Shown here: positions 1 through 64,000 of the stretch, piece after piece | How the letters are laid out: the number at the start of each line of letters is the position of its first letter | Position numbering within the stretch: position 1 is the stretch's first letter | Virus record (IMG/VR): IMGVR_UViG_3300045988_149288 | From: a virus | Strand: one strand, 5' to 3' | Length of the DNA stretch: 64,000 bases | The notes under the pieces: generated by a model | What the model was told of the DNA's origin: nothing | The model's database searches: none | Seen by the model: only the letters and a program-made list of their open reading frames with translations | Program-made: the position numbers and the translations under genes

Positions 1-82
1 AGCTAGCTTTTCAGCTTCAGCCACACATTCACGTTCTGTCTTACAATTACTCAAAAACTTGATATAGTCATCAGTTATTAGC

Positions 83-220
83 ATCATCAATTTCCTTCAT
101 AATAAAATTTCCATTTGCGTCTAGCTTATAATGAAAAACACGTCTCTCAGCGTCCCACACTTCGAGGTATGTTATACCGTTATCACGGTATTTGTCTACT
201 TTTTCGGTTTTCTTAGCCAT
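83..220 (-). CDS. small hypothetical protein (45 aa)
   Basis: ATG (rc of 218-220) overlaps stop of upstream gene (TAATG); short ORF MAKKTEKVDKYRDNGITYLEVWDAERRVFHYKLDANG... Confidence 0.2.
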
Positions 221-636
221 TATGCGTCAATCTCCTGAATAATAACCTTTAACGGCTTTCCAGCAGCTTGGATTCTTTCGATATTGCACTTGACGCCATA
301 GCTTGTACCGTTCCAGAATGCAATAGCACCGTCACAGGCTTCGCACATGGCCTTATCCTTGACCTGGTAGAATTCCTCGCCGTACTTTCCCTGAGATTGC
401 TCCCATAAAGAAACGACGTTTGGGAACTCACAGCGCCTCGGTTTTTCCGTGGACGTATAAACTGTTACCCGGTCAAAACCGTGAGCTTTAAGGTACTTCT
501 GTGCGAGAATATCGACGCCGTAGCAATCGCCTACGATAACATTGACATCCTGTTTCATTAAATCGTCCAGGCATGCCATCATTTCCGGGTTTAGTTTCTT
601 AATTTTTGAACTACCCGATATAAAAACAGTTTTCAT
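220..636 (-). CDS. Rossmann-fold SLOG/LOG-like (YpsA/DprA-like) protein
   Basis: Pattern ISGSS...IVGDCYGVD...GFDRVTVY typical of SLOG/LOG Rossmann domains; tightly coupled to neighbours. Confidence 0.3.
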   Translation of the reverse strand: MKTVFISGSSKIKKLNPEMMACLDDLMKQDVNVIVGDCYGVDILAQKYLKAHGFDRVTVYTSTEKPRRCEFPNVVSLWEQSQGKYGEEFYQVKDKAMCEACDGAIAFWNGTSYGVKCNIERIQAAGKPLKVIIQEIDA

Positions 637-939
637 TTAATCCTCTGCAGATTCTTCAAAAGTTGGAACTACTCCGTCTTCTTTTGCATATTTTATGATT
701 GTTCCAAATGCCTCATTGAATTCTTCTGTGTCTTTGTATTCTTGACGGTAAGTACCAAGTTGAATAACATAATGATCTGCATAAACTTCTATGTAATTAA
801 CCTGGCTAAAACGGACTGTCCAAGCCCAAGAACCAAGTTTTTCCCCACAATCAGACATGCCGATTACCTTATAAGGTAAATCGGCAGATTCAATCATATC
901 ACAAATGTAACTTAAATCATAATCGTAATATGGCTTCAT
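637..939 (-). CDS. hypothetical protein
   Basis: 100-aa ORF, stop-start overlap with neighbours. Confidence 0.3.
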   Translation of the reverse strand: MKPYYDYDLSYICDMIESADLPYKVIGMSDCGEKLGSWAWTVRFSQVNYIEVYADHYVIQLGTYRQEYKDTEEFNEAFGTIIKYAKEDGVVPTFEESAED

Positions 940-1382
940 AGTCTTTTACCGCACTTTGGACAAAAATCGATATATTCGCTGCCATAATATTCAGCTTTAA
1001 TATCGCTTTTAACCAGTGACATAATAAAATATAGCCCAGTTTCGGACTCTTTAGTCACCCTTTGCTCAAAAACATCTGATAAACTGAAGTTTTGACCGCA
1101 TTGCATTCCGTAAACATTCTCAGACATCGTGCAATAAGGACATGTCTTCTTACCGATATTTCCGGCCTTAGGATGAACATGCGCCATAGACACATAATGT
1201 GTAGGATATTTTTCGTCTTGTACTTCAATCATATTAACGGATATTGTGGTTAATAAACCAATCGATTTCGTTAAAACTATCGGCATTGACAACCTTATTT
1301 CCCATACCGTCATAGACATAGAAGCTAGAACGGTTAAGCATGAGGTTATACTGTTCGATACGGAACTGCATTTTGCCAACAT
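936..1382 (-). CDS. Zn-ribbon hypothetical protein (true start probably internal, ~1230)
   Basis: CPYC...CGQN and CPKCGKRL Cys pairs; N-terminal 50 aa look out-of-frame and overlap ORF 1234..1452. Confidence 0.3.
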   Translation of the reverse strand: MLAKCSSVSNSITSCLTVLASMSMTVWEIRLSMPIVLTKSIGLLTTISVNMIEVQDEKYPTHYVSMAHVHPKAGNIGKKTCPYCTMSENVYGMQCGQNFSLSDVFEQRVTKESETGLYFIMSLVKSDIKAEYYGSEYIDFCPKCGKRL

Positions 1383-1439
1383 TTACGCCAACAATCTTGC
1401 CGTTATCATCATGGAGATATTCAACTTTCTTCTTAAACA

Positions 1440-2267
1440 TTATGCACCACACATTTTTACAAAGTCTTCTTCGGAAATAAGGGTCGTTCCTTGCTTACGG
1501 GCTTTTTGAGCCTTGCTCGAAGTGGAATTCGGATCGGCGAGCACGAGGAAGTTCGTAGTCTTCTTCATGGTTTCATCAACGACACCGCCGTTGTTTTCGA
1601 CCAATGCCCAGAGTTCCTTACGAGAACGGGAAGCCGCACCAGTGAAACAGAAAGACTGACCGTTGAGAACACCCGCGACAGGAGCCTTCGGAACGAGAAT
1701 GGAGATATACTTCAAAGTTTCTCGCATGTCGGATTCGAGTGCCTTCAGACCAGCTTTGAGCTTATCGGACGTAATTTGACCCACGCCTTCGCAAACATAA
1801 TTGTTACAGTTGATGAAGTCTTCGAAAGTGGTCAATTTCTTCGCATCGATAATCCTCTGGACGATTCTTTCGCCAAGGCCTGAGATGTTATAGCCCGAGA
1901 TAAATTGAGCCAATGTGGCTTGTTTATGGGCTTCTATTTGAGCCTTAATGATTTCAGCGGAACGTTTGCCGTAACCTTCAAGATTTTCAATCTTCTTGTA
2001 GTCAATCTTGTAGAGGTCCGAGATAGACTTGAAAACGCCAGCGTCATAAAGAGATTCAATGGTAGTCAAGCCAAGTTCCATAATCTGAAGCTTTTCAGTC
2101 CATTTCGAAATACGACCGGAAAACTTGCTCTTGCACAATTCGTTAGTGCAATAAAACTGTTTATGGTTTTCGGAAACTGCCAAATCACCGCCGCAAATCG
2201 GACAAACGGTCGGCATGTTCCAGTTATGAAGGCTTGCTAAAGTTTTAACGTCCATTGTAATCTCCAT
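1440..2267 (-). CDS. NAD-dependent DNA ligase C-terminal module (Zn finger, HhH, BRCT), stand-alone
   Basis: CPICGG..C..C Zn finger, HhH repeats, BRCT-like GQSFCFTG; no adenylation domain; start placed at ATG MEITMD preceded by TTTGCTATATTG motif (track start is TTG). Confidence 0.7.
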   Translation of the reverse strand: MEITMDVKTLASLHNWNMPTVCPICGGDLAVSENHKQFYCTNELCKSKFSGRISKWTEKLQIMELGLTTIESLYDAGVFKSISDLYKIDYKKIENLEGYGKRSAEIIKAQIEAHKQATLAQFISGYNISGLGERIVQRIIDAKKLTTFEDFINCNNYVCEGVGQITSDKLKAGLKALESDMRETLKYISILVPKAPVAGVLNGQSFCFTGAASRSRKELWALVENNGGVVDETMKKTTNFLVLADPNSTSSKAQKARKQGTTLISEEDFVKMCGA

Positions 2268-2315
2268 TGTATGACTACAATATAGCAAATTTGGCAAGCA
2301 TTGTCAATGGTAAAT

Positions 2316-2510
2316 TTATGGGTTATCTATCGGGACGAGCTTCCATCCATATTTTCCGCACCTTTCTCTCGCGAATGCTGCGGCTTTTTCGTCGTCAGTC
2401 CAGGTTTTCACGTTTTTATCCATCATATACTGATATGTATTGGAATTCGTAGGAAATACCGGACCATTAGGAAAATCAAACTGTACTGTCCAAATATTAT
2501 TACATGTCAT
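2316..2510 (-). CDS. hypothetical small protein
   Basis: 64-aa ORF. Confidence 0.25.
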   Translation of the reverse strand: MTCNNIWTVQFDFPNGPVFPTNSNTYQYMMDKNVKTWTDDEKAAAFARERCGKYGWKLVPIDNP

Positions 2511-2688
2511 CTTGAATTACCTTTTCTGAAAATTCTTCGAGCTTATCTAGGCTCTTTTCTGCTGCGACGCGTTCTTCTGTAACGACGTCGGTATCAAATC
2601 TATCGAGATGAAGCATGGCCCTAGCCAATTCTGCGGCCGGGAACATTTCCATCATTGTTTTCGGTCTTTCTTTATTTTCTTCGTCCAT
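2500..2688 (-). CDS. small acidic hypothetical protein
   Basis: ATG at 2688 immediately downstream of TTTTACTATATTTT motif; upstream part of track ORF overlaps uvsX and is probably not coding. Confidence 0.3.
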   Translation of the reverse strand: MDEENKERPKTMMEMFPAAELARAMLHLDRFDTDVVTEERVAAEKSLDKLEEFSEKVIQDDM

Positions 2689-2712
2689 AATAATAAAATA
2701 TAGTAAAATAAA

Positions 2713-2737
2713 AGGGCCCATTTGGACCCTTTTATTT
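2713..2737. terminator. bidirectional rho-independent terminator downstream of uvsX
   Basis: aaaagggcccatttggaccctttta hairpin flanked by A-run and T-run. Confidence 0.5.
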
Positions 2738-2755
2738 ATTTGTTCTGGAAAACAA

Positions 2756-3949
2756 CTACATATCGTCGTCGTCTTCAGCGAGAATATCACCGTCGAGTTC
2801 GTCGAGGTTAGCACCAGTACGGTTAACCATAGCGATACCTGTATTTTCACTGAGGTCTTCGTAACCCGCATTCATAAGAGCGAGAACGTCTTCGTTTGCG
2901 TTGATAAGTACCTGTTCTTCGAATGCGAACTTGGATTCTACATAGTGCCTGAACGTTTCATCCTTATAGAGAGGAATCCAGAATTTAGCACAGTAGAGTT
3001 CTTCTTCCTTCCACATTCTTTCCGGCTTGCCAAGTTCACCAGTTTCAGGATCAACCTTGGTGTCATAACCGATACGTGCATAATAACCCGGCTTCGGCTT
3101 GTAAACTACGCCACATTCCATGGCTTCATCCAAAAGTCCGTAGTACGGAGATACACCACCTGCATGAAGGATAAGATACTTGGTCTTGACGAATTCCTTA
3201 GCGGAACGACCCTTAGCAACAGCACAGGTAACGACCTTACCAAGAACATTCTTGCCCTTGTCACGTTCCTTCTTAGAGGAGTAACCGAGAACAATACCGT
3301 CAGCGTTAAAGATAATACGCATACCGCCAGGAATCTTATACGGGTCGCCGAACATTTCAAGAGAAGCATAAACGTGGTTCATGACGAGAGTCGTGAAACC
3401 GCCACTCAAAATAATGTTTGCGAGTTCGTTTTTGAATTTTGCGGAAGACATGTTAACAGCGGAACTTCCCTGTTGAGCCTTTTCAAGAACCTGGTCTTCG
3501 ATAATCGGACCCCAGGAGTCAAACAATACGAAAGTATTGCGACGTTGCTGAAGCGAGCCACACTGAGCCGAGAGCTTAGCGATGAACTGCTTAATTTTCG
3601 GAATGCTGTTCGTAGGACCGTGAACACCGACTTCATCCATGTTAATTCCGAGCTTCGTAAGAAGGTCATAGTTAACGGAGTTTTCAGTATCGACAATGAA
3701 ACAGTCCATACCAGAATCCTGTGCAGCCTTAAGAACTGAATAACCAATCATGGACTTACCCCAGCCGGAACCGGCAGCAATCATGCTGATTGAACCCTTC
3801 TTAATACCACCCTTAATTTTACCAGAAAGAACGAGGTTAACCGAAATACAGTTCGTACTAAGCCATTCCACAGGAATACGCTCAGTATGAAGAAGATCGG
3901 CCAAATCCTTATCTTTCTTCATTTTCGCCAAAAGCGCGTTTTTTGCCAT
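2756..3949 (-). CDS. uvsX: UvsX-like RecA-family recombinase
   Basis: Walker A AAGSGWGKSM; blocks VNLVLSGKIKGG, HAGGVSPYYGLLDEAMECGVVYKPKPGYYAR and KFWIPLYKDETFRHYV align to T4 UvsX from memory. Confidence 0.85.
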   Translation of the reverse strand: MAKNALLAKMKKDKDLADLLHTERIPVEWLSTNCISVNLVLSGKIKGGIKKGSISMIAAGSGWGKSMIGYSVLKAAQDSGMDCFIVDTENSVNYDLLTKLGINMDEVGVHGPTNSIPKIKQFIAKLSAQCGSLQQRRNTFVLFDSWGPIIEDQVLEKAQQGSSAVNMSSAKFKNELANIILSGGFTTLVMNHVYASLEMFGDPYKIPGGMRIIFNADGIVLGYSSKKERDKGKNVLGKVVTCAVAKGRSAKEFVKTKYLILHAGGVSPYYGLLDEAMECGVVYKPKPGYYARIGYDTKVDPETGELGKPERMWKEEELYCAKFWIPLYKDETFRHYVESKFAFEEQVLINANEDVLALMNAGYEDLSENTGIAMVNRTGANLDELDGDILAEDDDDM

Positions 3950-4072
3950 TTTTTACCTATTATTTTATTTTGTCATCGAATTTGTCATCATGAGCTTTAA
4001 TCGGCTAACGTACTTTGAATCGCCCTTTTCATTGTACTTTTGCTGTTAGTCAGAATATTTATAATATAGAAA

Positions 4073-4094
4073 AAATGGTAAACTTTCATTTACC
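4073..4094. terminator. hairpin terminator followed (minus strand) by promoter-like TTTTTTCTATATTATAAATATT
   Basis: atggtaaactttcatttaccat 8-bp stem. Confidence 0.45.
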
Positions 4095-4115
4095 ATTCTT
4101 AAATTTGTTCCGATT

Positions 4116-4478
4116 TTATCGGCCGAGGAACTCATTGAGAACTTCACCTTCCGACGGATATAAATCACGGTACGGATTATGATATTCTGCTTTCTGTTTT
4201 ACGAATTCACTCTTTTCCGTCTTTTCGACAACGAAATCCTTATCAATCTTTGCAGCGGGTGCTTCAAGAATTTCCTTAGATTCCGTAATCTGTTGCGGCT
4301 TAATCAAACCTTCAGCAGCCTTAGGCTTTGATGATTCGTTAATCTGCGGAGCCGGAGTTTCTTGGTGAACGGCTTCATATTCCTTGAGCTTAGTCTTATG
4401 CTTTGTCCACATGTGAGAGCCAAGCTTCATACGGTTTTCAAAAGTTTCACCACAAATAGGGCAAGTTACTTGATCCAT
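4116..4478 (-). CDS. C2H2-type zinc-finger protein
   Basis: CPICGETF...H...HK.K.KEY resembles N-terminal module of HEG-like 53173..54093 and ORF 36658..36963. Confidence 0.45.
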   Translation of the reverse strand: MDQVTCPICGETFENRMKLGSHMWTKHKTKLKEYEAVHQETPAPQINESSKPKAAEGLIKPQQITESKEILEAPAAKIDKDFVVEKTEKSEFVKQKAEYHNPYRDLYPSEGEVLNEFLGR

Positions 4479-4490
4479 AGTCTACTCCAA

Positions 4491-5111
4491 TTATTTCTTT
4501 TTAGTATTCTTCTTTGCAGGCTTCTTCTTGTTCTTCTTTCCGTTAACTGCCTCATTTTGGCGGGGCTTAGTTTTCTTCGGAGTGCTTTTGCCTGGCTTGA
4601 CAGTTTTCTCAGTCTTCTTCTTGGTTTCATTTGTTGTTTCCTTACGTGAACGCTTCTTTTCAGTCGGCTTCTTGACCGGCTTAAGAGCCTTTGCAATCTT
4701 CTTCAGATCTTCATCGGAAATCTTGTCGGTTTCCTTTTCAACGACCTTCGGAGTAGCAGGAACTTCAGCCTTAGCCACTTCCAATGTTTCTGGAGTTTCA
4801 GCGAGAACCTTGCCAGCGAGCTCTTCTGTTACAGTATATGTCGGTTCCAATTCAACCATCGGTTCCGGCTTATTTGCTTCTTCGCAAATAATGTTTCCGG
4901 CTTCCATGATGTCGCATGCTGTCTGCTGACATTCTGCTTCATGCTGAGCTGGATCTTCTTCATATCCTTCAATCATAGAGTCAAGCGGATTTTCGTCAAG
5001 CTTAACGATTTCCGGCTTCTGTTCACGCAATGCCTTGCGGAGCAAGAAATATCCGATTACAACCAAGATTACGGCGAGCGCAATCAAACCAATTACTAAT
5101 GTAGTATTCAT
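4491..5111 (-). CDS. membrane protein with Lys-rich histone-H1-like tail
   Basis: N-terminal TM helix LVIGLIALAVILVVIGYFLL; C-terminal KKPTEKKRSRK...KKNKKKPAKKNTKKK. Confidence 0.45.
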   Translation of the reverse strand: MNTTLVIGLIALAVILVVIGYFLLRKALREQKPEIVKLDENPLDSMIEGYEEDPAQHEAECQQTACDIMEAGNIICEEANKPEPMVELEPTYTVTEELAGKVLAETPETLEVAKAEVPATPKVVEKETDKISDEDLKKIAKALKPVKKPTEKKRSRKETTNETKKKTEKTVKPGKSTPKKTKPRQNEAVNGKKNKKKPAKKNTKKK

Positions 5112-5159
5112 TTTTTCACCTCATTAAAATATAACTTGTGTATTGTATATATAAAATTT

Positions 5160-6236
5160 CTAACTGAAAAACTCGAACATTGTCGGTCGTTCCAAATTAA
5201 TTTCTTCCTTCGGACCTAACCAACCAGCGATTCTGAACATCGTATCGAAAAGCTGACAGAAAGATTTTCTGAATGCGGTTTCATAGTCAATCTCAAAGTA
5301 TTTATTAAATTCTTGCGGCCAAGATTCGAGATATGCGACTGCTTCAATCGGCGAAGTTTTTCCGTCCATATCCTTGGCTACAATCTTCTGAGATGGCTTT
5401 ACATATACATATCGTAATTTGGAATTATTACGAATCGGGTTATATTTCAACCTGTCCTTAGTAACGATATAGTTGTAGATAATCGAAATCTTTGCACCGA
5501 AAATGAGACCAGTCGGAAGAATCAAACCATGGTCCATGTAATAGTCCATGAGCGTCTCGTATTTCATATCGAATGGCGTCGTATTCATCGCGCTTTCAGA
5601 ATACAGTTCTCTGAATTTGTCCATAGCGATTGTCGTATATTTCGTATAGTTCTTAATACCGATAACCGACGAAATAACGTTCAAATCCGAGCTCTTGAAC
5701 TGGTCATAAACCTTATAGATATATTCCTGCGCTTCTTCCTTACCGATACCATCACAGATTTTGAATGCGAGTTCTTCAGCAGCCGTTTTACAGAAGTCAG
5801 GCATGATCGATTTCTTAATAGGAACGCCCATAATTTTATGCTTCATGTGGTCAAGCGGGTACAATGAACCTTCGCTGTCGATAATGTTACCGATATACAA
5901 CTTCTTGGCAAAACAGAACATGTTTTTGAAGATGTTTTCACGGTTGAAATTAATCTTATTGACAGTATGGAACTGCTTGGCTCGAATGTCGAGAATCTTA
6001 TCGAAGAAACGCTGGAACACGTCCTCGCATTTCTGGAAATAGCTTCGATATTCCTCTTCGTTCGTAATCGATAAACCAGATTCCATCAAACGCTTCTTTA
6101 GCTCAATAATCGAAAAATAAACTGAGTCCGTATCATTATGGATCGCACAGACATCGCGACCTTTCACGACAAGAGGACTCATGTCGTTCATTTGAAATTT
6201 ATCAATCTTTACATCTAATGCTTTCTTAAATTTCAT
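5160..6236 (-). CDS. family-B DNA polymerase, C-terminal cistron (43B-like: motif C, thumb)
   Basis: Motif C HNDTDSVYF; start ATG at 6236 one nt after TAA of upstream cistron (GAGGATTAAAATG with SD GAGGA); first 35 codons of track ORF are out-of-frame overlap. Confidence 0.8.
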   Translation of the reverse strand: MKFKKALDVKIDKFQMNDMSPLVVKGRDVCAIHNDTDSVYFSIIELKKRLMESGLSITNEEEYRSYFQKCEDVFQRFFDKILDIRAKQFHTVNKINFNRENIFKNMFCFAKKLYIGNIIDSEGSLYPLDHMKHKIMGVPIKKSIMPDFCKTAAEELAFKICDGIGKEEAQEYIYKVYDQFKSSDLNVISSVIGIKNYTKYTTIAMDKFRELYSESAMNTTPFDMKYETLMDYYMDHGLILPTGLIFGAKISIIYNYIVTKDRLKYNPIRNNSKLRYVYVKPSQKIVAKDMDGKTSPIEAVAYLESWPQEFNKYFEIDYETAFRKSFCQLFDTMFRIAGWLGPKEEINLERPTMFEFFS

Positions 6237-6237
6237 T

Positions 6238-8445
6238 TTAATCCTCAATACCGAGAAGGTCCGTGTCCTTGTTGAATTCATAAGCATAGATTTCCATTTC
6301 ATCATTACCGCGAAGAACAGTAATCTTTTCATAGAAATCAAACTTATATGTCTTTTCTTCTGTAATAATGGAAACTGTCGAGAATTCCTTAACTACATCC
6401 TTGAGCAAGAACGGAGAAACATAGTATTCATTGAGATTCTTAGTCAACCAGTCTCTCAAGGTAACACGAGCACAACGGCAAATAGCACGAGCAACATCTG
6501 GGTCATACAATGCGAAGCTGTTTGCAAGAGATACACCGTAAACCGAGTTAATGATGAGCTTTTTAGTCATCTGTCGATTATGATACAAATGTTCACCAGC
6601 CTTATCGCCTTTCTTGTGACATTCCTTTTCCTTATTCTTATATACCTTACGTTCTGCAAACACCTGCTTAACAACGTTCGGAAGAATACCGTCATCGCGG
6701 TTATAGAAACCGAGTTCTGCAACGTCTGTCGGAATAACCTCACCTGATTCAATCTGTTCCTTGGTCGGATGAACAACCTTCAATTCCGGAGAGATATGGA
6801 ATTCCATAATGTGGTGCGGATATGACGAGGTAATATCGAAAGACATACAGTCGTCATGTCGACCAGGATAGTCATAGCAATAACCTGCCTTTACCTGGAA
6901 TTCTGGGAACGGATGAGGATCCTTCTTATACGCTTCCCATGCGGCAAGGAAATCCTTTTCAGTTTTCCAATGCTCGAATCTTCTCTGTCCGACAAGTCGC
7001 TTGATTGTATCATAATCATACTTTCCTTCAGTCTGAGCTTCCTTATAAGCATCATAGAAAACACGGAACTTACAATAGTCCTTATAACGTTTTGCGCCCG
7101 GTTCCCATTCAGTGTTCTGGAAGTAATCGTTTCCGTCCTTATCCTTTACGATATAGCAACGTTCGTTTCTCCACCAGTCAACATGATGGTCTTCACGGTC
7201 ATTCAAAACACGGTTGGTCTTATGTAAGAATTTTAAGATATAACCAGTAGTCGTAGGAACCTTCTGTTCAACCTTATCGAGAGTAACAAGGCAATCGAAT
7301 GCATATTCAATAATAAGGTCGAAGAGCTTGTTTTTCTTTTCAAGGTCGACCATAATCATAACGTCTTTTCTGTTATACTTCAGGAAGTTATTACCGTCAA
7401 TCTTGTAGGTTTCAGAAATTGCACCGCTATATTCCAACTTTTGATCATTCAATTCGAGGTTGGCAACATAGTTAAGGGAATACGAAGAAAGAGGCGGATG
7501 AGATCCGAAGACTTCGTACAGTTTCATGTAGTCAAGAGAATACAAACCAGGAATCGTGTACTTCGTTCCAAGTTCAACGTTTTCCATCTTGCGGTCAGTA
7601 ATCTTTTCAGCCACAGGCATCATGCCGAGAGGAGACAGATTCTTTTCCCATTCAACCTTGATGTCGTATTTCTCTCTGAGAACTTCACAACGACGCATGA
7701 TATAGGGAATATCGTATGCGAGCGAGTTCCAACCTGTAATGATGTCAAAATGATTATTGGCGAACCACTTAATCCATTCACGGATAAGTACCATTTCTGA
7801 CTTACAGTACGTATAATTCGGTAAATCCTTCGGGTCATCTGTATATCTGATTGTGCTCCAGGTATAAGATTGACCGGTCTTTGTAGAATAACAAGTAATG
7901 GCGTTAATTGGCCACTGAGCTATTTCAGGAGACGGGAAGTCATAAGAAACGAAACAGCTATCATCATAGGGAAGCCATTTCTGAACTTCAATGTCATAAA
8001 CGAAATACTTGTCATGGTCAAACTTCATATCGAAATCAATAAGACTGATGTCGAGAGTCTTCTTGGTTTTCTTTTCGCAGACCTTAATCAATGTTTCGTC
8101 ATAATACTTACTTCCTGACGCAACTTCAATATCGAAGAAACAGATATTCCATTTGCTCATGTCAACTTGGAGTTCTTCGTTATCGTATAGTTGGTGCATG
8201 TATTTGACTTCTGGACGCAAATTACCTTCACATACGCCTCTAAGACCCATAAGGGAATTACGGTCACTATAATCGAACCGTATCATCGGTGTCTTGTGAA
8301 TGTCAGTAATATTGCTCTTCTTTGAAGGATCCGGCCTGTAGCACCAGTTATGAAATTCAACTTCTTTAAAATCAATATCATCTTGGGCTTTAAAATAGAG
8401 CTTTTGTTTTTTAAAGTCCCAGTAACAATTCTTAAATCCACTCAT
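6238..8445 (-). CDS. family-B DNA polymerase, N-terminal cistron (43A-like: 3'-5' exo, pol motifs A and B)
   Basis: Exo I FFDIEV, Exo II GWNSLAYD, pol motif A DITSSYP, motif B KLIINSVYG. Confidence 0.85.
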   Translation of the reverse strand: MSGFKNCYWDFKKQKLYFKAQDDIDFKEVEFHNWCYRPDPSKKSNITDIHKTPMIRFDYSDRNSLMGLRGVCEGNLRPEVKYMHQLYDNEELQVDMSKWNICFFDIEVASGSKYYDETLIKVCEKKTKKTLDISLIDFDMKFDHDKYFVYDIEVQKWLPYDDSCFVSYDFPSPEIAQWPINAITCYSTKTGQSYTWSTIRYTDDPKDLPNYTYCKSEMVLIREWIKWFANNHFDIITGWNSLAYDIPYIMRRCEVLREKYDIKVEWEKNLSPLGMMPVAEKITDRKMENVELGTKYTIPGLYSLDYMKLYEVFGSHPPLSSYSLNYVANLELNDQKLEYSGAISETYKIDGNNFLKYNRKDVMIMVDLEKKNKLFDLIIEYAFDCLVTLDKVEQKVPTTTGYILKFLHKTNRVLNDREDHHVDWWRNERCYIVKDKDGNDYFQNTEWEPGAKRYKDYCKFRVFYDAYKEAQTEGKYDYDTIKRLVGQRRFEHWKTEKDFLAAWEAYKKDPHPFPEFQVKAGYCYDYPGRHDDCMSFDITSSYPHHIMEFHISPELKVVHPTKEQIESGEVIPTDVAELGFYNRDDGILPNVVKQVFAERKVYKNKEKECHKKGDKAGEHLYHNRQMTKKLIINSVYGVSLANSFALYDPDVARAICRCARVTLRDWLTKNLNEYYVSPFLLKDVVKEFSTVSIITEEKTYKFDFYEKITVLRGNDEMEIYAYEFNKDTDLLGIED

Positions 8446-8447
8446 AG

Positions 8448-8462
8448 TATCAAATATAGAAA
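8448..8462 (-). promoter_or_regulatory. upstream motif TCTATATTTGAT (TAnnTTTG-like) before DNA pol
   Basis: member of recurring TTTACTATATTTG motif family 5-40 nt upstream of ATGs. Confidence 0.4.
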
Positions 8463-8463
8463 A

Positions 8464-8493
8464 AACCTACAAACGATTAAGTTTGTAGGTCTT
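8464..8493. terminator. bidirectional terminator
   Basis: aacctacaaacgattaagtttgtaggt hairpin + T-run. Confidence 0.55.
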
Positions 8494-8513
8494 TTTATTC
8501 CAAATTTCTTCAA

Positions 8514-8720
8514 TTATGCATTCAACGTCTTGATGAAGGTCTGCATGTCCTGGAAAGCCTGGAGGTAACCAGCCTTGAATTCAGCCTTTTCAGCCGGAAC
8601 TTCGGTCTTGCGGACTTCATCGATCTTTGCGACCACGATTTGCTTGATTGCACGGAGGTTGTTAACAACAACGTCTTCGGCGTCAACTGCATCATTAAAG
8701 TTATTAGCATTAGTCATCAT
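8514..8720 (-). CDS. hypothetical protein
   Basis: 68-aa ORF. Confidence 0.3.
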   Translation of the reverse strand: MMTNANNFNDAVDAEDVVVNNLRAIKQIVVAKIDEVRKTEVPAEKAEFKAGYLQAFQDMQTFIKTLNA

Positions 8721-8733
8721 AATTTGTTTTCCT

Positions 8734-8964
8734 TTATCGTTTAGTTAACCATATGTTATAGGTTCTTGTGTCTTCTTTTTGTGTCTTCGCATTGTCAGGA
8801 ATCATAGATTGATATTCTTCCGGAATTTCAGAAAAATCTGGAGCTTGCTCATACTGTTTCCACACATTGGTATTGGCAATAGCATTGGCTATTTCCGGCA
8901 TACCTTCTGTAGCTTCTTCAATATCAAGCGGAAGTCTTCTCTTTCTGCTGTACTCTGGTATCAT
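8734..8964 (-). CDS. hypothetical protein
   Basis: 76-aa ORF. Confidence 0.3.
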   Translation of the reverse strand: MIPEYSRKRRLPLDIEEATEGMPEIANAIANTNVWKQYEQAPDFSEIPEEYQSMIPDNAKTQKEDTRTYNIWLTKR

Positions 8965-9214
8965 ATCTAAATTTTATCCTTCCTTTACTCATATCGTAGA
9001 TGTTAACGCCGATGAGGCATTTGTCACCTGGGGTGATATGAATATGCTTAACACGAATTTTACCAGATATTGTGCAGAGCACTCTCTGGCCATTTTCGAG
9101 TTCTACGTCAAACATCGCGTTAGGGCGGGCTTCCAAAACCGTGCCGATAACATCGACTTCTGACAAGTTTTGTTTTTCTGCTTTATCTTTTTTATTAGTT
9201 TTATTTTTCTTCAT
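8924..9214 (-). CDS. infA: translation initiation factor IF-1 homolog (S1/OB domain) with Lys-rich N-extension
   Basis: GTVLEARPNAMFDVELENGQRVLCTISGKIR...ITPGDKC...YDMSKGRIKFRY closely matches bacterial IF-1. Confidence 0.8.
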   Translation of the reverse strand: MKKNKTNKKDKAEKQNLSEVDVIGTVLEARPNAMFDVELENGQRVLCTISGKIRVKHIHITPGDKCLIGVNIYDMSKGRIKFRYDTRVQQKEKTSA

Positions 9215-9216
9215 TT

Positions 9217-10227
9217 TTAATTCGCAGCTGTCTCAAGCTCAGCATTAGTGGTCGTGTTTTCTTCAGCAGATGGCATTTCAAAAGTTGATTCTCCGTCAGC
9301 AACGACTTCGAATTCTTCTACAGGTTCATTAGATTCTTCAATTTTTTGCTGTGCTTCTTTCTTTTCTTCAGATAGCTTTTTAATTCTTTCACTATTGGCC
9401 TGCACCAAAGCAAGACGTTTAGCACCTTCGTCAACCTGGACGGAGGATTGCTTTGTAAGCGTGCTTCCCAATTCACTCAGATCTGCGGTTTCGAGCATTG
9501 CATCGAGGTTAGCTTTCTTTTGTTTCAAGATTTCTTCTTCAGATTTCGCAGGTTCTGCTTTTTTAACAACTCTGGGCTTCGTTACTTGTGGTGCTGCAGC
9601 AGCTTCAGCAACTTTTTCAGTTTTTGCTACTGCGGGCTTTTTCTTAACAACAGTCTTCTTTACAGGAGCCGGAGGAGTTACAACTACTTCCGGTTCTTTT
9701 TCTTTGTAAATAATCTTCGGAGCTGGCGGAGGTGGATTCATGATTTCATCACACATATCCAACATGCATTCATTGAGCTTCTCAAGGCCAGTCATTCCAT
9801 ATTTAAAAAACATTGCGGTCATTTTCTCTTTCATTTCATCGATAAGAGAAAAAGCTTCAGAAAAAGCGGGGTTATTAATATAACCCGCACTTTCTGCAAT
9901 ACTTTGTGGCTTTTTAGCTGGACGTCTGCGAACAGGCGCCGGCTCTACATAATTATCATCGTCAAAATCGGGTTCAGCAGGCATAGGAGCAGGACGCGGG
10001 GCCGGAGCCGGAGCAGGACGCGGAGCAGGCCTTGGTGAAGGACGCTGCGTACGGTGAGCTTCGTTAATTTCCGGAACTTCATCATTATAAAAATCATCAT
10101 CTTCTAGCTCATCGACAGAAACTGTCTGAGCTGTAGACTTATAATTCTTATATGCCTCGAGTTGCTGTTCTTCGGTATAAGACGGGTCGTTTTTATGTAG
10201 AAAGCTTAAAAAATCACCTTTACTCAT
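9217..10227 (-). CDS. Pro/Ala-rich disordered protein (possible scaffold-like)
   Basis: PRPAPRPAPAPAPRPAP repeats, charged C-terminal coiled-coil; TATAAATA-type motif upstream. Confidence 0.4.
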   Translation of the reverse strand: MSKGDFLSFLHKNDPSYTEEQQLEAYKNYKSTAQTVSVDELEDDDFYNDEVPEINEAHRTQRPSPRPAPRPAPAPAPRPAPMPAEPDFDDDNYVEPAPVRRRPAKKPQSIAESAGYINNPAFSEAFSLIDEMKEKMTAMFFKYGMTGLEKLNECMLDMCDEIMNPPPPAPKIIYKEKEPEVVVTPPAPVKKTVVKKKPAVAKTEKVAEAAAAPQVTKPRVVKKAEPAKSEEEILKQKKANLDAMLETADLSELGSTLTKQSSVQVDEGAKRLALVQANSERIKKLSEEKKEAQQKIEESNEPVEEFEVVADGESTFEMPSAEENTTTNAELETAAN

Positions 10228-10235
10228 AATTATAC

Positions 10236-10252
10236 CTTATTTATAGAAGTTA
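10236..10252 (-). promoter_or_regulatory. T4-late-like TATAAATA motif upstream of 9217..10227
   Basis: minus strand reads CTTCTATAAATAAGGTATAATTATG. Confidence 0.4.
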
Positions 10253-10272
10253 TTTTCAAAATATAGAAATTT

Positions 10273-11019
10273 TTAAACTAACTTCGTCTTTACCTTGTCA
10301 ATTAATCCGATTTTCTTTGCTTCGTTTGCCGACATGAAGTTATCGAACGAAGTAAGTTCACGGAGTTCTTCAGTAGTCTTTCCAGTCTGCTTCTTGAACA
10401 CACGATTCATGCTATCAGTCCAGTTCTGCAATTCCTTCTGGAGAATGCTAACGTCCTTGAGACGACCAGCAAAACCATCGGCGACAATACCAGCCTGATG
10501 AATCATGATACGAGAAGACGGGAAAGCATAACGATGGCCAGGAGTTCCATTAGCGAGAATAACAGAAGCCATGCTCGAGCAAGAACCACATGCAATCGTA
10601 TTGATAATAATACCCTTACGCTTCAGTTCGTCCATGACGTCGATGAGTGCGAAACCAGCGTCGCAATCGCCACCAGGAGAAGAAAGGTAAATGGTAACAG
10701 GTTCCTTCAGGTCATCATCGTAGAACGAGAGACGCTGGATAGTACGGATAGCGATACTCCAGTCAATAGCGCCCGTAATCCAAATACAACGCTTGACTTC
10801 GAAGTAATTCTGACGCATGATTTCGAAATAACCGCCCATTTCACCAAGAGGAATTCCCTGTTGTTCAGGTTCTTCCGGCTGACCTTCAGGAGGAACAGCT
10901 TCAGGATTTTCCGGACCTACAGGAGGCATTTGACCCGGATTCGGAGTAACCATCGGAGCAATCGGTGCTTCTACTGGCTTATTATCAGATTTCTTCTTTA
11001 CGATGCGCTTTAAAGACAT
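10273..11019 (-). CDS. ClpP-family serine protease
   Basis: IYLSSPGGDCDAGFALIDVM, active-site-like GSCSSMASVI, RIMIHQAG. Confidence 0.7.
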   Translation of the reverse strand: MSLKRIVKKKSDNKPVEAPIAPMVTPNPGQMPPVGPENPEAVPPEGQPEEPEQQGIPLGEMGGYFEIMRQNYFEVKRCIWITGAIDWSIAIRTIQRLSFYDDDLKEPVTIYLSSPGGDCDAGFALIDVMDELKRKGIIINTIACGSCSSMASVILANGTPGHRYAFPSSRIMIHQAGIVADGFAGRLKDVSILQKELQNWTDSMNRVFKKQTGKTTEELRELTSFDNFMSANEAKKIGLIDKVKTKLV

Positions 11020-11320
11020 TTAAATATCCTTCATTATTTAAGTTGATTTCAATTTGCTTCTTGGATTTCGATCTTTCTTCAACATCGATCTCCGGGTCGA
11101 ATCTAAGTTTGAACGGACCAGCAGACAATAACGGCTTTCCATACTGGATAACTGTATCATTGCCAGAATACAGGACATACCTAAATCGTTTTGTGACATT
11201 GCGGAATTTGACATTCACGAAGTTTTCGTCCAAGGACAAAACCGTGTATTCGTTACCATCAACGCCTTTGTAAGTTTTTCCGACTTCAAATTTCATGTTA
11301 CACCAATTTGTTCTTTTCAA
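10985..11320 (-). CDS. hypothetical protein
   Basis: 111-aa ORF. Confidence 0.3.
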   Translation of the reverse strand: MKRTNWCNMKFEVGKTYKGVDGNEYTVLSLDENFVNVKFRNVTKRFRYVLYSGNDTVIQYGKPLLSAGPFKLRFDPEIDVEERSKSKKQIEINLNNEGYLNVFKAHRKEEI

Positions 11321-11522
11321 GGAAAACGCTAATCTTATGGTTAAGGTCTTCGTTCTTCAAGAAAATTGCCTTAAGTTCTTCGTCGTTATAGTTATCGTAA
11401 TTCTTTACGAAAACCTTCGCGTATTCCGAAAAATTCTTGTAGACATCTTCCAGAACAGACGCATAGACGGTCTTAACAAGGTTCAGAGGTGTTACTTCCT
11501 TTTGATTCATTCGAATATTCAT
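11298..11522 (-). CDS. hypothetical protein
   Basis: 74-aa ORF. Confidence 0.3.
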   Translation of the reverse strand: MNIRMNQKEVTPLNLVKTVYASVLEDVYKNFSEYAKVFVKNYDNYNDEELKAIFLKNEDLNHKISVFLEKNKLV

Positions 11523-11763
11523 TTACTAGATCCTTTAGTTTTTCGCAGAATTCTGCGTCAGTTTCAAATTTGGGCAAAATAGAAATAACATAAACCATCC
11601 AATCGTTAAGATTCTTCGGATGTACGATATTGTCTGTAACGTGATTAGCTTGTGCCACCATATCCTTCAAGGCCGCGAGGGTTTTCGGATTATTGATTGC
11701 TTTCAGATAATCCTTTTCCTTTCGGAACAACGGTTGCATTTTTACTGGTTTATGTTTCTTCAT
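11473..11763 (-). CDS. hypothetical protein
   Basis: 96-aa ORF. Confidence 0.3.
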   Translation of the reverse strand: MKKHKPVKMQPLFRKEKDYLKAINNPKTLAALKDMVAQANHVTDNIVHPKNLNDWMVYVISILPKFETDAEFCEKLKDLVNEYSNESKGSNTSEPC

Positions 11764-11766
11764 ATT

Positions 11767-12240
11767 TTACTCGACGATTTCAAGTTCTTCCGGGTCTGTC
11801 ATCGGTTCTGGGCCATTCGACGGTTGGGTATTCTCGAGATACTTACCAGCATAGAGCACAGCAGTTTCACCTTGAATAGTATCAACCATGTCCTGAATTC
11901 CAGCCATGAAGGCGGACTCATTAGACTCTTCAGTTTTTTCCTCGACGTTGATATTCATCTTGTCGTAGGCTTCGAATACAGCTTTATTAATCTTGTCCGC
12001 AAGCGGCTTCTTAATAGGCTGGACGAAACACAGCTCACGCTTGTTATTCACGTTCTTAGGGTAAATAACGTAACGCTTGCCGTAGTAGTCCATCAATGTA
12101 AGGCCAGTAAGTAGAAGTTCGTGGTCAAGAATAACCTGACACTTGCCGAGCTTTCCGTACTTTACATTGTAGGGATAAATTTTGACTTTTGTTACTTCCA
12201 TATTACGGTAAATCCTTTCTGTACTCTTCGAGAGCTTCAA
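11767..12240 (-). CDS. spoVG: SpoVG-like protein
   Basis: MEVTKVKIYPYN...CQVILDHELLLTGLTLMDYYGKRYVIYPKN...KINKAVFEAY matches SpoVG N-terminal domain pattern. Confidence 0.6.
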   Translation of the reverse strand: MKLSKSTERIYRNMEVTKVKIYPYNVKYGKLGKCQVILDHELLLTGLTLMDYYGKRYVIYPKNVNNKRELCFVQPIKKPLADKINKAVFEAYDKMNINVEEKTEESNESAFMAGIQDMVDTIQGETAVLYAGKYLENTQPSNGPEPMTDPEELEIVE

Positions 12241-12658
12241 TATCCTTTGTAACCTTCATCAGGTCGATTTCCTTTGCCACAGCAATGGAAATGATGTCAT
12301 TGAAGATACTCTGCACAGCAGGAACAGGTTCAACATCTGCGACTTTAATCATACGTTCTACGACTTCTGCAGAAGGAACCGGATGTTCATTAGTTACATT
12401 GCCACTTCCATCAACAAAATTCTTGAGGAAGTCATTAAGATAGAAAATAGCCTTTCCCAAATCCTGATACGGTGTTGCATGTTCAGGATCGGTCTTTACC
12501 TTATCAAGGTAGCGCATGGAATACTTCCATACATTTGCACAGTCACAATCAAGATAGCGTGTAATAGTAATAGTTTCAATTCCAGATGCGTTATTACAGT
12601 AATGATCAGGGTGATTAACGGCTCGGTCAATTTTTTTAAGCTGTTCTTCAGTATGCAT
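12203..12658 (-). CDS. hypothetical protein
   Basis: 151-aa ORF. Confidence 0.35.
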   Translation of the reverse strand: MHTEEQLKKIDRAVNHPDHYCNNASGIETITITRYLDCDCANVWKYSMRYLDKVKTDPEHATPYQDLGKAIFYLNDFLKNFVDGSGNVTNEHPVPSAEVVERMIKVADVEPVPAVQSIFNDIISIAVAKEIDLMKVTKDIEALEEYRKDLP

Positions 12659-12674
12659 TGTATTTTACCTTAAA

Positions 12675-13088
12675 TTATTTAAATGTTTCGTTAGAGTTCA
12701 ATGCTTTTAAAATATTTTCTTGCAATTCATGAGACTTATTGGCATGGTCTGTCAACTTCTTATCGAAAGCCCGGTCTTCTCGAATTTCTTTATTACGAGC
12801 AAGAGCCTGACTGATACGAATAGGAAGGAATACTGCCATAAAATAACCGAACGCCATCGCAATGTATGGAACGATGTCGGTCATAAAATACATTATTCCT
12901 TTCTTGAGTGTATCTCCAAACACGCCAAATGAGCCTAAAACTAAGGTATAAACCACGGCGCTAATAAGAGAACCGATAATGAGTTTCTTATTGGCCTTGA
13001 TTTTAGACCAAAATGTTTTCATTTTGGTCTGAAAACCCTTCATCTTAGTCTTGAAATTTGACTTATTTGTCTGCTTAGATGTCTTCAT
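12675..13088 (-). CDS. membrane protein (2-3 TM)
   Basis: hydrophobic segments LIIGSLISAVVYTLVLGSFGVF and PYIAMAFGYFMAVFLPI. Confidence 0.35.
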   Translation of the reverse strand: MKTSKQTNKSNFKTKMKGFQTKMKTFWSKIKANKKLIIGSLISAVVYTLVLGSFGVFGDTLKKGIMYFMTDIVPYIAMAFGYFMAVFLPIRISQALARNKEIREDRAFDKKLTDHANKSHELQENILKALNSNETFK

Positions 13089-13404
13089 TGTCTTCCAAGA
13101 TTACTTCCACTGCCGAATCAGGAATCTGGTAATACTTAGTCTTAACGTAAGCACCCTTATCATTCTTCGCAGCGATGTTAAGTTCGATTGCACGCAAGTC
13201 CGTAAAGATAATGCGGTCACCAACAGATACAACACACGGAATACGGGAATCCGTGACAGGATTGTACTTGCCTGGGCCAACGGCAACAACTTCACCATAA
13301 ACAAGCTTACCCGAGCTATCAAGTTCCGGAATATAGATACCGCCAGCGGTCTTAGTGTCACCGTTACGGCGCTTTACAAGCACATAGTTATCATTCATCT
13401 TCAT
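13075..13404 (-). CDS. groES: GroES-like co-chaperonin (copy 1)
   Basis: VLVKRR...TKTAGGIYIPE...GEVVAVGPGK...VGDRIIF matches GroES. Confidence 0.75.
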   Translation of the reverse strand: MKMNDNYVLVKRRNGDTKTAGGIYIPELDSSGKLVYGEVVAVGPGKYNPVTDSRIPCVVSVGDRIIFTDLRAIELNIAAKNDKGAYVKTKYYQIPDSAVEVILEDNEDI

Positions 13405-13418
13405 AGTTAAATTTCCTT

Positions 13419-13748
13419 TTACTTAATTTCTTCGTTATCGTCAAGAATGCAGGTACATTCGTTTTCTGGAACCTTAACAAGTTTGAGCTTAGATACGTTT
13501 CCGTTTTCGTCCTTGACAGAAACCGTAATTTCTGTAGCGACACCTGGATTATAAATCACACGGTCACCAACCTTGAGGTTGATGGGCGCAATCTTATTGG
13601 TGTAAGGATTGAATTTACCCGGACCAAGCTTTACGATGGTACCAAGGGCCATAGGAATCGTTCCAATTCGGGGAATAAATAAGCCTCCGACAGTCATTTT
13701 GTCGAAAGGTTCCTCTTTTACGAGTACGTTATTTTCTGTAGTTTTCAT
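13419..13748 (-). CDS. groES: GroES-like co-chaperonin (copy 2)
   Basis: VLVKEEP...MTVGGLFIP...GTIVKLGPGK...VGDRVIY; tandem paralog. Confidence 0.75.
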   Translation of the reverse strand: MKTTENNVLVKEEPFDKMTVGGLFIPRIGTIPMALGTIVKLGPGKFNPYTNKIAPINLKVGDRVIYNPGVATEITVSVKDENGNVSKLKLVKVPENECTCILDDNEEIK

Positions 13749-13758
13749 CTCAGTTTCC

Positions 13759-14400
13759 TTAAATTTTAAATAGAAAGTCTTTCTTAGTGTACTTTGTGCT
13801 CTTATCGATGCACGAATTATTTATTAAAAACGTGTCGCCGATTTCGCAAATGGACTTTTTCTTGTCCTGACCGAAGTGCCAGATCTTTCCATTCACATTT
13901 AAATTCATCTTTCTGGGGTCATAATAAGAAACAACGACGTCGGGAACAGACTCCGCGATTTTACGGAACCTATCAACTTCATCGTTGTACATCTCATCGA
14001 TATTGGTTGTCCACCAATTCCATTTTTTAATATTAACACTAGGGTCAATTCCAGACGCACCGCCAAATACATGCTTATCTACCATAACTACTTGCCCATC
14101 TAACCTAGTTGGCGTACAAAGTTTGCGCTGGAATGACCTTAGTGAATCTTTAACTTTTTCAAATTTCAAATCAAGCGGCATATCAGATTTCATATCACAA
14201 CCACCATATACATACAGCACGTTTTTGTAATGCTGTCCGAGGTAAACCAGAAAACGCCTAGTCATCTCGTAGTCTTCCGATATGCCGCTTATACACAATA
14301 CATCAGCAGGGAGAAATTCTTCATCGAGTAATTTCTTAAAATCAGCAAACATGTGCTTGCTAGGCTTAAGATTCAAATTATTGATGAAGAAACAATCCAT
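13759..14400 (-). CDS. hypothetical protein
   Basis: 213-aa ORF. Confidence 0.35.
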   Translation of the reverse strand: MDCFFINNLNLKPSKHMFADFKKLLDEEFLPADVLCISGISEDYEMTRRFLVYLGQHYKNVLYVYGGCDMKSDMPLDLKFEKVKDSLRSFQRKLCTPTRLDGQVVMVDKHVFGGASGIDPSVNIKKWNWWTTNIDEMYNDEVDRFRKIAESVPDVVVSYYDPRKMNLNVNGKIWHFGQDKKKSICEIGDTFLINNSCIDKSTKYTKKDFLFKI

Positions 14401-14403
14401 GCT

Positions 14404-14580
14404 TACTTAGTCCAGATAGTAGTCCACTTTCCACCGATAAACTGTTCAATCTTGACAACTGAACGAAGACGCGGATTCTTGTAAGATTCCATGAGTTCTT
14501 CAGTATAGCAGTCAGAAGTAAACGGTTCACCATACGGTGTACCAGTTTCATCAACGTGATAGCGAGTAATGCGCCACATT
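14404..14580 (-). CDS. small hypothetical protein (59 aa)
   Basis: ORF below the track threshold, stop/start-coupled to neighbours. Confidence 0.2.
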
Positions 14581-14851
14581 AGGCCATAACCTCCTGTTGA
14601 AGTGTACGATAGAGAGCAACCATATTGCGGTCGAGTTCAGAACGCTTGTGCTTGCCACGAAGAACCTTTTCAGCCATATAGCAGATAGTTGCTTCAGTCT
14701 GAGAAAGTGCAACGAGACTTGAACGAGCATAACGGGTATGTTCCGGATTACGGACTTCCATACCTTCGAGCTGCAGACGGTCGCGGGTTTGTTCATTGCC
14801 GGTTGTGACCACATAGGCCTTACCGGTCTTACGATTCATAGCATAATTCAT
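14579..14851 (-). CDS. hypothetical protein
   Basis: 90-aa ORF; upstream CTATATTTG motif and AGGAGA SD. Confidence 0.4.
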   Translation of the reverse strand: MNYAMNRKTGKAYVVTTGNEQTRDRLQLEGMEVRNPEHTRYARSSLVALSQTEATICYMAEKVLRGKHKRSELDRNMVALYRTLQQEVMA

Positions 14852-14939
14852 ATTAATCTCCTATTATTTGCTTGGTAATAACAAATATAGTTAAATACCT
14901 GTAAATTATTTTTTAACATAGGAAAAAGATTTGAATTTT

Positions 14940-15512
14940 TTACAGGGCTGAGATTGGGAATAATATGAGTTCATTTTTAAGAGATAAAAGCTTGTCCATC
15001 ATAGACTTAACGAATTCATGATGGGCATCCGAATTTTTATCAAATAACGGATCTGTTTCATCTGTATGATTAACTATCTTACAAAGCTGACCAAGAGCCT
15101 GGTCATACTTGTTTAATACATGGAAAAATTCCAGAAGCCTTTCAAATGTAAACCATTCTCGGAATTTAGCGACGTTTTTGAAAGCTAACGTCTGATATTT
15201 ATCGATACCGTCCTTAAAAAACATATCATCGAAATACTCGTACATTTCTTGCCGAGCAGGACAGCCATAAGTATAATGTTCTTGAATAAATGAGTCGGCG
15301 ACGTAAATAATTCCGACCTTATTATCATCGGTTACGGCGATTTTGACATCGTGCACGCCAAAGGGCACAACAATACACGTACCATATACCTTAACATACG
15401 GAAATTTCAATTTAGTCGTATGTAGTGCGGTTTCAACAATTTCTATAACTTCCTTATTAGGGAAAGTTCCCCAGTCTTCACGAATTAATCTGTCTTTTTT
15501 CGCCATATACAC
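14940..15512 (-). CDS. hypothetical protein
   Basis: 190-aa ORF. Confidence 0.35.
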   Translation of the reverse strand: MYMAKKDRLIREDWGTFPNKEVIEIVETALHTTKLKFPYVKVYGTCIVVPFGVHDVKIAVTDDNKVGIIYVADSFIQEHYTYGCPARQEMYEYFDDMFFKDGIDKYQTLAFKNVAKFREWFTFERLLEFFHVLNKYDQALGQLCKIVNHTDETDPLFDKNSDAHHEFVKSMMDKLLSLKNELILFPISAL

Positions 15513-15557
15513 TTACCGTAATACATTGTACTACACAAGCATAATATAGTAAACAGA

Positions 15558-15586
15558 CGGGCGTTTGTAAACCCGTCTTGCTATAT
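15558..15586. terminator. bidirectional terminator
   Basis: agacgggcgtttgtaaacccgtct hairpin. Confidence 0.55.
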
Positions 15587-16119
15587 TATTTTAGTCTTTC
15601 GATTATCTTCTGAACAATTCCGTTATATCCATCCTCAGTTCCATCAGCGACTTCATAATGTAGGCCGTTTGAATCCAAAAAATCAAGCAATCGACCGTCA
15701 ATAGCCTTAGCTTCCTCTTCAGTTTGGTTTCGACCGTTAGGATTATATTTCTTGGCACGCTTTACAAAAATATTGAATGTATTTTTATATTTCTTCGCTT
15801 CATAAAGGCACACATCCTGATACGGTTTTTCATCAGTATACATTGCACCCATAGCAATCGGACTATCGGTAACAATCACATCGACTTTTCCGAGAAGTCT
15901 GGCAACTTTAAGGCATTGCTTACCCGTGACATACAGCTGACAGAACTTGAGCGGAAACTGATCATCCTGCCATACCCTATCCTTGGCATATTCTGAGACG
16001 TATTCGCAATCAACTCCAGCCATTTTAAGTTTTGCAAAAATATAAGCGGCTCCGGTTGATTTTCCCGAGCCTGGACCTGCATAAAGATTAACTAATAATG
16101 TGTCTTTCATAATTTTCAC
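15586..16119 (-). CDS. P-loop nucleotide/nucleoside kinase-like protein
   Basis: Walker A YAGPGSGKST. Confidence 0.5.
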   Translation of the reverse strand: MKIMKDTLLVNLYAGPGSGKSTGAAYIFAKLKMAGVDCEYVSEYAKDRVWQDDQFPLKFCQLYVTGKQCLKVARLLGKVDVIVTDSPIAMGAMYTDEKPYQDVCLYEAKKYKNTFNIFVKRAKKYNPNGRNQTEEEAKAIDGRLLDFLDSNGLHYEVADGTEDGYNGIVQKIIERLK

Positions 16120-16122
16120 CTG

Positions 16123-16213
16123 TGATACAAATATAGTAAAGTTTTTATTACATTTCGTAACGTTTATAAAAATCTGTATTTACAAAAACGCTTCGGTTTG
16201 CTATATTTATTAA
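16123..16213. promoter_or_regulatory. divergent promoter region carrying the CTATATTTG motif in both orientations
   Basis: minus: TTTACTATATTTGTATC before 16119; plus: GGTTTGCTATATTTATTAATATG before 16215. Confidence 0.5.
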
Positions 16214-16214
16214 T

Positions 16215-17402
16215 ATGAAAATTGATTTATCGACTATCAAAAATGACCTTCTCACTTCTGGTATGAAACTTGCTTCCGCTATCGAAAGCAAGGGTTATGA
16301 AGCATACCTGGTTGGCGGTTGCGTTCGTGATATGGTTCGCTGGTCTCTCGGCCAGAGCGGTTTTCCTGATATTCATGATATTGACATCAGTACGAACATG
16401 CCTATCGAAGAACTTCAGAAAACCTTCAAGACCGCATCCAACAACGGTGAGGCTCACGGCACTATTCTGGTTTTCCAGGACGGTGAACCTTTCGAGGTGA
16501 CTCAGTTCAGAACCGACGGTGCATATACTGATGGTCGTCACCCCGATTCAATCACTTTCGCCAAGACTTTCAAGGAAGACTGCTTACGTCGCGATTTTAC
16601 CATCAACGCTATGGGACTTAGCGGCAAGGGTGAAGTGATTGACTATTACGGTGGTATCGCTGATGTCGAAAACGGTATTATTCGAGCTGTCGGCAAGGCA
16701 GAAGATCGTTTTGCTGAAGACTACCTTCGAATTTTCCGTGGTGTTCGCTTCATGGTCAACTTCGATTATTCTTTGGCTGATAGCACTTACGAAGCGATGA
16801 AGACTACTGCTTCTACTTATACCTATAAGCTGGATTCTCTGTCTTATCCTCGTATTCGTGGTGAAATTAGCAAGGTCAAGAACCCTTCTAAGAATCTTGC
16901 GAAGTTCTTCTTTACCTTGAACCATACTGGTGTTCTTAACTGGCTTACTACTTTCAGAAATGTCGATGTTCCTGCAATGATTAAGCGTTTGGAATCTGTA
17001 AAGCATCTCAACGAAGATAACATTTTCGCTGTAATCGCTTTCGGTGAAGAACCTGAAATGCTTGAACGCCTTTCTGCTACTCGCGAAGATTCTCGTCTTC
17101 TCAAGTGGTATAATTACATGCTCAAGAAGCTGAAGGAAACAAACGAGAACATTAGCTGGGATAGTATTGTTAAGTTCGTTGAGGGTGATTACAAGACACT
17201 CCTCGAAATGACCAAGATTATTCCTGCATGGTATCATCGAATTCCTATCGCTCTGAAGCTGAAAGACGATAAGCCTGATTTACATGCCATCGTCGAAAGA
17301 GTTCAGAACGAATTAGGTATCAAGCCAAGTGCTAAGTTCGGTCTTGCGGTTGACGCACTTCTCGAACAAGAATACGAAGCGAAAGCAACGAAAATCCAAT
17401 AA
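16215..17402 (+). CDS. cca: CCA-adding tRNA nucleotidyltransferase / poly(A) polymerase family
   Basis: Head-domain motif YLVGGCVRDMV...DIDI and class-II NTase body; plus-strand gene in a minus-strand block. Confidence 0.8.
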   Translation: MKIDLSTIKNDLLTSGMKLASAIESKGYEAYLVGGCVRDMVRWSLGQSGFPDIHDIDISTNMPIEELQKTFKTASNNGEAHGTILVFQDGEPFEVTQFRTDGAYTDGRHPDSITFAKTFKEDCLRRDFTINAMGLSGKGEVIDYYGGIADVENGIIRAVGKAEDRFAEDYLRIFRGVRFMVNFDYSLADSTYEAMKTTASTYTYKLDSLSYPRIRGEISKVKNPSKNLAKFFFTLNHTGVLNWLTTFRNVDVPAMIKRLESVKHLNEDNIFAVIAFGEEPEMLERLSATREDSRLLKWYNYMLKKLKETNENISWDSIVKFVEGDYKTLLEMTKIIPAWYHRIPIALKLKDDKPDLHAIVERVQNELGIKPSAKFGLAVDALLEQEYEAKATKIQ

Positions 17403-17404
17403 AA

Positions 17405-17436
17405 AACAAACCCGGTTTTTAACCGGGTTTTCATTT
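17405..17436. terminator. bidirectional rho-independent terminator
   Basis: aaaaaacaaacccggtttttaaccgggttttcatttt. Confidence 0.7.
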
Positions 17437-17681
17437 TATGCGATTGTTTCCCAACTGATTGTAATCATCTTTGAATCTTCATCTATTCGCATGAACTTAA
17501 ACTCAAATTCATTGAATTCGATGTCTTTTCGATTCAATGCTGGTAGTTTCACTTGGCTTTCGAGAATCGGCAAGCACTTTTCGCGGAATCGAGTGATTTG
17601 GCGAGAAGCTCCTGGAGTTCCTTCAGCTTCGTCAACAATAGTACATTTCTTTGTTTTCTTATCAACTCTTACAATAACCAT
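17436..17681 (-). CDS. hypothetical protein
   Basis: 81-aa ORF. Confidence 0.3.
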   Translation of the reverse strand: MVIVRVDKKTKKCTIVDEAEGTPGASRQITRFREKCLPILESQVKLPALNRKDIEFNEFEFKFMRIDEDSKMITISWETIA

Positions 17682-18121
17682 CAGATTCTCCGTTTAATTT
17701 TGATTTCATTTTCCTGGTCCACAAAATGTTCCTTCATGTATGCGACCTTATCAGCCGGTACATTGTGAACATTCTGGAATTCATTATCCATACGGTAAAT
17801 CGTAACTTTAATGTCACGAGCTTCCGCTTCTCTCAAATACGGTTTCAAATCCTTACGGGTTACGAACGTATTTGCGACGATAACATACTGTGCACCTTCA
17901 TCAAAAGCCCTAAATACTCTTTCAAAACAGTTTTTATGGGCATAATAAAGTTTACTAGTATGGAAAACGTATTCGCCCTTATCGTTATACCAATAATCAT
18001 CTGCCTCTACGTGCTCGACTTTGAAGCCTTGCTTTTCGAGGTCAGCTTTCAGCGTTTTGGCATAAGTAGACTTTCCGGAACCAGGTATTCCACGAACAAC
18101 AATCAATGTCTGTGTATTCAT
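17681..18121 (-). CDS. pnk: polynucleotide-kinase-like P-loop kinase (Pnk kinase domain only)
   Basis: Walker A VVRGIPGSGKSTYA; resembles T4 Pnk kinase domain in size and motifs; lies next to RNA ligase. Confidence 0.6.
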   Translation of the reverse strand: MNTQTLIVVRGIPGSGKSTYAKTLKADLEKQGFKVEHVEADDYWYNDKGEYVFHTSKLYYAHKNCFERVFRAFDEGAQYVIVANTFVTRKDLKPYLREAEARDIKVTIYRMDNEFQNVHNVPADKVAYMKEHFVDQENEIKIKRRI

Positions 18122-18339
18122 TTGATTTCCCTTGAGGAAACCAAATAAAAATCTGGTTTCCTATTCTGTTAACCTATATGCCGCAGCAACCAACAGAACA
18201 TTCAGTAAATAGAATTTAAAGAATATTCCGAAGACTGACCTACAGCCTAATTCCTCTCGACTTGTTCCTATTGAAGATATGATTAGAAACACAAATTCCA
18301 ATACGAACAATAACGTTCCATATTCAAATATAGTAAAAA

Positions 18340-19572
18340 TCATTCTTCAATAGTCCTTTGCACGTTAGAAGGTTCCAATTTTTTGTGTACAGCACGCTTT
18401 ACAGAAACAAAGCTCTTGTCATTGCGAGAAATACACTTGATAGCCTGCATAATAGCCCCTACATCGCTTTTATAGTGTGCTGTGGCATATTCATAGCGAG
18501 AACGCTGGTCTTCAACAGCCTTCATGGTTTCACGAGCTTCAGAGACGACTACTTCAGTTAATTCTGCTACCCTTTTACGTACGCTTTCGGCGTATTCACG
18601 TAATTCCGGGAATTCTTCAGGAATATACAAAACTTCGTCGTCAATCGGCTTGTAACCCTTTGTCTTGTCGACATTGGCATGGAAGAAATCCTTTTCACAG
18701 TCGTAAGCTACCCAGATATTCCATTCACTAAGGCATTCGAGCATTTTCGCAAGCTGGCACCATTCATCAGACTTTACCTTAATCTTGAAACCGTGTTCCG
18801 GGAAAGTGATAACGTAACCTTCCTGGTTTGACGGAAGCTTGGTTGCGATATTTCGAGCTTCATTGAAAGTATCGAATTCGTAAATCTCCGCCATCTTGAT
18901 TCCCCAAGCATTAGCATAGACACGAAGTCCGGTAATGTGTTCTTCTTCGTCAGTTTCATTATCGATAACAGCGAGCAGCACAAGGCCTTCGAAGTCATAA
19001 CGGATCGGATGGAAATCCTCGTTATAAACGATTTCGAACAGGTAGGTCTTCTTCGGGTTCAAGAGTTCCTTTTTGATATGCTGGTCAAACCAACGCTGTC
19101 CCCAGATTGCCTGGTCAGAATCGAAAGAACCGCCGGTTTTCAACTGCCAATGTTTCAGATACGGATTCCAGAATACGATACCCAAAGACCCGTCAACCTT
19201 TTCCATAGTATGGAAACGAATAGACTTCAGAATCTTTCGGATGTCAATCTTCTTCTGGTACTTCATGACCTTCTTTGCGAGTTCCGTCAGTTCGCCAGTC
19301 TCGCTGTCAATCAGTTCACCGTAGTTGAAGAACTTATCGAACGGACGAGCTACGATTTCGCCGGTTTCAGAATCGAAAACGATACCACGGGAGGTGAGAG
19401 TAATCTCATCCCAATCCGAAGTATATACTGTTTCTCGAGTATACTTGAAACCAACGAGCTTACCGTACCAGTGAGCTGTGATTCGTCCTTTTTCTGCCGC
19501 CTTCAAATACTTACGAAGCTTGTGCTTCTTCTGTATTTTCCTTAGCAGGTTCTTCAACTTTTCCGTTATCAT
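18340..19572 (-). CDS. rnlA: RNA ligase 1 (T4 RnlA-like)
   Basis: Motif I EKVDGSLG (KxDG); N-terminal RGIVFDSETGEIVARPFDKFFNYGE aligns with T4 Rnl1 [28 protein letters not shown]. Confidence 0.8.
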   Translation of the reverse strand: MITEKLKNLLRKIQKKHKLRKYLKAAEKGRITAHWYGKLVGFKYTRETVYTSDWDEITLTSRGIVFDSETGEIVARPFDKFFNYGELIDSETGELTELAKKVMKYQKKIDIRKILKSIRFHTMEKVDGSLGIVFWNPYLKHWQLKTGGSFDSDQAIWGQRWFDQHIKKELLNPKKTYLFEIVYNEDFHPIRYDFEGLVLLAVIDNETDEEEHITGLRVYANAWGIKMAEIYEFDTFNEARNIATKLPSNQEGYVITFPEHGFKIKVKSDEWCQLAKMLECLSEWNIWVAYDCEKDFFHANVDKTKGYKPIDDEVLYIPEEFPELREYAESVRKRVAELTEVVVSEARETMKAVEDQRSRYEYATAHYKSDVGAIMQAIKCISRNDKSFVSVKRAVHKKLEPSNVQRTIEE

Positions 19573-19786
19573 CTTTTTCTACCTTTTTCTTTGCACCGAC
19601 CTTATGGGTCTTGTCAAGTTCCACATGTTCGATTTTACAACCAGCTTCATATCTTTCCTTAATGAAGCTTTCAAGTTCACCACGAACTTCAGTTTCCGTT
19701 TCACCGTAACGCTTGAAAATAAGCGGTCCAGGAAGTCCATCGATAAAAACAATACACTTATAACGTTCTTTCATTACTTTTCCCAC
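19511..19786 (-). CDS. hypothetical protein
   Basis: 91-aa ORF overlapping gene ends. Confidence 0.25.
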   Translation of the reverse strand: MGKVMKERYKCIVFIDGLPGPLIFKRYGETETEVRGELESFIKERYEAGCKIEHVELDKTHKVGAKKKVEKDDNGKVEEPAKENTEEAQAS

Positions 19787-20442
19787 ATGGCATCGATTTT
19801 GACCAGTTCATCAATGCTTACGGGACGATACCATGCTTCCCAGCTAACATTGTTTTCAATCAACCGCATATCGTCCTGGTCAATAACACTGGTTTTATTG
19901 AATTCGTGTGTATGACCATGCACGACATAATCGATTTGACGACCTTCGTTGAGGTACTGGTTCAGAGCCGTAGGATCTCCGGAAGTACCATCATGTTCGT
20001 TAAGTGTTTTATCGTAGTTAAAATGCTGGAACAGATAATTCTTACCGTTATATGTCAAGAAAATATTGTCCTTTACCATTGTGATGTTCGGGAACATAGT
20101 GTCCTTAACCGGATAGAGCTTCTTAAACAACTGATAGTCATGATTTCCACGAATCATGTACATGTGCTTGAAATTCAACTTATTCGTGTAATAGTCACCG
20201 AAAACTTCGAGCAACTTGCTACCAGGAGTACCAAGAGTAAAGTCACCGAGAAAGATAACGGTATCATTCGGTGAAACGGTCGCATTCCACTGCTTAACGA
20301 TGTCTTCGTTCATTTCGTCGACTGTCACATACTTACGGGTACGGTCGAAATGATCTTCATAACTGGTACAAAGCTTTCGATGGTTAACGTGCAAGTCGCT
20401 GACGACAAAAATCTTTTCTGTATTAGGTAATTGTAAATCCAT
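19774..20442 (-). CDS. calcineurin-like metallophosphoesterase
   Basis: Motifs VVSDLHVNH, GDFTLG, RGNHD, GHTHE; start placed at MDLQLP preceded by TTATATTTGCAAT motif. Confidence 0.7.
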   Translation of the reverse strand: MDLQLPNTEKIFVVSDLHVNHRKLCTSYEDHFDRTRKYVTVDEMNEDIVKQWNATVSPNDTVIFLGDFTLGTPGSKLLEVFGDYYTNKLNFKHMYMIRGNHDYQLFKKLYPVKDTMFPNITMVKDNIFLTYNGKNYLFQHFNYDKTLNEHDGTSGDPTALNQYLNEGRQIDYVVHGHTHEFNKTSVIDQDDMRLIENNVSWEAWYRPVSIDELVKIDAMWEK

Positions 20443-20461
20443 ATTGCAAATATAATAAAAA

Positions 20462-20490
20462 TAAGGCATTTTGTAAATGCCTTATTTTTT
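20462..20490. terminator. bidirectional terminator
   Basis: aaggcattttgtaaatgcctt + T-run. Confidence 0.55.
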
Positions 20491-20655
20491 ACTCCTGAAC
20501 TTCGGCCAGTTATAACAAATTAGTATCAGAAACAGTGTTTCAAGAATTACGTAAACCATTGAAAACTGTAATTGTAACAACTTACAGAAAATGAACATTG
20601 TTACAAGTACCGATAAAAATGTGTTAATAACGAATAATGCGAATTTTTCCATGCT

Positions 20656-21771
20656 TTATTTATTAAGGTAATCTTCAATAATCTGCTCGTGATGGAAACC
20701 CATCTTCGGGAGGTCATTAACATCGAACCATGCAGCATCCTTGGCGTCGTCACCGGCCTTTGCGAGCTTCTTTTCCTTGCCAGATACCTTCACAGACACT
20801 GCTGTATCGATAATACGCAAGCGTGGGTCAAACATGTGGCTGTAGGTCTTAATCTGCTCAAACTTTTCAACCGGAAGGTCCAGGGACGTTTCTTCGCGGA
20901 ATTCACGCTGTGCTGCATGTTCCAAAGAAGCATCTGCTTTTTCCGGAAGTCCGGTTTCCTTATTAGTATAGTCGGTCGGATTAAAAAAACCACCGGGTGT
21001 GCAGAAGTAGTTCATGTAAGGCGGTTTCTTACGGCGAATCAACAGAACTTGGTCACTAGAAATACCGACAATATCGACGGTATTGGCGAACTTGCCCCAG
21101 CCCTGCTTCTTGTAGTTTTCAAGCCACTGCTTTTCGAGTTCTTCGTAATTGGACGGGTTCTGGTCATAAAGGCTGTTAGTCTTGATAGGCATATCACGGT
21201 CATCAGTCAGTTCGCCTTCTTTACGGATATATTCGAAAACCGGCTTGCTGATATACTGCTTCACATCCTTGTAATGACATTCAGGATTTCTGTAGAAAAT
21301 ATCACGAGCTTCGCTACTGGAAATATCGCCCTTGAGACCGAGATCGAGCAAAGAACAACCTTCACGCTTTTCGATACCAGTCGGAAGACCAGGATAACGA
21401 ACACAGACAATAAACTTGTAATTCTTCAAGAGACGGTCGCTAAACTTCCACTTCTTATCGAGCAATGCCTGCCATTCGTCTTCACCGATAACGATAGTAA
21501 TATCTGTATCTTCGGTTCCGAACTTGGAAGTAATGAATTCATAAGTTCTGTTATTCTGGATAAGAATAGTCGGATTCAACTTACGTGCCTTCATCGCAAC
21601 TTCAACCATAGCGGCACGTTCATTCACTGGCGTCTTGTAATTCTTTTCATCTGTATTGGAAACGATGACATAAAGTTCATCGCCTTTACGAACCTTCTTG
21701 CTCACAGCCTTGATAATAGCTTCATGAGCGTGTGTAATCGGATCAAATGCACCACCAATCAAATACTTCAT
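20656..21771 (-). CDS. bifunctional NMN adenylyltransferase / Nudix hydrolase (NadM-Nudix, NatV-like)
   Basis: N-terminal GGAFDPITHAHEA (HxGH nucleotidyltransferase); C-terminal Nudix box AAQREFREETSL. Confidence 0.8.
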   Translation of the reverse strand: MKYLIGGAFDPITHAHEAIIKAVSKKVRKGDELYVIVSNTDEKNYKTPVNERAAMVEVAMKARKLNPTILIQNNRTYEFITSKFGTEDTDITIVIGEDEWQALLDKKWKFSDRLLKNYKFIVCVRYPGLPTGIEKREGCSLLDLGLKGDISSSEARDIFYRNPECHYKDVKQYISKPVFEYIRKEGELTDDRDMPIKTNSLYDQNPSNYEELEKQWLENYKKQGWGKFANTVDIVGISSDQVLLIRRKKPPYMNYFCTPGGFFNPTDYTNKETGLPEKADASLEHAAQREFREETSLDLPVEKFEQIKTYSHMFDPRLRIIDTAVSVKVSGKEKKLAKAGDDAKDAAWFDVNDLPKMGFHHEQIIEDYLNK

Positions 21772-21772
21772 A

Positions 21773-22141
21773 TTATCTCCCAAAGAAATTTCCACAATGA
21801 GTTTCGACATCACCCATGACATCGCCCTTAACTGTAATGTTTCCGGCTTTTGTTTCTACATCGCCCATAACATCACCGCCAATTTCAACATTGCCAGCTG
21901 AACATTCAACATCACCGTCGACATCACCCTTTACAGTAATATTATGTCCTTTACAGGTACTGATAATGTCGCCATTAACGGTAATGTTGATAATCTTATC
22001 AGTTACTTCAATGGTCTTGGTACCGATAGTGATATTGTTACCATTGATACTAACATCACCAACAGGGTTATGAATTTTATGGCCATTAATTTCGATGCTC
22101 TTTACACCACCGAGACCTTTAAGAATATTCTCTTCAGACAT
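21773..22141 (-). CDS. bactofilin-like beta-helical repeat protein
   Basis: Repeats VKGDVDGDVE / IGGDVMGDVE / VKGDVMGDVE typical of bactofilin (DUF583) windings. Confidence 0.5.
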   Translation of the reverse strand: MSEENILKGLGGVKSIEINGHKIHNPVGDVSINGNNITIGTKTIEVTDKIINITVNGDIISTCKGHNITVKGDVDGDVECSAGNVEIGGDVMGDVETKAGNITVKGDVMGDVETHCGNFFGR

Positions 22142-22180
22142 AGCTGTTCCTTATGTTTTTACGAAATATAGTAAAAAGAA

Positions 22181-22200
22181 AGGGCTTTGTAAGCCCTTAA
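22181..22200. terminator. terminator
   Basis: aagggctttgtaagccctt. Confidence 0.5.
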
Positions 22201-22201
22201 A

Positions 22202-22474
22202 TTATTTTACTGTATAAGTTTGTCCTTCGTACTCAATTGTTCGCTCATGTTTCGGGTTCCTAACTTCTTTAGGATCCATCTTAAGCGAAAATCCGCTTGT
22301 CGTTTCCGTAGTAATCTTTCGGCTGTCATCTTTATATCCGAAACACGGTCCTGTTCCAGCAGAGTCGGCATTAGTATGCATATCTTTAATGACAATACAC
22401 GAAATACCGAAAACAAATGCAAGAATCAATAAGATGCACCAATGTTTTTCTCTTGAAGAATTCCACATTTTCAT
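22202..22474 (-). CDS. small membrane protein
   Basis: TM WCILLILAFVFGISCIVI. Confidence 0.35.
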   Translation of the reverse strand: MKMWNSSREKHWCILLILAFVFGISCIVIKDMHTNADSAGTGPCFGYKDDSRKITTETTSGFSLKMDPKEVRNPKHERTIEYEGQTYTVK

Positions 22475-22478
22475 TGTA

Positions 22479-22889
22479 TTACCTCTTTATAAATTTTTCA
22501 TAATCAGAAAGTACGCTTGCTTTGTATTTTTCCTTTTCAGCATTATAAATCAGCATTTTTGTATAAAGCCATTTAACTATGCTGAACGGTGACTTCAAAA
22601 TTATCAAACATAATTTGAAAAAGTTATATACAACAGCCATGCCGGTAATTCCTTCGAGCAGCTGCACAATCATCATGACAACACCCGTATTTACATAACA
22701 CCATGCCAGATAGCAGAAGAACGAATGTTCATGTAAATAACAGTTTCGCTGAGCACAAAGAATCGTATGCTGTTCAAGGTGCATACAGATACATGTTGCC
22801 GCAATTGTGATGATTATTGCCGGAAGCCAGTCATATAGGAATAAATCCAGCACATCATCATTGTCATCATCTTTATAATCCCAATACAT
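22479..22889 (-). CDS. membrane protein
   Basis: multiple hydrophobic helices. Confidence 0.35.
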   Translation of the reverse strand: MYWDYKDDDNDDVLDLFLYDWLPAIIITIAATCICMHLEQHTILCAQRNCYLHEHSFFCYLAWCYVNTGVVMMIVQLLEGITGMAVVYNFFKLCLIILKSPFSIVKWLYTKMLIYNAEKEKYKASVLSDYEKFIKR

Positions 22890-22891
22890 TC

Positions 22892-23212
22892 TTATCCCTT
22901 ATATTTGAAGTAAGTTCTGAATAACCACGGAGCCTTTCTAATCTGATTTGTCAGCTCTTCAATAGCACGATATGTAAAGACTTCTCTATTTTCGTCATCG
23001 ATTTTTACGGTATCGCCGTAATAAAGCTCATTGAACAGTTTAACAAATTCGTCATTAGAAAGATACTTCTGACGGTCATGAATTTCTACAAGTTTTTCCC
23101 GGACAGACTTTGCATTGTCTGTAACGACAGCATTTGCTGCACAGTATTGGGAAGTAAATACACCGATAACGACACCGACCAAAGTGCTGAGGATTATTGC
23201 CAGAATTACCAT
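22892..23212 (-). CDS. membrane-anchored protein
   Basis: N-terminal TM MVILAIILSTLVGVVIGVF. Confidence 0.35.
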   Translation of the reverse strand: MVILAIILSTLVGVVIGVFTSQYCAANAVVTDNAKSVREKLVEIHDRQKYLSNDEFVKLFNELYYGDTVKIDDENREVFTYRAIEELTNQIRKAPWLFRTYFKYKG

Positions 23213-23215
23213 GAT

Positions 23216-23776
23216 TTACCCCTTAAGCACAGTAGCATGACGGGAAGCTGTAACGGTTGTAAGTTCGACACCAGTAGCGTCAAAAATACTGAGCTTCGTA
23301 GAACTGAAAGAAACTGTAAAGTACGGATTCTGACTCGGCGCTTCAATCGTCAAATCCAGAGCACTAATGCCAGTAACCTTGACCTTTTCATAAACATAAG
23401 AACCATAAGGAATACTCGGATTCAGCTTGAACTGGTCGACAACAAGCTTGTCAAGCATATAACCATTCTTCAAAGCGTCAATCCAGAAAGCATAATCGAC
23501 GATGTTTGCTGCCTTGAAAACAATCGAGAAACAAAGATTAGCTGAATCTGTGAATTCACGCATAGCATCAGATTCACCCTTCGTATTTGCCGCCATCGGA
23601 GCACCGTCTACACGATTAACACGACTGCTAAGATGTTCACTCCAAGCATTAATCAAAGTCTTGTTAGCGATATACTTGGAATTCGTGTTTTCACCGAATT
23701 CAAAACGAAGTTTCATTCCATATCCGTAGTCACGGGTAGCAGTTTCTTTTTGAGGGTAGATTTGCTGGTTATTCAT
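23216..23776 (-). CDS. hypothetical protein (possibly virion structural)
   Basis: 186-aa ORF directly downstream of a 638-aa gene; upstream TTTACTATATTATAC + AAGGAA. Confidence 0.3.
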   Translation of the reverse strand: MNNQQIYPQKETATRDYGYGMKLRFEFGENTNSKYIANKTLINAWSEHLSSRVNRVDGAPMAANTKGESDAMREFTDSANLCFSIVFKAANIVDYAFWIDALKNGYMLDKLVVDQFKLNPSIPYGSYVYEKVKVTGISALDLTIEAPSQNPYFTVSFSSTKLSIFDATGVELTTVTASRHATVLKG

Positions 23777-23837
23777 AGTAGTTCCTTTTGTTTATGTGTA
23801 TAATATAGTAAATTCGCCTATAAATGTCAACCCAAAA

Positions 23838-23867
23838 AATAAAAGGCCGACTTGCGTCGACCTTTTA
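23838..23867. terminator. terminator
   Basis: aaaaggccgacttgcgtcgacctttta. Confidence 0.5.
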
Positions 23868-23899
23868 CCCATCACACATCCGAATTATCCACACACTTC

Positions 23900-25816
23900 T
23901 TACTTATCTGCTTCGGAGAACAGATTAATAAGCGTGTCCTTGCTCAACTGAGTCAAGTCAAGAGCAACTTCAGTCTCAGTATCGGAATCATCGACAAATG
24001 TAAAACCTGCTCTTTCGAGAATCGGCTTCAGGTCGACGAACGAACGACACTTGTTCTTGAGGTTCTCAATATACACGTCTGCATATTCTTGACTCGGGAC
24101 ACGTCCTCCTCCCTGGGTAAGGTCCATGAGATAGACTTTGTTGTCCACGATCAATGCACACTGCTTGTCGCGTTCGTTATCCACCGGAACGATGAATTCA
24201 GCGACAACATTGTTCGGGTCAACCTTTGCACTTACCCTGTATGCGTCATTCTTCTTTTTCTTTTGACGAGCGACGAAGAACTTAAACTGGGACTTTGCGG
24301 AACCATTGTACTGACTTACGGAAATCTTTCCATCCGGGCACTTGCAGTCGATGTAGAACAATTCTGTTGCTTCAGGGTCTGCATTAGTCATGTCGCCAGA
24401 GAAAATAATCTTATTTTCACGGTCAGTGAATGATGCGTTCCAGCCATAGCTACTACCGTTAATATCAGCCATATGAAGGTCGAAGTCACGAGTACCCCAT
24501 TCGTTACGCCAATAGATACCGACGATATTGTGATCGTCAGCCATATTGACAGAGGTACCGAACGGATAGTTACCGATGAAGTTTTTTTCTGACGTTGGGA
24601 CGGTCAGATTGATATTCAACGGATAACGAACAGTACATGCCTTACCCTTGATGGAATTGACAATGGAATCTTCGAGCATTCCATAGAGTACCATCAGGTA
24701 AGAATTCATGGACTGGCTTGTAGCCGGAGTGTCCTTGCGGATCCACATCTTGCCGTTACGAATTACGTACATCTTGCCGCGAGCGTTCTGGAGCTTAGCA
24801 AGAATACCTTGCATGAGAGTAATCTTCTTGAAGTTGGTGATTTCACCCTTTTCAAGACGAGCACGTACATCGTCCAGCTTCTTCTGTTCAGAAAGTACGG
24901 TTTCCCAGAAACCGGCAGTGAACGGCTTATGGTCAGTAACAGCCAAACGACGGATATGGTTAATAACCGATGAATTCGACTTCTTGCCAACAACAGCGGC
25001 CTTAAGCTTTGCTGCAGCCTTTCTGAAAGCTTCATTCTTGAAAACAGACGACTTACCAGCATCCTTCTGATTCTTGAATGCCAAGAACAGAGGCTTGAAG
25101 CGGTAGAAAATTGAAGCGAGTGCATGACACTGCTCTTCCGACAGTTTAGTGAAGTCGACGCTTTCAGCCTTTTCCTTAATCATGCGGATAGTCTTCTTGT
25201 CCTTGATGAGCATAGCTGCACCAGTAGCCTTGAAGACAAAATATCGAAGCATGTTAAACGGATCCTTACCGTAGAAACCAGTTGCATCCATCAGGGCGAT
25301 GGTTGCTTCCTTATTCTTAATGGTATCAATATCGAGACCATAGGTCTTGAAGCGCTTCTGTTCGGTAATGAAGCCAACAAGTGCGTTAACGGTTTCAGTT
25401 TCAAGAGCGATACCAGCCTGGAGCATCTTAACACAACGGTTATAGATTTCTTCGTCAGTTGCCGGCATAATCACCTTGAAAGAGTCATATGGGATTTCAA
25501 CGTCCGGAGCGTTGTTCGGAACGTATGTTTCACCCGTATAATCGGTTCCGTAGGTCGAGGCGTAATGAAGAAGTTGATCTACCAACAATTCAAAACGCGT
25601 CTTAGACGTGATGTCGGACCATTTGGCGTAGAAAGTCTTATTGTAATTTGTCTTCGCTTCAGCCTTGACCCAATCGAGTGCGAGCTTGGAACAACAATCC
25701 GGGTGGATAATCCAACCGTACTTTGCGGATTCAGCGTTGACATCTTCAAAAGAACGCTTTGAGTTACCTTCTGCCTTAGGCATGACATTGAACATTGTAA
25801 TCAACTTAAGATTCAT
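23900..25816 (-). CDS. large hypothetical protein (638 aa)
   Basis: long ORF with 100-nt leader containing GAGGAA SD; no recognisable motif. Confidence 0.4.
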   Translation of the reverse strand: MNLKLITMFNVMPKAEGNSKRSFEDVNAESAKYGWIIHPDCCSKLALDWVKAEAKTNYNKTFYAKWSDITSKTRFELLVDQLLHYASTYGTDYTGETYVPNNAPDVEIPYDSFKVIMPATDEEIYNRCVKMLQAGIALETETVNALVGFITEQKRFKTYGLDIDTIKNKEATIALMDATGFYGKDPFNMLRYFVFKATGAAMLIKDKKTIRMIKEKAESVDFTKLSEEQCHALASIFYRFKPLFLAFKNQKDAGKSSVFKNEAFRKAAAKLKAAVVGKKSNSSVINHIRRLAVTDHKPFTAGFWETVLSEQKKLDDVRARLEKGEITNFKKITLMQGILAKLQNARGKMYVIRNGKMWIRKDTPATSQSMNSYLMVLYGMLEDSIVNSIKGKACTVRYPLNINLTVPTSEKNFIGNYPFGTSVNMADDHNIVGIYWRNEWGTRDFDLHMADINGSSYGWNASFTDRENKIIFSGDMTNADPEATELFYIDCKCPDGKISVSQYNGSAKSQFKFFVARQKKKKNDAYRVSAKVDPNNVVAEFIVPVDNERDKQCALIVDNKVYLMDLTQGGGRVPSQEYADVYIENLKNKCRSFVDLKPILERAGFTFVDDSDTETEVALDLTQLSKDTLINLFSEADK

Positions 25817-25924
25817 AACATTTCCTCATTAAAAGTGTTAAAGCGAGAAGTAGTATTTATTTGCCTAAATTATAATGATATAGGAACATCTTTTGCTTTA
25901 ACGGGTTAAAATATAGTAATTATT

Positions 25925-25952
25925 GAGGGTTTTGTAAACCCCTATTTTTTAG
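25925..25952. terminator. terminator
   Basis: gagggttttgtaaacccctatttttt. Confidence 0.5.
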
Positions 25953-26133
25953 TTTTTTCCTTGGTTACTTTCTTCTTCAAGGAGTTTTCTGTTTCCAACG
26001 TACTTCCCATAAAAACTTACCGCTCGGATCGTGTTAGAATAGTTTAGGGATTGAGTTCTGTTTGACGATAAACAACCCGAACGGTCTGTATAATATAGCA
26101 AGTGCTTTGTCTGTTGTAAACCCTATATATGAA

Positions 26134-26162
26134 AAAAGTAGAGCCGGTAGACTCTACTTTTC
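26134..26162. terminator. terminator downstream of patatin gene
   Basis: aaaagtagagccggtagactctactttt. Confidence 0.5.
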
Positions 26163-26177
26163 ATTCAAATTCCGATG

Positions 26178-27053
26178 TTATCTATTTTTTATAAAATCCA
26201 AAACATCTTTTTTGACTGTTTCATAGTAGTCTTCCCAAATATTGATGACCGTTGTAAGATTCGAACTGCTTACGTCGTCCATCTTCAGCTTCTTTTTGTA
26301 TTTAGGGCAAGCGTTAAATACATATTTGTCGCCAAGTATCGCCTTCGCTTCGTAAATCGGAGATTTACTGGCTCGCGCGGCCCAATCCGAAATGATGTAT
26401 TCAGCCCAACCGACCAAGGACTTGTTTCCGGAATCAGTATTCGGTGTATCGAGACCGGTTCCGAAATTCAAAATCTTGATGTCCTTGTGGTTCTGCTTGA
26501 ACTGACCTGCTAAAAGAACGTCTGTACAGTTATTGGCCCACATGCCACCGTCGCAGAACGAATTTCCCTTATCATCAACAATAACGTCGAAATAGGTCGG
26601 AGCACTGCAACTTGTCAAAATGGCGAACCATTTATTTGTATCAGTATCGCCGAGGTCCCATACCTTTTCTACGGATTCTCCGTTCATGTATGTAACCGGG
26701 ATAAATGTCGGTTTCTTCCAGTCTGAAACCTTACCATTGAAATTCTTTTTCAAGAGAGCTTTCAAATTGGAATTATCATAGGTCGGACAGGACGGTTTCA
26801 AACGCTTATACCAGGAATACTTAGTAAAAATCTTGCTAAGGTTTGCCTTGTAGAGTTCGAAAAGGTCATGTGCCGAATATCCTTCAGAAAGACCGCCAGC
26901 AATGATAGAACCGGTACTTGTTCCAGCAAAAGCCGTTGACAAATCACCGAGTTTCTTACCGAGGTCCTGTTCAAGACGACACATAAAAGCTAATGGGCCG
27001 ATTCCGAGAGCACCACCGCCTTCAACTGAAATACATAATTGTTTCTTTGCCAT
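26178..27053 (-). CDS. patatin-like phospholipase
   Basis: Oxyanion GGGALG, nucleophile elbow GTSTGS (GxSxG), catalytic DGG in FCDGGMW. Confidence 0.8.
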   Translation of the reverse strand: MAKKQLCISVEGGGALGIGPLAFMCRLEQDLGKKLGDLSTAFAGTSTGSIIAGGLSEGYSAHDLFELYKANLSKIFTKYSWYKRLKPSCPTYDNSNLKALLKKNFNGKVSDWKKPTFIPVTYMNGESVEKVWDLGDTDTNKWFAILTSCSAPTYFDVIVDDKGNSFCDGGMWANNCTDVLLAGQFKQNHKDIKILNFGTGLDTPNTDSGNKSLVGWAEYIISDWAARASKSPIYEAKAILGDKYVFNACPKYKKKLKMDDVSSSNLTTVINIWEDYYETVKKDVLDFIKNR

Positions 27054-27093
27054 ATTTTCTCCTATACTATTTATAAGAGAAAAATGACCAGAA

Positions 27094-27573
27094 TTATGCT
27101 AAATTTTTCAATATCATGGTTTCAAGCTCGAAATCATTCATGCTCTTTTTATATTCAAAACTATCATCATGTCCAGAAAGTCTCGAATATGGAATTCCCA
27201 TAGAATCCCAGATTTTATGCTGCATAACTATCCAGCCATTCTCAGCATAAAAATCTTCCCATCTATTAAGAAATTCAATCAAATCATTTAGCTTAGATTT
27301 TGTCAGCCATTCCAACATTTTAAAGACATTATCTTTATGGTCAAAAATCATTATTGCACATCTGTCTTTAATGGGCATAAGAGTACATGTGACCATAATT
27401 TCAAACTTTTCTTCATCTTCATACCAGCTGAGTTCAACCTCAAATCGATTATCCTTATCACGAAGACAAATACTTTCATGGGTTTGAGAAGTATTTATAC
27501 TCATGTAATAATTATCTGGTTTAATTCGAAGAATATAGTTTTGAAAATGCTGAAATGTATATGCGTCAGACAT
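27094..27573 (-). CDS. hypothetical protein
   Basis: 159-aa ORF. Confidence 0.35.
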   Translation of the reverse strand: MSDAYTFQHFQNYILRIKPDNYYMSINTSQTHESICLRDKDNRFEVELSWYEDEEKFEIMVTCTLMPIKDRCAIMIFDHKDNVFKMLEWLTKSKLNDLIEFLNRWEDFYAENGWIVMQHKIWDSMGIPYSRLSGHDDSFEYKKSMNDFELETMILKNLA

Positions 27574-28019
27574 TACTTCTTACCTAGAAGCTTATTAAAG
27601 GCATTTACGAGCTTACTGATTTCGTCTTCACCGTGTGTAGGTTCATAATCAATACTTGTATCATAAACAACACGACGTTGAACTGGTTCTTTCTTCATTT
27701 TTTCCTTATGTTCATTCATAAGTTTTTCAGCAAGTTCATATGACGGAATATAAAATCCAACATCCCATGAAGCATCTTTTGAACAAATATGAGGTTTAGA
27801 TTCTTCTTTCCAAAGACAGCTATCACGGTATCTTAAGTATCGTTCCATATTATAGGTCAAACGAAACCAAGTCTTCGAACCACTATTTATCTTACGGTAT
27901 TCAACAACAAACCATGACGGGTCTCGGTTTGCAATACTTGGAGAAACATCAAAATCGAACACTGGATATTCAAATGTACCAAGTTCTATAATACGATATT
28001 CATAAAGTGATTTTTCCAT
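27573..28019 (-). CDS. hypothetical protein
   Basis: 148-aa ORF. Confidence 0.35.
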   Translation of the reverse strand: MEKSLYEYRIIELGTFEYPVFDFDVSPSIANRDPSWFVVEYRKINSGSKTWFRLTYNMERYLRYRDSCLWKEESKPHICSKDASWDVGFYIPSYELAEKLMNEHKEKMKKEPVQRRVVYDTSIDYEPTHGEDEISKLVNAFNKLLGKK

Positions 28020-28064
28020 ATAATAAAATATAATAAAAAATATATTATTTGTTAATATATTATT

Positions 28065-28934
28065 TTAATTATCTTTATTTTCAACATATTCCCATTTTAA
28101 TTTTTCATTAGTTATAGGATCTCTACCTGCAGTTTTTCTTGTTCCATGTAAAACTTCTATAATTTTTGATGCTTTTTTAGCCCATTTTTTTGCATCAATA
28201 ATTGTTTTAAAAATCATACCATTATTTACGCACCGTATAGGTTTATATCTTGTTTCCCATGGATTCCAACCAGTTTCACGTTTTTCTTTATATTTTTCTC
28301 TTGCTAAAATACTATGTTCTTCAAGTTTATTTGGATTTGACCACGTAATTTTATTTGAATTCCTAATTTTTTCACGCCATTCCAGATTATCTTTATTTTT
28401 ATCTATATTATTTCGTAATGTATTACAAATAGTTTCATAATATTCAGAATTAGTCTTATATGTATTTTTCATACCTATTGATTTTCTATTTTTTATTTCT
28501 GGATTATTTGCTATTTGTTTTAACTTATTTTTTATTTTTTCTTTTTCTTCTTCTGTTCTATTTTTCCACATGTTATATGAAATTTCAGATTGCTGTTTTC
28601 GACGTTTATCATCAAAAACAGTACAATGATATTCATTTCTTATAATTTCATAAGTTCTTGATGAAATTTTTGATGTATATGTATTATTTAATGACAAAAA
28701 TATCCACATTGCACATGCGGTTTTTTGACATGGCCAAATTTTATAGCAAAGTATATGTGCAATAAAATGTTCTCGTGGTGTTAATAAAATAAAATTATGC
28801 TTATTTGAAATATATTGTGGAAAAATACATTTTGGAAATATATGATGTTTTTCATAATATATACCATTATGCTTACATCTATTTTCTAATTTTGCCTTTT
28901 TAATCAAATTTATATAAATTTTTCTATAATTCAT
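28065..28934 (-). CDS. HNH-like homing endonuclease (AT-rich islet)
   Basis: YYEKHHIFPKC motif; strongly AT-rich relative to flanks; TATAAATATAAT directly upstream of ATG. Confidence 0.5.
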   Translation of the reverse strand: MNYRKIYINLIKKAKLENRCKHNGIYYEKHHIFPKCIFPQYISNKHNFILLTPREHFIAHILCYKIWPCQKTACAMWIFLSLNNTYTSKISSRTYEIIRNEYHCTVFDDKRRKQQSEISYNMWKNRTEEEKEKIKNKLKQIANNPEIKNRKSIGMKNTYKTNSEYYETICNTLRNNIDKNKDNLEWREKIRNSNKITWSNPNKLEEHSILAREKYKEKRETGWNPWETRYKPIRCVNNGMIFKTIIDAKKWAKKASKIIEVLHGTRKTAGRDPITNEKLKWEYVENKDN

Positions 28935-28945
28935 ATTATATTTAT

Positions 28946-28968
28946 AATAAAAGGGGTTTTGACCCCTT
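28946..28968. terminator. terminator
   Basis: aaaaggggttttgacccctttatt. Confidence 0.55.
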
Positions 28969-28970
28969 TA

Positions 28971-30083
28971 TTAAAAAACATAACCATCGCGACTTATACC
29001 TGTAGTTACATCACGTAAAATGCATGGAATTACTTCATTTGAACGTGTAATAATAACTTCATGGCCGATTTCAATACCCATATATTCAAGCATATCAATA
29101 TTACACATATTTGCACGTTGAATTGTTGCACCACATAATTCTACTTTTTCTACAATAGCAACCGGAGTCAAATTGCCATTCTTGATAGACCATTCAATGT
29201 TAAGGATCTTGGTCTGAGCAAGAGAATACTTCGGCTTCAAAGCGATAGAGAATTCCGGGAGGTAATTCGTTTCAAGATCTTCATAATCGATAACAGAAGT
29301 CTTCCAAACAAGACCGTCAATCTGATAATCGCGTTCTTCATGCCAAACCTGGTCCATAATGGCAACAGCCTTATCGCCAGTCATAGAGTCGAGGTCATAA
29401 ATTTTGTATTCGACGACATCGAAACCCTGCTTGGTCATCCAGTCGAGCATATCGACCTGAGTATGAAATTTAGTGTTCTTCGGGCGAGCTTCATAAACCT
29501 TGATATTGAGCTTGTCACAATCAGAACCATCGAGATGCTTCATAATACCAGAAGCGGCATTACGACAGTTCTTGTACTTCGGGAAGAACTGTTCCTTAAC
29601 GGACTTGTAGAGCAAAATTTCACCACGGATAGTTCCGGTAAATTCCTTATCCTTAAGCTTCTTGACAGCACCTTTCATTTTGAGGATATTATCGGTAATA
29701 TCATCACCGTATTCACCGTCACCGCGAGTAATGCCCTGAACGAGCTTACCGTCAACGTATTCAAGAGCAATAGAACAACCGTCAAGCTTCAAAGGAGCGA
29801 CGACAAATTCATGACCGGCCATACGACACTTATTGAACCAGACGTTCATTTCTGGAGCCGTATTGGCCTTATTCTGAGAGCCCATGATAATGTTGTGTTT
29901 TACTTTTTCAAATCCTTCGGTATGATCCTTACCGACTTCCTTCAAAACATCAGAATCAGGATAATTGGTTTTGAGTTCATCCCAGAGAGCATCGAATTCG
30001 ATGTCGCTCATAATCGGGGTGTCGGAGTTATAGTAGGCATCTTGTGCCTGGCGGATTTTAGCTTCAAGTTCGTTCTTATTCAT
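28971..30083 (-). CDS. NAD-dependent DNA ligase N-terminal module (Ia, adenylation, OB), stand-alone
   Basis: Ia-like YYNSDTPIMSDIEFDALWDEL, motif I APLKLDGCS (KxDG), TRGDG; start set at MNKNELEAK after TTTTTTACTATATTG. Confidence 0.8.
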   Translation of the reverse strand: MNKNELEAKIRQAQDAYYNSDTPIMSDIEFDALWDELKTNYPDSDVLKEVGKDHTEGFEKVKHNIIMGSQNKANTAPEMNVWFNKCRMAGHEFVVAPLKLDGCSIALEYVDGKLVQGITRGDGEYGDDITDNILKMKGAVKKLKDKEFTGTIRGEILLYKSVKEQFFPKYKNCRNAASGIMKHLDGSDCDKLNIKVYEARPKNTKFHTQVDMLDWMTKQGFDVVEYKIYDLDSMTGDKAVAIMDQVWHEERDYQIDGLVWKTSVIDYEDLETNYLPEFSIALKPKYSLAQTKILNIEWSIKNGNLTPVAIVEKVELCGATIQRANMCNIDMLEYMGIEIGHEVIITRSNEVIPCILRDVTTGISRDGYVF

Positions 30084-30115
30084 GTTATACAATATAGTAA
30101 AAAATATAGGCCTTG

Positions 30116-30382
30116 TCAACCCATTTTTTCTAAAGCATTGAGAATACAAAAATCATGCTTAAATGCAAGATTTTCTTTTTCAACGTCCATATCGTATTTC
30201 TTGTCACCCATTTGGATAATCTTATAAGAAGAATTTGCGATATGAGTATCGCTTTCTCGCGTCCACGAATACGTATAGCCACCAATCAGTTCTTGTTTAA
30301 GGGTTCTCCGTATAAGTCCATGAATATAACAATCACAGTCGTCTTTAACACCATCTTTGTCAATTATTGTTACTAGAATCAT
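30116..30382 (-). CDS. hypothetical protein
   Basis: 88-aa ORF. Confidence 0.3.
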   Translation of the reverse strand: MILVTIIDKDGVKDDCDCYIHGLIRRTLKQELIGGYTYSWTRESDTHIANSSYKIIQMGDKKYDMDVEKENLAFKHDFCILNALEKMG

Positions 30383-30761
30383 TCAGATTACACTCCATTT
30401 CGTAAATATCTGTCTGGTTCAGAATATATAACTGCGCTTTCTTGAAATCCGTACCGTATTTCAGAAACATGTCATAAAGTACATCGGTAGTGACATCCAT
30501 TCCTGGATGTTTATCATAAAACTCAATAATACTATAATTCGGTTTCATGCCGGTTTCGAGAATATACGACATTCCATAAACCCACAAGTCTTCGACACGC
30601 ATTCCGTTTCGAATAATACTCTGTGCCCATTCATTACAACGTTTTTTATCTACATTACCAGTCCGGGCTTTCTCTTCGTAAAAACAATAACGCATTACGT
30701 CTGGTGCATAATCAGCCCAGTCGTCAACGTCTTTAAAATATTCTGAAAATGTCGACATCAT
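30360..30761 (-). CDS. hypothetical protein
   Basis: 133-aa ORF. Confidence 0.35.
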   Translation of the reverse strand: MMSTFSEYFKDVDDWADYAPDVMRYCFYEEKARTGNVDKKRCNEWAQSIIRNGMRVEDLWVYGMSYILETGMKPNYSIIEFYDKHPGMDVTTDVLYDMFLKYGTDFKKAQLYILNQTDIYEMECNLNDSSNNN

Positions 30762-31087
30762 AAAGACTCCAATGCTAATATAGAATAAAAATAATTAGTA
30801 AACGAGGCACGTTGTTCTTTATCATCCAATTTAAACTTCATTTTGTTTATTTCAGCTGTACACGGAAATGTAAAATGTATTGAATTAGGCTGATTTTTTG
30901 GCTTAGGTTTCTGTCCCCAAATTTTTTCGCCCTTATGTTTGGATGGAGGAGCCGGAGTATAACAGAAATTTTCTACAATATACAAATCAATCGAAATAGG
31001 TTCGGTACTATTCCAAAAATTATAACTATAGTGAATACCTGTAACACTATATGTCGAACCATTAATTTTAACTTTTACTACTGCCAT
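30758..31087 (-). CDS. hypothetical protein
   Basis: 109-aa ORF. Confidence 0.35.
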   Translation of the reverse strand: MAVVKVKINGSTYSVTGIHYSYNFWNSTEPISIDLYIVENFCYTPAPPSKHKGEKIWGQKPKPKNQPNSIHFTFPCTAEINKMKFKLDDKEQRASFTNYFYSILALESL

Positions 31088-31097
31088 ACGTATAATA

Positions 31098-31130
31098 TAG
31101 AAAAAGGGTCGACTTACGTCAACCCTTTTA
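31098..31130. terminator. terminator (GTCAACCC hairpin family)
   Basis: aaaagggtcgacttacgtcaaccctttta. Confidence 0.55.
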
Positions 31131-31151
31131 TTTTTATAGGAGAAATCCTGA

Positions 31152-32801
31152 TTAGCGGCGGCGGCGACGCGTTGCTTCGGAAATGACGGACGGATCGTTC
31201 ATCAAATCAGCGAGGTTGCGACCGATAGAAGAAGTATTGAATGCGGCAGATTCCTTAGTCGGATCTTCCTTCGGCTGTGGAGTTTCCGGACGAGCTTCGT
31301 CCTTGGCTTCGTTTACGACTTCAGCTTCAGCCTTTTCGACCTTCGGAGCGCCGGAAACACCAGCGAGTCGGGCACCGAACATAGAACCGAGAACGGTCTT
31401 AAGGTCCATACCGAGAGAATCGGTCAAACCGCTAGAAATCTGAGTAAGCGTCTTGGTAATATCGCCGGTAAGCTTTGCGGTACCACTTTCACCGTACATG
31501 TTGATGTTACCAATCTTTTCCATCGGCTTAGCAACTGCGGCAGCGACAGCCGGGAGCTGTTCGAAATACTTTTCGATGGTCTTGAGCTGCATTTCCTGAC
31601 GAGCTGCGTCACCATACTTCTTCATGGCTTCAGCCTTCTGGTCAAGAGCTGCTGCTTCTGCAAGACCCTTAGCCTTTACAGCATCAGCCTCAGCTTCACC
31701 TTTAGCCTTAGTAGCTGCGGCTTCAGCGAAAGCCTTTTCCTTATCAGCTTCAGCCTTGGCGATAATTGCCTTAGCTTGCTGCTGCTGGGTAAAGAGTGCT
31801 GCTTCAGCTTCCTTCTGCTGCTTATAAAGTTCAGCATCAGAACGCTGCATCTGAGCCTGCTTATCGGCTTCAGCCTTCTTCTGAATTTCAGCTTCGAGTT
31901 CCTTCTGACGGACAGCTACCATACGTTCGCGAATTTCAATCTGTTTTTCCTGCTTTGCAACTTCTGCAGCTGCTGCGGTAATATTGATGGTCTTCTGCTG
32001 TTCCTGCTTCTGAATTTCATAAGCGGCATCAGCTTCGGCCTTCTTAGTATCAGAAATTCGCTTAAGGTCAGCCTTCTTAACTTCGAGGTCGTTCTGCTTC
32101 TGAGCGATTTCAAGGTTTGCTGCAACCTGAGCGTCGTTTGCGGTCTTTGCTGCTTCAGCTTGAGCAATCTTCACGTCACGTTCTGCATTTGCTCGAGAAA
32201 TTGATGCAGCCTTCTGAATAGCCACTGCCTTATCGACACCGAGGTTTTCAATAACCTTACCGTCATCGGAGAAGTTCTGAATATTGAAGGTCTTAACGAT
32301 AATACCGAGTTTTTCAAGGTCTGGAATAGCATTTTCGAGAACCTTTTCAGAAACCTGCTTTCGATCCGTAACCATGTCGACCAGATTCATCTGACCAACA
32401 ATCTCACGCATATTACCCTCAAGCACGTCAACAATCATCGCCTTAATCTGTTCAATCGGTTTATTGAGGAAGTTCTGTGCAGCTTTCTTAATTGCTTCAG
32501 GTTCATCAGAAATCTTCGCATTAACAACAGCGTCAACTGTTACATTAATGTAGTCCTTGGTCGGAACTGCCTGCTTAGTCTTGACGTCAATCGGAATCAA
32601 CTTCAAGCTAAGAACGTCAGCACGTTCAAGGAACGGGATCTTGAAACCAGCATGTCCGATAATTGTTCGAAGCTGTCGGAAACCCGAAATAATAATTACT
32701 TCATCCGGCGCCGCCTTAATGTAAGACGTAATGAAGAGGATAACGAGGAAAAGTACGAGCAGGCCGATACCCGCACCGATGAGGATATTTGAACTAATCA
32801 T
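31152..32801 (-). CDS. flotillin (SPFH/band-7 domain + EA-rich flotillin repeats)
   Basis: N-terminal TM, SPFH-like region, long EAxxK/AEAA coiled-coil repeats typical of FloT/YqiK. Confidence 0.75.
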   Translation of the reverse strand: MISSNILIGAGIGLLVLFLVILFITSYIKAAPDEVIIISGFRQLRTIIGHAGFKIPFLERADVLSLKLIPIDVKTKQAVPTKDYINVTVDAVVNAKISDEPEAIKKAAQNFLNKPIEQIKAMIVDVLEGNMREIVGQMNLVDMVTDRKQVSEKVLENAIPDLEKLGIIVKTFNIQNFSDDGKVIENLGVDKAVAIQKAASISRANAERDVKIAQAEAAKTANDAQVAANLEIAQKQNDLEVKKADLKRISDTKKAEADAAYEIQKQEQQKTINITAAAAEVAKQEKQIEIRERMVAVRQKELEAEIQKKAEADKQAQMQRSDAELYKQQKEAEAALFTQQQQAKAIIAKAEADKEKAFAEAAATKAKGEAEADAVKAKGLAEAAALDQKAEAMKKYGDAARQEMQLKTIEKYFEQLPAVAAAVAKPMEKIGNINMYGESGTAKLTGDITKTLTQISSGLTDSLGMDLKTVLGSMFGARLAGVSGAPKVEKAEAEVVNEAKDEARPETPQPKEDPTKESAAFNTSSIGRNLADLMNDPSVISEATRRRRR

Positions 32802-32838
32802 TTGTGTTCCTTTTGTTGAGTTTTTATTTGTTAAGAGC

Positions 32839-33579
32839 TTAATCGTTCAGCCATGAGTTCTCCATTGCAATGAAGACACAGCAGATTACGATAATAACCG
32901 TTGAGAAAATAAGCCAGAAGTAAAGTACAGTGTGTTTCCAACTGAATGACTCTACCGCCTGGTCAATGCGTACACCATCTCGATATTCAGCATCATTCAT
33001 CCGATGATTATCAATATTGGCATAAACAGTTCCAGTATAGCTTAAAGACCTACAATAATAAACATATCTCTTATGATGAGCAAAATTAATCGTCTTTACA
33101 TAATGACCTTCCGGCAATTTCGGGAATTGACTGTAATAAAAGTCCTTCTTGATGAAATTGACCTTATCAACAGCCCAATCCTTGGCACCGTGATAGTCCC
33201 AGGTCCAATATACCTTGGTATGACAGCTACGTGTCTTACCAGAACCAGTACAGACGAGCTTTGTGTGCATCGTATAGACCTCAAGCACTCGATGTATCGA
33301 CATATACTGGCCAGGCAAACCGTTGTCCGTAACGCTTCCTATTGCATTAACGGTGCCGTATGCCAAAGTATGCCCAGCATTGGTTTTAAAAGCATATTCA
33401 AACTGTGTGGAATCGTTATCGATCTTTACAGCCTGATTATACTTGGCGTTATGTTCGTCCTGCCAAATACCCATCCTGTTCCCGACATAGAAACCTACGC
33501 CGAGGGAGATAAGGGCGAAAATGAGGGCGATAATAACTTCGCGCTGGGTTACTTCAATATTGGTATTACCAAGATACAT
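32839..33579 (-). CDS. membrane protein (N- and C-terminal TM helices flanking a soluble domain)
   Basis: TM IIALIFALISLGVGFYV and VLYFWLIFSTVIIVICCVFIAM. Confidence 0.4.
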   Translation of the reverse strand: MYLGNTNIEVTQREVIIALIFALISLGVGFYVGNRMGIWQDEHNAKYNQAVKIDNDSTQFEYAFKTNAGHTLAYGTVNAIGSVTDNGLPGQYMSIHRVLEVYTMHTKLVCTGSGKTRSCHTKVYWTWDYHGAKDWAVDKVNFIKKDFYYSQFPKLPEGHYVKTINFAHHKRYVYYCRSLSYTGTVYANIDNHRMNDAEYRDGVRIDQAVESFSWKHTVLYFWLIFSTVIIVICCVFIAMENSWLND

Positions 33580-33583
33580 TTAT

Positions 33584-34135
33584 TTAGTCCTTGAGAAGTC
33601 CAGTAGGTGCGTCAACAGGCGCATTCTTGAATTCGAGGAATTCATAATCCTTTTCTTGATACCCGAGAATGCTTAAGAACATACGAGTCGGGAACATACG
33701 AACATGTTGCTTGTATTCACGAACATTCGAATTGTAATACTTACGGTGTGAAGAAATACGGTTTTCAGTCATCGCAAGTTCCGTCATATAACGGTCATAA
33801 TTCTCGATACTGCGAAGCTGAGGATAGCGTTCTACAACGCCCTTGATATATGCAGAAGCATTAACATTGCCATTGCCTTCACTTGGCGTACGAGCCTGAG
33901 ACAACTGGACAAGCACTTCAGCTTCATGCTTGTTATAGGATTTGACTGCTTCAGCCAAATTCACGAGCAAACCGGATCTACGGTTGTATTCTGCGTTCAA
34001 ATCACTTAGAGAGCTTTCAATAAGCTGTTCCTTTGCGATTGCGGTATTCTGCGAACTCTGAATTCCGAGCACGCCAGCGATGATTGCGGCACCGATGACC
34101 AAAAGGCCTACGAGTAGCATTGTTACGGGTTTCAT
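33584..34135 (-). CDS. lemA: LemA-family membrane protein
   Basis: N-terminal TM plus LemA-like core (LVNLAEAVKSY...ARTPSE...RMFPTRMFLSILGYQEKDYEF). Confidence 0.65.
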   Translation of the reverse strand: MKPVTMLLVGLLVIGAAIIAGVLGIQSSQNTAIAKEQLIESSLSDLNAEYNRRSGLLVNLAEAVKSYNKHEAEVLVQLSQARTPSEGNGNVNASAYIKGVVERYPQLRSIENYDRYMTELAMTENRISSHRKYYNSNVREYKQHVRMFPTRMFLSILGYQEKDYEFLEFKNAPVDAPTGLLKD

Positions 34136-34144
34136 TGGTTTCTC

Positions 34145-34651
34145 CTATTTGTTTAAAAGTTCAGAATAGTCCTTGATAACCTTGGCAGTGTCGACATCAT
34201 CGACCTGATTATCGTTATCTTCCTTGCCAAGAATAAAATCTTCGTTTCCAAGATATTGGAAAGACCAAGAAATTGTCTTTCCATCATGACTTTCAAGTAA
34301 TGGAACAAGAATATAATACTTGCCATTGAATTTCTTATTCTTATCCTGCAATTTCTTCAGAATATCGATAGCCGATTGCTTGATAATCATATTTCGAATA
34401 TCAAGAATATCTTTTTCGGTAAGACGGTTCAAACTATCTGTATATGACCAAAATACGAGCTTATCGTAACGGAACCATTCGTCAACGACCGTGCCATAAT
34501 TCTCTCGCATATAGCTTGTAACGGTTCGTTCTTCCTTCTTCTTTTCGTTTGTCTTTTCGTAATAGTCAATATAGGCCCTAGCAGTAAGGCGATTAACCAC
34601 AATAGTCCAGATTGTCAAGAAAATTACGCCTGTGATAACAAATGCAACCAT
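34145..34651 (-). CDS. membrane-anchored protein
   Basis: N-terminal TM MVAFVITGVIFLTIWTIVVN. Confidence 0.4.
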   Translation of the reverse strand: MVAFVITGVIFLTIWTIVVNRLTARAYIDYYEKTNEKKKEERTVTSYMRENYGTVVDEWFRYDKLVFWSYTDSLNRLTEKDILDIRNMIIKQSAIDILKKLQDKNKKFNGKYYILVPLLESHDGKTISWSFQYLGNEDFILGKEDNDNQVDDVDTAKVIKDYSELLNK

Positions 34652-34687
34652 TTAAGTCTCCGTATTTACGTGTCTAAATATAAAAAA

Positions 34688-34715
34688 AGAGTTGACGTTT
34701 GTCAACCCTTTTTAT
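34688..34715. terminator. terminator (GTCAACCC family)
   Basis: aaaaaagagttgacgtttgtcaaccctttttat. Confidence 0.55.
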
Positions 34716-34730
34716 CAATTATTTACAGGC

Positions 34731-35102
34731 TTATTCTTTTTTGATGTTGTTTATGGTCTGCATAATCTTATTCTGATCTTCTAATGCCTTTACAAGGTGT
34801 TCCACTTGACAGTTCAACTTAACAAGTTCCTGGTTAACAAGATTAAGTCTATCATCTATGGATTCAAGTCTTGTTTTGTGAATATCCACAATTTCTTCAA
34901 GATTTGAAACTTTGAATTTAAGGCTGAGAATGTCATCATGAATAGATTGACTATCCGCATCGCGGTTTACTTTTGTTACTTTTCTATCATCTTCAACTTT
35001 TTTAAATTTGAAGTAAAGATATACACATCCCAAAATCACCGCTACTAACGGAAGCGCAGACGGATTTATCGCCGCTATAATCGCTGTTATCGTATTAGTC
35101 AT
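34731..35102 (-). CDS. membrane-anchored coiled-coil protein
   Basis: N-terminal TM + coiled-coil. Confidence 0.4.
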   Translation of the reverse strand: MTNTITAIIAAINPSALPLVAVILGCVYLYFKFKKVEDDRKVTKVNRDADSQSIHDDILSLKFKVSNLEEIVDIHKTRLESIDDRLNLVNQELVKLNCQVEHLVKALEDQNKIMQTINNIKKE

Positions 35103-35131
35103 AGTTTGTACCTCCTCAACAAATTACAACA

Positions 35132-36448
35132 TTAGTCCTTAAACAGCGTATATCCGGCCTGCAAAAGAATACGTTTCGCTTCGTTGAAATCGTCAACATC
35201 GGAAATTTCTTCTTTATTCTTCCAATATTCTGCTGTTTCCTTATCAATCTGGTCTACCATGAAGGTAGTAACTTCATCAAAAATCTTAAACAATGTTCTA
35301 GTAGTATAGCCACGGTTGAATACAATCTTGAACTTGTCATAGAATTCCTGGATTGTACCTTCGAAAGCACCTCTCTGACCGACATGGAACTTACGGTTGA
35401 GCTGGTTCATACAATACTTGTAGCTTTCGACTACCTGCTTCTTATCGACCTTACCAATTTTGGACTTATCGACAGAACCTTCTTCAGCGGCAACTGCTGC
35501 AATCTTCTTGATAACGCCGATAGGAATCGCGAATCCACCGAAGTTACCGGAGAAACTTCCGAAATAATCGGTATCACGGTCGTCAGAACCGGCGAGATTG
35601 CCAGAAGCGATACGACGCTTTTCTTGTTTTTCAATCTGGTCGATGTACTTCGGATCGTCAAGAGCCTTCATAATACGCTTCAATTCACGTTCAAGAGCGG
35701 TTTCATCTGCATGGATAACCTTATGTCCAGCCATTTCGCCAACCATCTTGGCAACGTAGAAGAATAAGCCCTTATTTCCGATAATACGTTCGGCATCCGG
35801 CATATTTAAGAGGTCTTCGAGCTTATCAAGAACATATTCGCTGAGGCAATAGTTATCGCCAGCCTTACGAGCACGGTGCCAGTCCCAGAATTCGTCAATG
35901 GCTTCTTCATAGCTTCCAGCATAATCCTTAACGACATACGGAGCAAGCCAACGTACAGCCTTATCGTAATCTTTTCCGAAAACTTCCCTAGCCTTTTCAG
36001 GGTCATTTCGGAACATATCAATCATCTGCTGCATAGTCTTGTCCTGACTCGGGTCAAAGGATGAAAGATCATTGCCTTCAGACTTGGCCTTGTAGTATGC
36101 CCAGAAAGTATCAATCATATCATCATACTTGTCTTTATTTTCTTCAACATAGGCATGATTATCATCCAAATCGATATTATACTTCTTTGCCCAATTGTTG
36201 ATATTCCAGTTCAAGTCAATTCTACCAGTGCTTCCCTTCCAATACTTTATATTGAGCATATTAAGTATCTTTTCGGCGTCATCACCATAATAACGCTCGA
36301 TAAACTTGTAGGTCTGGTTAGGTGTAACTTTTCCCTGATTCTTATTGGCAAAATCCTGAAGAACATAGAGAACATTAGCCATTGATTCCCTTCCGAGGGT
36401 TCTATCCGAAGCACGGGACATTTCGTTAATAATATTCTTAAATCTCAT
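35132..36448 (-). CDS. hypothetical protein (438 aa)
   Basis: long ORF; TATAAATA motif upstream. Confidence 0.4.
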   Translation of the reverse strand: MRFKNIINEMSRASDRTLGRESMANVLYVLQDFANKNQGKVTPNQTYKFIERYYGDDAEKILNMLNIKYWKGSTGRIDLNWNINNWAKKYNIDLDDNHAYVEENKDKYDDMIDTFWAYYKAKSEGNDLSSFDPSQDKTMQQMIDMFRNDPEKAREVFGKDYDKAVRWLAPYVVKDYAGSYEEAIDEFWDWHRARKAGDNYCLSEYVLDKLEDLLNMPDAERIIGNKGLFFYVAKMVGEMAGHKVIHADETALERELKRIMKALDDPKYIDQIEKQEKRRIASGNLAGSDDRDTDYFGSFSGNFGGFAIPIGVIKKIAAVAAEEGSVDKSKIGKVDKKQVVESYKYCMNQLNRKFHVGQRGAFEGTIQEFYDKFKIVFNRGYTTRTLFKIFDEVTTFMVDQIDKETAEYWKNKEEISDVDDFNEAKRILLQAGYTLFKD

Positions 36449-36467
36449 AATAACCTCTATATACTAT

Positions 36468-36495
36468 TTATAAAAAAGACTAGAACCCAAAAGTT
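36468..36495. terminator. terminator
   Basis: aaaaagactagaacccaaaagttctagtcttt. Confidence 0.5.
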
Positions 36496-36657
36496 CTAGT
36501 CTTTAATTATTTTTCGATTTTAAACTGCTTTAAATAGTCACATCCATATTTTTCTTTTATATAATTTAATATTGGTTTTATATCATCAGATCTTAAAATA
36601 ATTACATTATTATCTATCATACATTGATATTTTGCTGCATAAATTTCATTTTTAGTT

Positions 36658-36963
36658 TCATCCCATGGATTGTCTTTTTCCATTTTTTACATCTTCTGCA
36701 ATTTGTTGATATGTTGCTTTTCGAGTACAATCTCTTGAACAATATTTGCATAATCCGAGTTTTAAATTAATTAAATTACATTGATTTATTTTACAATATT
36801 TACAATATATTTCATTTTTATCTTGTAAAATATATTTTATATAATAATCTCTAATATTAAATTCAGATGTTTTTGTAATTTTATGATTATATCTTAAATG
36901 TAATGCAAATTTTTGAAAATTATCATTATTATCTATATAATCGCATAAAGCACATTTTATCAT
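36658..36963 (-). CDS. Cys-rich Zn-finger protein, probable truncated HEG DNA-binding module (AT-rich islet)
   Basis: CALCDY..H..H and DYYIKYIL resemble N-terminus of 53173..54093 (CKICNSEF...YYDKYL); AT-rich; preceded by cassette A. Confidence 0.4.
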   Translation of the reverse strand: MIKCALCDYIDNNDNFQKFALHLRYNHKITKTSEFNIRDYYIKYILQDKNEIYCKYCKINQCNLINLKLGLCKYCSRDCTRKATYQQIAEDVKNGKRQSMG

Positions 36964-37007
36964 AAATACTTCCTTTTATTTTTATAGTTATGGGCATCAT
37001 AACTTAT

Positions 37008-37080
37008 TTTATTTATAAAATAAGTTAGGGAAAGGTTGCCGCCTTTCCCAAATAGCAGGAAGTATTTTTGCTATCTGTCC
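37008..37080 (-). promoter_or_regulatory. cassette A: hairpin + CTAACTTATTTTATAAATA + RBS-sequestering IR
   Basis: shared architecture with cassettes B, C, D; IR AGGAAGTAT (37058-37066) pairs with SD region ATACTTCCT (36966-36974). Confidence 0.5.
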
Positions 37081-37087
37081 TTATATA

Positions 37088-37879
37088 TTATTTATAATAT
37101 CTACCCGTTTTTGACATCTGGCGATTTACGTTTTCGATATTCTTTTCACGATAACATGCATAAATCTCGGAAGGTGTCATATTAAGATTTACAAAAATCT
37201 TCATAAACTTAATAAACATCTTATCACCGATTTCTTGAATTTTAAGCGGGTCTTCCTTCCAAGTATCGTAAACGCGCCAATCCTTATAACTCGCACAATT
37301 CTGATACAAGTCACCGACTGCTACGATGAAATCACCGATGAGATACTGAAGACTATTAGAACCGATAGTACCGGTCTTGGTATCTTCAACTGCTAAATCA
37401 TAGAACTTCTGAAGAGTCATCTTCGGACGATACTTGAGGTAAAGCAACTGATTATAAACGAAATGCAATGCGTCAACTGCTTCAGCCTTACCTTCCTTGG
37501 TTACTTCAAAATTGTCCTTTTCAAGCTGTTCCATGAGTTCAAAGAGTTCAGTAACGGTGCTCATCATGAAATAACCTGAACGCTTTGCATTCTGATGGTT
37601 ATCTTCATTATTCGTCGGAGCGAGAGTACCACGCTTTGCAGCAAGAATATTCTGAAGAGCTTCCTGCATATTATACATGGTTTCAAGTGCCGTTGCTTCA
37701 ATATATTCTTCAGGAAAATCCGGAAGCTTAATTTCAGAAGCCTTCAACTGCGGTGGAAGCGGCACTGATTCAGCAAACTTCTTAGCTTCTTCTGCACGCT
37801 TAGCCAGCTTTTCCTGAAGGACTACGAATTCGTCCCTTTCTTCCTGTACGTTTCCGTACATTTCACCTGTACTAATCAT
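37088..37879 (-). CDS. hypothetical protein (possible all-alpha NTP pyrophosphatase)
   Basis: 263-aa helical ORF; weak resemblance only. Confidence 0.3.
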   Translation of the reverse strand: MISTGEMYGNVQEERDEFVVLQEKLAKRAEEAKKFAESVPLPPQLKASEIKLPDFPEEYIEATALETMYNMQEALQNILAAKRGTLAPTNNEDNHQNAKRSGYFMMSTVTELFELMEQLEKDNFEVTKEGKAEAVDALHFVYNQLLYLKYRPKMTLQKFYDLAVEDTKTGTIGSNSLQYLIGDFIVAVGDLYQNCASYKDWRVYDTWKEDPLKIQEIGDKMFIKFMKIFVNLNMTPSEIYACYREKNIENVNRQMSKTGRYYK

Positions 37880-38235
37880 TAGTTAACCTTCTCCTTTCGA
37901 CTCTTCTTGGCCGGACGAGCAACAGGCTGTTCAGTCTTGATTTCATCTGCGGACTTCTGAAGAGTTTCCAATAAATTTTTCTGCATACGGATTGCGTCAA
38001 GAATACGAGTAGATTCTGCCGTAAGAAGAGTTTCATTACGTTCATATTCTTCGTCTGTAAGGCCAAGCAAATCCTTCATCACAAATTCACGAGAGAAAAG
38101 CGGAATAAAACCACTATCCAACTGAGGCATGAACTGCGCGAAAGTTCCCAAAAGCCCCGCAATCTTTGCAGAACGTTCATAATCAAATTTCTTTGATGTC
38201 TTTGTAGTCTTTGTTGTTTTCTTATTTGTTTTCAT
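37879..38235 (-). CDS. hypothetical protein
   Basis: 118-aa ORF; TTTACTATATTTGCAAT 8 nt upstream. Confidence 0.35.
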   Translation of the reverse strand: MKTNKKTTKTTKTSKKFDYERSAKIAGLLGTFAQFMPQLDSGFIPLFSREFVMKDLLGLTDEEYERNETLLTAESTRILDAIRMQKNLLETLQKSADEIKTEQPVARPAKKSRKEKVN

Positions 38236-38298
38236 AATATTGCAAATATAGTAAATAAATTTTTAACTAATTTTTGTTTACACGAAAAACTTCTGAAA

Positions 38299-39396
38299 TT
38301 AAAGGATTTCAAAATACGGTGCATACTTTTCCATCACTTCGACAACCTTCTTATATTCAATCTTGTCAAGATTCTTCGGAAGCATCATACCGCCCTTATT
38401 AATCAAATCTTCACAATGAGAATAATAAAGGAGCTTGTCTTCTTCTCGAGCAATCTTTTCCTGTTCAATAACAAGGTTAAATTCCTTCTTCGGAAGATAC
38501 TTCTTGAAATTCGAAATATACTTAGTATAGACAGACTTCAATTCTTCGGCATGTTCAGGATCTGTTGTTGCGGAAAGAATCAAAAGACCGTTATTGACAT
38601 ATTCCATGACACCAGCACGAGACTGATATGCAAGACCACGCTTTTCACGGATTTCATGATAAAGCGGAGAAGTCAACTTACCGTTAAGCATTTCAAGAGC
38701 GATAACGACATACGGATAGTCCTTCTTAGAAACCGGTCTCCTACAGATTGCAAAAACCGTTTCTTTTTCAGGAGCGGGAACAGGCATCAAATTAACCCTG
38801 TAATCCTTCTTCCAACGAAGATTAACTGTAATCTGCGGTTCCTTTGTCAAGAACTTGACCTTGACACCAGTAGTCTGGCGAGGACCAACTTCGACAATAC
38901 GAACAGGCTTGAAAAGTTCCTTATAGAGCTTCTTAGCGTCTGCAAGAGTAAAATTCATAACGTCTTCAGTCTTACCGAGAACAAGCTCGTTATTGAAGTG
39001 TTGACGAAGAATATTATGGAGCTTACCTTCTACAGGACGGTTATAGGCATCCAAGATTTCCTGATAAACAATCTTCTGTTCCTTTTCGAAAACTTCCTTG
39101 GTAACGTAAGTTTCGAAACCGCTGGTAACGCGTTCAATAAGCAACTTCTTCCATTCCGGAGTAAGATACTTGTCCATGCCAGTAAAATGAACAACGAGCA
39201 AGTCAGTGCTAGTATAAGCATTAAAATTAATGTTATACTTCTGGAAATCATCGAATTGGTCCTGAATGGTATTTGTAATCAAATGTTCCATCAGGTGATG
39301 ACAACCGTGCTGACCTTCCTTTTCATAGCTGGAGCCAGCTTTGAATACGATATACAAGCCAGTCTTCTTAAAAGATTTCTTCTTATAGATATACAT
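38299..39396 (-). CDS. M16-family (pitrilysin/insulinase-like) zinc peptidase
   Basis: Inverted zinc motif HxxEH in GCHHLMEHL near N-terminus. Confidence 0.55.
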   Translation of the reverse strand: MYIYKKKSFKKTGLYIVFKAGSSYEKEGQHGCHHLMEHLITNTIQDQFDDFQKYNINFNAYTSTDLLVVHFTGMDKYLTPEWKKLLIERVTSGFETYVTKEVFEKEQKIVYQEILDAYNRPVEGKLHNILRQHFNNELVLGKTEDVMNFTLADAKKLYKELFKPVRIVEVGPRQTTGVKVKFLTKEPQITVNLRWKKDYRVNLMPVPAPEKETVFAICRRPVSKKDYPYVVIALEMLNGKLTSPLYHEIREKRGLAYQSRAGVMEYVNNGLLILSATTDPEHAEELKSVYTKYISNFKKYLPKKEFNLVIEQEKIAREEDKLLYYSHCEDLINKGGMMLPKNLDKIEYKKVVEVMEKYAPYFEIL

Positions 39397-39417
39397 TGTT
39401 TTTCCTTATATTAATGT

Positions 39418-39912
39418 TTATATTTGTTCAATATTTACACCATTTCGTTTTAAAAATTCGATTGATTTAGAACCTCTATCATATGGTTCAACAAACATAA
39501 CATTTTTTATACCTACAGAATATATAAGTTTTGCACAATTTTCACAAGGTTGATGCGAAACAACCATAGTATAATTATGAATAGGTATATTATTTTTATT
39601 TGCCATTGCTATACAATTCATTTCTGCATGGATTTCTTGTTCATTTGCGAATTCGTGATGTTTGGCTCTCCATTCCATTTCTGGAACTTCCTTCCATTCT
39701 TCTTCCTTATTATCTCGCAGGTAAAACTTTCCGTTTTCAGATTTAAAAATTTCGTTACAGTTCACTTGTCCAGACGGAGTTCCGTTATAGCCGCAAGAAA
39801 TAATACGGCCTTTTTCAACGAGCAATGCAGCAACTTTCATCCTAGAACATTTGCTCAGGTTCTGATATTCCTTAAGAACTGTTTTATAAAGATGTTTATA
39901 CTTGAGTTCCAT
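39418..39912 (-). CDS. cd: dCMP deaminase
   Basis: Zinc-binding HAEMNCI and PCENCAKLI. Confidence 0.8.
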   Translation of the reverse strand: MELKYKHLYKTVLKEYQNLSKCSRMKVAALLVEKGRIISCGYNGTPSGQVNCNEIFKSENGKFYLRDNKEEEWKEVPEMEWRAKHHEFANEQEIHAEMNCIAMANKNNIPIHNYTMVVSHQPCENCAKLIYSVGIKNVMFVEPYDRGSKSIEFLKRNGVNIEQI

Positions 39913-40423
39913 AAAGTATTTCCTTTGGAAGTTCTAAAAACAGTTTACTAATTTTGATTATTTCTTTACGATATAATCGAATATAACGACTTCTATCATA
40001 AATACGATTTCCATGACCATCCCTGTGAAAACCCGTATATAAACGTTTATGATTAAGTTCGTTTTCAACCAAGGCCAAAAGTTTTTTTGGTGATGGCATA
40101 TAAAGTTTATTATCGTTCAAATATAATAATCCAAATTGAAATTTTTTGATAATGCCTTCAATATCGATACGCTGATTATTTCTGTTAATTATATCAACAC
40201 ATAAATATTTATCACCATTATCACCTTGTCCAGTTTTAAGCTGCATATTCCTTGTTTCACCAGTTATCAAATCTCGAATAATCAGGTCTATACCGTCAAG
40301 GTCTTCCTTTGACAAATAACGTGTACATTGAACATTGTACCGGCCTTTAAGACGAGCATTCATACCAATAGCAACAAGTGGCTGTGCAATTTTTCCAGCC
40401 TTTCTAGGATCTTTTTTATTCAT
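39896..40423 (-). CDS. hypothetical protein
   Basis: 175-aa ORF. Confidence 0.35.
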   Translation of the reverse strand: MNKKDPRKAGKIAQPLVAIGMNARLKGRYNVQCTRYLSKEDLDGIDLIIRDLITGETRNMQLKTGQGDNGDKYLCVDIINRNNQRIDIEGIIKKFQFGLLYLNDNKLYMPSPKKLLALVENELNHKRLYTGFHRDGHGNRIYDRSRYIRLYRKEIIKISKLFLELPKEILYGTQV

Positions 40424-40501
40424 ATAATTTCCTCATTAAAAATTGTTAAAAAGAAAAACAAAATAATAGGAAAATTAATTCCTATTATTTTGTCAGTTTG
40501 T

Positions 40502-41116
40502 TTAGAATACTTCTACCCATGCGCTTTGCGGCAAATGGTTAACTGTCACATAAGCGGTACATTTTACAATACCGTTAGGATTAGCTATCCTTTGAGCTTC
40601 AATATTCTTGATTTCTTTTTTCAATTTCGGATCTGACAAAGCATAATCCCATGCAGCGTCAGCATCAACGATGAACATTCTTGTCCAGTCTTTGCTAACG
40701 CAAAGGTACAAGGATAATCCGTCGTTTTGATGGAAATCATATAAAGAACTTATCGGAATTGAACCAGCTACGTAAGATGGAAGGCCCTTAGCATTTTCAA
40801 CCATTTCACAGGATGCAACTTTTAAATCGATCCTATATCCATTTTGGTACCAGTCGCCATTCGACCTATCGAAGTCGGTAAATTCCCAGTTGTCTTTGTC
40901 TTTAAGATGTTTGTTATACTTTACAAGATACTCAGGATTCTGAGTCTTATGCAAAATATTGATTTGCGGCGCAACCTTCTTCACGATGCTGATGAAACCC
41001 TGTTCTTCGGAATTTCCGTATGTATTCGGAATTACCGTAGGCGGATTTGCAATGCAAGCACCCTTAATTAAAGTTGAACTACCATTAAATAATGCAGAAA
41101 TAAGATTTCCTGTCAT
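40502..41116 (-). CDS. hypothetical protein
   Basis: 204-aa ORF. Confidence 0.35.
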   Translation of the reverse strand: MTGNLISALFNGSSTLIKGACIANPPTVIPNTYGNSEEQGFISIVKKVAPQINILHKTQNPEYLVKYNKHLKDKDNWEFTDFDRSNGDWYQNGYRIDLKVASCEMVENAKGLPSYVAGSIPISSLYDFHQNDGLSLYLCVSKDWTRMFIVDADAAWDYALSDPKLKKEIKNIEAQRIANPNGIVKCTAYVTVNHLPQSAWVEVF

Positions 41117-41235
41117 TTATTATCTTTGCTCCAAACCGCTTTTGAAGACTTCAAGATGATAATACAGACTTATACATTAATTTGTAGCTCGTCTGCCTGG
41201 GGCATAGCGGTAATGCCCTAGTTAGATGTCAAATT

Positions 41236-42090
41236 TTACTTTATACTTTTGATAATATTCGTATATTCAATAATGTTGGTTACTAACAATCCAATTCCGG
41301 AATTATTCGCAAATTCATTGAACTTTTTTGCTCTTGGTTCAGGATTATATTCAAACGAGTCAACGACACGATTAATTGCTTCAACATATTCTGTTGGAAT
41401 ATTTTCAAAAGAGATAAGCTTGGAATTTAATAAAAACTGTTCATTGAGATTGTTTTCGTCAAGCCACTTATCAAGCTCTCCGGAATTAACAATCTTTTCT
41501 GCGGTTTTCAGGCCAGTTCCGCGTTTAATTCCCGGAATGTCATCAGACTTATCGCCAGTAATAATCTTTACGAGCAAATCTGTTTCCGGGTTCAATGTTC
41601 CTAAATACTCTTTCTTTATCGCGTCGAACTGGTGATAATTTGGGTAAACAAAAAGTTGCATAAAGTCTCTATCAGAAGAAACATTATAGCATTCCCACTG
41701 TGGATGATACTTCGTAATTACTGCAATTTGATCGTCAGCCTCGGTCTTGGGCACATCTACGAAATAGATATTGGTACCTTCGAACGCTTTTTTCATACGT
41801 TCGAGCAAGTTACCCCAGACTTCAAAAAATTTATCGAAATTAACAATAGATGCGGAACGCTTTGCTGCACGACTGGCTTTATAGCCTTCATAAATGTCCT
41901 TACGCCAACTTGTTCCGTCAATACAACAAAATACCCTATTAGGATTGATTTCACTAATAGCCTTAAAGAAAGATGAGAAGAATGTCGCCTTAAATAACAG
42001 AAACTCCTTTTCTTCAGGTCCAGGAGTTTGCGCAAACAAACAGCGCATAATCATGTTAGAAATATCGAGGGTTAGTATCTTATTACTCAT
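41236..42090 (-). CDS. rnh: 5'-3' exonuclease / flap endonuclease (T4 RNase H-like)
   Basis: PIN-like N-domain with acidic clusters and H3TH GDKSDDIPGIKRGTGLKTAEKI. Confidence 0.85.
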   Translation of the reverse strand: MSNKILTLDISNMIMRCLFAQTPGPEEKEFLLFKATFFSSFFKAISEINPNRVFCCIDGTSWRKDIYEGYKASRAAKRSASIVNFDKFFEVWGNLLERMKKAFEGTNIYFVDVPKTEADDQIAVITKYHPQWECYNVSSDRDFMQLFVYPNYHQFDAIKKEYLGTLNPETDLLVKIITGDKSDDIPGIKRGTGLKTAEKIVNSGELDKWLDENNLNEQFLLNSKLISFENIPTEYVEAINRVVDSFEYNPEPRAKKFNEFANNSGIGLLVTNIIEYTNIIKSIK

Positions 42091-42133
42091 ACACCCTCAA
42101 ATATAGGTAAAAATAATTTTTTAGTCTTTCGCT

Positions 42134-42628
42134 CTATGGAGTTTTATCCGACTTTTTGATTTGGTCCATCAGGCAACGGCTAATAAAACCTTCAATATCA
42201 TTGACATCGGTATCGATATAGTAATATTCCTTCTTCAGTTGTTCAACAGTTCCGAAATAATACTTCTTGATATAGCACTGGGATTTAGTGTCTACTAAGG
42301 AATAACCGGAATTATTGGCGAAGGAATAGAATTCAAGCATTTCATTTCCGTTAAAATATTCACGGACTTTCGCAGCCTGACTGATTATACCTTCCGTCTT
42401 TACCTTGTTGATTGTAGTAGTATCAACAACGTAGTCATACACGTTTTCCTTCATATCGATAACAGTCACCCTCTTGTCGGTGATAGAAATCTTGGATTCG
42501 GTATTCATCGTAGCACAGTAACGAATGTTATCGATTGCCGTACAGATGGCATACGTGTTGAATTCCTTGAAAACCTGGGCGAAGGCACAGGCAGCAGAAA
42601 AGAAAATGGGTAATACGAACTTAATCAT
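42134..42628 (-). CDS. secreted protein or lipoprotein
   Basis: Signal peptide MIKFVLPIFFSAACAFAQ when started at ATG 42628 preceded by TTTTCTATATTGGGTAAT. Confidence 0.4.
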   Translation of the reverse strand: MIKFVLPIFFSAACAFAQVFKEFNTYAICTAIDNIRYCATMNTESKISITDKRVTVIDMKENVYDYVVDTTTINKVKTEGIISQAAKVREYFNGNEMLEFYSFANNSGYSLVDTKSQCYIKKYYFGTVEQLKKEYYYIDTDVNDIEGFISRCLMDQIKKSDKTP

Positions 42629-42797
42629 ATTACCCAATATAGAAAAATGTTGTGTTTTTGTCAATAGTTAAATTAAAGCGAACATGACGATAATACCACC
42701 GAAGAGACCGACAAGGATGAGGGTCGCGATTATCTTCAGTGCTAATTCTTCAATGCCGTTGCCGAATAGATTTTTATCTTCATCTTTTGTCATATCA

Positions 42798-43214
42798 TCA
42801 ACCTGTTGTATAGAGCATTTTCTTGTAATCCAAATAATTCTTAATAGTAAATCCGAGATTCTTAATATTTACCAGCGTTTCTTCGATAAAGTCATAATAA
42901 TACTTCTGAGTATCGTATTCCTTTACTGCTGCCAGATATTTCGAATCCTTATAAATCTGAGATTCGATTTCCTTGGTCGTTCCCCAGCTTACGTTATCGT
43001 TGAACTTGTAATAGTAATAGAGTTCTCCATAAATCTTGTTGAGACTGACCTTTAGCTGCGATACCAGATATTTCTGGGTAGTATACAACTTCGTCCATTT
43101 CTGAATAGTAGAAGGCAATAAGTTATTTACACGCATCACCTCTTCGATATTATCAGGCAATGCCGTATCTTCATCTGCATACTTCTTTAAAACTTCAAAA
43201 TCTTCTACTTTCAT
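42798..43214 (-). CDS. hypothetical protein
   Basis: 138-aa ORF; TTTGCTATATTTAAGC + AAGGA upstream. Confidence 0.35.
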   Translation of the reverse strand: MKVEDFEVLKKYADEDTALPDNIEEVMRVNNLLPSTIQKWTKLYTTQKYLVSQLKVSLNKIYGELYYYYKFNDNVSWGTTKEIESQIYKDSKYLAAVKEYDTQKYYYDFIEETLVNIKNLGFTIKNYLDYKKMLYTTG

Positions 43215-43724
43215 AATTTATCCTTAATGCTTAAATATAGCAAATCCATTACGATTCAATTACAACATATATATAAAATTTCCATGATTTTTTAAAATGA
43301 CAGAATATTTTATTTTTAGTTAAAAAATTTTTTGCAAAAACTTTCTATACTTGGGTTTACATATTCAAGTCTGATTCCTCGGAACGAAGACCAATCCAAT
43401 GGAATTGTCGGTAGAGGGTCAGCCATTGAAAACTTCAGATACGGGTTTTCCAGAAATGAGCTGGAATATCGTTTTGAAACATACTCGGTAACAGCTAGTG
43501 GAAGTATCAGCGAAGTGCAGATTAGCAATCTGCACGTTTAGCCGCCATGGTTTTAACGGATATAGCCGAAGTACAGGATGACCGCCTCGTAAGCCGTTAT
43601 GTAAATCCCGAAAGATTGACGATGAAGCTTTATACCAAAAGTGGAATAGTCATAGTCTGGAAGTTCCTTCTAGGCTTATGATCTCTGAATCGCATTACCC
43701 AAAAGATAGAACAAATAAAAATAA

Positions 43725-43755
43725 AACCTAGTCGTTAAACTAGGTTTTAAAATTT
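43725..43755. terminator. bidirectional terminator closing an ORF-poor region
   Basis: aaacctagtcgttaaactaggtttt. Confidence 0.5.
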
Positions 43756-43926
43756 AACTTTTTGACTTATTCAACTGTTAAATCAACTTCGTCAGCAATT
43801 TCCTGCAATTCTTCAAGTTCTTCATCAGTAAATTTCTTTTTCTTCTTATTCAGAACTGTTTCATCCAATTCCATGGAATTTAACTCGACGAATTCTTCAT
43901 TTGTATTGTACATCATAATTTTCTCC

Positions 43927-44796
43927 TTACATTGGATTCAAATCACCAAGCGGGTCTTCTTTTCTAAACATCTGCTTTGGAATTCGATGTTCAGAATAAT
44001 ATCTATTGAAATCTCTTGAAACTGACATATTCTTGAAATCTTCCGGTTTCAAAGTCGGCCACATACGTGTCCATTTTCCAATCATATAGCTTGGCAAACC
44101 AGCTGCACGAGCAGACTGACCGGATTCGAGAGCCTTCAACAGTTTAGCCAAAATCGGATTATTCTTAGAAACGCAATAAATTCGATTTTCCCTAACACCA
44201 GTTTCCTGTTTCAAGATAACGTTTTTGAGACAGAACTCAACAAGATACTTCTTATCCATCTGAGCGACGCCCGTTTCAGCATTATGAACGGCATAACGCT
44301 CGATATTACCAAGTTCAGGATATTCAGCAGACATCTGGTCAGCCAAACGTTTCCAAACACCAGTATGACAGGTTTCATCAGTATGATTCAAGATTCTACG
44401 ATAACGAAGAATATCATGATAGCTCAAAGCACGTCGTGCAGCTTCCCATTCTTCGTCAGTAAATCCAACAACGCAGTCACGGTAGTAATGGAGCATTTCA
44501 TGAACAAAAGTATTTCTGAATGCTGCAAAAGTACCACAGGCATTGATATTGAGTTTGATTTCTACCGGTTCGATTTTCTTTAAAATGACGTTACCCGGTT
44601 GAGATCTGAAATAACCGTGTACCCTAGTACCCTTGAACCATGAAAAGGAAATCGGTTTCAAGTCACCATGGAAGTATTTCTCGTTAAAAATATTGAAATA
44701 CTTCTTCATGGCTTCGACATTTTTTTCGAATTCCTCGCCGGTGTCTGGGTCAGTAAGCTTAAAGCTTTCTTCTAATAAATTTTCGTTATTTTCCAT
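43927..44796 (-). CDS. SprT-like zinc metalloprotease domain protein
   Basis: HEMLHY (HExxH) in SprT-like context. Confidence 0.45.
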   Translation of the reverse strand: MENNENLLEESFKLTDPDTGEEFEKNVEAMKKYFNIFNEKYFHGDLKPISFSWFKGTRVHGYFRSQPGNVILKKIEPVEIKLNINACGTFAAFRNTFVHEMLHYYRDCVVGFTDEEWEAARRALSYHDILRYRRILNHTDETCHTGVWKRLADQMSAEYPELGNIERYAVHNAETGVAQMDKKYLVEFCLKNVILKQETGVRENRIYCVSKNNPILAKLLKALESGQSARAAGLPSYMIGKWTRMWPTLKPEDFKNMSVSRDFNRYYSEHRIPKQMFRKEDPLGDLNPM

Positions 44797-44803
44797 ACAT
44801 TAT

Positions 44804-45619
44804 TTATGACAATGCTTCAATGCAGGTAATGAACTTCATCGGGATATTTTGGTTAGTAAAGCATGCACAGGAGGACAATTCGTCATCGTCGTCGAATTCC
44901 GGGTCCTTATGGACTGGCCAATTTTCCGGAAGGTCGATTCTGTACATATGCATCTGAGGCATTTCCTCGTCATGGTCTTTTTCCCATTCGATTACAATCT
45001 GGTTAAACATGGACTGGGCGAGGTTATACATTTCGTCATTAAGCTTGTGCTGGGCCATTCTTACGCTTGTGTCTATATCTATATCCCCTCTGAGAATAAG
45101 GACCTTCAAAGCCATCTTACCGTTAATCATGTAGATACGTGGAGGATAGTTGACGCTCTTAGACTTTCTCTTGCAACGGAGACCTCCAGTTTTAATCAAT
45201 TCGTCAGGAGTAGCACTGCTTATATGATAGAACTTGGTAAAATCGAGCTTTCCGAGGAACTTGTTGAAAGTAGCCATGTATTCCTTGTTTTTGAAAAGCT
45301 CAAGTTCATAATAAGGCTTGACGTTATCGACTTCTTCACGTCCCTGACGGAAAATGACTTCATCAGTAGTATAGTTGCCTTCGTCATCAACGAGAGAACA
45401 ATCGTACCAGCCGTTAGCGGCAAAAAACTTGGCAACGTCATGAACATCGAGGTCGTTTTCCTTCAATATCTCCTGGCTGAACTTTACTTCCATTCCGTTT
45501 AGAGTCATACGCTTAGCACAGTTCTGTAATGGAATATGAAATCTTACCCTGAACTTTTTCACAAGTTCCGGCAAGTCTACGAATTTAAGCGATTCCGTTA
45601 AAATATTCAAAAGTCTCAT
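44804..45619 (-). CDS. hypothetical protein (paralog of 45620..46342)
   Basis: C-termini YRIDLPENWPVHKDPEFDDDDELSSCACFTNQ vs YLVRLPESVKVYKDPEYTELEEEVSTGACFTTQ. Confidence 0.4.
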   Translation of the reverse strand: MRLLNILTESLKFVDLPELVKKFRVRFHIPLQNCAKRMTLNGMEVKFSQEILKENDLDVHDVAKFFAANGWYDCSLVDDEGNYTTDEVIFRQGREEVDNVKPYYELELFKNKEYMATFNKFLGKLDFTKFYHISSATPDELIKTGGLRCKRKSKSVNYPPRIYMINGKMALKVLILRGDIDIDTSVRMAQHKLNDEMYNLAQSMFNQIVIEWEKDHDEEMPQMHMYRIDLPENWPVHKDPEFDDDDELSSCACFTNQNIPMKFITCIEALS

Positions 45620-46342
45620 TTATTCTCCAATCATTTTCTTTAAATTCTGAACAGTGTCTTTATATGTTCCACCCGAACTGATAAGTTCAATCCAGGATGG
45701 GTCTAATTTCTGGGTCGTAAAACAAGCGCCAGTAGAAACTTCTTCTTCGAGTTCCGTATATTCTGGGTCCTTATATACTTTTACGGACTCTGGCAGACGA
45801 ACCAGATATGTATTCCTACCGTAAGCTCTCATGGCTTCGATTGTATAATAGACGTTATCCCAGAATTCGTACTTGTTCTTTACATGAGCCGCAATTTCTT
45901 CAAGGCTCCAAAGATATACACGGCCTTCGTTATAAATCGGACCTACCTTGGTCGCATTCGGCTCTTCATCAGTCCATGCGTTTTCCTTATGCGGTCGGAA
46001 TCCAATCTTCGAGAACACTTCGATATTTCTATGAGCTGCACGAAGATATAAACCGTGGAACTGCTTTGCAAATTTCGAATCTGACTTATATTCAGTCCTG
46101 GAATTTCTCAAAACAAGTGACCAGTCGCTATATGCACCGATTCTCCAACCATAGTTATCAAGAAGCTCGTCGAAACCCTTTACGGTGTAGTCAATCTTGT
46201 CGAAAATAGAAGGATCCATTTCGATTACGCTATCCGTCTCGTCGAGAACATAATGGGCAACGTCAATACCGAGCTTTCCCTTCAAGAACCCGACCAGCTG
46301 CTTAGGAGTGGTGGTATGTGTAAGAAATTCAACTAGACGCAT
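45620..46342 (-). CDS. hypothetical protein (paralog of 44804..45619)
   Basis: see above. Confidence 0.4.
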   Translation of the reverse strand: MRLVEFLTHTTTPKQLVGFLKGKLGIDVAHYVLDETDSVIEMDPSIFDKIDYTVKGFDELLDNYGWRIGAYSDWSLVLRNSRTEYKSDSKFAKQFHGLYLRAAHRNIEVFSKIGFRPHKENAWTDEEPNATKVGPIYNEGRVYLWSLEEIAAHVKNKYEFWDNVYYTIEAMRAYGRNTYLVRLPESVKVYKDPEYTELEEEVSTGACFTTQKLDPSWIELISSGGTYKDTVQNLKKMIGE

Positions 46343-46674
46343 TCTTTACCTATAATCAACTTTATATTCTTCTTGATTTCATATGTCAGTGAATCAGGAA
46401 CTATTGGAAGAACCTTGATTGTACTGTCGTCGATAATCATTGTTACATGGCTGTTTCCGAAAATGTAGTAGAAGTTGATTTCTGTTCCTCTGTCTTCCAC
46501 TGATAACGAAAGTGCTTTAGTGTCTTTATTCTCGTTAGTCCTCGACATGATAACATTACGGTCGTGAATCGACTTGTTCATATCCGTAAAAACAGTCTTG
46601 ACATTATTGTAATTAATTGATCGCCAGTTTATATTGTCGTTCATATCATATTTATAAGTGGACAAAAATCCCAT
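46333..46674 (-). CDS. hypothetical protein
   Basis: 113-aa ORF. Confidence 0.3.
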   Translation of the reverse strand: MGFLSTYKYDMNDNINWRSINYNNVKTVFTDMNKSIHDRNVIMSRTNENKDTKALSLSVEDRGTEINFYYIFGNSHVTMIIDDSTIKVLPIVPDSLTYEIKKNIKLIIGKECV

Positions 46675-46700
46675 TTTTATAAATATATCAGTGAGGATTT

Positions 46701-47966
46701 ATGAAATTAACAGAAGCTAAAAAAATACTTGTGGAATATGGATATTTGCTTAAAGAATATTCGCCGCATCAAGAAACATATAGCCATGACAGTGAAGGCT
46801 GGGATGAAGCCGAAAAGCGTTTTAAGGCCGGTGCAGACTTAGTAAAAAAGAAAATTGATTCTTTGGACCTCGAAATTACTTCTGAAAATATGTCAGAACC
46901 CGCTCCGATGAATGATACATGGAATTATACCGTTAGGGCTAAATCTGATAATAATCTGACTTATTATTTTTCATTCCATGAAACTAAGCCAGAACGTCTT
47001 AAAGGAAAAGAAGATGTTAAAGGCGAGATGTATGATTACCGTTATTACGTATCTGTTGACGGTGCAATCAATAAGACTCTTTCGCCTGAAAAATCTTTTG
47101 AAAATTCTATAGATTGCGCTAAAGAAATGATAAATGCGATTGATTCCGTGATAAATATTGATACTTCTGGAGTAATTGCGGTTGCTGATAAGATTAAAGA
47201 TGAGTTAGACCCTTGGACTGCAAAGGGATATACAGTAAATGTTAAGATAAAAGAAGCAAATTATGGACATAATAAAGACTACGAAACATTCCTTGACATC
47301 ATTGTACAAAAGAAACTCAGTGACGAAGTTAGGAAATATACATATCAGGGATTTTCTGAACATTTGGCTGTAGCTTTCACCATTAATGGTAAAACATTAA
47401 AATGGAATATTTCTGCTATAAGAGGACATTCTCCGGAAACGATTTCCGCTGATGAAGGTTCTCTTGATAAAATGACTGAATTGATTCAGAAATATGTTCT
47501 TATAAAATATAATGAAATGCTGAGATCGATGAGCGATTCCAAGAAGCGTGCCAATACAGTCAAACCAGATAATTCTAATAAGAAGAAAGCGCAAGCCCGT
47601 CTTAAAGCACACATAGAGGACTTACTCGAAACCGATCTTATCGGTAATTTCGATAAGGCAGTAGAACTTAATAAGGATTACGTCAACGCCATAATCATGA
47701 AACCTGTTGCAGAAGCAGTAAATGATTATGTATATGATAATTACAGTGACGAAGACGGTAGCGTAGGTACTTGGGATGCTGATGACGCTTGGGATTATTT
47801 CGATGATGACTTTGTTGGTTATATCGAAAAGGAATGGAACGGTAGTATTAAGGACTATTGTGATGAATCCGATATTACAACCCTTGACGAATTACAGGAA
47901 GATGTAAAAGAAAATTGGGATTGGGATAGACCAAGCGAAAGTGCATTAGAATACGACCCATATTAA
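46701..47966 (+). CDS. acidic hypothetical protein (421 aa)
   Basis: plus-strand ORF preceded by TTTTTATAAATATAT...GAGGATTTATG and followed by a terminator. Confidence 0.45.
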   Translation: MKLTEAKKILVEYGYLLKEYSPHQETYSHDSEGWDEAEKRFKAGADLVKKKIDSLDLEITSENMSEPAPMNDTWNYTVRAKSDNNLTYYFSFHETKPERLKGKEDVKGEMYDYRYYVSVDGAINKTLSPEKSFENSIDCAKEMINAIDSVINIDTSGVIAVADKIKDELDPWTAKGYTVNVKIKEANYGHNKDYETFLDIIVQKKLSDEVRKYTYQGFSEHLAVAFTINGKTLKWNISAIRGHSPETISADEGSLDKMTELIQKYVLIKYNEMLRSMSDSKKRANTVKPDNSNKKKAQARLKAHIEDLLETDLIGNFDKAVELNKDYVNAIIMKPVAEAVNDYVYDNYSDEDGSVGTWDADDAWDYFDDDFVGYIEKEWNGSIKDYCDESDITTLDELQEDVKENWDWDRPSESALEYDPY

Positions 47967-47984
47967 TAGTTAATAAATTATAAA

Positions 47985-48015
47985 ATAAAAACCGGTTAAT
48001 TATAACCGGTTTTTA
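47985..48015. terminator. bidirectional terminator
   Basis: aaaaccggttaattataaccggttttt. Confidence 0.65.
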
Positions 48016-48057
48016 TTTACTTGTCTCGTTTTACAAAAATCGTAAATCCAAGGAAAC

Positions 48058-49107
48058 CTAAGAAATCAACATTTGTTTTTTATTTAAACTGTTTAAAAAA
48101 TTACTACCATATTTAAAATTCACATAATCCAAATATTTATCACAGTTTATAATTATTTTAACATTATGTTTTTTCATACAATCATATTTAGCTGCATCTT
48201 TCGTATTTTCAATTAACATTTTTTCATATAAAAATTTTGATTTTATTTCAACAAAAGTATTAAAAACTTTAAAATCTGGAAAATAATAATGTTTTTTATT
48301 ATTCCAATAATATTCAAATTTTTCTGTATGATATTCAAAACGTACATTATGATCTTTTAAATAAATGTAAAATGCAACTTCCCAGCTGCTATCAAACCAT
48401 TTATTATCATAAATATATTTAAACTGTGGCGAAACTGAATTATATTTTTCCATACATGTATTAAACTGTTTTTCTCTAACAACAGCTGCTTTCCATGGAT
48501 GATTAACACCATAATTTTCTAGCCATGTTTTTGCCCGCTTTTCACTAATTTCTTTATTATTTAATGAACATTTATCACCATAACGTTCAATATTAGTATT
48601 ATACATTTTTTCTAAATTATTTACCCATGGCTTATTATATTTTTCTAAACATGTTTGTATAGATTTTTCATGAAAAACTTCTCGATAATTTTCACCATAT
48701 TTTTTAATATTAGTTTTATGTAATTTTTCTTGATTATTATAATTTCTATTTCCATATTTTTCTAAGCATGTTTTATATTGTCCTTTTTCCCGTAATTCTT
48801 TTGAAGCCCAATTATGTTTTACTCCATATTTAGCTAAACATGTTTCTTCTGTCTTTTTACGAACTTCAGGACTATTATGTATTTCTTTAGATATACAATT
48901 TTTACAAATAAATGGAAATTTGAAAAATGTATCAGCTCTTCGAGATACAATAGAATTACATCGTTTACATTTAAATTTAACATGTAATCGATTTACTGAT
49001 TTTATTTTTGGAAGAGTATTAAATAATTCAAAATTATTATTATTGACAATTATTAAATCATTATCTTTTTCAAAATGATCTAGTATTATTTGAATTTCTT
49101 TTTTCAT
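48058..49107 (-). CDS. homing-endonuclease-like protein: Zn finger + repeated KYG modules + PD-(D/E)xK-like C-domain (AT-rich)
   Basis: Five to six repeats of (C/N)LEKYGxxxx; C-terminal YFPDF...VEIK nuclease-like; paralog of 53173..54093; RBS enclosed by IR. Confidence 0.5.
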   Translation of the reverse strand: MKKEIQIILDHFEKDNDLIIVNNNNFELFNTLPKIKSVNRLHVKFKCKRCNSIVSRRADTFFKFPFICKNCISKEIHNSPEVRKKTEETCLAKYGVKHNWASKELREKGQYKTCLEKYGNRNYNNQEKLHKTNIKKYGENYREVFHEKSIQTCLEKYNKPWVNNLEKMYNTNIERYGDKCSLNNKEISEKRAKTWLENYGVNHPWKAAVVREKQFNTCMEKYNSVSPQFKYIYDNKWFDSSWEVAFYIYLKDHNVRFEYHTEKFEYYWNNKKHYYFPDFKVFNTFVEIKSKFLYEKMLIENTKDAAKYDCMKKHNVKIIINCDKYLDYVNFKYGSNFLNSLNKKQMLIS

Positions 49108-49154
49108 ATATTACCTCAGTTATTAGTTATTAGTATGCTGCAACATACTATATT

Positions 49155-49220
49155 ATTTATAAAAAGTTAGACTGACCTTGCAGGGTCAGTCAAGTGTAAC
49201 TGAGGTAACACCTGTCCTTT
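49155..49220 (-). promoter_or_regulatory. cassette B: hairpin + CTAACTTTTTATAAATA + RBS-sequestering IR
   Basis: tatttataaaaagttag + gactgaccttgcagggtcagtc + cctgtcc; IR TAACTGAGGTA (49198-49208) vs TACCTCAGTTA (49112-49122). Confidence 0.5.
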
Positions 49221-50366
49221 TTATGATTTACGTCTTACGCAAATCGTAAAACCAAGAAAAGCTATTAAATATAAACTAGCTAAAATTAAGTATAATATAT
49301 TACCCGTAAAGGTATTTGCAAGAATTACAGAAGTTATACCAGCTAAACCCCAACCAGAAAGTGTCATTGAATGAACAGTTGATAAACAACTATCACCAAA
49401 TTGCTTAGCTAATAATGATGGCAATACAGAAAAATTACCGCCATATGCAAATTCACAGAATAATATACCACCTACCAATAAAACCGGATTTTGTGTATAA
49501 CATAAAAATGCGCCTAAAATACCAATAGTACATATAACATTATAGCTTCCTTTTCGTCCAATATAATCACTGGCCGTACTCATTCCAAATCGACCGCCGA
49601 CATTTGCAACAGCGGTAGCAGCCATGAGTGAAGCAATAGCAGTATATCCAGCATTTAAAAATAAGCTTTTTTCCTGTGAAATCAAAGCGAGTCCGCACGT
49701 AATGTTGATAAAGAACATGAACCAGATGGAAATATATTCTTTCGTCAGGAATTTCGCTTTCCATAGGTTCTTATAAGGAACAGCGGTATAGATGGTCGAA
49801 ATAAATGCAGGATTCGGTCTATATAACCAGGAAGAGAAAGACATTACTACAAGGAAAATCAGTCCCATGAGCAAGAATACAACAGGCAACGTAAAGTTTG
49901 CAAGCAAGTATTCAATCATAGGTGCTGCAACAAATTTACCAAGACCGAAACCACAAATACTTAATCCACTAAAAAATCCTTTATGATTTTGAGATAATGA
50001 TAATAATTGTTTAATGGGCGACGTATAACCTATACCAGTGCCGGTTCCCATAAATGAACAACCAATATAATATAATGGTAAAATTCCGGTATAAGATGCA
50101 AATGAGATAGTTAATAATCCTATTGCAAACAAAATTGTTGAAACTATCGCCATTCGTTTAGGAAACATTTCAACGAATCTTCCAAAAACAGCCGCACCCA
50201 TACCAAGGAAGAAAATAATCAATGTAAATCCAATATCAGCGGAGAACTTTGAAATATTAAAAACCTCCATGATATTTTTAGCATATTGCGAATAATTATA
50301 TACACTTCCTAAAACTAATGGAATAAAAATTCCTGGTAAAACAATATTAAATAAATCTTTTTTCAT
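49221..50366 (-). CDS. major facilitator superfamily transporter (10-12 TM)
   Basis: MFS motif-A-like GRFVEMFPKR and DYIGRKG; 12 hydrophobic segments; AT-rich; flanked by cassettes B and C. Confidence 0.65.
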   Translation of the reverse strand: MKKDLFNIVLPGIFIPLVLGSVYNYSQYAKNIMEVFNISKFSADIGFTLIIFFLGMGAAVFGRFVEMFPKRMAIVSTILFAIGLLTISFASYTGILPLYYIGCSFMGTGTGIGYTSPIKQLLSLSQNHKGFFSGLSICGFGLGKFVAAPMIEYLLANFTLPVVFLLMGLIFLVVMSFSSWLYRPNPAFISTIYTAVPYKNLWKAKFLTKEYISIWFMFFINITCGLALISQEKSLFLNAGYTAIASLMAATAVANVGGRFGMSTASDYIGRKGSYNVICTIGILGAFLCYTQNPVLLVGGILFCEFAYGGNFSVLPSLLAKQFGDSCLSTVHSMTLSGWGLAGITSVILANTFTGNILYLILASLYLIAFLGFTICVRRKS

Positions 50367-50377
50367 AATGCAATATT

Positions 50378-50446
50378 TATATATTTAAAAAAGTTAGGGT
50401 AATGCCGCAAACATTACCCAAGCGCTACGGAAAACGCCTGTCCTTT
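50378..50446 (-). promoter_or_regulatory. cassette C (no RBS-sequestering IR evident)
   Basis: atatttaaaaaagttag + gggtaatgccgcaaacattaccc + cgcctgtcc immediately after stop of 50447..50815. Confidence 0.45.
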
Positions 50447-50815
50447 TTAATTAAATGCCTTCGCTGTCATATCTTCGTCATAAAGTTCTTTATACTCATG
50501 CATAAGTTTCAAATTGAAATGCCAATATGGATCTTCTGCATTATCATATTCGATTTTTCCTGTACACTTGTATTCTTCCTTAGGAATATCCCAATAAATA
50601 TCGAGTCCGCCATCTAATTCTTCGATTTTGAGACTAATATTTGGAAGTATTCCATAAGGGTCAAAGATATGCCCGAAAAATCCAGAAATCTGTCGAGAAA
50701 GATATAATACATTATTGCCATTTACTGGTTTTATCAATGCATTATAAATTTTACGTCTGAATTCAATATTATTATCATCGACTATATTACGCCATTCATC
50801 TTGTGTCATTTTCAC
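50447..50815 (-). CDS. hypothetical protein
   Basis: 122-aa ORF. Confidence 0.35.
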   Translation of the reverse strand: MKMTQDEWRNIVDDNNIEFRRKIYNALIKPVNGNNVLYLSRQISGFFGHIFDPYGILPNISLKIEELDGGLDIYWDIPKEEYKCTGKIEYDNAEDPYWHFNLKLMHEYKELYDEDMTAKAFN

Positions 50816-51591
50816 CTCGTCTTATAACCAAAGGGCACCATTTCGGCCTTTATGAATTCTTTATATTTATTCAAACCAATTTCGTTAATTACCCAATTTT
50901 CATCGACTGGTTTTTTAAAATCATAGACAGGTACACAGTCATATTTTGAGTGTTGATTGAATTTATAAAGATAATTCAGAAACATTGCAATGTCGGTATT
51001 GCAATAATCGATAAAATTCTGACATTCAGTTTTGGTAGCAAATCCAATATACTGATTTTTGAGTTTTAAGGCACTTTCGGGGACATTTTGGACTGGGGTG
51101 TATCTTTCCTTGGATAAAAGTGTACACCAGTCCCAGGCTCGTCTATGGCCTCTTATATCGCTTAATTGGATATACCAGGTATTCTTCTTTCCCTGTTCAG
51201 TTCCGATAGTCTTTTTTCCTATTAAATAAGCGTCAACTATCTTCGTAATTTCCTTATATTTCTCAGGATCCGAAAATCTGTTGAATCTGAGGTCATAAAG
51301 GTCAAGTTGCTTCTTGTCGAACTTGAAAATACCGACATCTGAGAAAAATTCGGCATCATCAAACTTTGCATCTCCGACGACAGTCTCAATACGACTGAAA
51401 GACTCGAATCTTTCGTTAAGAATCGAAATATGCTTGTTATTGATATTTTCCTTGATACGATGGTTGTCAACAAAATCTGTAGGTACTAGCCAGACAGCGG
51501 AATCTGTGAACTTCTCACATTCCGACATTACTTTGAGGTAGAACTTTTCACCTTTACCAATATAAGGAGGATTTCCGATTATCGTAAACAT
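50812..51591 (-). CDS. N6-adenine DNA methyltransferase, C-terminal piece (motif IV NPPY onwards)
   Basis: Begins MFTIIGNPPYIG (gamma-class motif IV, cf. M.TaqI FDLILGNPPY). Confidence 0.65.
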   Translation of the reverse strand: MFTIIGNPPYIGKGEKFYLKVMSECEKFTDSAVWLVPTDFVDNHRIKENINNKHISILNERFESFSRIETVVGDAKFDDAEFFSDVGIFKFDKKQLDLYDLRFNRFSDPEKYKEITKIVDAYLIGKKTIGTEQGKKNTWYIQLSDIRGHRRAWDWCTLLSKERYTPVQNVPESALKLKNQYIGFATKTECQNFIDYCNTDIAMFLNYLYKFNQHSKYDCVPVYDFKKPVDENWVINEIGLNKYKEFIKAEMVPFGYKTR

Positions 51592-52010
51592 TTTAAATTA
51601 CTTTCAGTTTCAAGATTGGAAGCAAGTTTCAAAAAGTCCGCGTCTGTATTTATGGTTATCGACCAGTCCCTGCATTGAACTATATCGTTTCGTTTGAAAA
51701 CGACATCACATACTTCTGGCATGATGTCATAAACTGGTTTTTCACGTGTATTATAAATCGCTTCATACTTTTTGGAGCAAATACCGATTCCAGCATACAT
51801 GTTGGGAAATTTGAACATTCCCCAGACACATGGACGTCGACCAAGATTGTCTGTATAATCCTGACTTGAAAAATGACAAATAAGCGGAAGCTGATGATAA
51901 TACACTGACTTCTTTATTTTTTCATTACCTCTTAGAATGGTAATTTTGATTTTATTTTTATTTAAGAACACACTCAGTCTCCAAATTGTGAATAAATTTT
52001 TGAAATGCAT
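51579..52010 (-). CDS. small protein, tandem paralog 3 of 3 inside split MTase
   Basis: C-terminus RNDIVQCRDWSITINTDADFLKLASNLETESNLK conserved with two neighbours. Confidence 0.4.
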   Translation of the reverse strand: MHFKNLFTIWRLSVFLNKNKIKITILRGNEKIKKSVYYHQLPLICHFSSQDYTDNLGRRPCVWGMFKFPNMYAGIGICSKKYEAIYNTREKPVYDIMPEVCDVVFKRNDIVQCRDWSITINTDADFLKLASNLETESNLKCLR

Positions 52011-52293
52011 AATTAGAATCTAATTTAATTGTCCATCCACGACATGAAACGGTATCGCCTTTAAAAAACTCTGCAGCCTTGATATAAAATGGTAGAGTTC
52101 CAGCCATGAATTCTTTATATTCATCTTTATACAATATTACAAACTTGACATAATTACCATTATTGTCATACTCATACCAGCTAAGACAGGTATTATTTAT
52201 CTCTGAATAACAAACATAGAAAGCTTTTGATTTGTTTTTACGTTTAATCCGAACCTTTATTGCTCCAAGTACATATTTTTTACTGCAATACAT
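51958..52293 (-). CDS. small protein, tandem paralog 2 of 3
   Basis: KGDTVSCRGWTIKLDSNYAFQKFIHNLETECVLK. Confidence 0.4.
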   Translation of the reverse strand: MYCSKKYVLGAIKVRIKRKNKSKAFYVCYSEINNTCLSWYEYDNNGNYVKFVILYKDEYKEFMAGTLPFYIKAAEFFKGDTVSCRGWTIKLDSNYAFQKFIHNLETECVLK

Positions 52294-52714
52294 TTTCCAT
52301 CTCCAAATTGTTTACAAGTCTGTCAATATCGCCGCTAGTTTTGATTTCAAGTGTCCAAGTAGGAAATACAACAGTATCTCCACGCTTGATAATATATGTT
52401 GCACGGTCTGGAGTTAACAAACCATAAAAATACCCAGTATTACTTCTATCGATTTCACTTACGGGAATATACTGTACACCAAGGGCATATTTTTCATCTG
52501 GCGGAACATTAGTATGTGGTTTGCCCATCATTAACATGTTTAAATAATCCATAGTGTCTCGCCATTTTTCGGTCAAATCTGGATTATATTTTTTACTGGT
52601 GAAAACTTCTATTCTAAACCAGGGCGCATATTCGACTCTGCTTGAATGTCCGTTTCTAATTACAGTAAACAAAATAGGCTTTGCATGATTTTCAGTAGTA
52701 TCGATAGAACACAT
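52280..52714 (-). CDS. small protein, tandem paralog 1 of 3
   Basis: RGDTVVFPTWTLEIKTSGDIDRLVNNLEMENVLQ. Confidence 0.4.
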   Translation of the reverse strand: MCSIDTTENHAKPILFTVIRNGHSSRVEYAPWFRIEVFTSKKYNPDLTEKWRDTMDYLNMLMMGKPHTNVPPDEKYALGVQYIPVSEIDRSNTGYFYGLLTPDRATYIIKRGDTVVFPTWTLEIKTSGDIDRLVNNLEMENVLQ

Positions 52715-52722
52715 TTGGCCTC

Positions 52723-53172
52723 CTAAGAAACGAATTCAGCAAATCCGCTATTCTTAATATCGGATTCGTTTACTTCTTCCTTTGGCTTCCAGTTTTCAAA
52801 ATCCCATTTGAAAAAGTCAGCACATACAATATTACGGTTTACAATCTTTGCGTATTCAGGTCCAACAATCTCAAGAATTCGTCTTACACATAAATCTCTG
52901 TTATCCTGCATGAGTTCAACACCATAAAGTGTCTTTACCGCATCTTCTGTTGAAATACCTGAAGCAAGGCGTTTTTTTAACATACCTATTAAAATTTGAC
53001 CATTTCCTGCACAAGGATCTAGAAATTTTGCTTTAGGATCTTTCCATTTAACTTCCGGAATTTTGCTAATCATTTGGTTAATAACAGAAAATGGAGTAAA
53101 TACTTCTCCATTTTTCTTTATACGTTCTTTATCACGTATTATACCGTCATTATTTGTAAACAAATCACACAT
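52723..53172 (-). CDS. N6-adenine DNA methyltransferase, N-terminal piece (motifs X, I-III)
   Basis: GEVFTPFSV (motif X), FLDPCAGNGQIL (motif I FxGxG), CADFFKW (cf. M.TaqI ADFLLWEP) then stop before motif IV. Confidence 0.65.
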   Translation of the reverse strand: MCDLFTNNDGIIRDKERIKKNGEVFTPFSVINQMISKIPEVKWKDPKAKFLDPCAGNGQILIGMLKKRLASGISTEDAVKTLYGVELMQDNRDLCVRRILEIVGPEYAKIVNRNIVCADFFKWDFENWKPKEEVNESDIKNSGFAEFVS

Positions 53173-54093
53173 TTAATCTCTCTCTAAAATGATATTCTTT
53201 ATAAAAGATAGCATATTATCTTTATTTTGTAAATAGTCATTTTCTTTAATTCTTATTAACGTAATACCCAATGATAAACATAAAGCATCTTTTTTAGCAT
53301 CACGTTCCCAAATATCTTTAGCTAATGTATTTTCAATAAAATCTGTTTCTTTATAAATGTTTGGGTCAGCATGCCAATATCTGCCATCATATTCAAATGC
53401 TATTTTTAATTCTGGCAAATATATATCTAATTCTCTACCTTTTAAAATGGATCTATCATGCGCTATTATATTACCGTTATAAAATTCACATATCCAAGAA
53501 TATATTTCAAATTCTGCTTTTGAACCAGCTAAATGTTTTTGTATTTTATTTGCTATTTTTTCTTTAACTTCTGGCCATTGAAATGGATTTTCGAAGCCAT
53601 GATTTTTTATATTTGTAGCCTTTATTTTTTCTCTATTAAAATTTTTACCAAATTTTTTACAGGCTTCTTCAGAATGATAATTACCGTTATGTTTCATTCT
53701 TCGAGTTTCTTCTTGTTTTTTACGATTTATTGGATCTGCAAAATTTGAACTATAACCACAATGTTTAATAAATGTATTTACTTTCTTTTCTTTAATTATA
53801 GAAGATTGTGATGGATTTTTTACACCATATTTTTTAAGACATGTATTTTCACGTTGTAGTTTTTTATTTGGGTCTAACATCTGACATTTAACAGAACAAA
53901 ACTGTCTATATCCTGTAGAAATATTAATATAATGTGTTTTGTTATTGCAATCTGGATTATGACAAATATCTTCATTTTCTCGCTTTAGATATTTATCATA
54001 ATATTCTTTACTTTTTAATTTATGAACTGACTTTAAATGACATACCAATGTATGAAATTTGTCAAATTCGCTATTGCAAATTTTACAATACAT
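53173..54093 (-). CDS. homing-endonuclease-like protein: C2H2 Zn finger + KYG repeats + Vsr/DUF559-like PD-(D/E)xK domain (AT-rich)
   Basis: C-terminal ELDIYLPELKIAFEYDGRYWH; N-terminal CKICNSEF..H..H; adjacent to split MTase; RBS enclosed by IR. Confidence 0.55.
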   Translation of the reverse strand: MYCKICNSEFDKFHTLVCHLKSVHKLKSKEYYDKYLKRENEDICHNPDCNNKTHYINISTGYRQFCSVKCQMLDPNKKLQRENTCLKKYGVKNPSQSSIIKEKKVNTFIKHCGYSSNFADPINRKKQEETRRMKHNGNYHSEEACKKFGKNFNREKIKATNIKNHGFENPFQWPEVKEKIANKIQKHLAGSKAEFEIYSWICEFYNGNIIAHDRSILKGRELDIYLPELKIAFEYDGRYWHADPNIYKETDFIENTLAKDIWERDAKKDALCLSLGITLIRIKENDYLQNKDNMLSFIKNIILERD

Positions 54094-54139
54094 ATTTACC
54101 TCGTAATTTTAAAATATTAATTTCCTAGATTAATTTTAT

Positions 54140-54210
54140 TATATTTATAAAAAGTTAGCCAGGAACTAGGAATTCCTGGCAAGCACTACGAGGTATGCCT
54201 GTCCTTTTGT
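54140..54210 (-). promoter_or_regulatory. cassette D: hairpin + CTAACTTTTTATAAATA + RBS-sequestering IR
   Basis: atatttataaaaagttag + ccaggaactaggaattcctgg + gcctgtcc; IR CTACGAGGTA (54186-54195) vs TACCTCGTAA (54097-54106). Confidence 0.5.
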
Positions 54211-54222
54211 TTTATTTATATA

Positions 54223-54996
54223 TTATCTGCCCTTTGTAAAGCGATGATGACATTCATACTCCTGTTCAAAAGCATGATCAACACTATTCAACATATCCAG
54301 ATTATTGATAATAGCCGGAATAGTACCTTCTTTAAATTTCTTTGCGTCATCTGATGTTTTTAAAGAAAGCAATGCATGTAAAATATGGAAAAAACATTCA
54401 ATATCTGTCTTGTCTGAATCTTTTGTAATATACGGTGTTGTTTTGGACGCTCTGACTTTATTCTGAATACTATACACACAGTTTCTGACCATATTCAGTT
54501 TTCCAGAATTTTTATTTACAGTTTCTTTTCGCGAGTTATTATTCCTATAAAGACAGAAGTACATTTCATAACCTTTTGATGTAGTTTCCATCTTCGTCTT
54601 GTCTTTCAAATAATATACATCTTCAGTAATGACATAATCTGCAATAACATTTATAATAACGTCATTATCCGGATGTTTTACCTGGAATACAATCGTTGAA
54701 TATACAAGATTGTCTTGTAAATTTGACTTATCTACATAATATACGAAATTGCCATCTTTATCTACATGCCGTTGATTATCATCTTCTATCGGTGCTCTAA
54801 AAGCGGATAGGTCATAACCACATATTTCAACACCGTTATCTGCAAACAATTTGACTATCCAAGAAACATCATTGGATTTACTTGTCAGTTCTTTCTTAAC
54901 TTTCTTAACCTGTTCAATAACGTGTTGATGAATAAACACTTGCTCATCGAGACAAGCATTAATATCTTTTACAAGTTGTTTATCCACATCTTTCAT
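54223..54996 (-). CDS. hypothetical protein
   Basis: 257-aa ORF. Confidence 0.35.
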   Translation of the reverse strand: MKDVDKQLVKDINACLDEQVFIHQHVIEQVKKVKKELTSKSNDVSWIVKLFADNGVEICGYDLSAFRAPIEDDNQRHVDKDGNFVYYVDKSNLQDNLVYSTIVFQVKHPDNDVIINVIADYVITEDVYYLKDKTKMETTSKGYEMYFCLYRNNNSRKETVNKNSGKLNMVRNCVYSIQNKVRASKTTPYITKDSDKTDIECFFHILHALLSLKTSDDAKKFKEGTIPAIINNLDMLNSVDHAFEQEYECHHRFTKGR

Positions 54997-54998
54997 AA

Positions 54999-55406
54999 TT
55001 AACCGGGCAAAGAATCCAAAGCTTCTTCTGTTTCACTCTGTTGTACTCGCAAATAGATATTGCGATAATCAATGACGTTTTCGTAGATTGCATTAAATAC
55101 GGTCTTGATGTCTCGCAATTCTCTGCTGTTAAACCAGATAGTAAAAGAATCAGCACTACGTTGATTTCCATTACATAGAATCATGCATTGATTATGAAGT
55201 TCAATGCAAAGCTGATTTCCGGGAATATGGAAAAACTTCGAACGTTCAGGACGAATAAAACCGTGATGAATCATAAAAGAATGAACAGTGTCGTGAACTT
55301 CGTCAGAAAACGGAATGGCATCACTTATCGTATTAAGGAAATAAGCATGCTGTTCAGCCGGTGTCATTTCCCTAAAACTTTTTATTTCTTTTTTCTTTCT
55401 AGCCAT
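54999..55406 (-). CDS. hypothetical protein
   Basis: 135-aa ORF. Confidence 0.35.
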   Translation of the reverse strand: MARKKKEIKSFREMTPAEQHAYFLNTISDAIPFSDEVHDTVHSFMIHHGFIRPERSKFFHIPGNQLCIELHNQCMILCNGNQRSADSFTIWFNSRELRDIKTVFNAIYENVIDYRNIYLRVQQSETEEALDSLPG

Positions 55407-55407
55407 A

Positions 55408-55986
55408 TTAATCCAGCTTTTTAAGAGTTTTAATCACTTGCAAATTTTTCTTTGCCATTGCACAAACATATTCTTTATATTTTGTGTAATCTTCTTCAGT
55501 TACGATATTAGATAAACCGTCAACCAATAAGAAGAAAGTATCGACCTTTTCAGGTTCAGTATCTGCGAAGATTTGGATAAATGGAGTTTCCTGTGTAGCA
55601 CGAGCATAATAGTATTTTGCACTATGCTTCTTGCTGACAAATCCGGTCTTGTGACGGATAGTCAAATACAGCTTATTCTGTTTATCTTCTTTCTTCGAAG
55701 CCGAGATATTGTAATTCAGAACGACCGGATGTTCAGAATCTTTCTTACGAATATGAATAGACGAAATTTTGTTTTCGACATACGTATTCTGAATTATTGG
55801 TTGTTCGATTTCGTGATAAACGATTTCATAGCCTCTTGAAGTGATGAGATTTTCAAGAGTTTCGGCGTCTGCCTGATTTTTCGTAAAAATACCTTTATAC
55901 CGTTCAATGGAACGGTCACGCATATCATTGTAGTATTTCTTGATACGCTCAATATTGTCATCTATGATACTTGAAAAACGTGCCAT
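55408..55986 (-). CDS. hypothetical protein (paralog of 55988..56584)
   Basis: GYEIVYHEIE...ISSIHIRKKD...LYLTIRHK vs GYKIIGYSMF...VSLVIQKGDG...YYMTLRGK. Confidence 0.35.
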   Translation of the reverse strand: MARFSSIIDDNIERIKKYYNDMRDRSIERYKGIFTKNQADAETLENLITSRGYEIVYHEIEQPIIQNTYVENKISSIHIRKKDSEHPVVLNYNISASKKEDKQNKLYLTIRHKTGFVSKKHSAKYYYARATQETPFIQIFADTEPEKVDTFFLLVDGLSNIVTEEDYTKYKEYVCAMAKKNLQVIKTLKKLD

Positions 55987-55987
55987 A

Positions 55988-56584
55988 CTAATCCAATGAG
56001 TTAAGAAGGTTTAAAGTTTTCATGTCTTCACGAGCCTTAAAACAGATACCTTGAGAATAATGTTCAGAACTCTGAGTTTGACGAACTTCTTCCATACCGT
56101 TCAGCAACGTAAAGAAAATATCCTTCAATTCGCGACAACTGTCTACACGAATATGACAACGCGGGCGAGCATTCATCGCATTCAGCATTACTAGTTCCTG
56201 TTCTGCCCAATCATCGCTATATTCCTTGTTATACATAGTCTCGTCAAACTTTCCGCGTAACGTCATGTAATAACGACCAGTCTTTTTCTTATTGTTACTG
56301 GCAATATCGACATGATGCTTGATTCCGTCGCCCTTTTGGATAACAAGAGAAACACGGTTAGATTCGAAATTAAACATTGAATAACCGATAATCTTATAAC
56401 CGTATTCTGCCAACATGTCGTTGAAGCGAATAATCTGTTCCTTGTAGATTGCTTCAAGTTCTACGCTTCTAACACGTTTTGATTCGATGACAGCCCGAAG
56501 AGACTGGATCTGCTTTTCGAGTTTTTCTTCATCGCGATGAAATGCGGCATTGACTGAATCTAAGAAATTATTATACATGACCAT
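55988..56584 (-). CDS. hypothetical protein (paralog of 55408..55986)
   Basis: see above. Confidence 0.35.
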   Translation of the reverse strand: MVMYNNFLDSVNAAFHRDEEKLEKQIQSLRAVIESKRVRSVELEAIYKEQIIRFNDMLAEYGYKIIGYSMFNFESNRVSLVIQKGDGIKHHVDIASNNKKKTGRYYMTLRGKFDETMYNKEYSDDWAEQELVMLNAMNARPRCHIRVDSCRELKDIFFTLLNGMEEVRQTQSSEHYSQGICFKAREDMKTLNLLNSLD

Positions 56585-56593
56585 AATATAATA

Positions 56594-56625
56594 AAAAGGC
56601 TGACTTTCGTCAACCTTTTTTATTT
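56594..56625. terminator. terminator (GTCAACC family)
   Basis: aaaaaggctgactttcgtcaaccttttttatttt. Confidence 0.55.
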
Positions 56626-56641
56626 TAACTATTACAGTGTG

Positions 56642-58195
56642 TTAATTTTGTTTCAAAGTTACATTAATTTCATAACCCTTACCGTACTTATAGTTAGGAA
56701 TATACTTAGTAATGAATTCTTCGAAATATTCCTTATTTTCCGGATAAGTAAGGTTATAAGTATTACCGTCCATATCTTCTTCAGCTAGGTCGTAATTCAA
56801 TTCTTTACTACAGAACTTAGTCCAGTTTTCCGGAGTTCCTGTAATCTTGAGAGCCCAGGTTCTTTCGGAATATGTGGTAAAATAAGTAATATAGTTGGAA
56901 TTTTCACCATACGGACCATAGTGACCCCAGTCTGCAACCGGTTCTTCATCAACATCCTGAGAAACAGTAGCCTGTGTATGCTGTTCAGAAACATTCAAAC
57001 CGAAATCGGCAAAGAAATCCTTGATAGCAGCAGTATCTACCCATGTCCAAGATTTACTAGAATCAAAATCGGCCTTTCTGTGAATCATACCAATGGTAGT
57101 GCTACCCATTTGTTGAGCATCCTTACCGAGTGCATTAGCTTCAGCACGTTTTTTCATAGCACGCTGAAGCATTTCCTTACGGGTTTCAGCAGTCTCCTTC
57201 GGAGCTTCTTCACCCTTCTTAGGTCTGTAATCTTCAAGACCATAGGCCTTTGCATTCATGTGATATGTTCTACGGCCTTCCGGTGTACGATTGTCAGCAG
57301 CCTTTGTTGTTTCGTGCTTGATGTAAGTATTGACAATGAGAGTAATTTCGTTAGTCGCTTCGTTGAGAACCGCTTCATAGCCGAGACGCTTGAGGGTTTC
57401 GAGAGCTTCTTCAACCTTGTTCTTATCTTTCTTGTTCTTCTTAGCCCAGAACGGCATCCACTTAGCCTTCTTGTTATTCTTCTTCTTACCGCCACAGCAA
57501 CAGCTTTCGCCGATTTCGAGATTCATTTCCGGATCTATGTAATCGCCAGTAGCGAGACCATCTTCGCCTTCCTTAGCAACAACTTCTTCCGGAGTACCAA
57601 ACTTAGCAACCATGTCGTCGTAAGAAATGGAAGAAAGGAATTCTTCAACTTCTTCCTGATTATCGAAACGATTGATGTCGCCAGTATAGTCAACAGCGAA
57701 GTCAAGCCAAGACATATCCTGTCCGTCAAGTTCACCGTATTCCATACACCAGTCGAAACCGGTTTTTCCGGAATTGTCGCATGAACCACCGGCACAAGAA
57801 GCAGCACCGCATTCATTTACGGACTGTTCATCCTGGACTGCCTGTTCAGGTGTACCGAAGAGTTTAACGAAATCATCATAAGAAGATTCGTCAAGCCAAA
57901 CAGGAACTTCGGTTTCCATCATAGAATCTTCCCAGAGAGCGTCATCACTGTCGAAAGGATAATTCAAATCTTGCAAGCCGTTATAAGGAAGAGAGTCTTT
58001 CCAAAGCTGAAAAACTCCGTCCTTACCGCCGAGTGCTTCGTATTTGTTAAACCAATCACGACCGGTCATATTGGAAGTATCACAAGAACTGTCTCCGCAT
58101 TCATTTACGAAATTATTACGGAAAGAACGGAATTCATCTCTGAACTTCACTGATTCTGGAAGAATCGCATAATTTTGTTTATCGTGAGAATACAT
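56642..58195 (-). CDS. hypothetical protein with duplicated Cys-rich acidic domain and Lys-rich segment
   Basis: Two ~95-aa internal repeats (NECGDSSCDTSNMTGRDWF... / NECGAASCAGGSCDNSGKTGFDW...), CCCGGKKKNNKK stretch. Confidence 0.4.
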   Translation of the reverse strand: MYSHDKQNYAILPESVKFRDEFRSFRNNFVNECGDSSCDTSNMTGRDWFNKYEALGGKDGVFQLWKDSLPYNGLQDLNYPFDSDDALWEDSMMETEVPVWLDESSYDDFVKLFGTPEQAVQDEQSVNECGAASCAGGSCDNSGKTGFDWCMEYGELDGQDMSWLDFAVDYTGDINRFDNQEEVEEFLSSISYDDMVAKFGTPEEVVAKEGEDGLATGDYIDPEMNLEIGESCCCGGKKKNNKKAKWMPFWAKKNKKDKNKVEEALETLKRLGYEAVLNEATNEITLIVNTYIKHETTKAADNRTPEGRRTYHMNAKAYGLEDYRPKKGEEAPKETAETRKEMLQRAMKKRAEANALGKDAQQMGSTTIGMIHRKADFDSSKSWTWVDTAAIKDFFADFGLNVSEQHTQATVSQDVDEEPVADWGHYGPYGENSNYITYFTTYSERTWALKITGTPENWTKFCSKELNYDLAEEDMDGNTYNLTYPENKEYFEEFITKYIPNYKYGKGYEINVTLKQN

Positions 58196-58214
58196 TTAAC
58201 CCCTCCTAATAAAA

Positions 58215-58592
58215 TTAAGCGGTGAATGTGTTCTTTGCGTTAGAAATGTCAACACCGATATGACGGAAGAGGTCAACCATAGTACCACCAGCGTTAAGAC
58301 CAATTTTCTGGTCAACGAAGTTTTCGTACTTGGCCTTAGCGTCAATAGAATCGAACTGGTCTTCGGAAACGACCTGATTCTTGGCGTAGTCAACGATAGC
58401 CTGGACGAGATCTTGAGCAAGGTTCTTGAAACCTTCCTTGAGGTCGCCGTTCTTCACGTACTGAGCAATAATGCTAGCAGCACCGCTCATCGGAGCTTCA
58501 GAAGGCTGAGCCTGAGGAGCAGCAGCAAGAGCAGCTTCTTCGTCGAGCTTCTGGCGCATATAGGTCTTGAAATCTACATCTTTAATATCCAT
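58215..58592 (-). CDS. hypothetical protein
   Basis: 125-aa ORF. Confidence 0.35.
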   Translation of the reverse strand: MDIKDVDFKTYMRQKLDEEAALAAAPQAQPSEAPMSGAASIIAQYVKNGDLKEGFKNLAQDLVQAIVDYAKNQVVSEDQFDSIDAKAKYENFVDQKIGLNAGGTMVDLFRHIGVDISNAKNTFTA

Positions 58593-58619
58593 AATTGTTT
58601 CTCCTAAATTTTTTATTAT

Positions 58620-58970
58620 TTATAGTTCCTTGGCCAGTTCCTTAACTGCGTCCTTGTATTTCTTTATCAGAATACGAGTTTCTGCACCGACTTCAAGAAG
58701 CGGTTTTCCAGCCTTGTAAACACGCTTGTTGGCTTTCATCAAAGACTTGATTTTTCCCTTGTTCTTACTTCCAGTAAGAGTGAACGTTACTTCACCTCCC
58801 TTAGAAACGGTAATAGAACCGATTTCACCGGTTTCATCGGAGCAAGTCATTGAATTGTCAACGATTTTAATCTTGGAATCGCTATAAAAACTGTACTTGA
58901 ATCCAGCCTTTGTAAGAATATCCAAGATTTTGTTTAATTTTGGGTCAATTTCTTTAAAATCTCTAGTCAT
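58620..58970 (-). CDS. hypothetical protein
   Basis: 116-aa ORF; TTTTATAAATAATAT immediately upstream. Confidence 0.35.
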   Translation of the reverse strand: MTRDFKEIDPKLNKILDILTKAGFKYSFYSDSKIKIVDNSMTCSDETGEIGSITVSKGGEVTFTLTGSKNKGKIKSLMKANKRVYKAGKPLLEVGAETRILIKKYKDAVKELAKEL

Positions 58971-58987
58971 ATATTATTTATAAAACC

Positions 58988-59503
58988 TTAGTAAAATTTG
59001 GCATTTTTATAGATGTAGAAATCGACGTCAAAATCGTCACCTTCTTGACCATGTGCTTCGCCGGTCTTTTCCTTTTTCCACTTGGTTTCGTCAATTTCAG
59101 GGAAGAACACATCTGCTTCCGGAAATTCCTGATTAACGTCTGTAACATAGAGATAGTCTACACAGCCCGTATTCATCATCTGGCGATAGATTGTCGCACC
59201 GCCAATAATGAATACTTCTCGTTCGTTTCGTGAGGCCACGTAGTCCATTGCGAGCTGTAATGTGGGTTTTACGACGCATCCTTCAGCCTTGAAGTCAGGA
59301 TTGCTGGAAACTACAACATTTGTTCGATTCGGAAGTGCTTTTCCGATAGATTCAAAACAGCGACGACCCATAATGACACAGTGTCCACTGGTAATTTCCT
59401 TGAAATGCTTCAAGTCAGATTTAATATGCCAAGGCATACAATTTTTGGAACTAATACCGATTTCGTTATTTCGTCCCTTAGCTACAATTAAACTTATTTT
59501 CAT
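58988..59503 (-). CDS. frd: dihydrofolate reductase
   Basis: ISLIVA...NEIG...MPWHIKSDLKHFK...VIMGRRCFESIG...PNRTNVVVS. Confidence 0.85.
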   Translation of the reverse strand: MKISLIVAKGRNNEIGISSKNCMPWHIKSDLKHFKEITSGHCVIMGRRCFESIGKALPNRTNVVVSSNPDFKAEGCVVKPTLQLAMDYVASRNEREVFIIGGATIYRQMMNTGCVDYLYVTDVNQEFPEADVFFPEIDETKWKKEKTGEAHGQEGDDFDVDFYIYKNAKFY

Positions 59504-59513
59504 AATTTAGTCC

Positions 59514-59945
59514 TTATAAAAGTTCTTCAAATTCGGACATATCTAGTTGACGTTCTTTATACATCTTTCGACTTTCACGAATTTTGATTTTGCGTTTTTC
59601 AGTTTCTTTCATTTTTATATACTGATGAGCATTAACGTGTCTATAACAATATTTTAGACATTTGCCCATTTTAATAAGCAATAAATGACAGATATGGTGT
59701 TCTTTCGGAGAAAGTTCAATTTTATTTTCTTTCTTATTGCTTCCGCCTTCGGACCTGGGTATGATGTGGTGGTTTTCGATTTGACCCATTAATAATCTGT
59801 TTTTTGCTCGCTCGATTATCTTATTATAGATTTTTTCGTAATCCAAACTAATATCCCTTGTTGGTAATTGTAGACAGTTCTCTGAGAGCATCTTTCTGAA
59901 TGTTGTTTGACATAAAGAAATCCGATGGTAAACCCAGTATTTCAC
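59514..59945 (-). CDS. HNH homing endonuclease
   Basis: NHHIIPRSEGGSNKKENKIELSPKEHHICH (H-N-H); located immediately downstream of frd. Confidence 0.75.
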   Translation of the reverse strand: MKYWVYHRISLCQTTFRKMLSENCLQLPTRDISLDYEKIYNKIIERAKNRLLMGQIENHHIIPRSEGGSNKKENKIELSPKEHHICHLLLIKMGKCLKYCYRHVNAHQYIKMKETEKRKIKIRESRKMYKERQLDMSEFEELL

Positions 59946-60309
59946 CTATATAATCATTTTTGATTCGATAACAGCTTCTGACTCTCTCCTTTCTGTACAT
60001 TTTCAGGCCATAGCCAATATCTGAAAAACATCTATTGAGTTCATAACCATTAAAAATGCAAGGAACATCCTTATCCATAATATTCTTCATTTTCTGCATA
60101 TTAGTAAGTATCTTTTTAATAATGTCGGTATTGAAGTAATGAAAGTTTATACCAGCAAACAAAGATTCCATCGGAGGTGCATAGGCACAGTAGATAACTG
60201 GAGATTTATCTGTTCCGACAATATTCTTAGCCTGATAGTTAAACGTATAAAAATAGCCAGCTATTACCTGACTAGTATATTCAAGTGCTTCATTAGTATC
60301 AACTGCCAT
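59848..60309 (-). CDS. hypothetical protein
   Basis: 153-aa ORF overlapping HNH gene start by ~100 nt. Confidence 0.35.
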   Translation of the reverse strand: MAVDTNEALEYTSQVIAGYFYTFNYQAKNIVGTDKSPVIYCAYAPPMESLFAGINFHYFNTDIIKKILTNMQKMKNIMDKDVPCIFNGYELNRCFSDIGYGLKMYRKERVRSCYRIKNDYIGEILGLPSDFFMSNNIQKDALRELSTITNKGY

Positions 60310-60351
60310 ACGTTATTTATGTTAATATAGCTTAATTTAAAGGAAAACAAA

Positions 60352-60382
60352 CAAAAAACTCAGTAAGAATACTGAGTTTTTG
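60352..60382. terminator. terminator
   Basis: aaaaaactcagtaagaatactgagtttttg. Confidence 0.6.
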
Positions 60383-60404
60383 AATATAAAGGATTGTTTG
60401 TCTA

Positions 60405-61286
60405 TTACTTCTTGAGAGCGGCTTCGCGGAGTTCCTTCTTGGCTTCTTCGATACGCTTTCTGATCTTTGCATTGATAGCAGTCATAATCGGTTCAAAGAG
60501 CAAGTCAAAACGGGATTCGTTGAGCTTACCAATGAGGTAGTCGCTCTTAGCGTTCAAGTAACGACCCTTACGGTGCCAGTAGTTGTAGGCTTCAGACTTA
60601 GTAGAGTCGTCTTCGGAAGTATCTTCCTCACCTTCGCCTTCAGAACCTTCTTCAGATTCGCCTTCACCTTCAGTACCCTCTTCAGATTCACCTTCACCAC
60701 CTTCTTCGCCTTCGCCTTCGGTACCTTCTTCAGATTCACCTTCGCCTTCAGCGCCGTTATCTTCGTCACCAAGTTCAGCGTCTCCGAAATCTTCGGTGCT
60801 GGCTTCTTCAGATTCGCCTTCACCTTCGCCTTCTTCGGAACCTTCTTCATTGTTGTTTCCAAGGTTTTCTACCTTGTCAGACAAAGTTTGAATTGCGGTT
60901 GTAAGAGTGGAGAGGAGGTCCTTAAGTTCGGTTGTTACACCGGCTTCAGCTTCCTTGGCAGCGCCATCGTCTTCTTCGCCTTCACCCTTGAAATCTTCGA
61001 GGTTGTCGGTATTTTCTTCTTCTTCTTCGCCTTCGGTAGAAGTTTCGTCATCGGACTGAGATTCGTCGTCAGAACCCTCTTCACCTTCAGCACCTTCTTC
61101 TGGTTCTTCAGAAATATCAAGATCTGAATTCTTTTCATCCTCGTTAGAAAGTTCTTCGAGGTTTTCTTCACCAGTAGAATCATCGGAAGTTACCGGCTTT
61201 TCTTCGTCACCGTCCAAGAAGCCTTCATTGAGGCCCTTCTTGTTGGCACGCTTCCATTCTTCAAAAATTTGCTGTTCGTTTTTCAT
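60405..61286 (-). CDS. hyper-acidic Glu/Gly/Ser repeat protein
   Basis: EGEGESEEGTEGEGEEGGEGESEEG tandem repeats; basic helical C-tail. Confidence 0.45.
   Translation of the reverse strand: MKNEQQIFEEWKRANKKGLNEGFLDGDEEKPVTSDDSTGEENLEELSNEDEKNSDLDISEEPEEGAEGEEGSDDESQSDDETSTEGEEEEENTDNLEDFKGEGEEDDGAAKEAEAGVTTELKDLLSTLTTAIQTLSDKVENLGNNNEEGSEEGEGEGESEEASTEDFGDAELGDEDNGAEGEGESEEGTEGEGEEGGEGESEEGTEGEGESEEGSEGEGEEDTSEDDSTKSEAYNYWHRKGRYLNAKSDYLIGKLNESRFDLLFEPIMTAINAKIRKRIEEAKKELREAALKK
60590..60870. repeat. tandem nucleotide repeats (ccttc(a/g)ccttc...ttcagattc units) encoding E/G/S repeats
   Basis: visible periodic repeat in sequence. Confidence 0.6.
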
Positions 61287-61346
61287 ATTTTTAAATCCTC
61301 TATATTCTTATTTATAAAATTTTTAAAAAGGCTCGTTTTTGCAAAA

Positions 61347-61751
61347 TTAAAGGGTATTTCTAAATGTTAACATTTCTGGAGAATTATACATTTCATCAAA
61401 TTTCTTGGTAAGTTCAACACACTTTAAGAAACTTGTCGTGTTATTAGTGATAATATCACGGAAATCCCTATAATATTCGTCAAGAGTAGTCTTGTAGTTC
61501 TTGCTGAGCTTGAACATATCCAGAACTGCAGCACTCTTGAATTCCTTCTTGAGTTGCTTGATTGTAGCTGGGGTAAGGGTCTTGATATAACGTTCAACAG
61601 TATCAACCGCAGCCTTAAGAACGACGTCAGCCTTGATTTCTTTCTTATCAGCACATGTGATAAGACGAGGACTGATGAGAGTATAAATCAACGGATTGTT
61701 TTCCATCGAACTAAACTCTGCAGATTCATTCATTAAATAGTCTCTTAACAT
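61347..61751 (-). CDS. hypothetical protein
   Basis: 134-aa ORF. Confidence 0.35.
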   Translation of the reverse strand: MLRDYLMNESAEFSSMENNPLIYTLISPRLITCADKKEIKADVVLKAAVDTVERYIKTLTPATIKQLKKEFKSAAVLDMFKLSKNYKTTLDEYYRDFRDIITNNTTSFLKCVELTKKFDEMYNSPEMLTFRNTL

Positions 61752-61775
61752 ATTGTTTTCCTTTTGACTTGTCTT

Positions 61776-62591
61776 TTAATTATTTATTGCCTTCTCCAAC
61801 TTAGTTATACGCTTCTTTATGTCAGTAACTACATTATTTGCGATAGTTTGAGCAGCTTCTGCATCTTCAAGAGCGGTTACTCTTTCGTCAAGTGCTGTAA
61901 TTCTTGTACTTAGGTCATGAACACTTTCCTTTAATTCGGCAATATAATTCATGACTACATCGCATTCTTTATTGGTAACTAGGGTATACGGATAACTATT
62001 TGGATTTTCTGGGTCATCAGCAGACGGTTCATAAGTAACTGATAAAACTTTTTCAAATGCCAATTCGCCGATTGGATTAAATCTTAAAACATGGTCCTTT
62101 GTACCGTTTCCAACGAAATATGTCGGATCTGCATAAACTTCCTTGAGGCATGCACTAGTTGCCGAATAATATGCCTTTTTCGCAACTTGAGCAGAAATCG
62201 CAGAAAGTTTACTGTAAATATCCGGCACTGAACTGGCAGCACTTGTCCAATTTTCCCAGTTCTCTCCAACAACCCATGCTGCAGAAAGCATTTCAGAAAT
62301 TCCAGAGAGAGCACTTAATCCACTAAAATCGTTGATATTCAATGCTGTAAAACCAAGTACAGCAGAAATCGAATTCCACATGTTAATGTCTTCGTAGGTC
62401 ACGCAAACGCATTCGTCAGCGGACGGAGGACAACAAGGAGCATTCCAAGGAACCAGTGCTGCAGGTTCGGAATCGTTCCAATGATGCCAGTAACGATAAT
62501 GAGGCCAGTCCGGATGAACATTTGGACCTGGCCAATCCGGTCCGTAAGGACGCGGAGGATAGGGTGGATATGGTGGATAACCGTTATTCAT
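61776..62591 (-). CDS. Pro/Tyr/Trp-rich N-terminus + coiled-coil C-terminus protein
   Basis: GYPPYPPYPPRPYGPDWPGPNVHPDWPHYRYWHHW; TATAAATATAAT immediately upstream. Confidence 0.4.
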   Translation of the reverse strand: MNNGYPPYPPYPPRPYGPDWPGPNVHPDWPHYRYWHHWNDSEPAALVPWNAPCCPPSADECVCVTYEDINMWNSISAVLGFTALNINDFSGLSALSGISEMLSAAWVVGENWENWTSAASSVPDIYSKLSAISAQVAKKAYYSATSACLKEVYADPTYFVGNGTKDHVLRFNPIGELAFEKVLSVTYEPSADDPENPNSYPYTLVTNKECDVVMNYIAELKESVHDLSTRITALDERVTALEDAEAAQTIANNVVTDIKKRITKLEKAINN

Positions 62592-62605
62592 ATTATATTT
62601 ATAAA

Positions 62606-62640
62606 TTTTGAAAACACCCTAAATTTTGGGTGTTTCAAAA
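62606..62640. terminator. terminator
   Basis: aaaacaccctaaattttgggtgtttcaaaaaa. Confidence 0.6.
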
Positions 62641-62662
62641 AATTTTTATATAAAGTATTTGA

Positions 62663-63028
62663 TTAGAGATACTTGGAAGCGATGTCCATAGAATAATCAA
62701 ATGCAGACTTGCGTGGTGCTTCAGCTGGTGCAGCAGGGGTGGCAGAAGTTTCAGTACCAGTCGAAACCGGTGCTTCAGCCGGTTTTGCAGCAGGTGTAGC
62801 CGGAGCTTCAGCTGGCTTAGCGGCAGGAGCCTGAGCTGGCTTAGCAGCAGGAGCAGGAGCCGGAGCAGGCTCATCAGCCTTACGAACATTATAACCAGCA
62901 GCCATTGCGATATTGCGTGCCTGTTCTACCTCATCCTTCGGAAGTTCAACGGTATAACCGTTATTACGAACCATACGCTTTGCTCTGATAATATCTTCAA
63001 CACTGTAATCACTCATATTTTTCCTCAC
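62663..63028 (-). CDS. protein with AKPAEAPA-type Ala/Pro repeats
   Basis: C-terminal PAPAPAPAAKPAQAPAAKPAEAPATPAAKPAEAP; DNA-level repeats 62740-62880. Confidence 0.4.
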   Translation of the reverse strand: MRKNMSDYSVEDIIRAKRMVRNNGYTVELPKDEVEQARNIAMAAGYNVRKADEPAPAPAPAAKPAQAPAAKPAEAPATPAAKPAEAPVSTGTETSATPAAPAEAPRKSAFDYSMDIASKYL

Positions 63029-63055
63029 TATGTTTTGAATGTTATAACTTATTTA

Positions 63056-63973
63056 TTAAATTTTTACTGTGCCATATTTCTTGGCAGTATCATCATTCTT
63101 CGCCCATGCATTTAGAGTTCTCCAAATTTTTTCGCAACGTTGTGCAATTTGAGAATTCGGTTCCTGAATGATTTTGATTGCTGTTTGTGTAACAGAAAGG
63201 AATTCGTCTGTTTCACGGTCATAAAGAACAGAATTACTTCCAGTATCATCACTGAAATATTCTACTTCAATAGGTTCTTCAAGCGGGTCAGGGAAGATTT
63301 GAACTAAATCACAACCCTGTCTCATATATACATTTCCTTCGGCGTCGACTTCAAGACCATCCGCAAGTTCCTCAGTAGTAAACAATTCTTTATTTACACT
63401 CTTGTCTCTATCCCAAGCAGCTTGAATAGCGTCTTTCTTCTGAGAAAAGTATTTAACCATTTTATTCTTACGCCAAGTGTCCTTGCTCTTAAATTTTGTC
63501 CAACTAAACTTACCGTCTTCGGTAGTCACGTCAGCCCAGGAAATACCACCCGGGAAAATATTTTTGGAAAGGTCATAGGCATTATTTGCCTTGCTCAATT
63601 CATCCGGATTTACGATAACATCACATATCGTATCAATATCATTTACGGCGTCATTAATCATAACTGTATTTCCTTCGATTGCGCCGTAAGTGCTATTCTT
63701 GTATTCTGGATCTACATACCAAGTATCACCACTCTTCGTAATATGCATTGTAGCACAAGCATTCTTGTAGTAATTACTAGAAGTAGCAATAGATGAACAG
63801 GTTTCTTCGGAATCAATAACGCAGTTAAACAAACCTTCGATTTTGTTAAGATAATCGACAATACCGGTACTAAATGTCCATTCGAGATACTGTTCCAAAT
63901 ATTTTTTAATAGCATCGATTTTCTTGTTGACCAATTCACGGTTAACAAGAAGTTGCTTTTTCAAGCCGAGCAA
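63056..63973 (-). CDS. hypothetical protein
   Basis: 305-aa ORF. Confidence 0.35.
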   Translation of the reverse strand: MLGLKKQLLVNRELVNKKIDAIKKYLEQYLEWTFSTGIVDYLNKIEGLFNCVIDSEETCSSIATSSNYYKNACATMHITKSGDTWYVDPEYKNSTYGAIEGNTVMINDAVNDIDTICDVIVNPDELSKANNAYDLSKNIFPGGISWADVTTEDGKFSWTKFKSKDTWRKNKMVKYFSQKKDAIQAAWDRDKSVNKELFTTEELADGLEVDAEGNVYMRQGCDLVQIFPDPLEEPIEVEYFSDDTGSNSVLYDRETDEFLSVTQTAIKIIQEPNSQIAQRCEKIWRTLNAWAKNDDTAKKYGTVKI

Positions 63974-64000
63974 AATCTGTTTAATTGTTTCAACACCAAA

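Follow-up and report, generated by a model that had tools for sequence, protein, structure and literature searches.

The window, by which we mean the whole 64-kb stretch of viral DNA that was analysed (64,000 nucleotides; IMG/VR record IMGVR_UViG_3300045988_149288), carries an NAD-dependent DNA ligase (LigA) in two ORFs, both on the minus strand, and we consider it probable that these genes encode the two subunits of one enzyme. The putative catalytic subunit (28971..30083, 370 aa; hereafter the N-half) comprises domain Ia (NMN-binding), the nucleotidyltransferase domain and the OB domain. The putative DNA-binding subunit (1440..2255, 271 aa; the C-half) comprises the Cys4 zinc finger, HhH and BRCT modules. 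An earlier note on this DNA had ascribed the Ia, adenylation and OB modules of LigA, with the KLDG and TRGDG motifs, to the first ORF, and Pfam (DNA_ligase_aden, PF01653, E=6.9e-34; DNA_ligase_OB, PF03120, E=3.8e-17; a weak Nlig-Ia match, E=6.8e-4), the NCBIfam LigA model TIGR00575 (positions 1-380, E=3e-79), phrog_3869 (positions 9-383 of 656) and the translation all agree with that assignment. The C-half gave a Pfam match to BRCT (E=2.6e-9), and matches to HHH_5 (1.9e-5) and DNA_ligase_ZBD (8.1e-4) that were both under the gathering scores; it covers positions 384-652 of TIGR00575 (E=1.2e-38) and 385-653 of phrog_3869. The two coding regions therefore meet at the linker between the OB domain and the zinc finger, and with a gap of 26.7 kb between the genes the claim of an NAD ligase in two genes about 27 kb apart was borne out. 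Neither ORF has the length of a single-polypeptide LigA (~650-700 aa), and the best PHROG for either half was the full-length phrog_3869 and not the half-length phrog_3359 or phrog_3498.

The extent of the C-half had to be revised. The earlier note placed the LigA C-terminal modules in an ORF at 1440..2267; the domains were confirmed, but the start codon is most likely the ATG at 2255 (MDVKTL...), because a GGAG lies 6 nt upstream of it (2262..2265), lengths among the homologues are 270-272 aa, and almost all of them share the methionine at 2255. A start at 2267 would add four codons that are probably untranslated. Ahead of the zinc finger the C-half has a clade-specific N-terminal head of 14 residues (MDVKTLASLHNWNM), and the N-half ends in a clade-specific tail (...TTGISRDGYVF). 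The corresponding motifs, TTGK..GY.F in the tail and L...H.WN.P in the head, are confined to the split clade and stand exactly at the two new termini.

The residues that define LigA function are largely retained in both halves. The motif I lysine of the N-half is K99 in KLDG, and the equivalents of E. coli K115, D117, G118, R136, E173, R200, D285, K290 and K314 are all present, while K stands in place of R208 and H in place of R277, the latter in a poorly aligned stretch. At the positions of E. coli Y22, H23, D32, Y35 and D36 the N-half has Y, Y, D, F and D, with most domain Ia residues kept. All four zinc cysteines of the C-half, equivalent to E. coli C408, C411, C426 and C432, are retained. 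This gene is derived from LigA and not from another HhH/BRCT family. The catalytic and zinc residues that were checked are invariant across 27 homologues of each half, including Y17, D27 and D31 of the N-half and C22, C25, C40 and C45 of the C-half (numbered from the 2267 start). Both halves are under purifying selection, with dN/dS values of 0.09-0.12 for the N-half and 0.06 for the C-half. AlphaFold2 models of the N-half and the C-half had pLDDT values of 86.9 and 85.0, respectively, and the former places the OB beta-barrel at residues 288-358. In Foldseek searches the N-half model matched LigA structures and 9HU3_A, and the C-half model matched LigA structures (e.g., 2OWO_A, rmsd 2.4 over 185 columns) as well as BRCT domains. 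At the sequence level, the N-half also matched PDB entries, and the C-half matched PDB 1DGS (E=1e-23) and, by profile, 9HU3_B, 'DNA ligase subunit B' (E=1e-17).

We then consider how widely the arrangement is conserved. Three IMG/VR contigs hold both ligase genes 26.5-27.2 kb apart, and independently assembled contigs of other samples show the arrangement too, with proteins 86-99% identical. Thirteen IMG/VR contigs of the split clade carry both halves, three at about 27 kb and the rest at 0.2-6.6 kb, giving a spacing within the clade of 0.2-27 kb, and the two genes of a 74%-identical relative likewise lie more than 10 kb apart. Both halves were found on every clade contig with an N-half that reaches far enough downstream to cover the C-half, and three contigs (L095, L100 and L101) have a C-half with no N-half within 3 kb. 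The best 120 database matches for each half were all stand-alone halves, down to ~50% identity and on contigs of up to 435 kb, and stand-alone homologues number in the hundreds. This conservation indicates that the split is real and old. An intact ligase elsewhere in the genome, which the earlier note had named as counter-evidence, was not seen: neither the window nor, at the sensitivity of the scan, a 411-kb relative yielded a further LigA-type gene. The phage itself is very large, with a genome of about 400 kb that may carry an additional, ATP-dependent DNA ligase. Megablast of both ligase regions against the phage collection gave no match, and by this comparison the window represents a new phage for which the collection offers relatives at the protein level only. 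The flanking ORFs within 3 kb of the ligase genes in the 0.2-6.6 kb groups did not match anything in the window, so it is not possible to explain the 27-kb distance simply by DNA inserted between genes that were once neighbours.

Each half is directly preceded by the same promoter-like site, TTGACA-N17-TATATT, on the minus strand: at 30091..30119 for the N-half and at 2279..2307 for the C-half, where it is followed by the GGAG and the ATG at 2255. There are five such sites in the 64 kb against an expectation of 0.16, and two of the five directly precede the ligase halves; Pfam searches on the genes behind the other three gave no matches. Seven nucleotides separate the -10 hexamer of the N-half site from the ATG, and the N-half mRNA may be leaderless or nearly so. 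The hexamers of the N-half site are retained in relatives despite diverged flanks, those of the C-half site are retained in L006-L008, where the spacer is entirely different, and in the group with 2.8-6.6 kb between the genes a promoter-like site also precedes each half. A plus-strand gene lies between the two halves, and a hairpin follows the N-half. Together with the separate promoter-like sites, these sequence features support the earlier suggestion that the halves belong to different transcription units. Because each gene directly follows the same strong sigma-70-type promoter-like site, the two are probably switched on together. Also between the ligase halves, an ORF at 20656..21822 on the minus strand encodes an NMN adenylyltransferase-like domain fused to a Nudix domain (Pfam CTP_transf_like and NUDIX), possibly an NAD-metabolism gene that would fit an NAD-consuming ligase.

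In single-chain LigA, the zinc finger, HhH and BRCT modules bind DNA beyond the nick and close a protein clamp around the duplex. In the two-subunit enzyme that we propose, the N-half would bind NAD via domain Ia and be adenylylated at the motif I lysine, its nucleotidyltransferase and OB surfaces would be seated on the nick, and the C-half would contribute the zinc finger, HhH and BRCT modules. The HhH domain has been reviewed as essential for DNA binding, with the zinc finger positioning it relative to the OB domain, and clamp closure as a contact between the nucleotidyltransferase and HhH domains (PMC7470946, PMC5052709); from this need for the C-terminal modules a lone N-half is expected to bind DNA poorly. 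The covalent linker from the OB domain to the zinc finger would be replaced by non-covalent assembly, probably on DNA, which may be aided by TTGK..GY.F in the N-half tail and by L...H.WN.P in the additional helix that begins the C-half. We infer in this way that the two proteins associate physically, are co-expressed and act jointly, and that the two motifs have a docking role.

A two-subunit ligase of this composition is known. The T5 genes ligA and ligB have been described as subunits A and B (PMC3632103); in the T5 annotation they are adjacent, 200 bp apart, each with its own promoter. The PDB entries 9HU3 and 9I5I, titled 'PR1 phage heterodimeric DNA ligase in complex with nicked DNA', hold close T5 homologues, and our literature search found no paper describing the PR1 heterodimeric ligase. 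Like the window pair, the T5/PR1 type consists of a catalytic subunit (Ia, nucleotidyltransferase, OB) and a DNA-binding subunit (zinc finger, HhH, BRCT) with the break in the same OB-to-zinc-finger linker, within about nine alignment columns, and fold and profile comparisons both link the window halves to the solved subunits. The two types differ in gene spacing (200 bp in T5 against 26.7 kb in the window, conserved in three relatives) and in sequence, the Foldseek alignments of the window halves to PR1 giving ~26-27% identity for the N-half and 19-20% for the C-half; the T5-type N subunit is also shorter (316-339 aa), without part of the nucleotidyltransferase insert, and T5 has neither the tail nor the head motif that marks the window clade. 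Single-chain LigA (E. coli LigA, PDB 2OWO) shares the domain order and the catalytic and zinc-binding residues with the window ligase but is one polypeptide, whereas the window has two, with the extra 14-residue helix on the C-half and a distinct tail on the N-half. The nearest intact relatives (L020 and L021 in IMG/VR, 659-665 aa) have 41-43% identity in the N part and ~41% in the C part. The 366-aa ligase of the FelixO1 type, considered as a possible N-half only, matched neither half profile and is not LigA-type. Other essential enzymes of phage DNA metabolism also occur as two polypeptides that are presumed to reassemble, as with PolB gp43 of T4-related phages, nrdA and nrdD. The pieces of those split genes are normally adjacent, often with a mobile endonuclease gene between them, whereas the ligase pieces in the window are dispersed and the nearby endonuclease arrived later. 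The window also carries a split family B DNA polymerase (6238..8445 plus 5160..6341).

The split clade of the window was recovered with 94% bootstrap and is sister to the intact L020/L021 (86%); the T5-type ligases form a separate clade with 100% bootstrap, which the window clade joins in 0% of replicates. Since intact ligases are the sister group of the window clade, the trees indicate that its fission was independent of the one in T5. The window ligase is thus an independently arisen, more widely separated version of the known two-subunit ligase and no new kind of enzyme. The history that we favor is a single fission ancestral to a clade of very large phages, after which the genes would have drifted apart in the genome and been traded between lineages. 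The trees of the N-half and the C-half are strongly discordant, a sign that halves were exchanged between lineages; the pair in the window has thus not co-evolved as a unit, which would be unexpected for a tightly co-adapted interface. A bolder proposal, and one that we hold only tentatively since we think it rather unlikely, is that the subunits are freely exchangeable modules, passed independently between lineages of very large phages to any genome site and held together by a short, conserved docking pair, which would consist of the N-half tail and the C-half head helix. If so, the window enzyme would be a natural hybrid, with catalytic and DNA-binding subunits from different lineages, and a free C-half might serve other nucleotidyltransferases too, such as the Rnl1-type RNA ligase at 18340..19572.

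The unlinked genes, 27 kb apart, the discordant trees and the contigs with a C-half but no partner within 3 kb count against two subunits of one enzyme, and they would suit an improbable alternative in which the halves are functionally independent, the N-half being a minimal NAD ligase or adenylyltransferase that acts alone or with another partner and the C-half a co-opted zinc finger/HhH/BRCT adaptor through which other proteins of replication or repair are brought to DNA. BRCT domains do mediate protein and DNA contacts widely, and the Foldseek matches include those of RFC1, TopBP1 and XRCC1. However, all LigA-specific features of the C-half are strongly constrained, among them the four zinc cysteines, which in LigA serve to place HhH with respect to OB; both genes occur on every clade contig long enough for both, behind identical promoter-like sites; the split-clade motifs lie right at both new termini; and the T5-type homologue of the pair has been solved as a heterodimer bound to nicked DNA (PDB 9HU3). 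Co-option of the C-half for another role, which the earlier note had raised beside a two-piece ligase acting in trans, thus found no positive support, and the ligase acting in trans is the better supported of the two by conservation, selection, retained residues, co-occurrence, the shared promoter type and the PR1 heterodimer.

A mobile cassette next to the N-half bears on a further possibility. The cassette (28020..28969, minus strand, GC content 0.32), which is outside the ligase proper, sits exactly between the stop codon of the N-half and the ATG of the next gene and consists of a GC-rich hairpin (about 28951..28968, -11.7 kcal/mol) ahead of a free-standing HNH homing endonuclease gene (28065..28934, minus strand; phrog_655, E=3.4e-28). 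It is missing in four of four relatives, in which the N-half stop codon and the next ATG share bases (TAATG), and in relatives with adjacent ligase genes the spacer between the halves holds a small hydrophobic ORF or other small ORFs and no endonuclease. The endonuclease gene is a recent insertion. Phage genes split by such elements are known, Aeh1 nrdA/mobE being one. The nrdD gene of FelixO1-like phages is likewise in pieces (PMC4837284). It is nevertheless extremely unlikely that this endonuclease made the split or that the halves are rejoined by a split intein or RNA trans-splicing: the cassette is downstream of the N-half rather than between the halves, the four close relatives without it are split nonetheless, and the 9 residues past the OB model in the N-half and 14 before the zinc finger in the C-half leave no room for a split intein. 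An assembly error, a frameshift from sequencing or the pseudogene remains of a broken ligA could explain why neither half reaches the TIGR00575 equivalog cut-off (267 and 133 bits against 444), but an artefact or decay has a negligible chance of being correct and is in effect refuted by the conservation data, namely the same arrangement in independent assemblies, hundreds of stand-alone homologues, dN/dS of 0.06-0.12, a promoter-like site for each half, a ribosome-binding site for the C-half and clean termini at the domain boundary in both.

Split NAD ligases were already annotated in T5 and solved structurally, which lowers the novelty of the pair; the window clade differs in its independent fission, its gene spacing of 0.2-27 kb and the strongly discordant trees of the halves. 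Lone halves are easily called 'truncated ligase', 'BRCT protein' or 'hypothetical protein', as is true of several records here. That the halves are of mixed ancestry suggests that their interface is portable, which, if confirmed, could be useful for engineered split ligases. The LigA clamp, usually seen as a conserved single chain, has been broken at the same OB-to-zinc-finger linker several times in phages, and its pieces persist under selection even where genetic linkage is lost, so that the clade offers a natural setting for testing how an enzyme that encircles DNA is assembled from parts and which contacts are sufficient.

The earlier note had read ORFs 28971..30083 and 1440..2267 as pieces of LigA, and this reading held: both are present on the minus strand, and domain HMMs from Pfam, TIGR00575 and PHROG place them on complementary stretches of the enzyme. 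The 370-aa product of 28971..30083 (N-half) matched Pfam DNA_ligase_aden (E=6.9e-34) and DNA_ligase_OB (E=3.8e-17), with a weak Ia match, and covered positions 1-380 of the full-length LigA model TIGR00575 (E=3e-79). The second ORF (C-half) matched Pfam BRCT (E=2.6e-9), with HHH_5 and the LigA zinc-finger model below their cut-offs, and covered TIGR00575 positions 384-652 (E=1.2e-38). On the full-length ligase PHROG, the N-half occupied positions 9-383 and the C-half 385-653. Since the coverage abuts in both models, the two proteins complement each other exactly, with the break falling in the OB-to-zinc-finger linker. The C-half most likely starts at the ATG at 2255 rather than at 2267; GGAG lies 6 nt 5' of this ATG, and C-half homologues (270-272 aa) start at the equivalent methionine. 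AF2 models built from a 27-sequence alignment for each half were confident (pLDDT 86.9 for the N-half and 85.0 for the C-half), and both matched LigA structures in the PDB.

Alignment against E. coli LigA showed that the motif I lysine and the equivalents of D117, G118, R136, E173, R200, D285, K290 and K314 are kept, as are four of the five domain Ia residues, the fifth being conservatively changed, and all four zinc cysteines of the C-half. The retained catalytic, Ia and zinc positions were invariant among 27 homologues per half. Compared with relatives of 86-99% protein identity, the N-half has a dN/dS of 0.09-0.12 and the C-half one of 0.06. The split ligase is by these measures a real, functional-looking gene pair. 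An intact ligase elsewhere, which the earlier note had said would overturn its reading, was looked for: window ORFs of at least 240 aa yielded no further DNA ligase, and the N-profile scan of the 411-kb relative IMGVR_UViG_3300023371_000061 gave a single match.

No close DNA match to the window was found among deposited phages. Three IMG/VR contigs (54, 137 and 411 kb), all collinear with the window, have the two halves on the same strand, separated by 26.5-27.2 kb. The best 120 matches to each half in a large protein collection were all stand-alone halves, with identity falling to about 50% and the longest source contig reaching 435 kb; except for a few shorter sequences that seem to be partial, they measured 363-374 aa (N-half) and 270-294 aa (C-half). 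The nearest single-chain ligases, from loci L020 and L021 (659-665 aa), show 41-43% identity. Further spacings in the clade, obtained by scanning IMG/VR with profiles and then analyzing ORFs, were 0.2 kb in three contigs and 0.77, 1.8, 2.8, 5.2, 5.6 and 6.6 kb in one contig each, so that the distance between halves ranges from 0.2 to 27 kb inside a single clade. In a 74%-identical relative (425-kb contig), the C-half was not found within 10 kb of the N-half. Where the halves are adjacent (L014 at about 4190..4310, L016 and L017), the 0.2 kb between them codes for a small hydrophobic peptide, e.g. MTKIIMIPVTFGITAFAFCCLASPFLVMGKSFIKGFIG; an ATGA overlap of the peptide's stop codon with the start of the C-half points to coupled translation.

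A search of the 64-kb window for TTGACA-N(16-18)-TATAWT without mismatches gave five sites, compared to 0.16 expected (2279..2307, 23802..23830, 30091..30119, 34677..34705 and 42636..42664). All five sites lie on the coding (minus) strand and read TTGACA-N17-TATATT with a T-rich spacer end. Two of them stand directly ahead of the ligase halves, an arrangement with a chance of about 0.002 by a rough estimate that takes about 100 genes in the window; the genes behind the other three gave no Pfam match. The relatives retain the hexamers despite wholly changed spacers or flanks, a copy of the motif also precedes each half in the group with 2.8-6.6 kb spacing, and the format is frequent in related contigs (L014-L102). 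These sites look like an early promoter class of the phage group. The promoter-like site before each half supports, at the level of sequence, the earlier proposal that the two genes belong to different transcription units, which would be separate but similarly regulated.

Phage T5 is annotated with ligA (323 aa) adjoining ligB (259 aa), with promoters between them. PDB entries 9HU3 and 9I5I, released in 2026, are titled ‘PR1 phage heterodimeric DNA ligase in complex with 21-mer nicked DNA’; their chains are close to T5 LigA (E=8e-104) and LigB (E=3.8e-80), and no paper on the PR1 enzyme was found in the literature collection searched. Half-length ligase families also exist in PHROGs (phrog_3359 and phrog_3498). 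From these precedents, the two-subunit NAD ligase is already established as an idea. Complementary domains, kept residues, purifying selection and the T5-type precedent all favor the two-piece option raised in the earlier note, and the window most probably encodes a two-subunit NAD-dependent DNA ligase. According to reviews, in LigA the HhH domain is essential to DNA binding, the zinc finger sets its position relative to the OB domain, and clamp closure involves contact between the NTase and HhH domains (PMC7470946, PMC5052709), so the catalytic half would need the C-half. The other option, that the C-half was co-opted to an independent role, found no positive support and seems unlikely.

We also considered a homing endonuclease as the cause of the split. 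A free-standing HNH homing endonuclease gene (28065..28934, minus strand; phrog_655, E=3.4e-28) and a hairpin (-11.7 kcal/mol) form a 950-bp cassette of GC 0.32 (28020..28969, minus strand) that sits exactly between the N-half stop codon and the following gene's ATG. The cassette is absent from all four close relatives, where that stop and start overlap as TAATG; it is therefore a recent arrival and not the origin of the split. A split intein was rejected because the LigA model leaves only 9 residues uncovered behind OB at the N-half end and 14 ahead of the zinc finger at the C-half start, so that the new termini have no space for intein fragments.

The family B DNA polymerase likewise appears to be in two pieces, encoded on the minus strand by ORFs that overlap by about 100 nt: 6238..8445 (735 aa; exonuclease domain and first part of the polymerase domain) and 5160..6341 (393 aa), which matches both phrog_1918, a family of C-terminal pieces, and positions 573-742 of an 856-position phage DNA polymerase family. 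Three RNA-repair or NAD-related genes are located between the ligase halves, namely a CCA-adding or poly(A) polymerase-family enzyme (16215..17402, one of only two long plus-strand genes), an Rnl1-type RNA ligase (18340..19572, minus strand) and an NMN adenylyltransferase-Nudix fusion (20656..21822, minus strand). An accessory set unusual for a phage, comprising a ClpP protease, a patatin-like phospholipase, flotillin/SPFH adjoining LemA, and an M16 peptidase, is encoded on the minus strand at 10273..11019, 26178..27053, 31152..32801, 33584..34135 and 38299..39396. The stretch 48000..56000 has a GC of 0.28-0.33, compared to about 0.40 elsewhere, and carries an MFS transporter gene (49221..50366) and two minus-strand DUF7487 genes (48058..49107 and 53173..54093), one also matching homing-endonuclease PHROGs; it may be recently acquired or rich in mobile elements. 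Compared with the 96%-identical contig L001, the window shows indels at 36504..37116, 26137..26269 and 31092..31126; the window has a 613-bp segment with ORF 36658..36963 that L001 lacks, and L001 has segments of 670 and 890 bp that the window lacks.

Bootstrapped neighbor-joining of the N-parts placed the window's split clade (94%) as sister to the intact ligases of L020 and L021 (86%), and the T5-type clade (100%) joined it in 0% of replicates. Since intact ligases are its sister and the T5 type never joins it, the fission in this clade is, on this tree, independent of that in T5. A wider tree, its deep nodes without bootstrap, placed about seven split lineages among intact ones. Among these split lineages are more distant ligases on very large phage contigs: that of L038 (IMGVR_UViG_3300031992_000002, 434 kb), with the C-half 1.4 kb upstream of the N-half, and the group L128-L135 (419-422-kb contigs), whose N-part belongs to a larger ORF (about 460 aa) and whose gap is about 0.7 kb. 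The window group fell inside the adjacent-gene group in the N-half tree (99%) but was sister to the 2.8-6.6 kb group in the C-half tree (90%). Identity of the window to the adjacent-gene group is 54-65% for the N-half and 42-47% for the C-half, compared to 47-50% and 57-59%, respectively, for the 2.8-6.6 kb group. Inside the adjacent-gene group, contig c28832 likewise changes partner, from c37454 in the N-half tree to c31993 in the C-half tree (100% each). This disagreement is most simply read as exchange of halves among lineages through recombination.

Two motifs, located exactly at the two new termini, are conserved throughout the split clade and occur neither in the intact relatives nor in T5: an N-half tail, TTGK..GY.F, and a C-half head, L...H.WN.P, which precedes PTVCP.CG and forms a short helix in the AF2 model. 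We regard them as a candidate docking pair. The T5 ligase genes are adjacent, whereas the halves in the window are about 27 kb apart, and the window ligase is an independently arisen, dispersed form of the kind known in T5-type phages.

Follow-up and report, generated by a model that had tools for sequence, protein, structure and literature searches.

Two upstream motif classes, one of sigma-70 type and one resembling T4 late promoters, in a T4-like jumbo phage with Fibrobacter as a probable host

Two motifs recur upstream of genes in the 64,000-nt stretch of phage DNA analysed here (the window). We consider it likely, with a probability of about 0.72, that they represent the two main promoter classes of the phage, that class 1 is read by the host and class 2 is of the T4 late type, and that Fibrobacter is the probable host. 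The phage, of which the window is one part, is T4-like, has a jumbo genome of approximately 415 kb and comes from metagenomes of the ruminant gut (rumen). Its T4-like genes include those for UvsX, UvsY, a gp43-type polymerase, RNase H, RnlA and gp2; a tail-tube gene just outside the window also belongs to this set. An earlier note on this DNA had proposed both motif classes. They proved to be real, strand-specific and conserved in relatives, and the positions it gave were correct to about 10 nt.

A -10 box with an exactly spaced -35 box

In class 1, a T-rich tract that ends in (A/G/T)C leads into the core, the -10 hexamer TATATT. Allowing at most one mismatch, TTTACTATATT matched the whole window 22 times versus 3.8 expected, a count reached by none of 100 shuffles, and 19 of the 22 matches lay on the minus (gene) strand; CTATATTTG occurred six times (1.0 expected). 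When only intergenic DNA was considered (4.2 kb, 28% GC), CTATATT was found 14 times in sense and four times in antisense orientation (0.85 expected), and the class 2 box, TATAAATA, 14 times in sense and once in antisense orientation (1.55 expected). Both classes thus exceed an AT-rich background, and both head an unbiased count of intergenic 8-mers on the sense strand.

The class 1 motif (TTTAC-TATATT) is a -10 box of the sigma-70 type. TT[GT]AC[AG]-N17-TATATT occurred at 12 strict sites versus 0.18 expected (largest shuffle, 3), while every other -35/-10 spacing from 14 to 20 nt occurred at most once; the canonical TTGACA-N17-TATATT layout thus exceeds expectation about 65-fold, at this one spacing. 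These sites come top in an independent sigma-70 consensus scan, and all are intergenic and share the orientation of the downstream gene. Two further sites with degenerate -35 boxes bring this subclass, 1a, to 14 sites. Their architecture, a -35 box TT(G/T)AC(A/G), 17 bp and a -10 box, is that of the early promoters of T4-like phages, which carry GTTTAC or GTTGAC at -35 (PMC1524935). Class 1 would be read by host RNA polymerase with its primary sigma factor. The subclass 1a sites are as follows (gaps to ATG are counted past the hexamer; L004 and L007 are relatives of 86% and 70% identity):

2279..2307, minus: TTGACA-N17-TATATT; before BRCT/C-terminal half of NAD ligase, ATG 2255, GGAG Shine-Dalgarno; in L004 (2284) spacer sequence diverged, both hexamers and 17-nt length kept
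15543..15571, minus: TTTACA-N17-TATATT; -35 box in terminator hairpin loop; before gene 14940-15512; conserved in L004
16179..16207, plus: TTTACA-N17-TATATT; cca, ATG 16215, 7-nt gap, no Shine-Dalgarno, leaderless type; conserved in L004, gap included
20449..20477, minus: TTTACA-N17-TATATT; within terminator hairpin; phosphoesterase, ATG 20442, 6-nt gap
22165..22193, minus: CTTACA-N17-TATATT; within hairpin; before gene 21773-22141 with Shine-Dalgarno
23802..23830, minus: GGGTTGACA-N17-TATATT; before gene 23216-23776 with Shine-Dalgarno; -35 box is GTCAACCC at 23826 (plus)
25910..25938, minus: TTTACA-N17-TATATT; 638-aa gene, ATG 25816, 93-nt leader, Shine-Dalgarno
26092..26120, minus: TTTACA-N17-TATATT; gene-poor gap 25817-26177, no long ORF directly downstream
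28027..28055, minus: TTAACA-N17-TATATT; ATG 28019, 7-nt gap
30091..30119, minus: GGGTTGACA-N17-TATATT; NAD ligase N-terminal half, ATG 30083, 7-nt gap
31094..31122, minus: GGGTTGACG-N17-TATATT; ATG 31087, 6-nt gap; terminator hairpin AAAAGGGTTGAC-GTAA-GTCGACCCTTTT forms -35 box and spacer; copies of the element match other places in relatives
34677..34705, minus: GGGTTGACA-N17-TATATT; within hairpin; before gene 34145-34651, GGAG Shine-Dalgarno
42636..42664, minus: TTGACA-N17-TATATT; ATG 42628, 7-nt gap
56585..56613, minus: GGTTGACG-N17-TATATT; within hairpin; ATG 56578, 6-nt gap; in L017 the gap-0 alternative ATG is mutated, the gap-6 ATG kept

The cca gene, on the plus strand, carries the motif in its own orientation (16197-16207), as had been claimed. 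Further composite sites occur elsewhere in the family genomes; in L007, the gene orthologous to that at ATG 2255 has TTTACA-N17-TATATT upstream, and the polymerase, ligase and 10245 sites are retained. Against the 86%-identical relatives, TATATT showed no difference at 72 aligned positions and TATAAATA none at 48, whereas the flanks of both motifs differed by 7-17%.

About 10 further sites lack a -35 box (subclass 1b, usually reading TATATTTG). They lie upstream of T4 "middle-type" genes (DNA polymerase, uvsX, uvsY and RNase H), among others:

2697..2707, minus: TTTACTATATT; directly past terminator hairpin; ATG 2688, 8-nt gap
4056..4073, minus: class 1b overlapping a late box (TTTTCTATATTATAAATA); upstream of UvsX, ATG 3949; identical in L004 and L010
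8451..8463, minus: TTTTCTATATTTG; past terminator hairpin; DNA polymerase, ATG 8445, 7-nt gap; TTTTTTTCTATATTTGA retained in L007, there with leader and Shine-Dalgarno
10260..10270, minus: 1b-like TTTCTATATTTTG; 20 nt upstream of late box 10238-10245; CTATATTT retained in L007
14882..14894, minus: TTAACTATATTTG; before gene 14579-14851, AGGAG Shine-Dalgarno; in L004 motif conserved, flanks diverged
16128..16140, minus: TTTACTATATTTG; divergent from cca promoter; kinase-like gene, ATG 16110, Shine-Dalgarno; in L004 motif retained, -35 region diverged
18325..18337, minus: TTTACTATATTTG; at RnlA stop and start of small ORF, target gene uncertain
38243..38255, minus: TTTACTATATTTG; ATG 38235, 9-nt gap
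42098..42110, minus: TTTACCTATATTTG; RNase H, ATG 42090, 9-nt gap
43234..43244, minus: TTTGCTATATT; before UvsY, ATG 43214, Shine-Dalgarno

At nine of the 14 subclass 1a sites, a terminator hairpin laid out as A-tract, GC-stem and T-tract overlaps the -35 box or the spacer. The earlier note had described several terminators as sharing a GTCAACCC stem or a TTTGTAAA loop. All of these sites exist (GTCAACCC at 23826, 30115, 31118 and 34701; TTTGTAAA at 15564, 20470 and 25931), and the two sequences are the reverse complements of the class 1 -35 hexamers GGGTTGAC and TTTACAAA; the shared elements are -35 boxes seen on the opposite strand, within hairpins. One 50-bp element would terminate the upstream transcript and then start the next one. 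Such combined elements resemble the PeSL elements of T4-like phages (PMC2839356, PMC4122927).

The late-type box

Class 2 behaves like a T4-type late promoter. In the whole window, TATAAATA was found 18 times (6.6 expected), with 17 of the 18 copies on the minus strand. Upstream there is a T-rich tract and no -35 box; downstream, 16 of 19 sites share a conserved A at a distance of 5 nt. In T4-like phages the late box TATAAATA occupies positions -13 to -6 (PMC1524935), and the jumbo phages CBB and GAP32 combine an ATAAATA late motif with a gp55-like gene (PMC5259590). The proposal that TATAAATA is a T4-like late box is supported by the missing -35 box, the T4-like gene set and the position of the box before the tail-tube gene (phrog_45, E 1e-18; box 19 nt upstream) and the gp2-like gene. 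A gp55-like phage sigma factor would recognize class 2, and the box would drive the tail-tube and gp2-like genes, the homing-endonuclease cassettes and several genes without annotation. Searches of the window and roughly 100 kb of family sequence, out of a genome of ~415 kb, returned no homologue of gp55, gp33, gp45, MotA or AsiA. The four cassettes said to carry the box were located at 54149, 50381, 49161 and 37017, each with a hairpin, then TAACTT(T/A)TTT, then TATAAATA. The class 2 sites are:

62596..62603, minus: TATAAATA-TAAT-ATG; ATG 62591, 4-nt gap; conserved in L017
61309..61316, minus: TATAAATA; before gene 60405-61286 with Shine-Dalgarno
60314..60321, minus: variant CATAAATA-ACGT-ATG; gp2-like DNA end protector, ATG 60309
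58975..58982, minus: TATAAATA-ATAT-ATG; ATG 58970
58617..58624, minus: TATAAATA; before gene 58215-58592 with Shine-Dalgarno
54142..54149, minus: cassette junction, hairpin-TAACTTTT-TATAAATA; upstream of homing endonuclease, ATG 54093
50374..50381, minus: cassette junction; upstream of MFS transporter, ATG 50366, 7-nt gap
49154..49161, minus: cassette junction; upstream of homing endonuclease, ATG 49107
46649..46656, minus: TATAAATA-TGAT-ATG; ATG 46644
46678..46685, plus: late box; gene 46701-47966 (Shine-Dalgarno); divergent from box 46649-46656
44801..44808, minus: variant CATAAATA-ATGT-ATG; ATG 44796
37010..37017, minus: cassette junction; upstream of gene 36658-36963
36465..36472, minus: late box directly past terminator hairpin; 438-aa gene, ATG 36448, Shine-Dalgarno
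28939..28946, minus: TATAAATA-TAAT-ATG; homing endonuclease, ATG 28934
27068..27075, minus: late box; before gene 26178-27053, GGAG Shine-Dalgarno (unnamed PHROG family; sequence looks patatin-like)
20657..20664, minus: variant AATAAATA-AAGC-ATG; ATG 20652
10238..10245, minus: TATAAATA-AGGTATAATT-ATG; ATG 10227; TCTATAAATAAGGTATAAT-ATG retained in L007

Phasing to start codons

Among 42 pooled class 1 promoters, the gap between hexamer and ATG was 6-9 nt in 23, at least 19 nt in 19 and 10-18 nt in none. Likewise, ATAAATA-N4-ATG occurred seven times and every other gap 0-3 times. These close-spaced starts (TATATT-N6-9-ATG and ATAAATA-N4-ATG), which account for about half of the class 1 sites and seven class 2 sites, lack a Shine-Dalgarno sequence. 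The start codon would coincide with the expected transcription start, and genes with an N6-9 or N4 gap most likely give rise to mRNAs without a leader, judging from sequence; the signature of leaderless genes is a Pribnow box located 6-8 nt before the start (PMC6028130). If positions are numbered as in T4, with the box at -13 to -6, an N4-spaced ATG has its A at -1, not +1. Moreover, the gap at the polymerase site is 7, 8 or 10 nt among close relatives and the 70%-identical relative has a leader with a Shine-Dalgarno there, hence some of the mRNAs called leaderless may have a leader of 0-3 nt.

Host

The earlier note had read the class 1 core as the Bacteroidetes sigma-A -7 element, TAnnTTTG, and had taken it as a hint at the host phylum. 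The former reading did not hold. Generic TAnnTTTG is at chance level (67 versus 68.5 expected; intergenic, six sense and five antisense versus 2.9 expected), and bipartite TTTG-N18-22-TAnnTTTG, which would supply a -33 partner, is at chance with no copy at gene starts; -35 boxes at 17 nt are found instead. The Bacteroidetes reading also fails because 60 of 103 genes (58%) have a correctly spaced Shine-Dalgarno core, whereas Bacteroidia ribosomes do not use such sequences (PMC7797042, PMC9976891).

What the motif says about the host favours Fibrobacter: class 1 matches promoters of the Fibrobacter type, not those of Bacteroidetes. Fibrobacter belongs to a different phylum (Fibrobacterota) from Bacteroidetes, within the same FCB group. 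In about 20 orthologous Fibrobacter neighbourhoods, as opposed to whole genomes, the consensus is aaTTTT(c/g)TATATT, 6-7 nt and ATG, with exact TATATT in 13 of 29 unique cases. TAnnnT at -13/-12 from the ATG precedes 16% of Fibrobacter genes versus 2% in Clostridia and Streptococcus loci, and subclass 1b is nearly identical to the -35-less promoters before Fibrobacter chromosomal genes.

Class 1 as a pointer to a Bacteroidota host, as it was first read, is not supported. The flotillin, the TATATT box 6-7 nt before ATG and Shine-Dalgarno use all match Fibrobacter: the flotillin of the phage shares 70-73% identity with about 20 chromosomal copies, which are from Fibrobacter only (next tier, 51%), and the Shine-Dalgarno peak of Fibrobacter loci has the same spacing as that of the phage. 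Other observations count against this host. The MFS transporter, a second host-like gene, is closest to Paludibacteraceae (Bacteroidota, 72%), with Fibrobacter second (66%); the GC content of the phage, 39%, is well below the 46-54% of Fibrobacter; and in a published survey Bacteroidota were the predicted hosts of many gut jumbo phages with NAD-synthesis genes (PMC11662467). On indirect evidence, Fibrobacter is the probable host, and Fibrobacter, like the phage, mixes Shine-Dalgarno and leaderless gene starts.

Gene content of the window

Nearly all genes of the window (GC ~39%) lie on the minus strand, and intergenic DNA, with 28% GC, makes up only ~5% of its length. At 100% identity, the window matched positions 17,074–81,073 of a 418,491-bp ENA contig (ERZ27229658 k119_414475); relatives measure 411–424 kb, and those in GTDB came from goat, sheep and yak gut MAGs. 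Since the window also encodes a cow-rumen-2 RNA, we take this to be a jumbo phage from the ruminant gut. The RNA (Rfam RF02947; full-length match at 43509–43613, plus strand, 107.5 bits, E = 8e-20, gathering score 66) sits between the UvsY-like gene and the gene at 43927–44796 and, unlike nearly all genes, runs on the plus strand. A jumbo phage thus carries this orphan rumen RNA motif.

A nucleotide search of 24 kb of the window against GenBank phages returned no match, and in protein searches the identity to GenBank phages reached ~30% at best, with T4-like phages; hence, no annotated relative was usable. Species-representative genomes contained no copy of the DNA polymerase when their contigs were scanned with the phage polymerase. 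Profile searches identified several homing endonucleases and a T4-like set of replication and recombination genes, listed here with the NAD-dependent ligase.

Replication, recombination and related genes in the window
2756–3949, minus strand: UvsX (profile search)
42798–43214, minus strand: UvsY (profile search)
6238–8445 and 5160–6237, minus strand: gp43-type family-B DNA polymerase, two adjacent ORFs (profile search)
41236–42090, minus strand: RNase H (profile search)
59848–60309, minus strand: gp2-like DNA end protector (profile search)
Within the window: RnlA-type RNA ligase, DHFR, dCMP deaminase and cca (profile search)
28971–30149 and 1440–2297, minus strand: halves of an NAD-dependent ligase, ~27 kb apart

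One ligase half comprises the adenylation and OB domains, and the other the HhH and BRCT domains. The window also encodes two tandem GroES-like genes (13075–13748, minus strand) and an NMNAT-Nudix gene (20656–21822). Just left of the window, in locus L009 (13866–19808), lie genes for an M18 aminopeptidase, an isochorismatase/nicotinamidase and an NAPRTase, which together with the NMNAT-Nudix gene make up an NAD salvage set like that of the published 'NAD-jumbo phages'. The stretch 48000–56000 is low in GC (31%) and holds homing endonucleases, DNA methyltransferase fragments and an MFS transporter, set apart from one another by the repeated junctions described below.

Two recurrent intergenic motifs and their reading as promoters

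Two motifs, a TTTAC-TATATT box (class 1) and TATAAATA (class 2), headed the list when intergenic 8-mers of the sense strand were counted without bias. Over the whole window, TTTACTATATT with at most one mismatch matched 22 times (3.8 expected), CTATATTTG six times (1.0 expected) and TATAAATA 18 times (6.6 expected), 17 of them on the gene strand. Intergenic matches numbered 14 sense and 1 antisense for TATAAATA (1.55 expected), and 14 sense and 4 antisense for CTATATT (0.85 expected), the antisense ones including the site of the plus-strand cca gene. An earlier note on this DNA had placed the motifs correctly to within ~10 nt and had read both as promoters. Both exceed an AT-rich background when intergenic DNA alone is counted, and on sequence evidence the promoter reading is well supported.

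Fourteen class-1 sites (class 1a) carry a -35 hexamer TT(G/T)AC(A/G), mostly after G or GGG, exactly 17 nt upstream of TATATT, a count that admits CTTACA and TTAACA as -35 boxes. The strict pattern TT[GT]AC[AG]-N17-TATATT matched 12 times in the window against 0.18 expected; spacings of 14, 15, 16, 18, 19 and 20 nt each gave 0–1 matches. Class-1a sites also ranked first in an independent sigma-70 consensus scan. The ~10 sites of class 1b share the T-rich TTTAC-TATATT box but have no -35 box, and sites of both kinds invariably share the orientation of the next gene (14/14 and 10/10). Each half of the ligase has a predicted class-1a promoter of its own. Tandem class-1a promoters (26092–26120 and 25910–25938) occupy a 360-nt gap at 25817–26177 that has no convincing ORF; a small RNA might be made from it, or it might serve the 638-aa gene as a long, regulated leader.

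A terminator hairpin (A-tract, GC stem, T-tract; -12 to -21 kcal/mol) is present at 9/14 class-1a and 3/10 class-1b sites, where it spans the -35 position and the spacer and stops 1–3 nt short of the -10 box. The GTCAACCC stems and TTTGTAAA loops that the earlier note had seen as shared among terminators are indeed shared sequences, but all four copies of GTCAACCC, as well as TTTGTAAA at 15564, 20470 and 25931, are explained as -35 boxes on the other strand. Shared terminator stems were therefore rejected as a separate feature.

At these nine class-1a sites, terminator and putative promoter form one composite element of the PeSL type. The PeSLs of T4-like phages consist of TTGACA/TTTACW-N17-TAYWAT fused to an A3-4G3-loop-C3T3-4 stem (PMC2839356, PMC4122927), and a G-TT(T/G)AC -35 box is the early consensus of the T4 family (PMC1524935). 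Class 1 resembles the PeSLs and early promoters of RB49/phi1, T4/PST and KVP40/nt-1 in having the sequence of a strong sigma-70-type promoter, with a 17-nt spacer and a G before the -35 box; like class 1, PeSLs are repeated between many small genes, and as in class 1a their hairpin may overlap the -35 box or spacer (PMC2839356, PMC4122927). By contrast, TATATT, extended by TTTAC, takes the place of TATAAT as the -10 box, about half of the elements lack a Shine-Dalgarno sequence and have the ATG 6–9 nt after the hexamer, whereas described PeSLs end in a Shine-Dalgarno sequence and start codon, and the probable host is Fibrobacter rather than a proteobacterium. Viral contigs were scanned with GGGTTKACA-N17-TATATT; among the matches listed, most came from unrelated contigs and some were extra loci of the phage family. 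Further composite sites occur in other parts of the family genomes. The only hint of PeSL-like ORF shuffling is the element at 31094–31138, which matches elements at other places in relatives.

Class 1b lies upstream of polymerase, uvsX, uvsY, RNase H and kinase-like genes. Among these are orthologues of the T4 middle genes 43, uvsX, uvsY and rnh, and by analogy class 1b could be a distinct 'middle' class that needs a phage activator or sigma-remodelling factor, as T4 uses MotA and AsiA, and is not read by the host holoenzyme in unmodified form. Consistent with this idea, the hexamer is followed by TG in 6/10 class-1b sites versus 1/14 class-1a sites (Fisher p = 0.009), and the would-be -35 region diverges freely among relatives. 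Nevertheless, the ten sites, aligned by eye, revealed no common MotA-box-like element near -30, no MotA or AsiA homologue is encoded within the window, and Fibrobacter chromosomal genes have the same -35-less T-tract-TATATT without any phage factor; we consider a separate middle class unlikely.

For class 2, we aligned 19 TATAAATA sites, 15 in the window and 4 just past its right end. No -35 box accompanies any of them (0/19; best match at most 4/6), all have a T-rich upstream tract (19/19) that is often a terminator tail, and NN-ATA follows the box, an A lying 5 nt downstream of it in 16/19. Past the right end, TATAAATA precedes a tail-tube gene (phrog_45, E = 1e-18; 6854–7405 of locus L015) and several unannotated genes, and the gp2-like gene of the window has a variant of the box upstream. 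Most other targets are unannotated; those with an annotation include several homing endonucleases, uvsX and an oxalate/formate-antiporter-like MFS transporter (49221–50366, minus strand). Repeated junctions of ~60 nt at 54149, 50381, 49161 and 37017 each end in hairpin-TAACTT(T/A)TTT-TATAAATA, and may be the late-promoter counterpart of PeSL cassettes.

T4 late promoters have TATAAATA at -13 to -6, the invariant 8-mer being their hallmark (PMC1524935), and the distant T4-like jumbo phages CBB and GAP32 have ATAAATA upstream of structural genes together with a gp55-like gene (PMC5259590). Class 2 shares with these promoters the invariant TATAAATA and the lack of a -35 box, and at the tail-tube and gp2-like genes it also lies upstream of virion genes; as in T4, late boxes and a T4-like gene set go together. 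In contrast to T4, where the distance is 6 nt, the box is followed at 5 nt by the conserved A, which at seven genes is that of the start codon, seven sites would yield leaderless mRNAs, and gp55, gp33 and gp45 were not found in the ~100 of ~415 kb covered. PHROGs searches of the concatenated window proteins returned none of the three, and an HMM of gp55 built from T4, cyanophage, two Vibrio phages and one Stenotrophomonas phage found none in ~100 kb of family loci out of a ~415-kb genome. Scanning viral contigs with the gp55 alignment retrieved 80 contigs, all from unrelated T4-like phages. The T4-like late programme at which the earlier note had hinted is plausible, but its key protein, gp55, was not found in the ~100 kb covered.

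Alternatively, TATAAATA could be a -35-independent variant (TATAAA plus TA) read by the host primary-sigma holoenzyme, without temporal meaning. In favour of this, gp55, gp33 and gp45 were not found in the ~100 kb covered, TATA is common to both classes, the T-tracts before it are as in class 1b, the phasing to ATG is in the same register as TATATT-N6, and homing endonucleases, the MFS transporter and uvsX are non-structural targets. On the other hand, an invariant 8-mer typifies T4-type late promoters (PMC1524935), in other distant T4-like jumbo phages this motif goes with structural genes and with a gp55-like gene (PMC5259590), it precedes the tail-tube and gp2-like genes here, it is absent or rare in Fibrobacter loci (0–3 per 20 kb, both strands), and gp55 occurs throughout T4-like phages, cyanophages included. 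We regard the host-sigma explanation as quite improbable and, by analogy, a T4-type late promoter as a plausible identity for class 2.

The Bacteroidetes primary-sigma promoter comprises a -33 TTTG and a -7 TAnnTTTG element. The earlier note had assigned class 1 to this -7 element, which would imply a Bacteroidota host such as Prevotella or Paludibacteraceae. Indeed, TATATTTG, a sequence that fits TAnnTTTG, is present at six or seven class-1b sites, both systems can dispense with the -35/-33 box, and the probable host of this phage also belongs to the FCB group. Moreover, Paludibacteraceae proteins share 72% identity with the MFS transporter, binning had placed one GC-rich relative in a Prevotella MAG, and many gut jumbo phages with NAD-synthesis genes have been predicted, from CRISPR evidence, to infect Bacteroidota (PMC11662467). 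However, only the specific TATATTTG recurs: generic TAnnTTTG is at chance (67 versus 68.5 expected in the window; 6 sense and 5 antisense versus 2.9 in intergenic DNA), as is TTTG-N18-22-TAnnTTTG (2 versus 2.5 expected, 0 at gene starts). Most of the 14 sites that have a TTGACA-type -35 box, always 17 bp away, lack TTTG, and the Prevotella-binned contig is also present in a Fibrobacter MAG. Furthermore, a Shine-Dalgarno core at the correct spacing precedes 60 of 103 genes (58%) and peaks sharply at -13 to -9, whereas Bacteroidia ribosomes are unable to use Shine-Dalgarno sequences (PMC7797042, PMC9976891, PMC3155529). In none of the sequence tests did the Bacteroidetes reading of class 1 and of the host hold, and we consider it very unlikely.

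Comparison with relatives at 86% nucleotide identity showed 0 differences in 72 aligned positions of the TATATT hexamers (chance ~1e-4) and 0 in 48 positions of the TATAAATA boxes (chance 0.02), versus 7–17% differences at flanking intergenic positions. At site 2284, the spacer sequence was largely replaced in a relative, with both hexamers and the 17-nt length kept. Three sites persist even in a relative of 70% identity: TTTTTTTCTATATTTGA before the polymerase, TTTACA-N17-TATATT before a ligase half, and TCTATAAATAAGGTATAAT-ATG. The motifs' position 5–35 nt from start codons, AT-rich spacers and repeated cassette junctions might suggest a role at the RNA level (A/U-rich translation enhancers, RNase sites or mobile-element ends) or mere AT-rich background, but we give this next to no credence, as enrichment survives against shuffled intergenic sequence and the antisense strand, a single exact -35 spacing has no RNA-level rationale, the motif would lie upstream of the transcript in leaderless-type sites, and the hexamer is invariant while its flanks diverge.

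Spacing of both motifs to start codons

Among 42 pooled class-1 promoters, the gap between hexamer and ATG is bimodal: 6–9 nt in 23, 10–18 nt in none, and at least 19 nt in 19. Genes with a short gap lack a Shine-Dalgarno core, whereas those with a long gap have GGAG, AGGA or GAGG at the usual place. The late box is phased in a similar manner, ATAAATA-N4-ATG occurring in 7 copies versus 0–3 for any other gap; these genes also lack a Shine-Dalgarno core, and the A of their ATG corresponds to the conserved A of late sites that have a leader. A Pribnow box 6–8 nt from the start is an accepted signature of leaderless genes (PMC6028130). From short-gap boxes without a Shine-Dalgarno sequence, together with this signature, we infer that ~19 of the ~103 window genes, drawn from both classes, would be expressed as leaderless mRNAs or with leaders of 0–3 nt. 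Upstream of the polymerase, the gap differs between close relatives (7, 8 or 10 nt), and in the relative of 70% identity a leader with a Shine-Dalgarno sequence is present instead. An IF1-like protein (Pfam eIF-1a, phrog_30201) is encoded at 8924–9214 (minus strand), just upstream of the polymerase operon, and may be relevant to a phage that apparently uses many leaderless mRNAs.

A comparable coexistence of two kinds of gene start, with either a Shine-Dalgarno sequence or, in its absence, a Pribnow box 6–8 nt upstream, is seen in 'group C' bacteria of GeneMarkS-2 (Actinobacteria, Deinococcus-Thermus; PMC6028130); here, the sequence pattern is that of a T4-like phage and of Fibrobacter loci. 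The literature that we searched contained no description of leaderless transcription in Fibrobacter or in a T4-like phage. To our knowledge, no other T4-type late promoter is positioned for a start at the AUG.

Fibrobacter as the probable host

The phage flotillin (SPFH) gene (31152–32801, minus strand) has no PHROG family and is therefore likely a cellular acquisition. Its product is 70–73% identical to that of ~20 Fibrobacter chromosomal loci (GC 46–54%; among loci L146–L167), isolate genomes included; the next tier (Oscillospiraceae, Streptococcus and others) reaches at most 51%. This likeness points to gene exchange between the phage lineage and Fibrobacter. In the Fibrobacter loci, the Shine-Dalgarno peak has the same spacing as in the phage and is found for 37% of genes, in agreement with the published share for Fibrobacteria (PMC10783764). 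In addition, 16% of unique Fibrobacter genes have TAnnnT at -13/-12 from the ATG, versus 2% in Clostridia and Streptococcus loci. The 29 unique cases read aaTTTT(c/g)TATATT followed by 6–7 nt and ATG, with exactly TATATT in 13 of the 29 and no -35 consensus. Because this box is the class-1b motif of the phage in the same register, Fibrobacter is the most likely host, an assignment that we hold to be probable. Counting against it are a phage GC below that of Fibrobacter, an MFS transporter closest to Paludibacteraceae, the CRISPR-based Bacteroidota predictions cited above (PMC11662467) and the inconsistent binning of relatives into MAGs.

Two other candidate host markers were set aside. The MFS transporter is ambiguous (72% identity to Paludibacteraceae MAGs, 66% to Fibrobacter MAGs). 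MAG binning was rejected as host evidence as relatives are spread over Methanobrevibacter, Fibrobacter and Prevotella MAGs. Phage relatives include 173–191 kb contigs in Methanobrevibacter-labelled MAGs (GC 31%; among loci L144, L145, L160 and L161 of relatives) and, in one Fibrobacter and one Prevotella MAG (GC 51%), contigs of 16–20 kb; all of these look like errors of binning in public databases' MAGs. Strikingly, GC varies from 31% to 51% within the phage family.

The idea of the earlier note that the motif reports the host was right, although its Bacteroidetes specifics were not. In the mechanism that we propose, the phage would copy its host's exact hexamer, T-tract, spacing to ATG and Shine-Dalgarno spacing, and regulatory motifs can predict a host more finely than an 'AT-rich -10 box'. 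The promoter kinds themselves are known, and sigma-70-like early promoters together with TATAAATA late promoters are what a specialist would expect of a T4-like phage; what is new is that both classes show leaderless-type phasing and that a Fibrobacter promoter architecture is matched. A bolder reading, to which we give slightly less than even odds, is that a T4-like jumbo phage of Fibrobacter, a cellulolytic rumen bacterium, expresses a large share of its early and gp55-type late genes from leaderless mRNAs, copying an arrangement of T-tract-TATATT, 6–7 nt and ATG that would be widespread in Fibrobacter.

Fibrobacter is a key rumen fibre degrader. It was rarely paired with jumbo phages in the literature that we searched. 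The outcome is a usable map of predicted early and late promoters for an uncultured ~415-kb phage and a testable assignment to Fibrobacter. If the leaderless interpretation is true, gene calling in such phages and in Fibrobacter needs a leaderless start model, and T4-type late transcription could also yield mRNAs that begin at the AUG.

Follow-up and report, generated by a model that had tools for sequence, protein, structure and literature searches.

When genes for RNA end repair, tRNA maintenance and NAD+ synthesis lie side by side in a phage genome, we can ask: Which of them work together, and which are neighbours only? We analyzed this question for positions 15586-21771 of a stretch of phage DNA of 64,000 nucleotides, called the window below. 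A preliminary description had named five enzymes here, and the ORF list and HMM searches uphold the family of each at the coordinates given below. A metallophosphoesterase (MPE), an Rnl1-family RNA ligase and a polynucleotide kinase (Pnk)-type kinase, together with three small conserved ORFs that lie between or behind their genes, are read from their sequences as a heal-and-seal RNA repair operon, with a probability of about 65%. The phage is a giant one of the rumen type.

Gene order and probable operon limits

The genes for MPE (19774-20442), Rnl1 (18340-19572) and kinase (17681-18121) all lie on the minus strand, bounded by a promoter-like site and a hairpin terminator. The promoter-like site (20449-20477, minus strand) has the form TTTACA-N17-TATATT, a motif found 17 times in the window versus 1.2 expected. 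A terminator-like hairpin (20457-20489) holds the -35 element in its loop, and 6 nt separate the site from the MPE ATG downstream at 20442. Such a short distance cannot accommodate a leader: either MPE is translated from a leaderless mRNA or the site is not its promoter, and this counts against the heal-and-seal reading. At the other end, a GC-rich, bidirectional hairpin terminator (17408-17430) is common to the operon and to the plus-strand CCA gene.

The small ORFs are also on the minus strand. A conserved 91-aa ORF between MPE and ligase (19511-19786) overlaps the ligase start by 62 nt; it has 70% identity in two relatives (L002/L003) and a 56% identical homologue elsewhere in L015. A hydrophobic 60-aa ORF (18161-18343) and an 81-aa ORF at the operon end (17436-17681) are conserved in relatives as well, and in L007/L008 the kinase is followed, about 0.4 kb on and after one intervening ORF, by a homologue of the latter.

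The first ORF of the interval (15586-16119, minus strand) was left undescribed in the preliminary description. It encodes a 177-aa AAA_28 P-loop protein (AAA_28 2.6e-7, phrog_2107) with 1100 homologues, some with DUF1653 fused, and is very widespread in large phages. Its family profile gave weak RecA-core matches only against the PDB, and its membership in the RNA repair module is not shown.

Predicted sealing and healing enzymes

The ligase (410 aa), the putative sealing enzyme, is ATP-dependent and T4 RnlA-like (RNA_lig_T4_1 4.8e-19; phrog_562 5.7e-46, full length). Its nucleotidyl-transferase motifs are complete, with the invariant residues K125-x-D127-G128, E180, E251-G252, K265, K267, R62, K80 and F82.

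The second component is a binuclear MPE of the aq_1665 clade (Metallophos 1e-14) with all metal-binding motifs present, and we predict a 2',3'-cyclic phosphodiesterase or 3'-phosphatase that heals RNA 3' ends. A longer start at 20469 is available; most homologues, however, start at the second Met, which backs the shorter choice (20442) made originally. An Mre11/SbcD-like exonuclease was considered and rejected, and a Rad50/SbcC partner was not seen nearby, so that the earlier view of this enzyme stands on that point.

The third component is a stand-alone protein of 146 aa, predicted to be a polynucleotide 5'-OH kinase for 5'-end healing (AAA_33 2.9e-8; KTI12; phrog_505, polynucleotide kinase, 3.6e-9). 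In comparison of its family profile with the PDB, the leading solved relatives were nucleic-acid kinases: PSTK (1.4e-12), T4 Pnk (9.5e-8, full length), Pnkp1 (7e-7), mammalian PNKP (3e-6) and the kinase of Clostridium thermocellum Pnkp (CthPnkp, 2.3e-5), the exception being a fungal P-loop kinase (9drz) whose PDB name gives no substrate. T4 Pnk (1ly1) was also the best Foldseek match. The protein is of the Pnk type and not a dNMP kinase; dNK and dTMP-kinase matches are limited to the P-loop and under their cutoffs.

The P-loop and the equivalents of T4 Pnk D35 and of the SDTN and AVP motifs are kept. The R38 equivalent is W44, aromatic throughout the family, and that of the lid residue R126 is Q116 in the subgroup of this kinase. 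Both arginines are reportedly essential in T4 Pnk by mutagenesis from the Shuman laboratory, and the heal-and-seal reading is weakened because their equivalents are not conserved.

Fusions and gene contexts in relatives

In related phages MPE and kinase form a single fused protein of 357-365 aa. Six homologues (P0052, P0053, P0054, P0057, P0060 and P0062) have an N-terminal MPE that is 52-61% identical to that of the window, and in the three whose C-terminal kinase halves were tested (P0052, P0057, P0060) these share 44-50% identity with the window kinase. More distant fusions occur in both domain orders, MPE-kinase in P0192 and P0216 and kinase-MPE in P0281; in P0208 the kinase has an NT5C-type HAD phosphatase as its fusion partner.

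These families also recur beside Rnl1. In L020, the gene immediately after a distant MPE-kinase fusion encodes an Rnl1-like ligase (hhalign 98.2%, E 3e-14), MPE and Rnl1 in L018 are one base apart from stop to start, and L011 (kinase homologue P0030) has a row of kinase, stand-alone HAD_PNKP phosphatase and Rnl1. In known phages the partner of Rnl1 is a kinase-HD protein (Bacillus phages) or a kinase-HAD protein (Streptomyces phage BillNye). Gene presence, family membership, intact catalytic motifs, fusions and recurrent adjacency are all seen directly.

Since the genes flanking the ligase are fused in relatives, and their families recur beside Rnl1 in unrelated contigs, the co-location of MPE, Rnl1 and kinase goes beyond chance. 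The fusions, the adjacency of a fusion to Rnl1 and the kinase/HAD_PNKP/Rnl1 row speak for an end-healing enzyme of the Pnkp kind that is split and works with Rnl1. Judged by fusions in both orders and Rnl1 links in several independent contexts, MPE and kinase are functionally coupled, and the "modular Pnkp + Rnl1" proposed at the outset is the best reading.

Could these be unrelated auxiliary genes that happen to share a variable part of a very large genome, the kinase being a nucleotide kinase and MPE a nucleotide or cyclic-nucleotide phosphodiesterase? Several kinase homologues do adjoin dCMP deaminase, Thy1, Acb5-family or unrelated genes, which weakens the heal-and-seal reading, and gene order within the clade is fluid. 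This is nevertheless very unlikely in view of the repeated fusions in both orders, the recurrence of Rnl1 adjacency in four different arrangements and the P-loop-only kinase matches mentioned above; moreover, joining a nucleotide kinase and a nucleotidase in one protein would create a futile cycle.

T4 Pnkp can heal DNA ends in vitro. A second alternative is that MPE and kinase heal nicked or broken phage DNA, as 3'-phosphatase and 5'-kinase, for a DNA ligase. An NAD-dependent DNA ligase is encoded at 28971-30149, the DNA repair enzyme PNKP of mammals is among the kinase matches, and MPE weakly matches the NCBIfam model of PdeM, a ligase-associated DNA-damage phosphoesterase (7.6e-5). We consider this role quite unlikely: the PdeM match is far under its cutoff (22 vs 150 bits), the DNA ligase gene is 8 kb off, past several promoter-like sites, and the recurrent neighbour is an RNA ligase of the Rnl1 type, not a DNA ligase.

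NMNAT-Nudix and NAD+

In transcriptional order, the gene just before the repair operon encodes a NadM/NatV-type bifunctional NMN adenylyltransferase-Nudix hydrolase (20656-21771, minus strand; CTP_transf_like 6.8e-11, NUDIX 1.1e-12). NCBIfam NMNAT and bifunctional NMNAT/Nudix models match it, the best PDB match is the bifunctional NMNAT/Nudix 2qjo (3.8e-9), and the motifs GAFDPITHAH, ISSSEAR and REFREE are present. Alignments with relatives begin at residue 18, in agreement with the shorter start chosen earlier.

This gene adjoins the MPE-kinase fusion in L015, L016 and L017 and in L007/L008 is separated from the kinase by about 0.7 kb. No Rnl1 was found within 5-9 kb of the MPE or kinase genes in L007, L015 and L017, where NMNAT-Nudix is present, and this weakens the heal-and-seal reading. 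Thus a third alternative arises, in which MPE and kinase act with NMNAT-Nudix in NAD+/ADP-ribose metabolism and Rnl1 is an insertion into the NAD module; their substrate might be, for example, nicotinamide riboside or an ADPR derivative, which they would phosphorylate and whose cyclic or terminal phosphate they would hydrolyse. NMNAT-Nudix adjoins MPE in the window too, and phage NAD+ reconstitution pathways are diverse, with discovery ongoing (PMC13464706; bioRxiv 10.1101/2024.02.11.579819). However, all NMNAT-adjacent loci belong to one phage clade with a conserved 640-aa neighbour (60-75% identity), and common ancestry may account for the shared gene order, whereas L011, L018 and L020 have these families beside Rnl1 without NMNAT. 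Matches of the kinase profile are to kinases of polynucleotides and tRNA; NadR-type (AAA_28) and NRK-type kinases are not among them, and the known NadM phages described in PMC9503650 use NadV, not a kinase. We therefore regard a role in NAD+ metabolism as unlikely.

Does NMNAT-Nudix itself serve NAD+ homeostasis, as had been suggested? The NadM/NatV type fits NAD+ salvage, but the obligatory partner Nampt is absent from the window: neither Nampt nor NadV was found in the 64 kb, with all six ORFs of at least 400 aa besides the ligase scanned. The NAD-dependent DNA ligase, about 7 kb away, gives the phage an everyday use for NAD+.

The CCA-adding gene

The plus-strand gene at 16215-17402 encodes a class II tRNA nucleotidyltransferase of the CCA-adding type (395 aa; PolyA_pol head domain 1.4e-30). 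Its best NCBIfam match is CCA tRNA nucleotidyltransferase (2.4e-66, 224 bits vs a 290-bit cutoff), and its motifs are GGCVRD (34-39), DID (55-57), RRD (125-127) and EDYLR (168-172). The gene has a promoter-like site of its own (16179-16207) and makes up an independent transcription unit (16179-17402), convergent on the repair operon. It lies near the repair module only in the closest relatives, of about 85% identity or more; none was found near the module in L007, L015, L017 and L018. The ordinary reading is tRNA 3'-end maturation and upkeep, and the proposed defence against 3'-end tRNA nucleases is speculation.

Comparison with known systems

Like T4 Pnkp with Rnl1, the operon combines 5'-kinase, 3'-phosphoesterase and an Rnl1-family ligase with all its motifs, and its kinase aligns with T4 Pnk over the full length. 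The T4 phosphoesterase, however, is a DxDxT HAD domain, whereas that of the window is a binuclear MPE; it and the kinase have a gene each, one on either side of the ligase gene, and the R38 and R126 equivalents are not kept. CthPnkp (kinase-MPE-ligase) likewise heals ends by pairing a Pnk-type kinase, detectably related to that of the window, with a metallophosphoesterase-superfamily enzyme. The window MPE, however, falls in the aq_1665 clade, which is uncharacterised, and the ORFs of the region showed no Hen1; the likeness to bacterial Pnkp/Hen1 drawn earlier is thus an analogy only. In Bacillus phages, an AAA_33 kinase-HD phosphohydrolase fusion is the gene next to Rnl1 (Skywalker) or one homing-endonuclease gene away (FADO). 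Common to both is a Pnk kinase whose phosphoesterase module can be exchanged, but the HD fold is fused there and the MPE fold is split here. KVP40 NatV and NARP2 (Nampt plus NMNAT-Nudix) share the NMNAT and Nudix architecture and motifs of the window protein, and differ in having Nampt.

Jumbo-phage RNA repair has been described as ATP-dependent ligase (Rnl1/Rnl2), PNK and phosphatase, with phosphatases "in a small number ... calcineurin-like and HD-like" (Iyer et al. 2021, PMC7824862), and jumbo phages also carry CCA-adding enzymes and, for NAD+ salvage, NadM-Nudix with NadV (Iyer et al. 2021, 2022: PMC7824862, PMC9503650). The aq_1665 assignment of MPE, the relation of fused to split forms and the ligase between the halves appear to go beyond the RNA repair portions of these accounts.

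Proposed mechanism and meaning

From these observations we infer the following substrates and order of reactions. A host anticodon nuclease or other metal-independent RNase would cut tRNA or another RNA; MPE would open and remove the cyclic or 3'-phosphate to leave a 3'-OH, the Pnk-type kinase would phosphorylate the 5'-OH, and Rnl1 would seal the nick with ATP. MPE and kinase would be the halves of a Pnkp-like bifunctional end-healing enzyme, one polypeptide in related phages and probably split in the window with the ligase gene between. The CCA enzyme and the NadM-type NMNAT-Nudix are taken as auxiliary neighbours, the former to maintain tRNA 3' ends and the latter to make NAD+, and do not demonstrably belong to the repair machine. 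A single counter-defence island uniting all these genes, as first proposed, is plausible only, and its concept has already been published for jumbo phages, as described in PMC7824862. If it has the counter-defence role suggested here, the RNA repair operon would be a variation on a known phage counter-defence theme and not a new type of system.

Genes of the interval

All ORFs named in the preliminary description are present in 15586-21771, and HMM scans confirmed the family of each. The minus strand carries an NMNAT-Nudix gene (20656-21771, 371 aa), a calcineurin-like metallophosphoesterase gene (MPE; 19774-20442, 222 aa), an Rnl1-type RNA ligase gene (18340-19572, 410 aa) and an AAA_33 P-loop kinase gene (17681-18121, 146 aa). 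A class II tRNA nucleotidyltransferase (the CCA enzyme; 16215-17402, 395 aa) is encoded on the plus strand. The first ORF of the interval, a 177-aa AAA_28 P-loop protein (15586-16119, minus strand), was absent from that description. The catalytic motifs of the ligase, MPE, CCA enzyme and NMNAT-Nudix are intact.

The gene order is MPE, a 91-aa ORF, Rnl1, a 60-aa ORF, kinase and an 81-aa ORF. A promoter-like site (20477-20449) precedes this block, and a bidirectional hairpin terminator (17408-17430) closes it. The CCA gene, the only one on the plus strand, has its own promoter-like site (16179-16207) and meets the block convergently at their common terminator. The conserved 91-aa ORF and the ligase gene, at its start as annotated, share 62 nt (19511-19572), and no alternative ATG lies near the ligase N-terminus.

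The promoter-like motif TT(T/G)ACA-N17-TATATT, often ending in TTTnCTATATT, occurs 17 times in the window against 1.2 expected by chance. Examples besides the plus-strand site of the CCA gene lie on the minus strand at 15543-15571, 20449-20477, 22165-22193, 23802-23830, 25910-25938 and 26092-26120. At several sites a terminator-like hairpin holds the -35 element in its loop, so that terminator and promoter make up one cassette. The -10 element of the MPE and CCA genes is only 6-7 nt from the ATG, so both mRNAs would be leaderless if these promoters are real.

Fusion of MPE with the kinase and association with the ligase

Searching for homologues of the MPE yielded six proteins of 357-365 aa in which an N-terminal MPE (52-61% identical to that of the window) is followed by a C-terminal AAA_33 kinase. 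In the fusions tested, the kinase half shares 44-50% identity with the window kinase. One fusion served as query in an exhaustive search of 1.84 billion representative proteins. More distant two-domain fusions exist in both orders, MPE-kinase (P0192, P0216) and kinase-MPE (P0281), and protein P0208 carries the kinase and an NT5C-type HAD phosphatase in one chain. The pairing of a Pnk-like kinase with a phosphoesterase module that can be exchanged is the hallmark of end-healing enzymes. Judged from sequence, MPE and kinase are one predicted functional unit. In locus L019 a 360-aa ORF ahead of the reverse-order fusion was tested as a candidate ligase and is not detectably one.

The Rnl1-type ligase is tied to the MPE and kinase families in five arrangements: in the window, in three loci of other contigs (L018, L020 and L011) and in deposited phages. 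In L018 a single base separates the stop of the MPE gene (54% identical) from the start of Rnl1 (37% identical), and an Rnl2-like ligase lies ahead of the MPE. In L020 a distant MPE-kinase fusion directly precedes a short ligase of the Rnl1 family (hhalign probability 98.2%, E 3e-14). The row in L011 consists of a kinase homologue (39% identical), a stand-alone HAD_PNKP phosphatase and Rnl1, and amounts to the classical T4 Pnkp in split form. Among deposited Bacillus phages, Rnl1 occurs with a fusion of kinase and HD phosphohydrolase, adjoining it in Skywalker and separated from it by one homing-endonuclease gene in FADO. In Streptomyces phage BillNye, Rnl1 is 1.4 kb from a kinase-HAD Pnkp.

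Skywalker gp121 (L005, 7092-8066) and FADO fado_200 (L006, 7819-8844) carry no annotation beyond 'AAA family ATPase' or 'hypothetical'. Both are AAA_33 kinase-HD phosphohydrolase fusions and thus probably HD-type Pnkp end-healing enzymes. Phage-encoded tmRNA genes were detected a few kb from RNA-repair genes at L011 14115-14503 and L018 5617-5968; the former also adjoins the gene of an RF-1-domain protein.

What we observe directly is that the three window genes are present, which families and active-site motifs they have, and where these families are fused or adjacent; from this we infer substrates and biological role. We estimate a probability of about 0.65 that MPE, kinase and Rnl1 together form an RNA end-healing and sealing mechanism. 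The MPE would take off a cyclic or 3'-phosphate, the kinase would phosphorylate the 5' end, and Rnl1 would seal the break.

Bacterial Pnkp/Hen1 has kinase, MPE and ligase in one polypeptide, whereas the window has three separate genes and the fused relatives join MPE and kinase only. No methyltransferase-like ORF that could be a Hen1-type partner was found among the ORFs of the region scanned.

Families of the three enzymes

The MPE matches the Metallophos HMM (1e-14) and has the motifs DxH, GD, GNH(D/E), H and GHxH as D16/H18, G66-D67, G99-N100-H101-D102, H140 and G176-H177-x-H179 (numbered from the Met at 20442), with motif residues invariant in 19 sequences. Specific full-length similarity in both sequence and structure places it in the clade of aq_1665 (PDB 1xm7). 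The comparison figure was 17.4 for aq_1665, 12.1 for LpxH, 10.4 for Lambda phosphatase, about 10 for SbcD and Mre11, and 8.3 for the CthPnkp phosphatase (4j6o, rank 41). When the crystal structure of aq_1665 was deposited, the function of the protein was unknown; the family has phage homologues in the thousands. The MPE does not belong to the lambda-phosphatase-like clade of the phosphatase module in bacterial Pnkp/Hen1. The likeness to Pnkp/Hen1 drawn in the preliminary description is an analogy of logic, not a family relationship.

That description had also named two identities that would count against its own reading, and neither was found. An Mre11/SbcD-like exonuclease was rejected because the combination of an Mre11-type capping domain with an adjacent Rad50/SbcC ATPase is lacking. 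Membership of the kinase in a dNMP or nucleoside kinase family was rejected as well, since matches to dNK and dTMP kinase covered only the N-terminal ~35-50 of 146 residues, from the P-loop onward, far under cutoffs, and none was full-length.

The kinase (phrog_2071, 2.6e-32; phrog_505 'polynucleotide kinase', 3.6e-9) has the P-loop GxxxxGK[ST] as G11-IPGSG-K17-S18. Its D41, in the motif EADDY, shows a conservation of 90% or higher; it aligns with RDDYR of T4 and is the equivalent of D35, the catalytic Asp of T4 Pnk. Two T4 arginines, R38, which contacts the phosphate of the 5' nucleotide, and R126, the lid residue, have no conserved equivalents in this subgroup. The first position is W44 in the window kinase and W, F or H family-wide. 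The second is Q116 in the window kinase and K, G or T in close relatives, with Arg only in P0036-38, P0041 and P0044, which are distant members. Compensation for this loss might come from R10, an invariant residue ahead of the P-loop.

When the single sequences of kinase, MPE and ligase were compared with the PDB, all matches were either non-significant or at the level of the P-loop, so that family profiles were needed. The kinase profile matched PSTK (1.4e-12), a fungal P-loop kinase (9drz, 3.3e-8; the PDB name gives no substrate), T4 Pnk over its full length (9.5e-8), Pnkp1 (7e-7), mammalian PNKP (3e-6) and the CthPnkp kinase (2e-5). Solved relatives of the family in this comparison are thus mainly nucleic-acid kinases. 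T4 Pnk (1ly1) was first in the Foldseek list for the AlphaFold model (pLDDT 89.8), and close behind it came the small-molecule kinases PFKFB, APS kinase and gluconate kinase, which share the fold. Several kinase homologues neighbour nucleotide-metabolism or unrelated genes. In L013 (8001-8754) a kinase homologue with 35% identity immediately precedes an Acb5-family protein (Pfam PF26761), with a patatin gene nearby; this region may be another counter-defence neighbourhood.

The ligase passes the gathering score of Pfam RNA_lig_T4_1 (69.6 bits, cutoff 28.3; E 4.8e-19), and its residues 29-389 match phrog_562 (5.7e-46). It reaches 45.9 bits against the 242 of the NCBIfam equivalog TIGR02308 and is therefore a divergent Rnl1 member. 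The nucleotidyl-transferase motifs I, III, IV and V are present as K125-V-D127-G128, E180, E251-G252 and K265 with K267, invariant across 7 phage Rnl1 sequences. The best tblastn matches in phage records were only ~28% identical.

CCA enzyme and NAD+ genes

The CCA enzyme matches the head-domain HMM PolyA_pol (106.6 bits, 1.4e-30) and has class II motifs A-D: GGCVRD 34-39, DID 55-57, RRD 125-127 and EDYLR 168-172. Its best NCBIfam model is the CCA NTase PRK13299 (224 bits, 2.4e-66), under the 290-bit equivalog cutoff; PcnB gave 115 bits. CCA addition is a candidate specificity, with A addition, CC addition or a poly(A) polymerase activity as alternatives. More distant relatives lack the CCA gene near the module, and neither the window nor the relatives' loci examined contain tRNA genes. 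The proposal that this enzyme defends against 3'-end tRNA nucleases finds no support in the window.

The NMNAT-Nudix, matched by Pfam (CTP_transf_like 6.8e-11, NUDIX 1.1e-12) and NCBIfam models and by PDB 2qjo (3.8e-9), is of the NadM/NatV type, with motifs GAFDPITHAH 24-33, ISSSEAR 167-173 and REFREE 306-311 (388-aa numbering). In phages this type is described as always accompanied by NadV/Nampt, the two forming NARP2 (PMC9503650; bioRxiv 10.1101/2024.02.11.579819). Apart from the ligase, six window ORFs reach 400 aa or more, and no Nampt/NadV was found among them; the window is 64 kb of a likely ~400-kb genome. A short NAD-dependent DNA ligase (28971-30149, minus strand, 392 aa; Nlig-Ia, adenylation and OB domains only) consumes NAD+ directly and so gives the phage an ordinary NAD+ requirement. 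A homing endonuclease gene (phrog_655; 28065-28934, minus strand) adjoins it.

The NadM-type NMNAT-Nudix accompanies the MPE-kinase unit in four gene arrangements of the megaphage clade, and this bears on another explanation, that the unit serves NAD+ or ADP-ribose metabolism. In the clade with a conserved 640-aa neighbour, NMNAT-Nudix is a more consistent neighbour of MPE and kinase than Rnl1 is. For example, L015 and L017 have the order 640-aa gene, MPE-kinase, NMNAT-Nudix, and L007 has MPE, kinase and NMNAT-Nudix with intervening genes, with no ligase in range in any of them. This nearness, which may be inherited synteny, leaves the explanation a small probability. A functional tie of the aq_1665-type unit to NMNAT-Nudix beyond RNA end healing seems to us even a little less probable. 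Substrates on the NAD reading may be nicotinamide riboside or derivatives of ADP-ribose that are phosphorylated or cyclic; the source of these derivatives could be defences that consume NAD+ or RNA repair that depends on it.

Genome context

At the nucleotide level the 6.4-kb region matched none of 50,697 phage records, and there is thus no sequenced close relative among them. The window has matches among IMG/VR contigs; from the length of one, 411 kb, a genome of ~400 kb is likely. UvsX-like and family-B polymerase genes are present, and related contigs carry T4-type clamp-loader genes. A 'cow-rumen-2' sRNA of Rfam (43509-43613, plus strand; 107.5 bits, gathering score 66) points to a rumen or gut origin. 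The phage looks like a very large T4-related one of rumen- or gut-type habitat. The whole block is collinear in relatives of at least ~85% amino acid identity, which is uninformative beyond genus level.

The AAA_28 protein has 1100 homologues, many of them 50-90% identical, on very large phage contigs, and some are fused to DUF1653. It is labelled 'thymidylate kinase' in PHROGs, and a specific kinase match was not found; its profile gave only weak RecA-core matches in the PDB. A split NadR-type nicotinamide riboside kinase, which would make it a NARP3-like partner of NMNAT, was rejected in the absence of a NadR match.

A 638-aa protein (23900-25816, minus strand), 60-75% conserved in L007, L015, L017 and L018, always adjoins or neighbours MPE, kinase, Rnl1 and NMNAT genes there despite rearrangements; it has no match in Pfam, PHROGs or the PDB. 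Tandem 109-aa ORFs (13075-13404 and 13419-13748, minus strand), ~38% identical to each other and both conserved in relatives, look GroES-like by eye. Other minus-strand genes encode a patatin-like phospholipase (26178-27053), a 549-aa SPFH/flotillin protein (31152-32801) and an MFS transporter (49221-50366).

Implications

The known picture of phage counter-defence is unchanged by this system. CCA-adding enzymes and NAD+ salvage are described as counter-defence in the accessible text of Iyer et al., where the aq_1665 assignment of the phosphoesterase, the fused-versus-split relation and the ligase gene between the halves do not appear.

If the end-healing reading is true, the aq_1665 metallophosphoesterase family would gain a function, RNA 3'-end healing with a Pnk-type kinase. 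Another module would join the HAD, HD, 2H and lambda-phosphatase-type MPE phosphoesterases that phages combine with Pnk kinases, and the same enzyme would exist fused or split, with the ligase gene between its halves. These proteins are also compact candidate reagents for RNA end repair. The tie of MPE-kinase to NMNAT-Nudix, if true, would mean a previously undescribed route of NAD+ reconstitution or detoxification coupled to RNA repair. For megaphages of the rumen and gut, investment in tRNA repair and NAD+ supply would imply that their hosts deploy defences that cleave tRNA and deplete NAD+.
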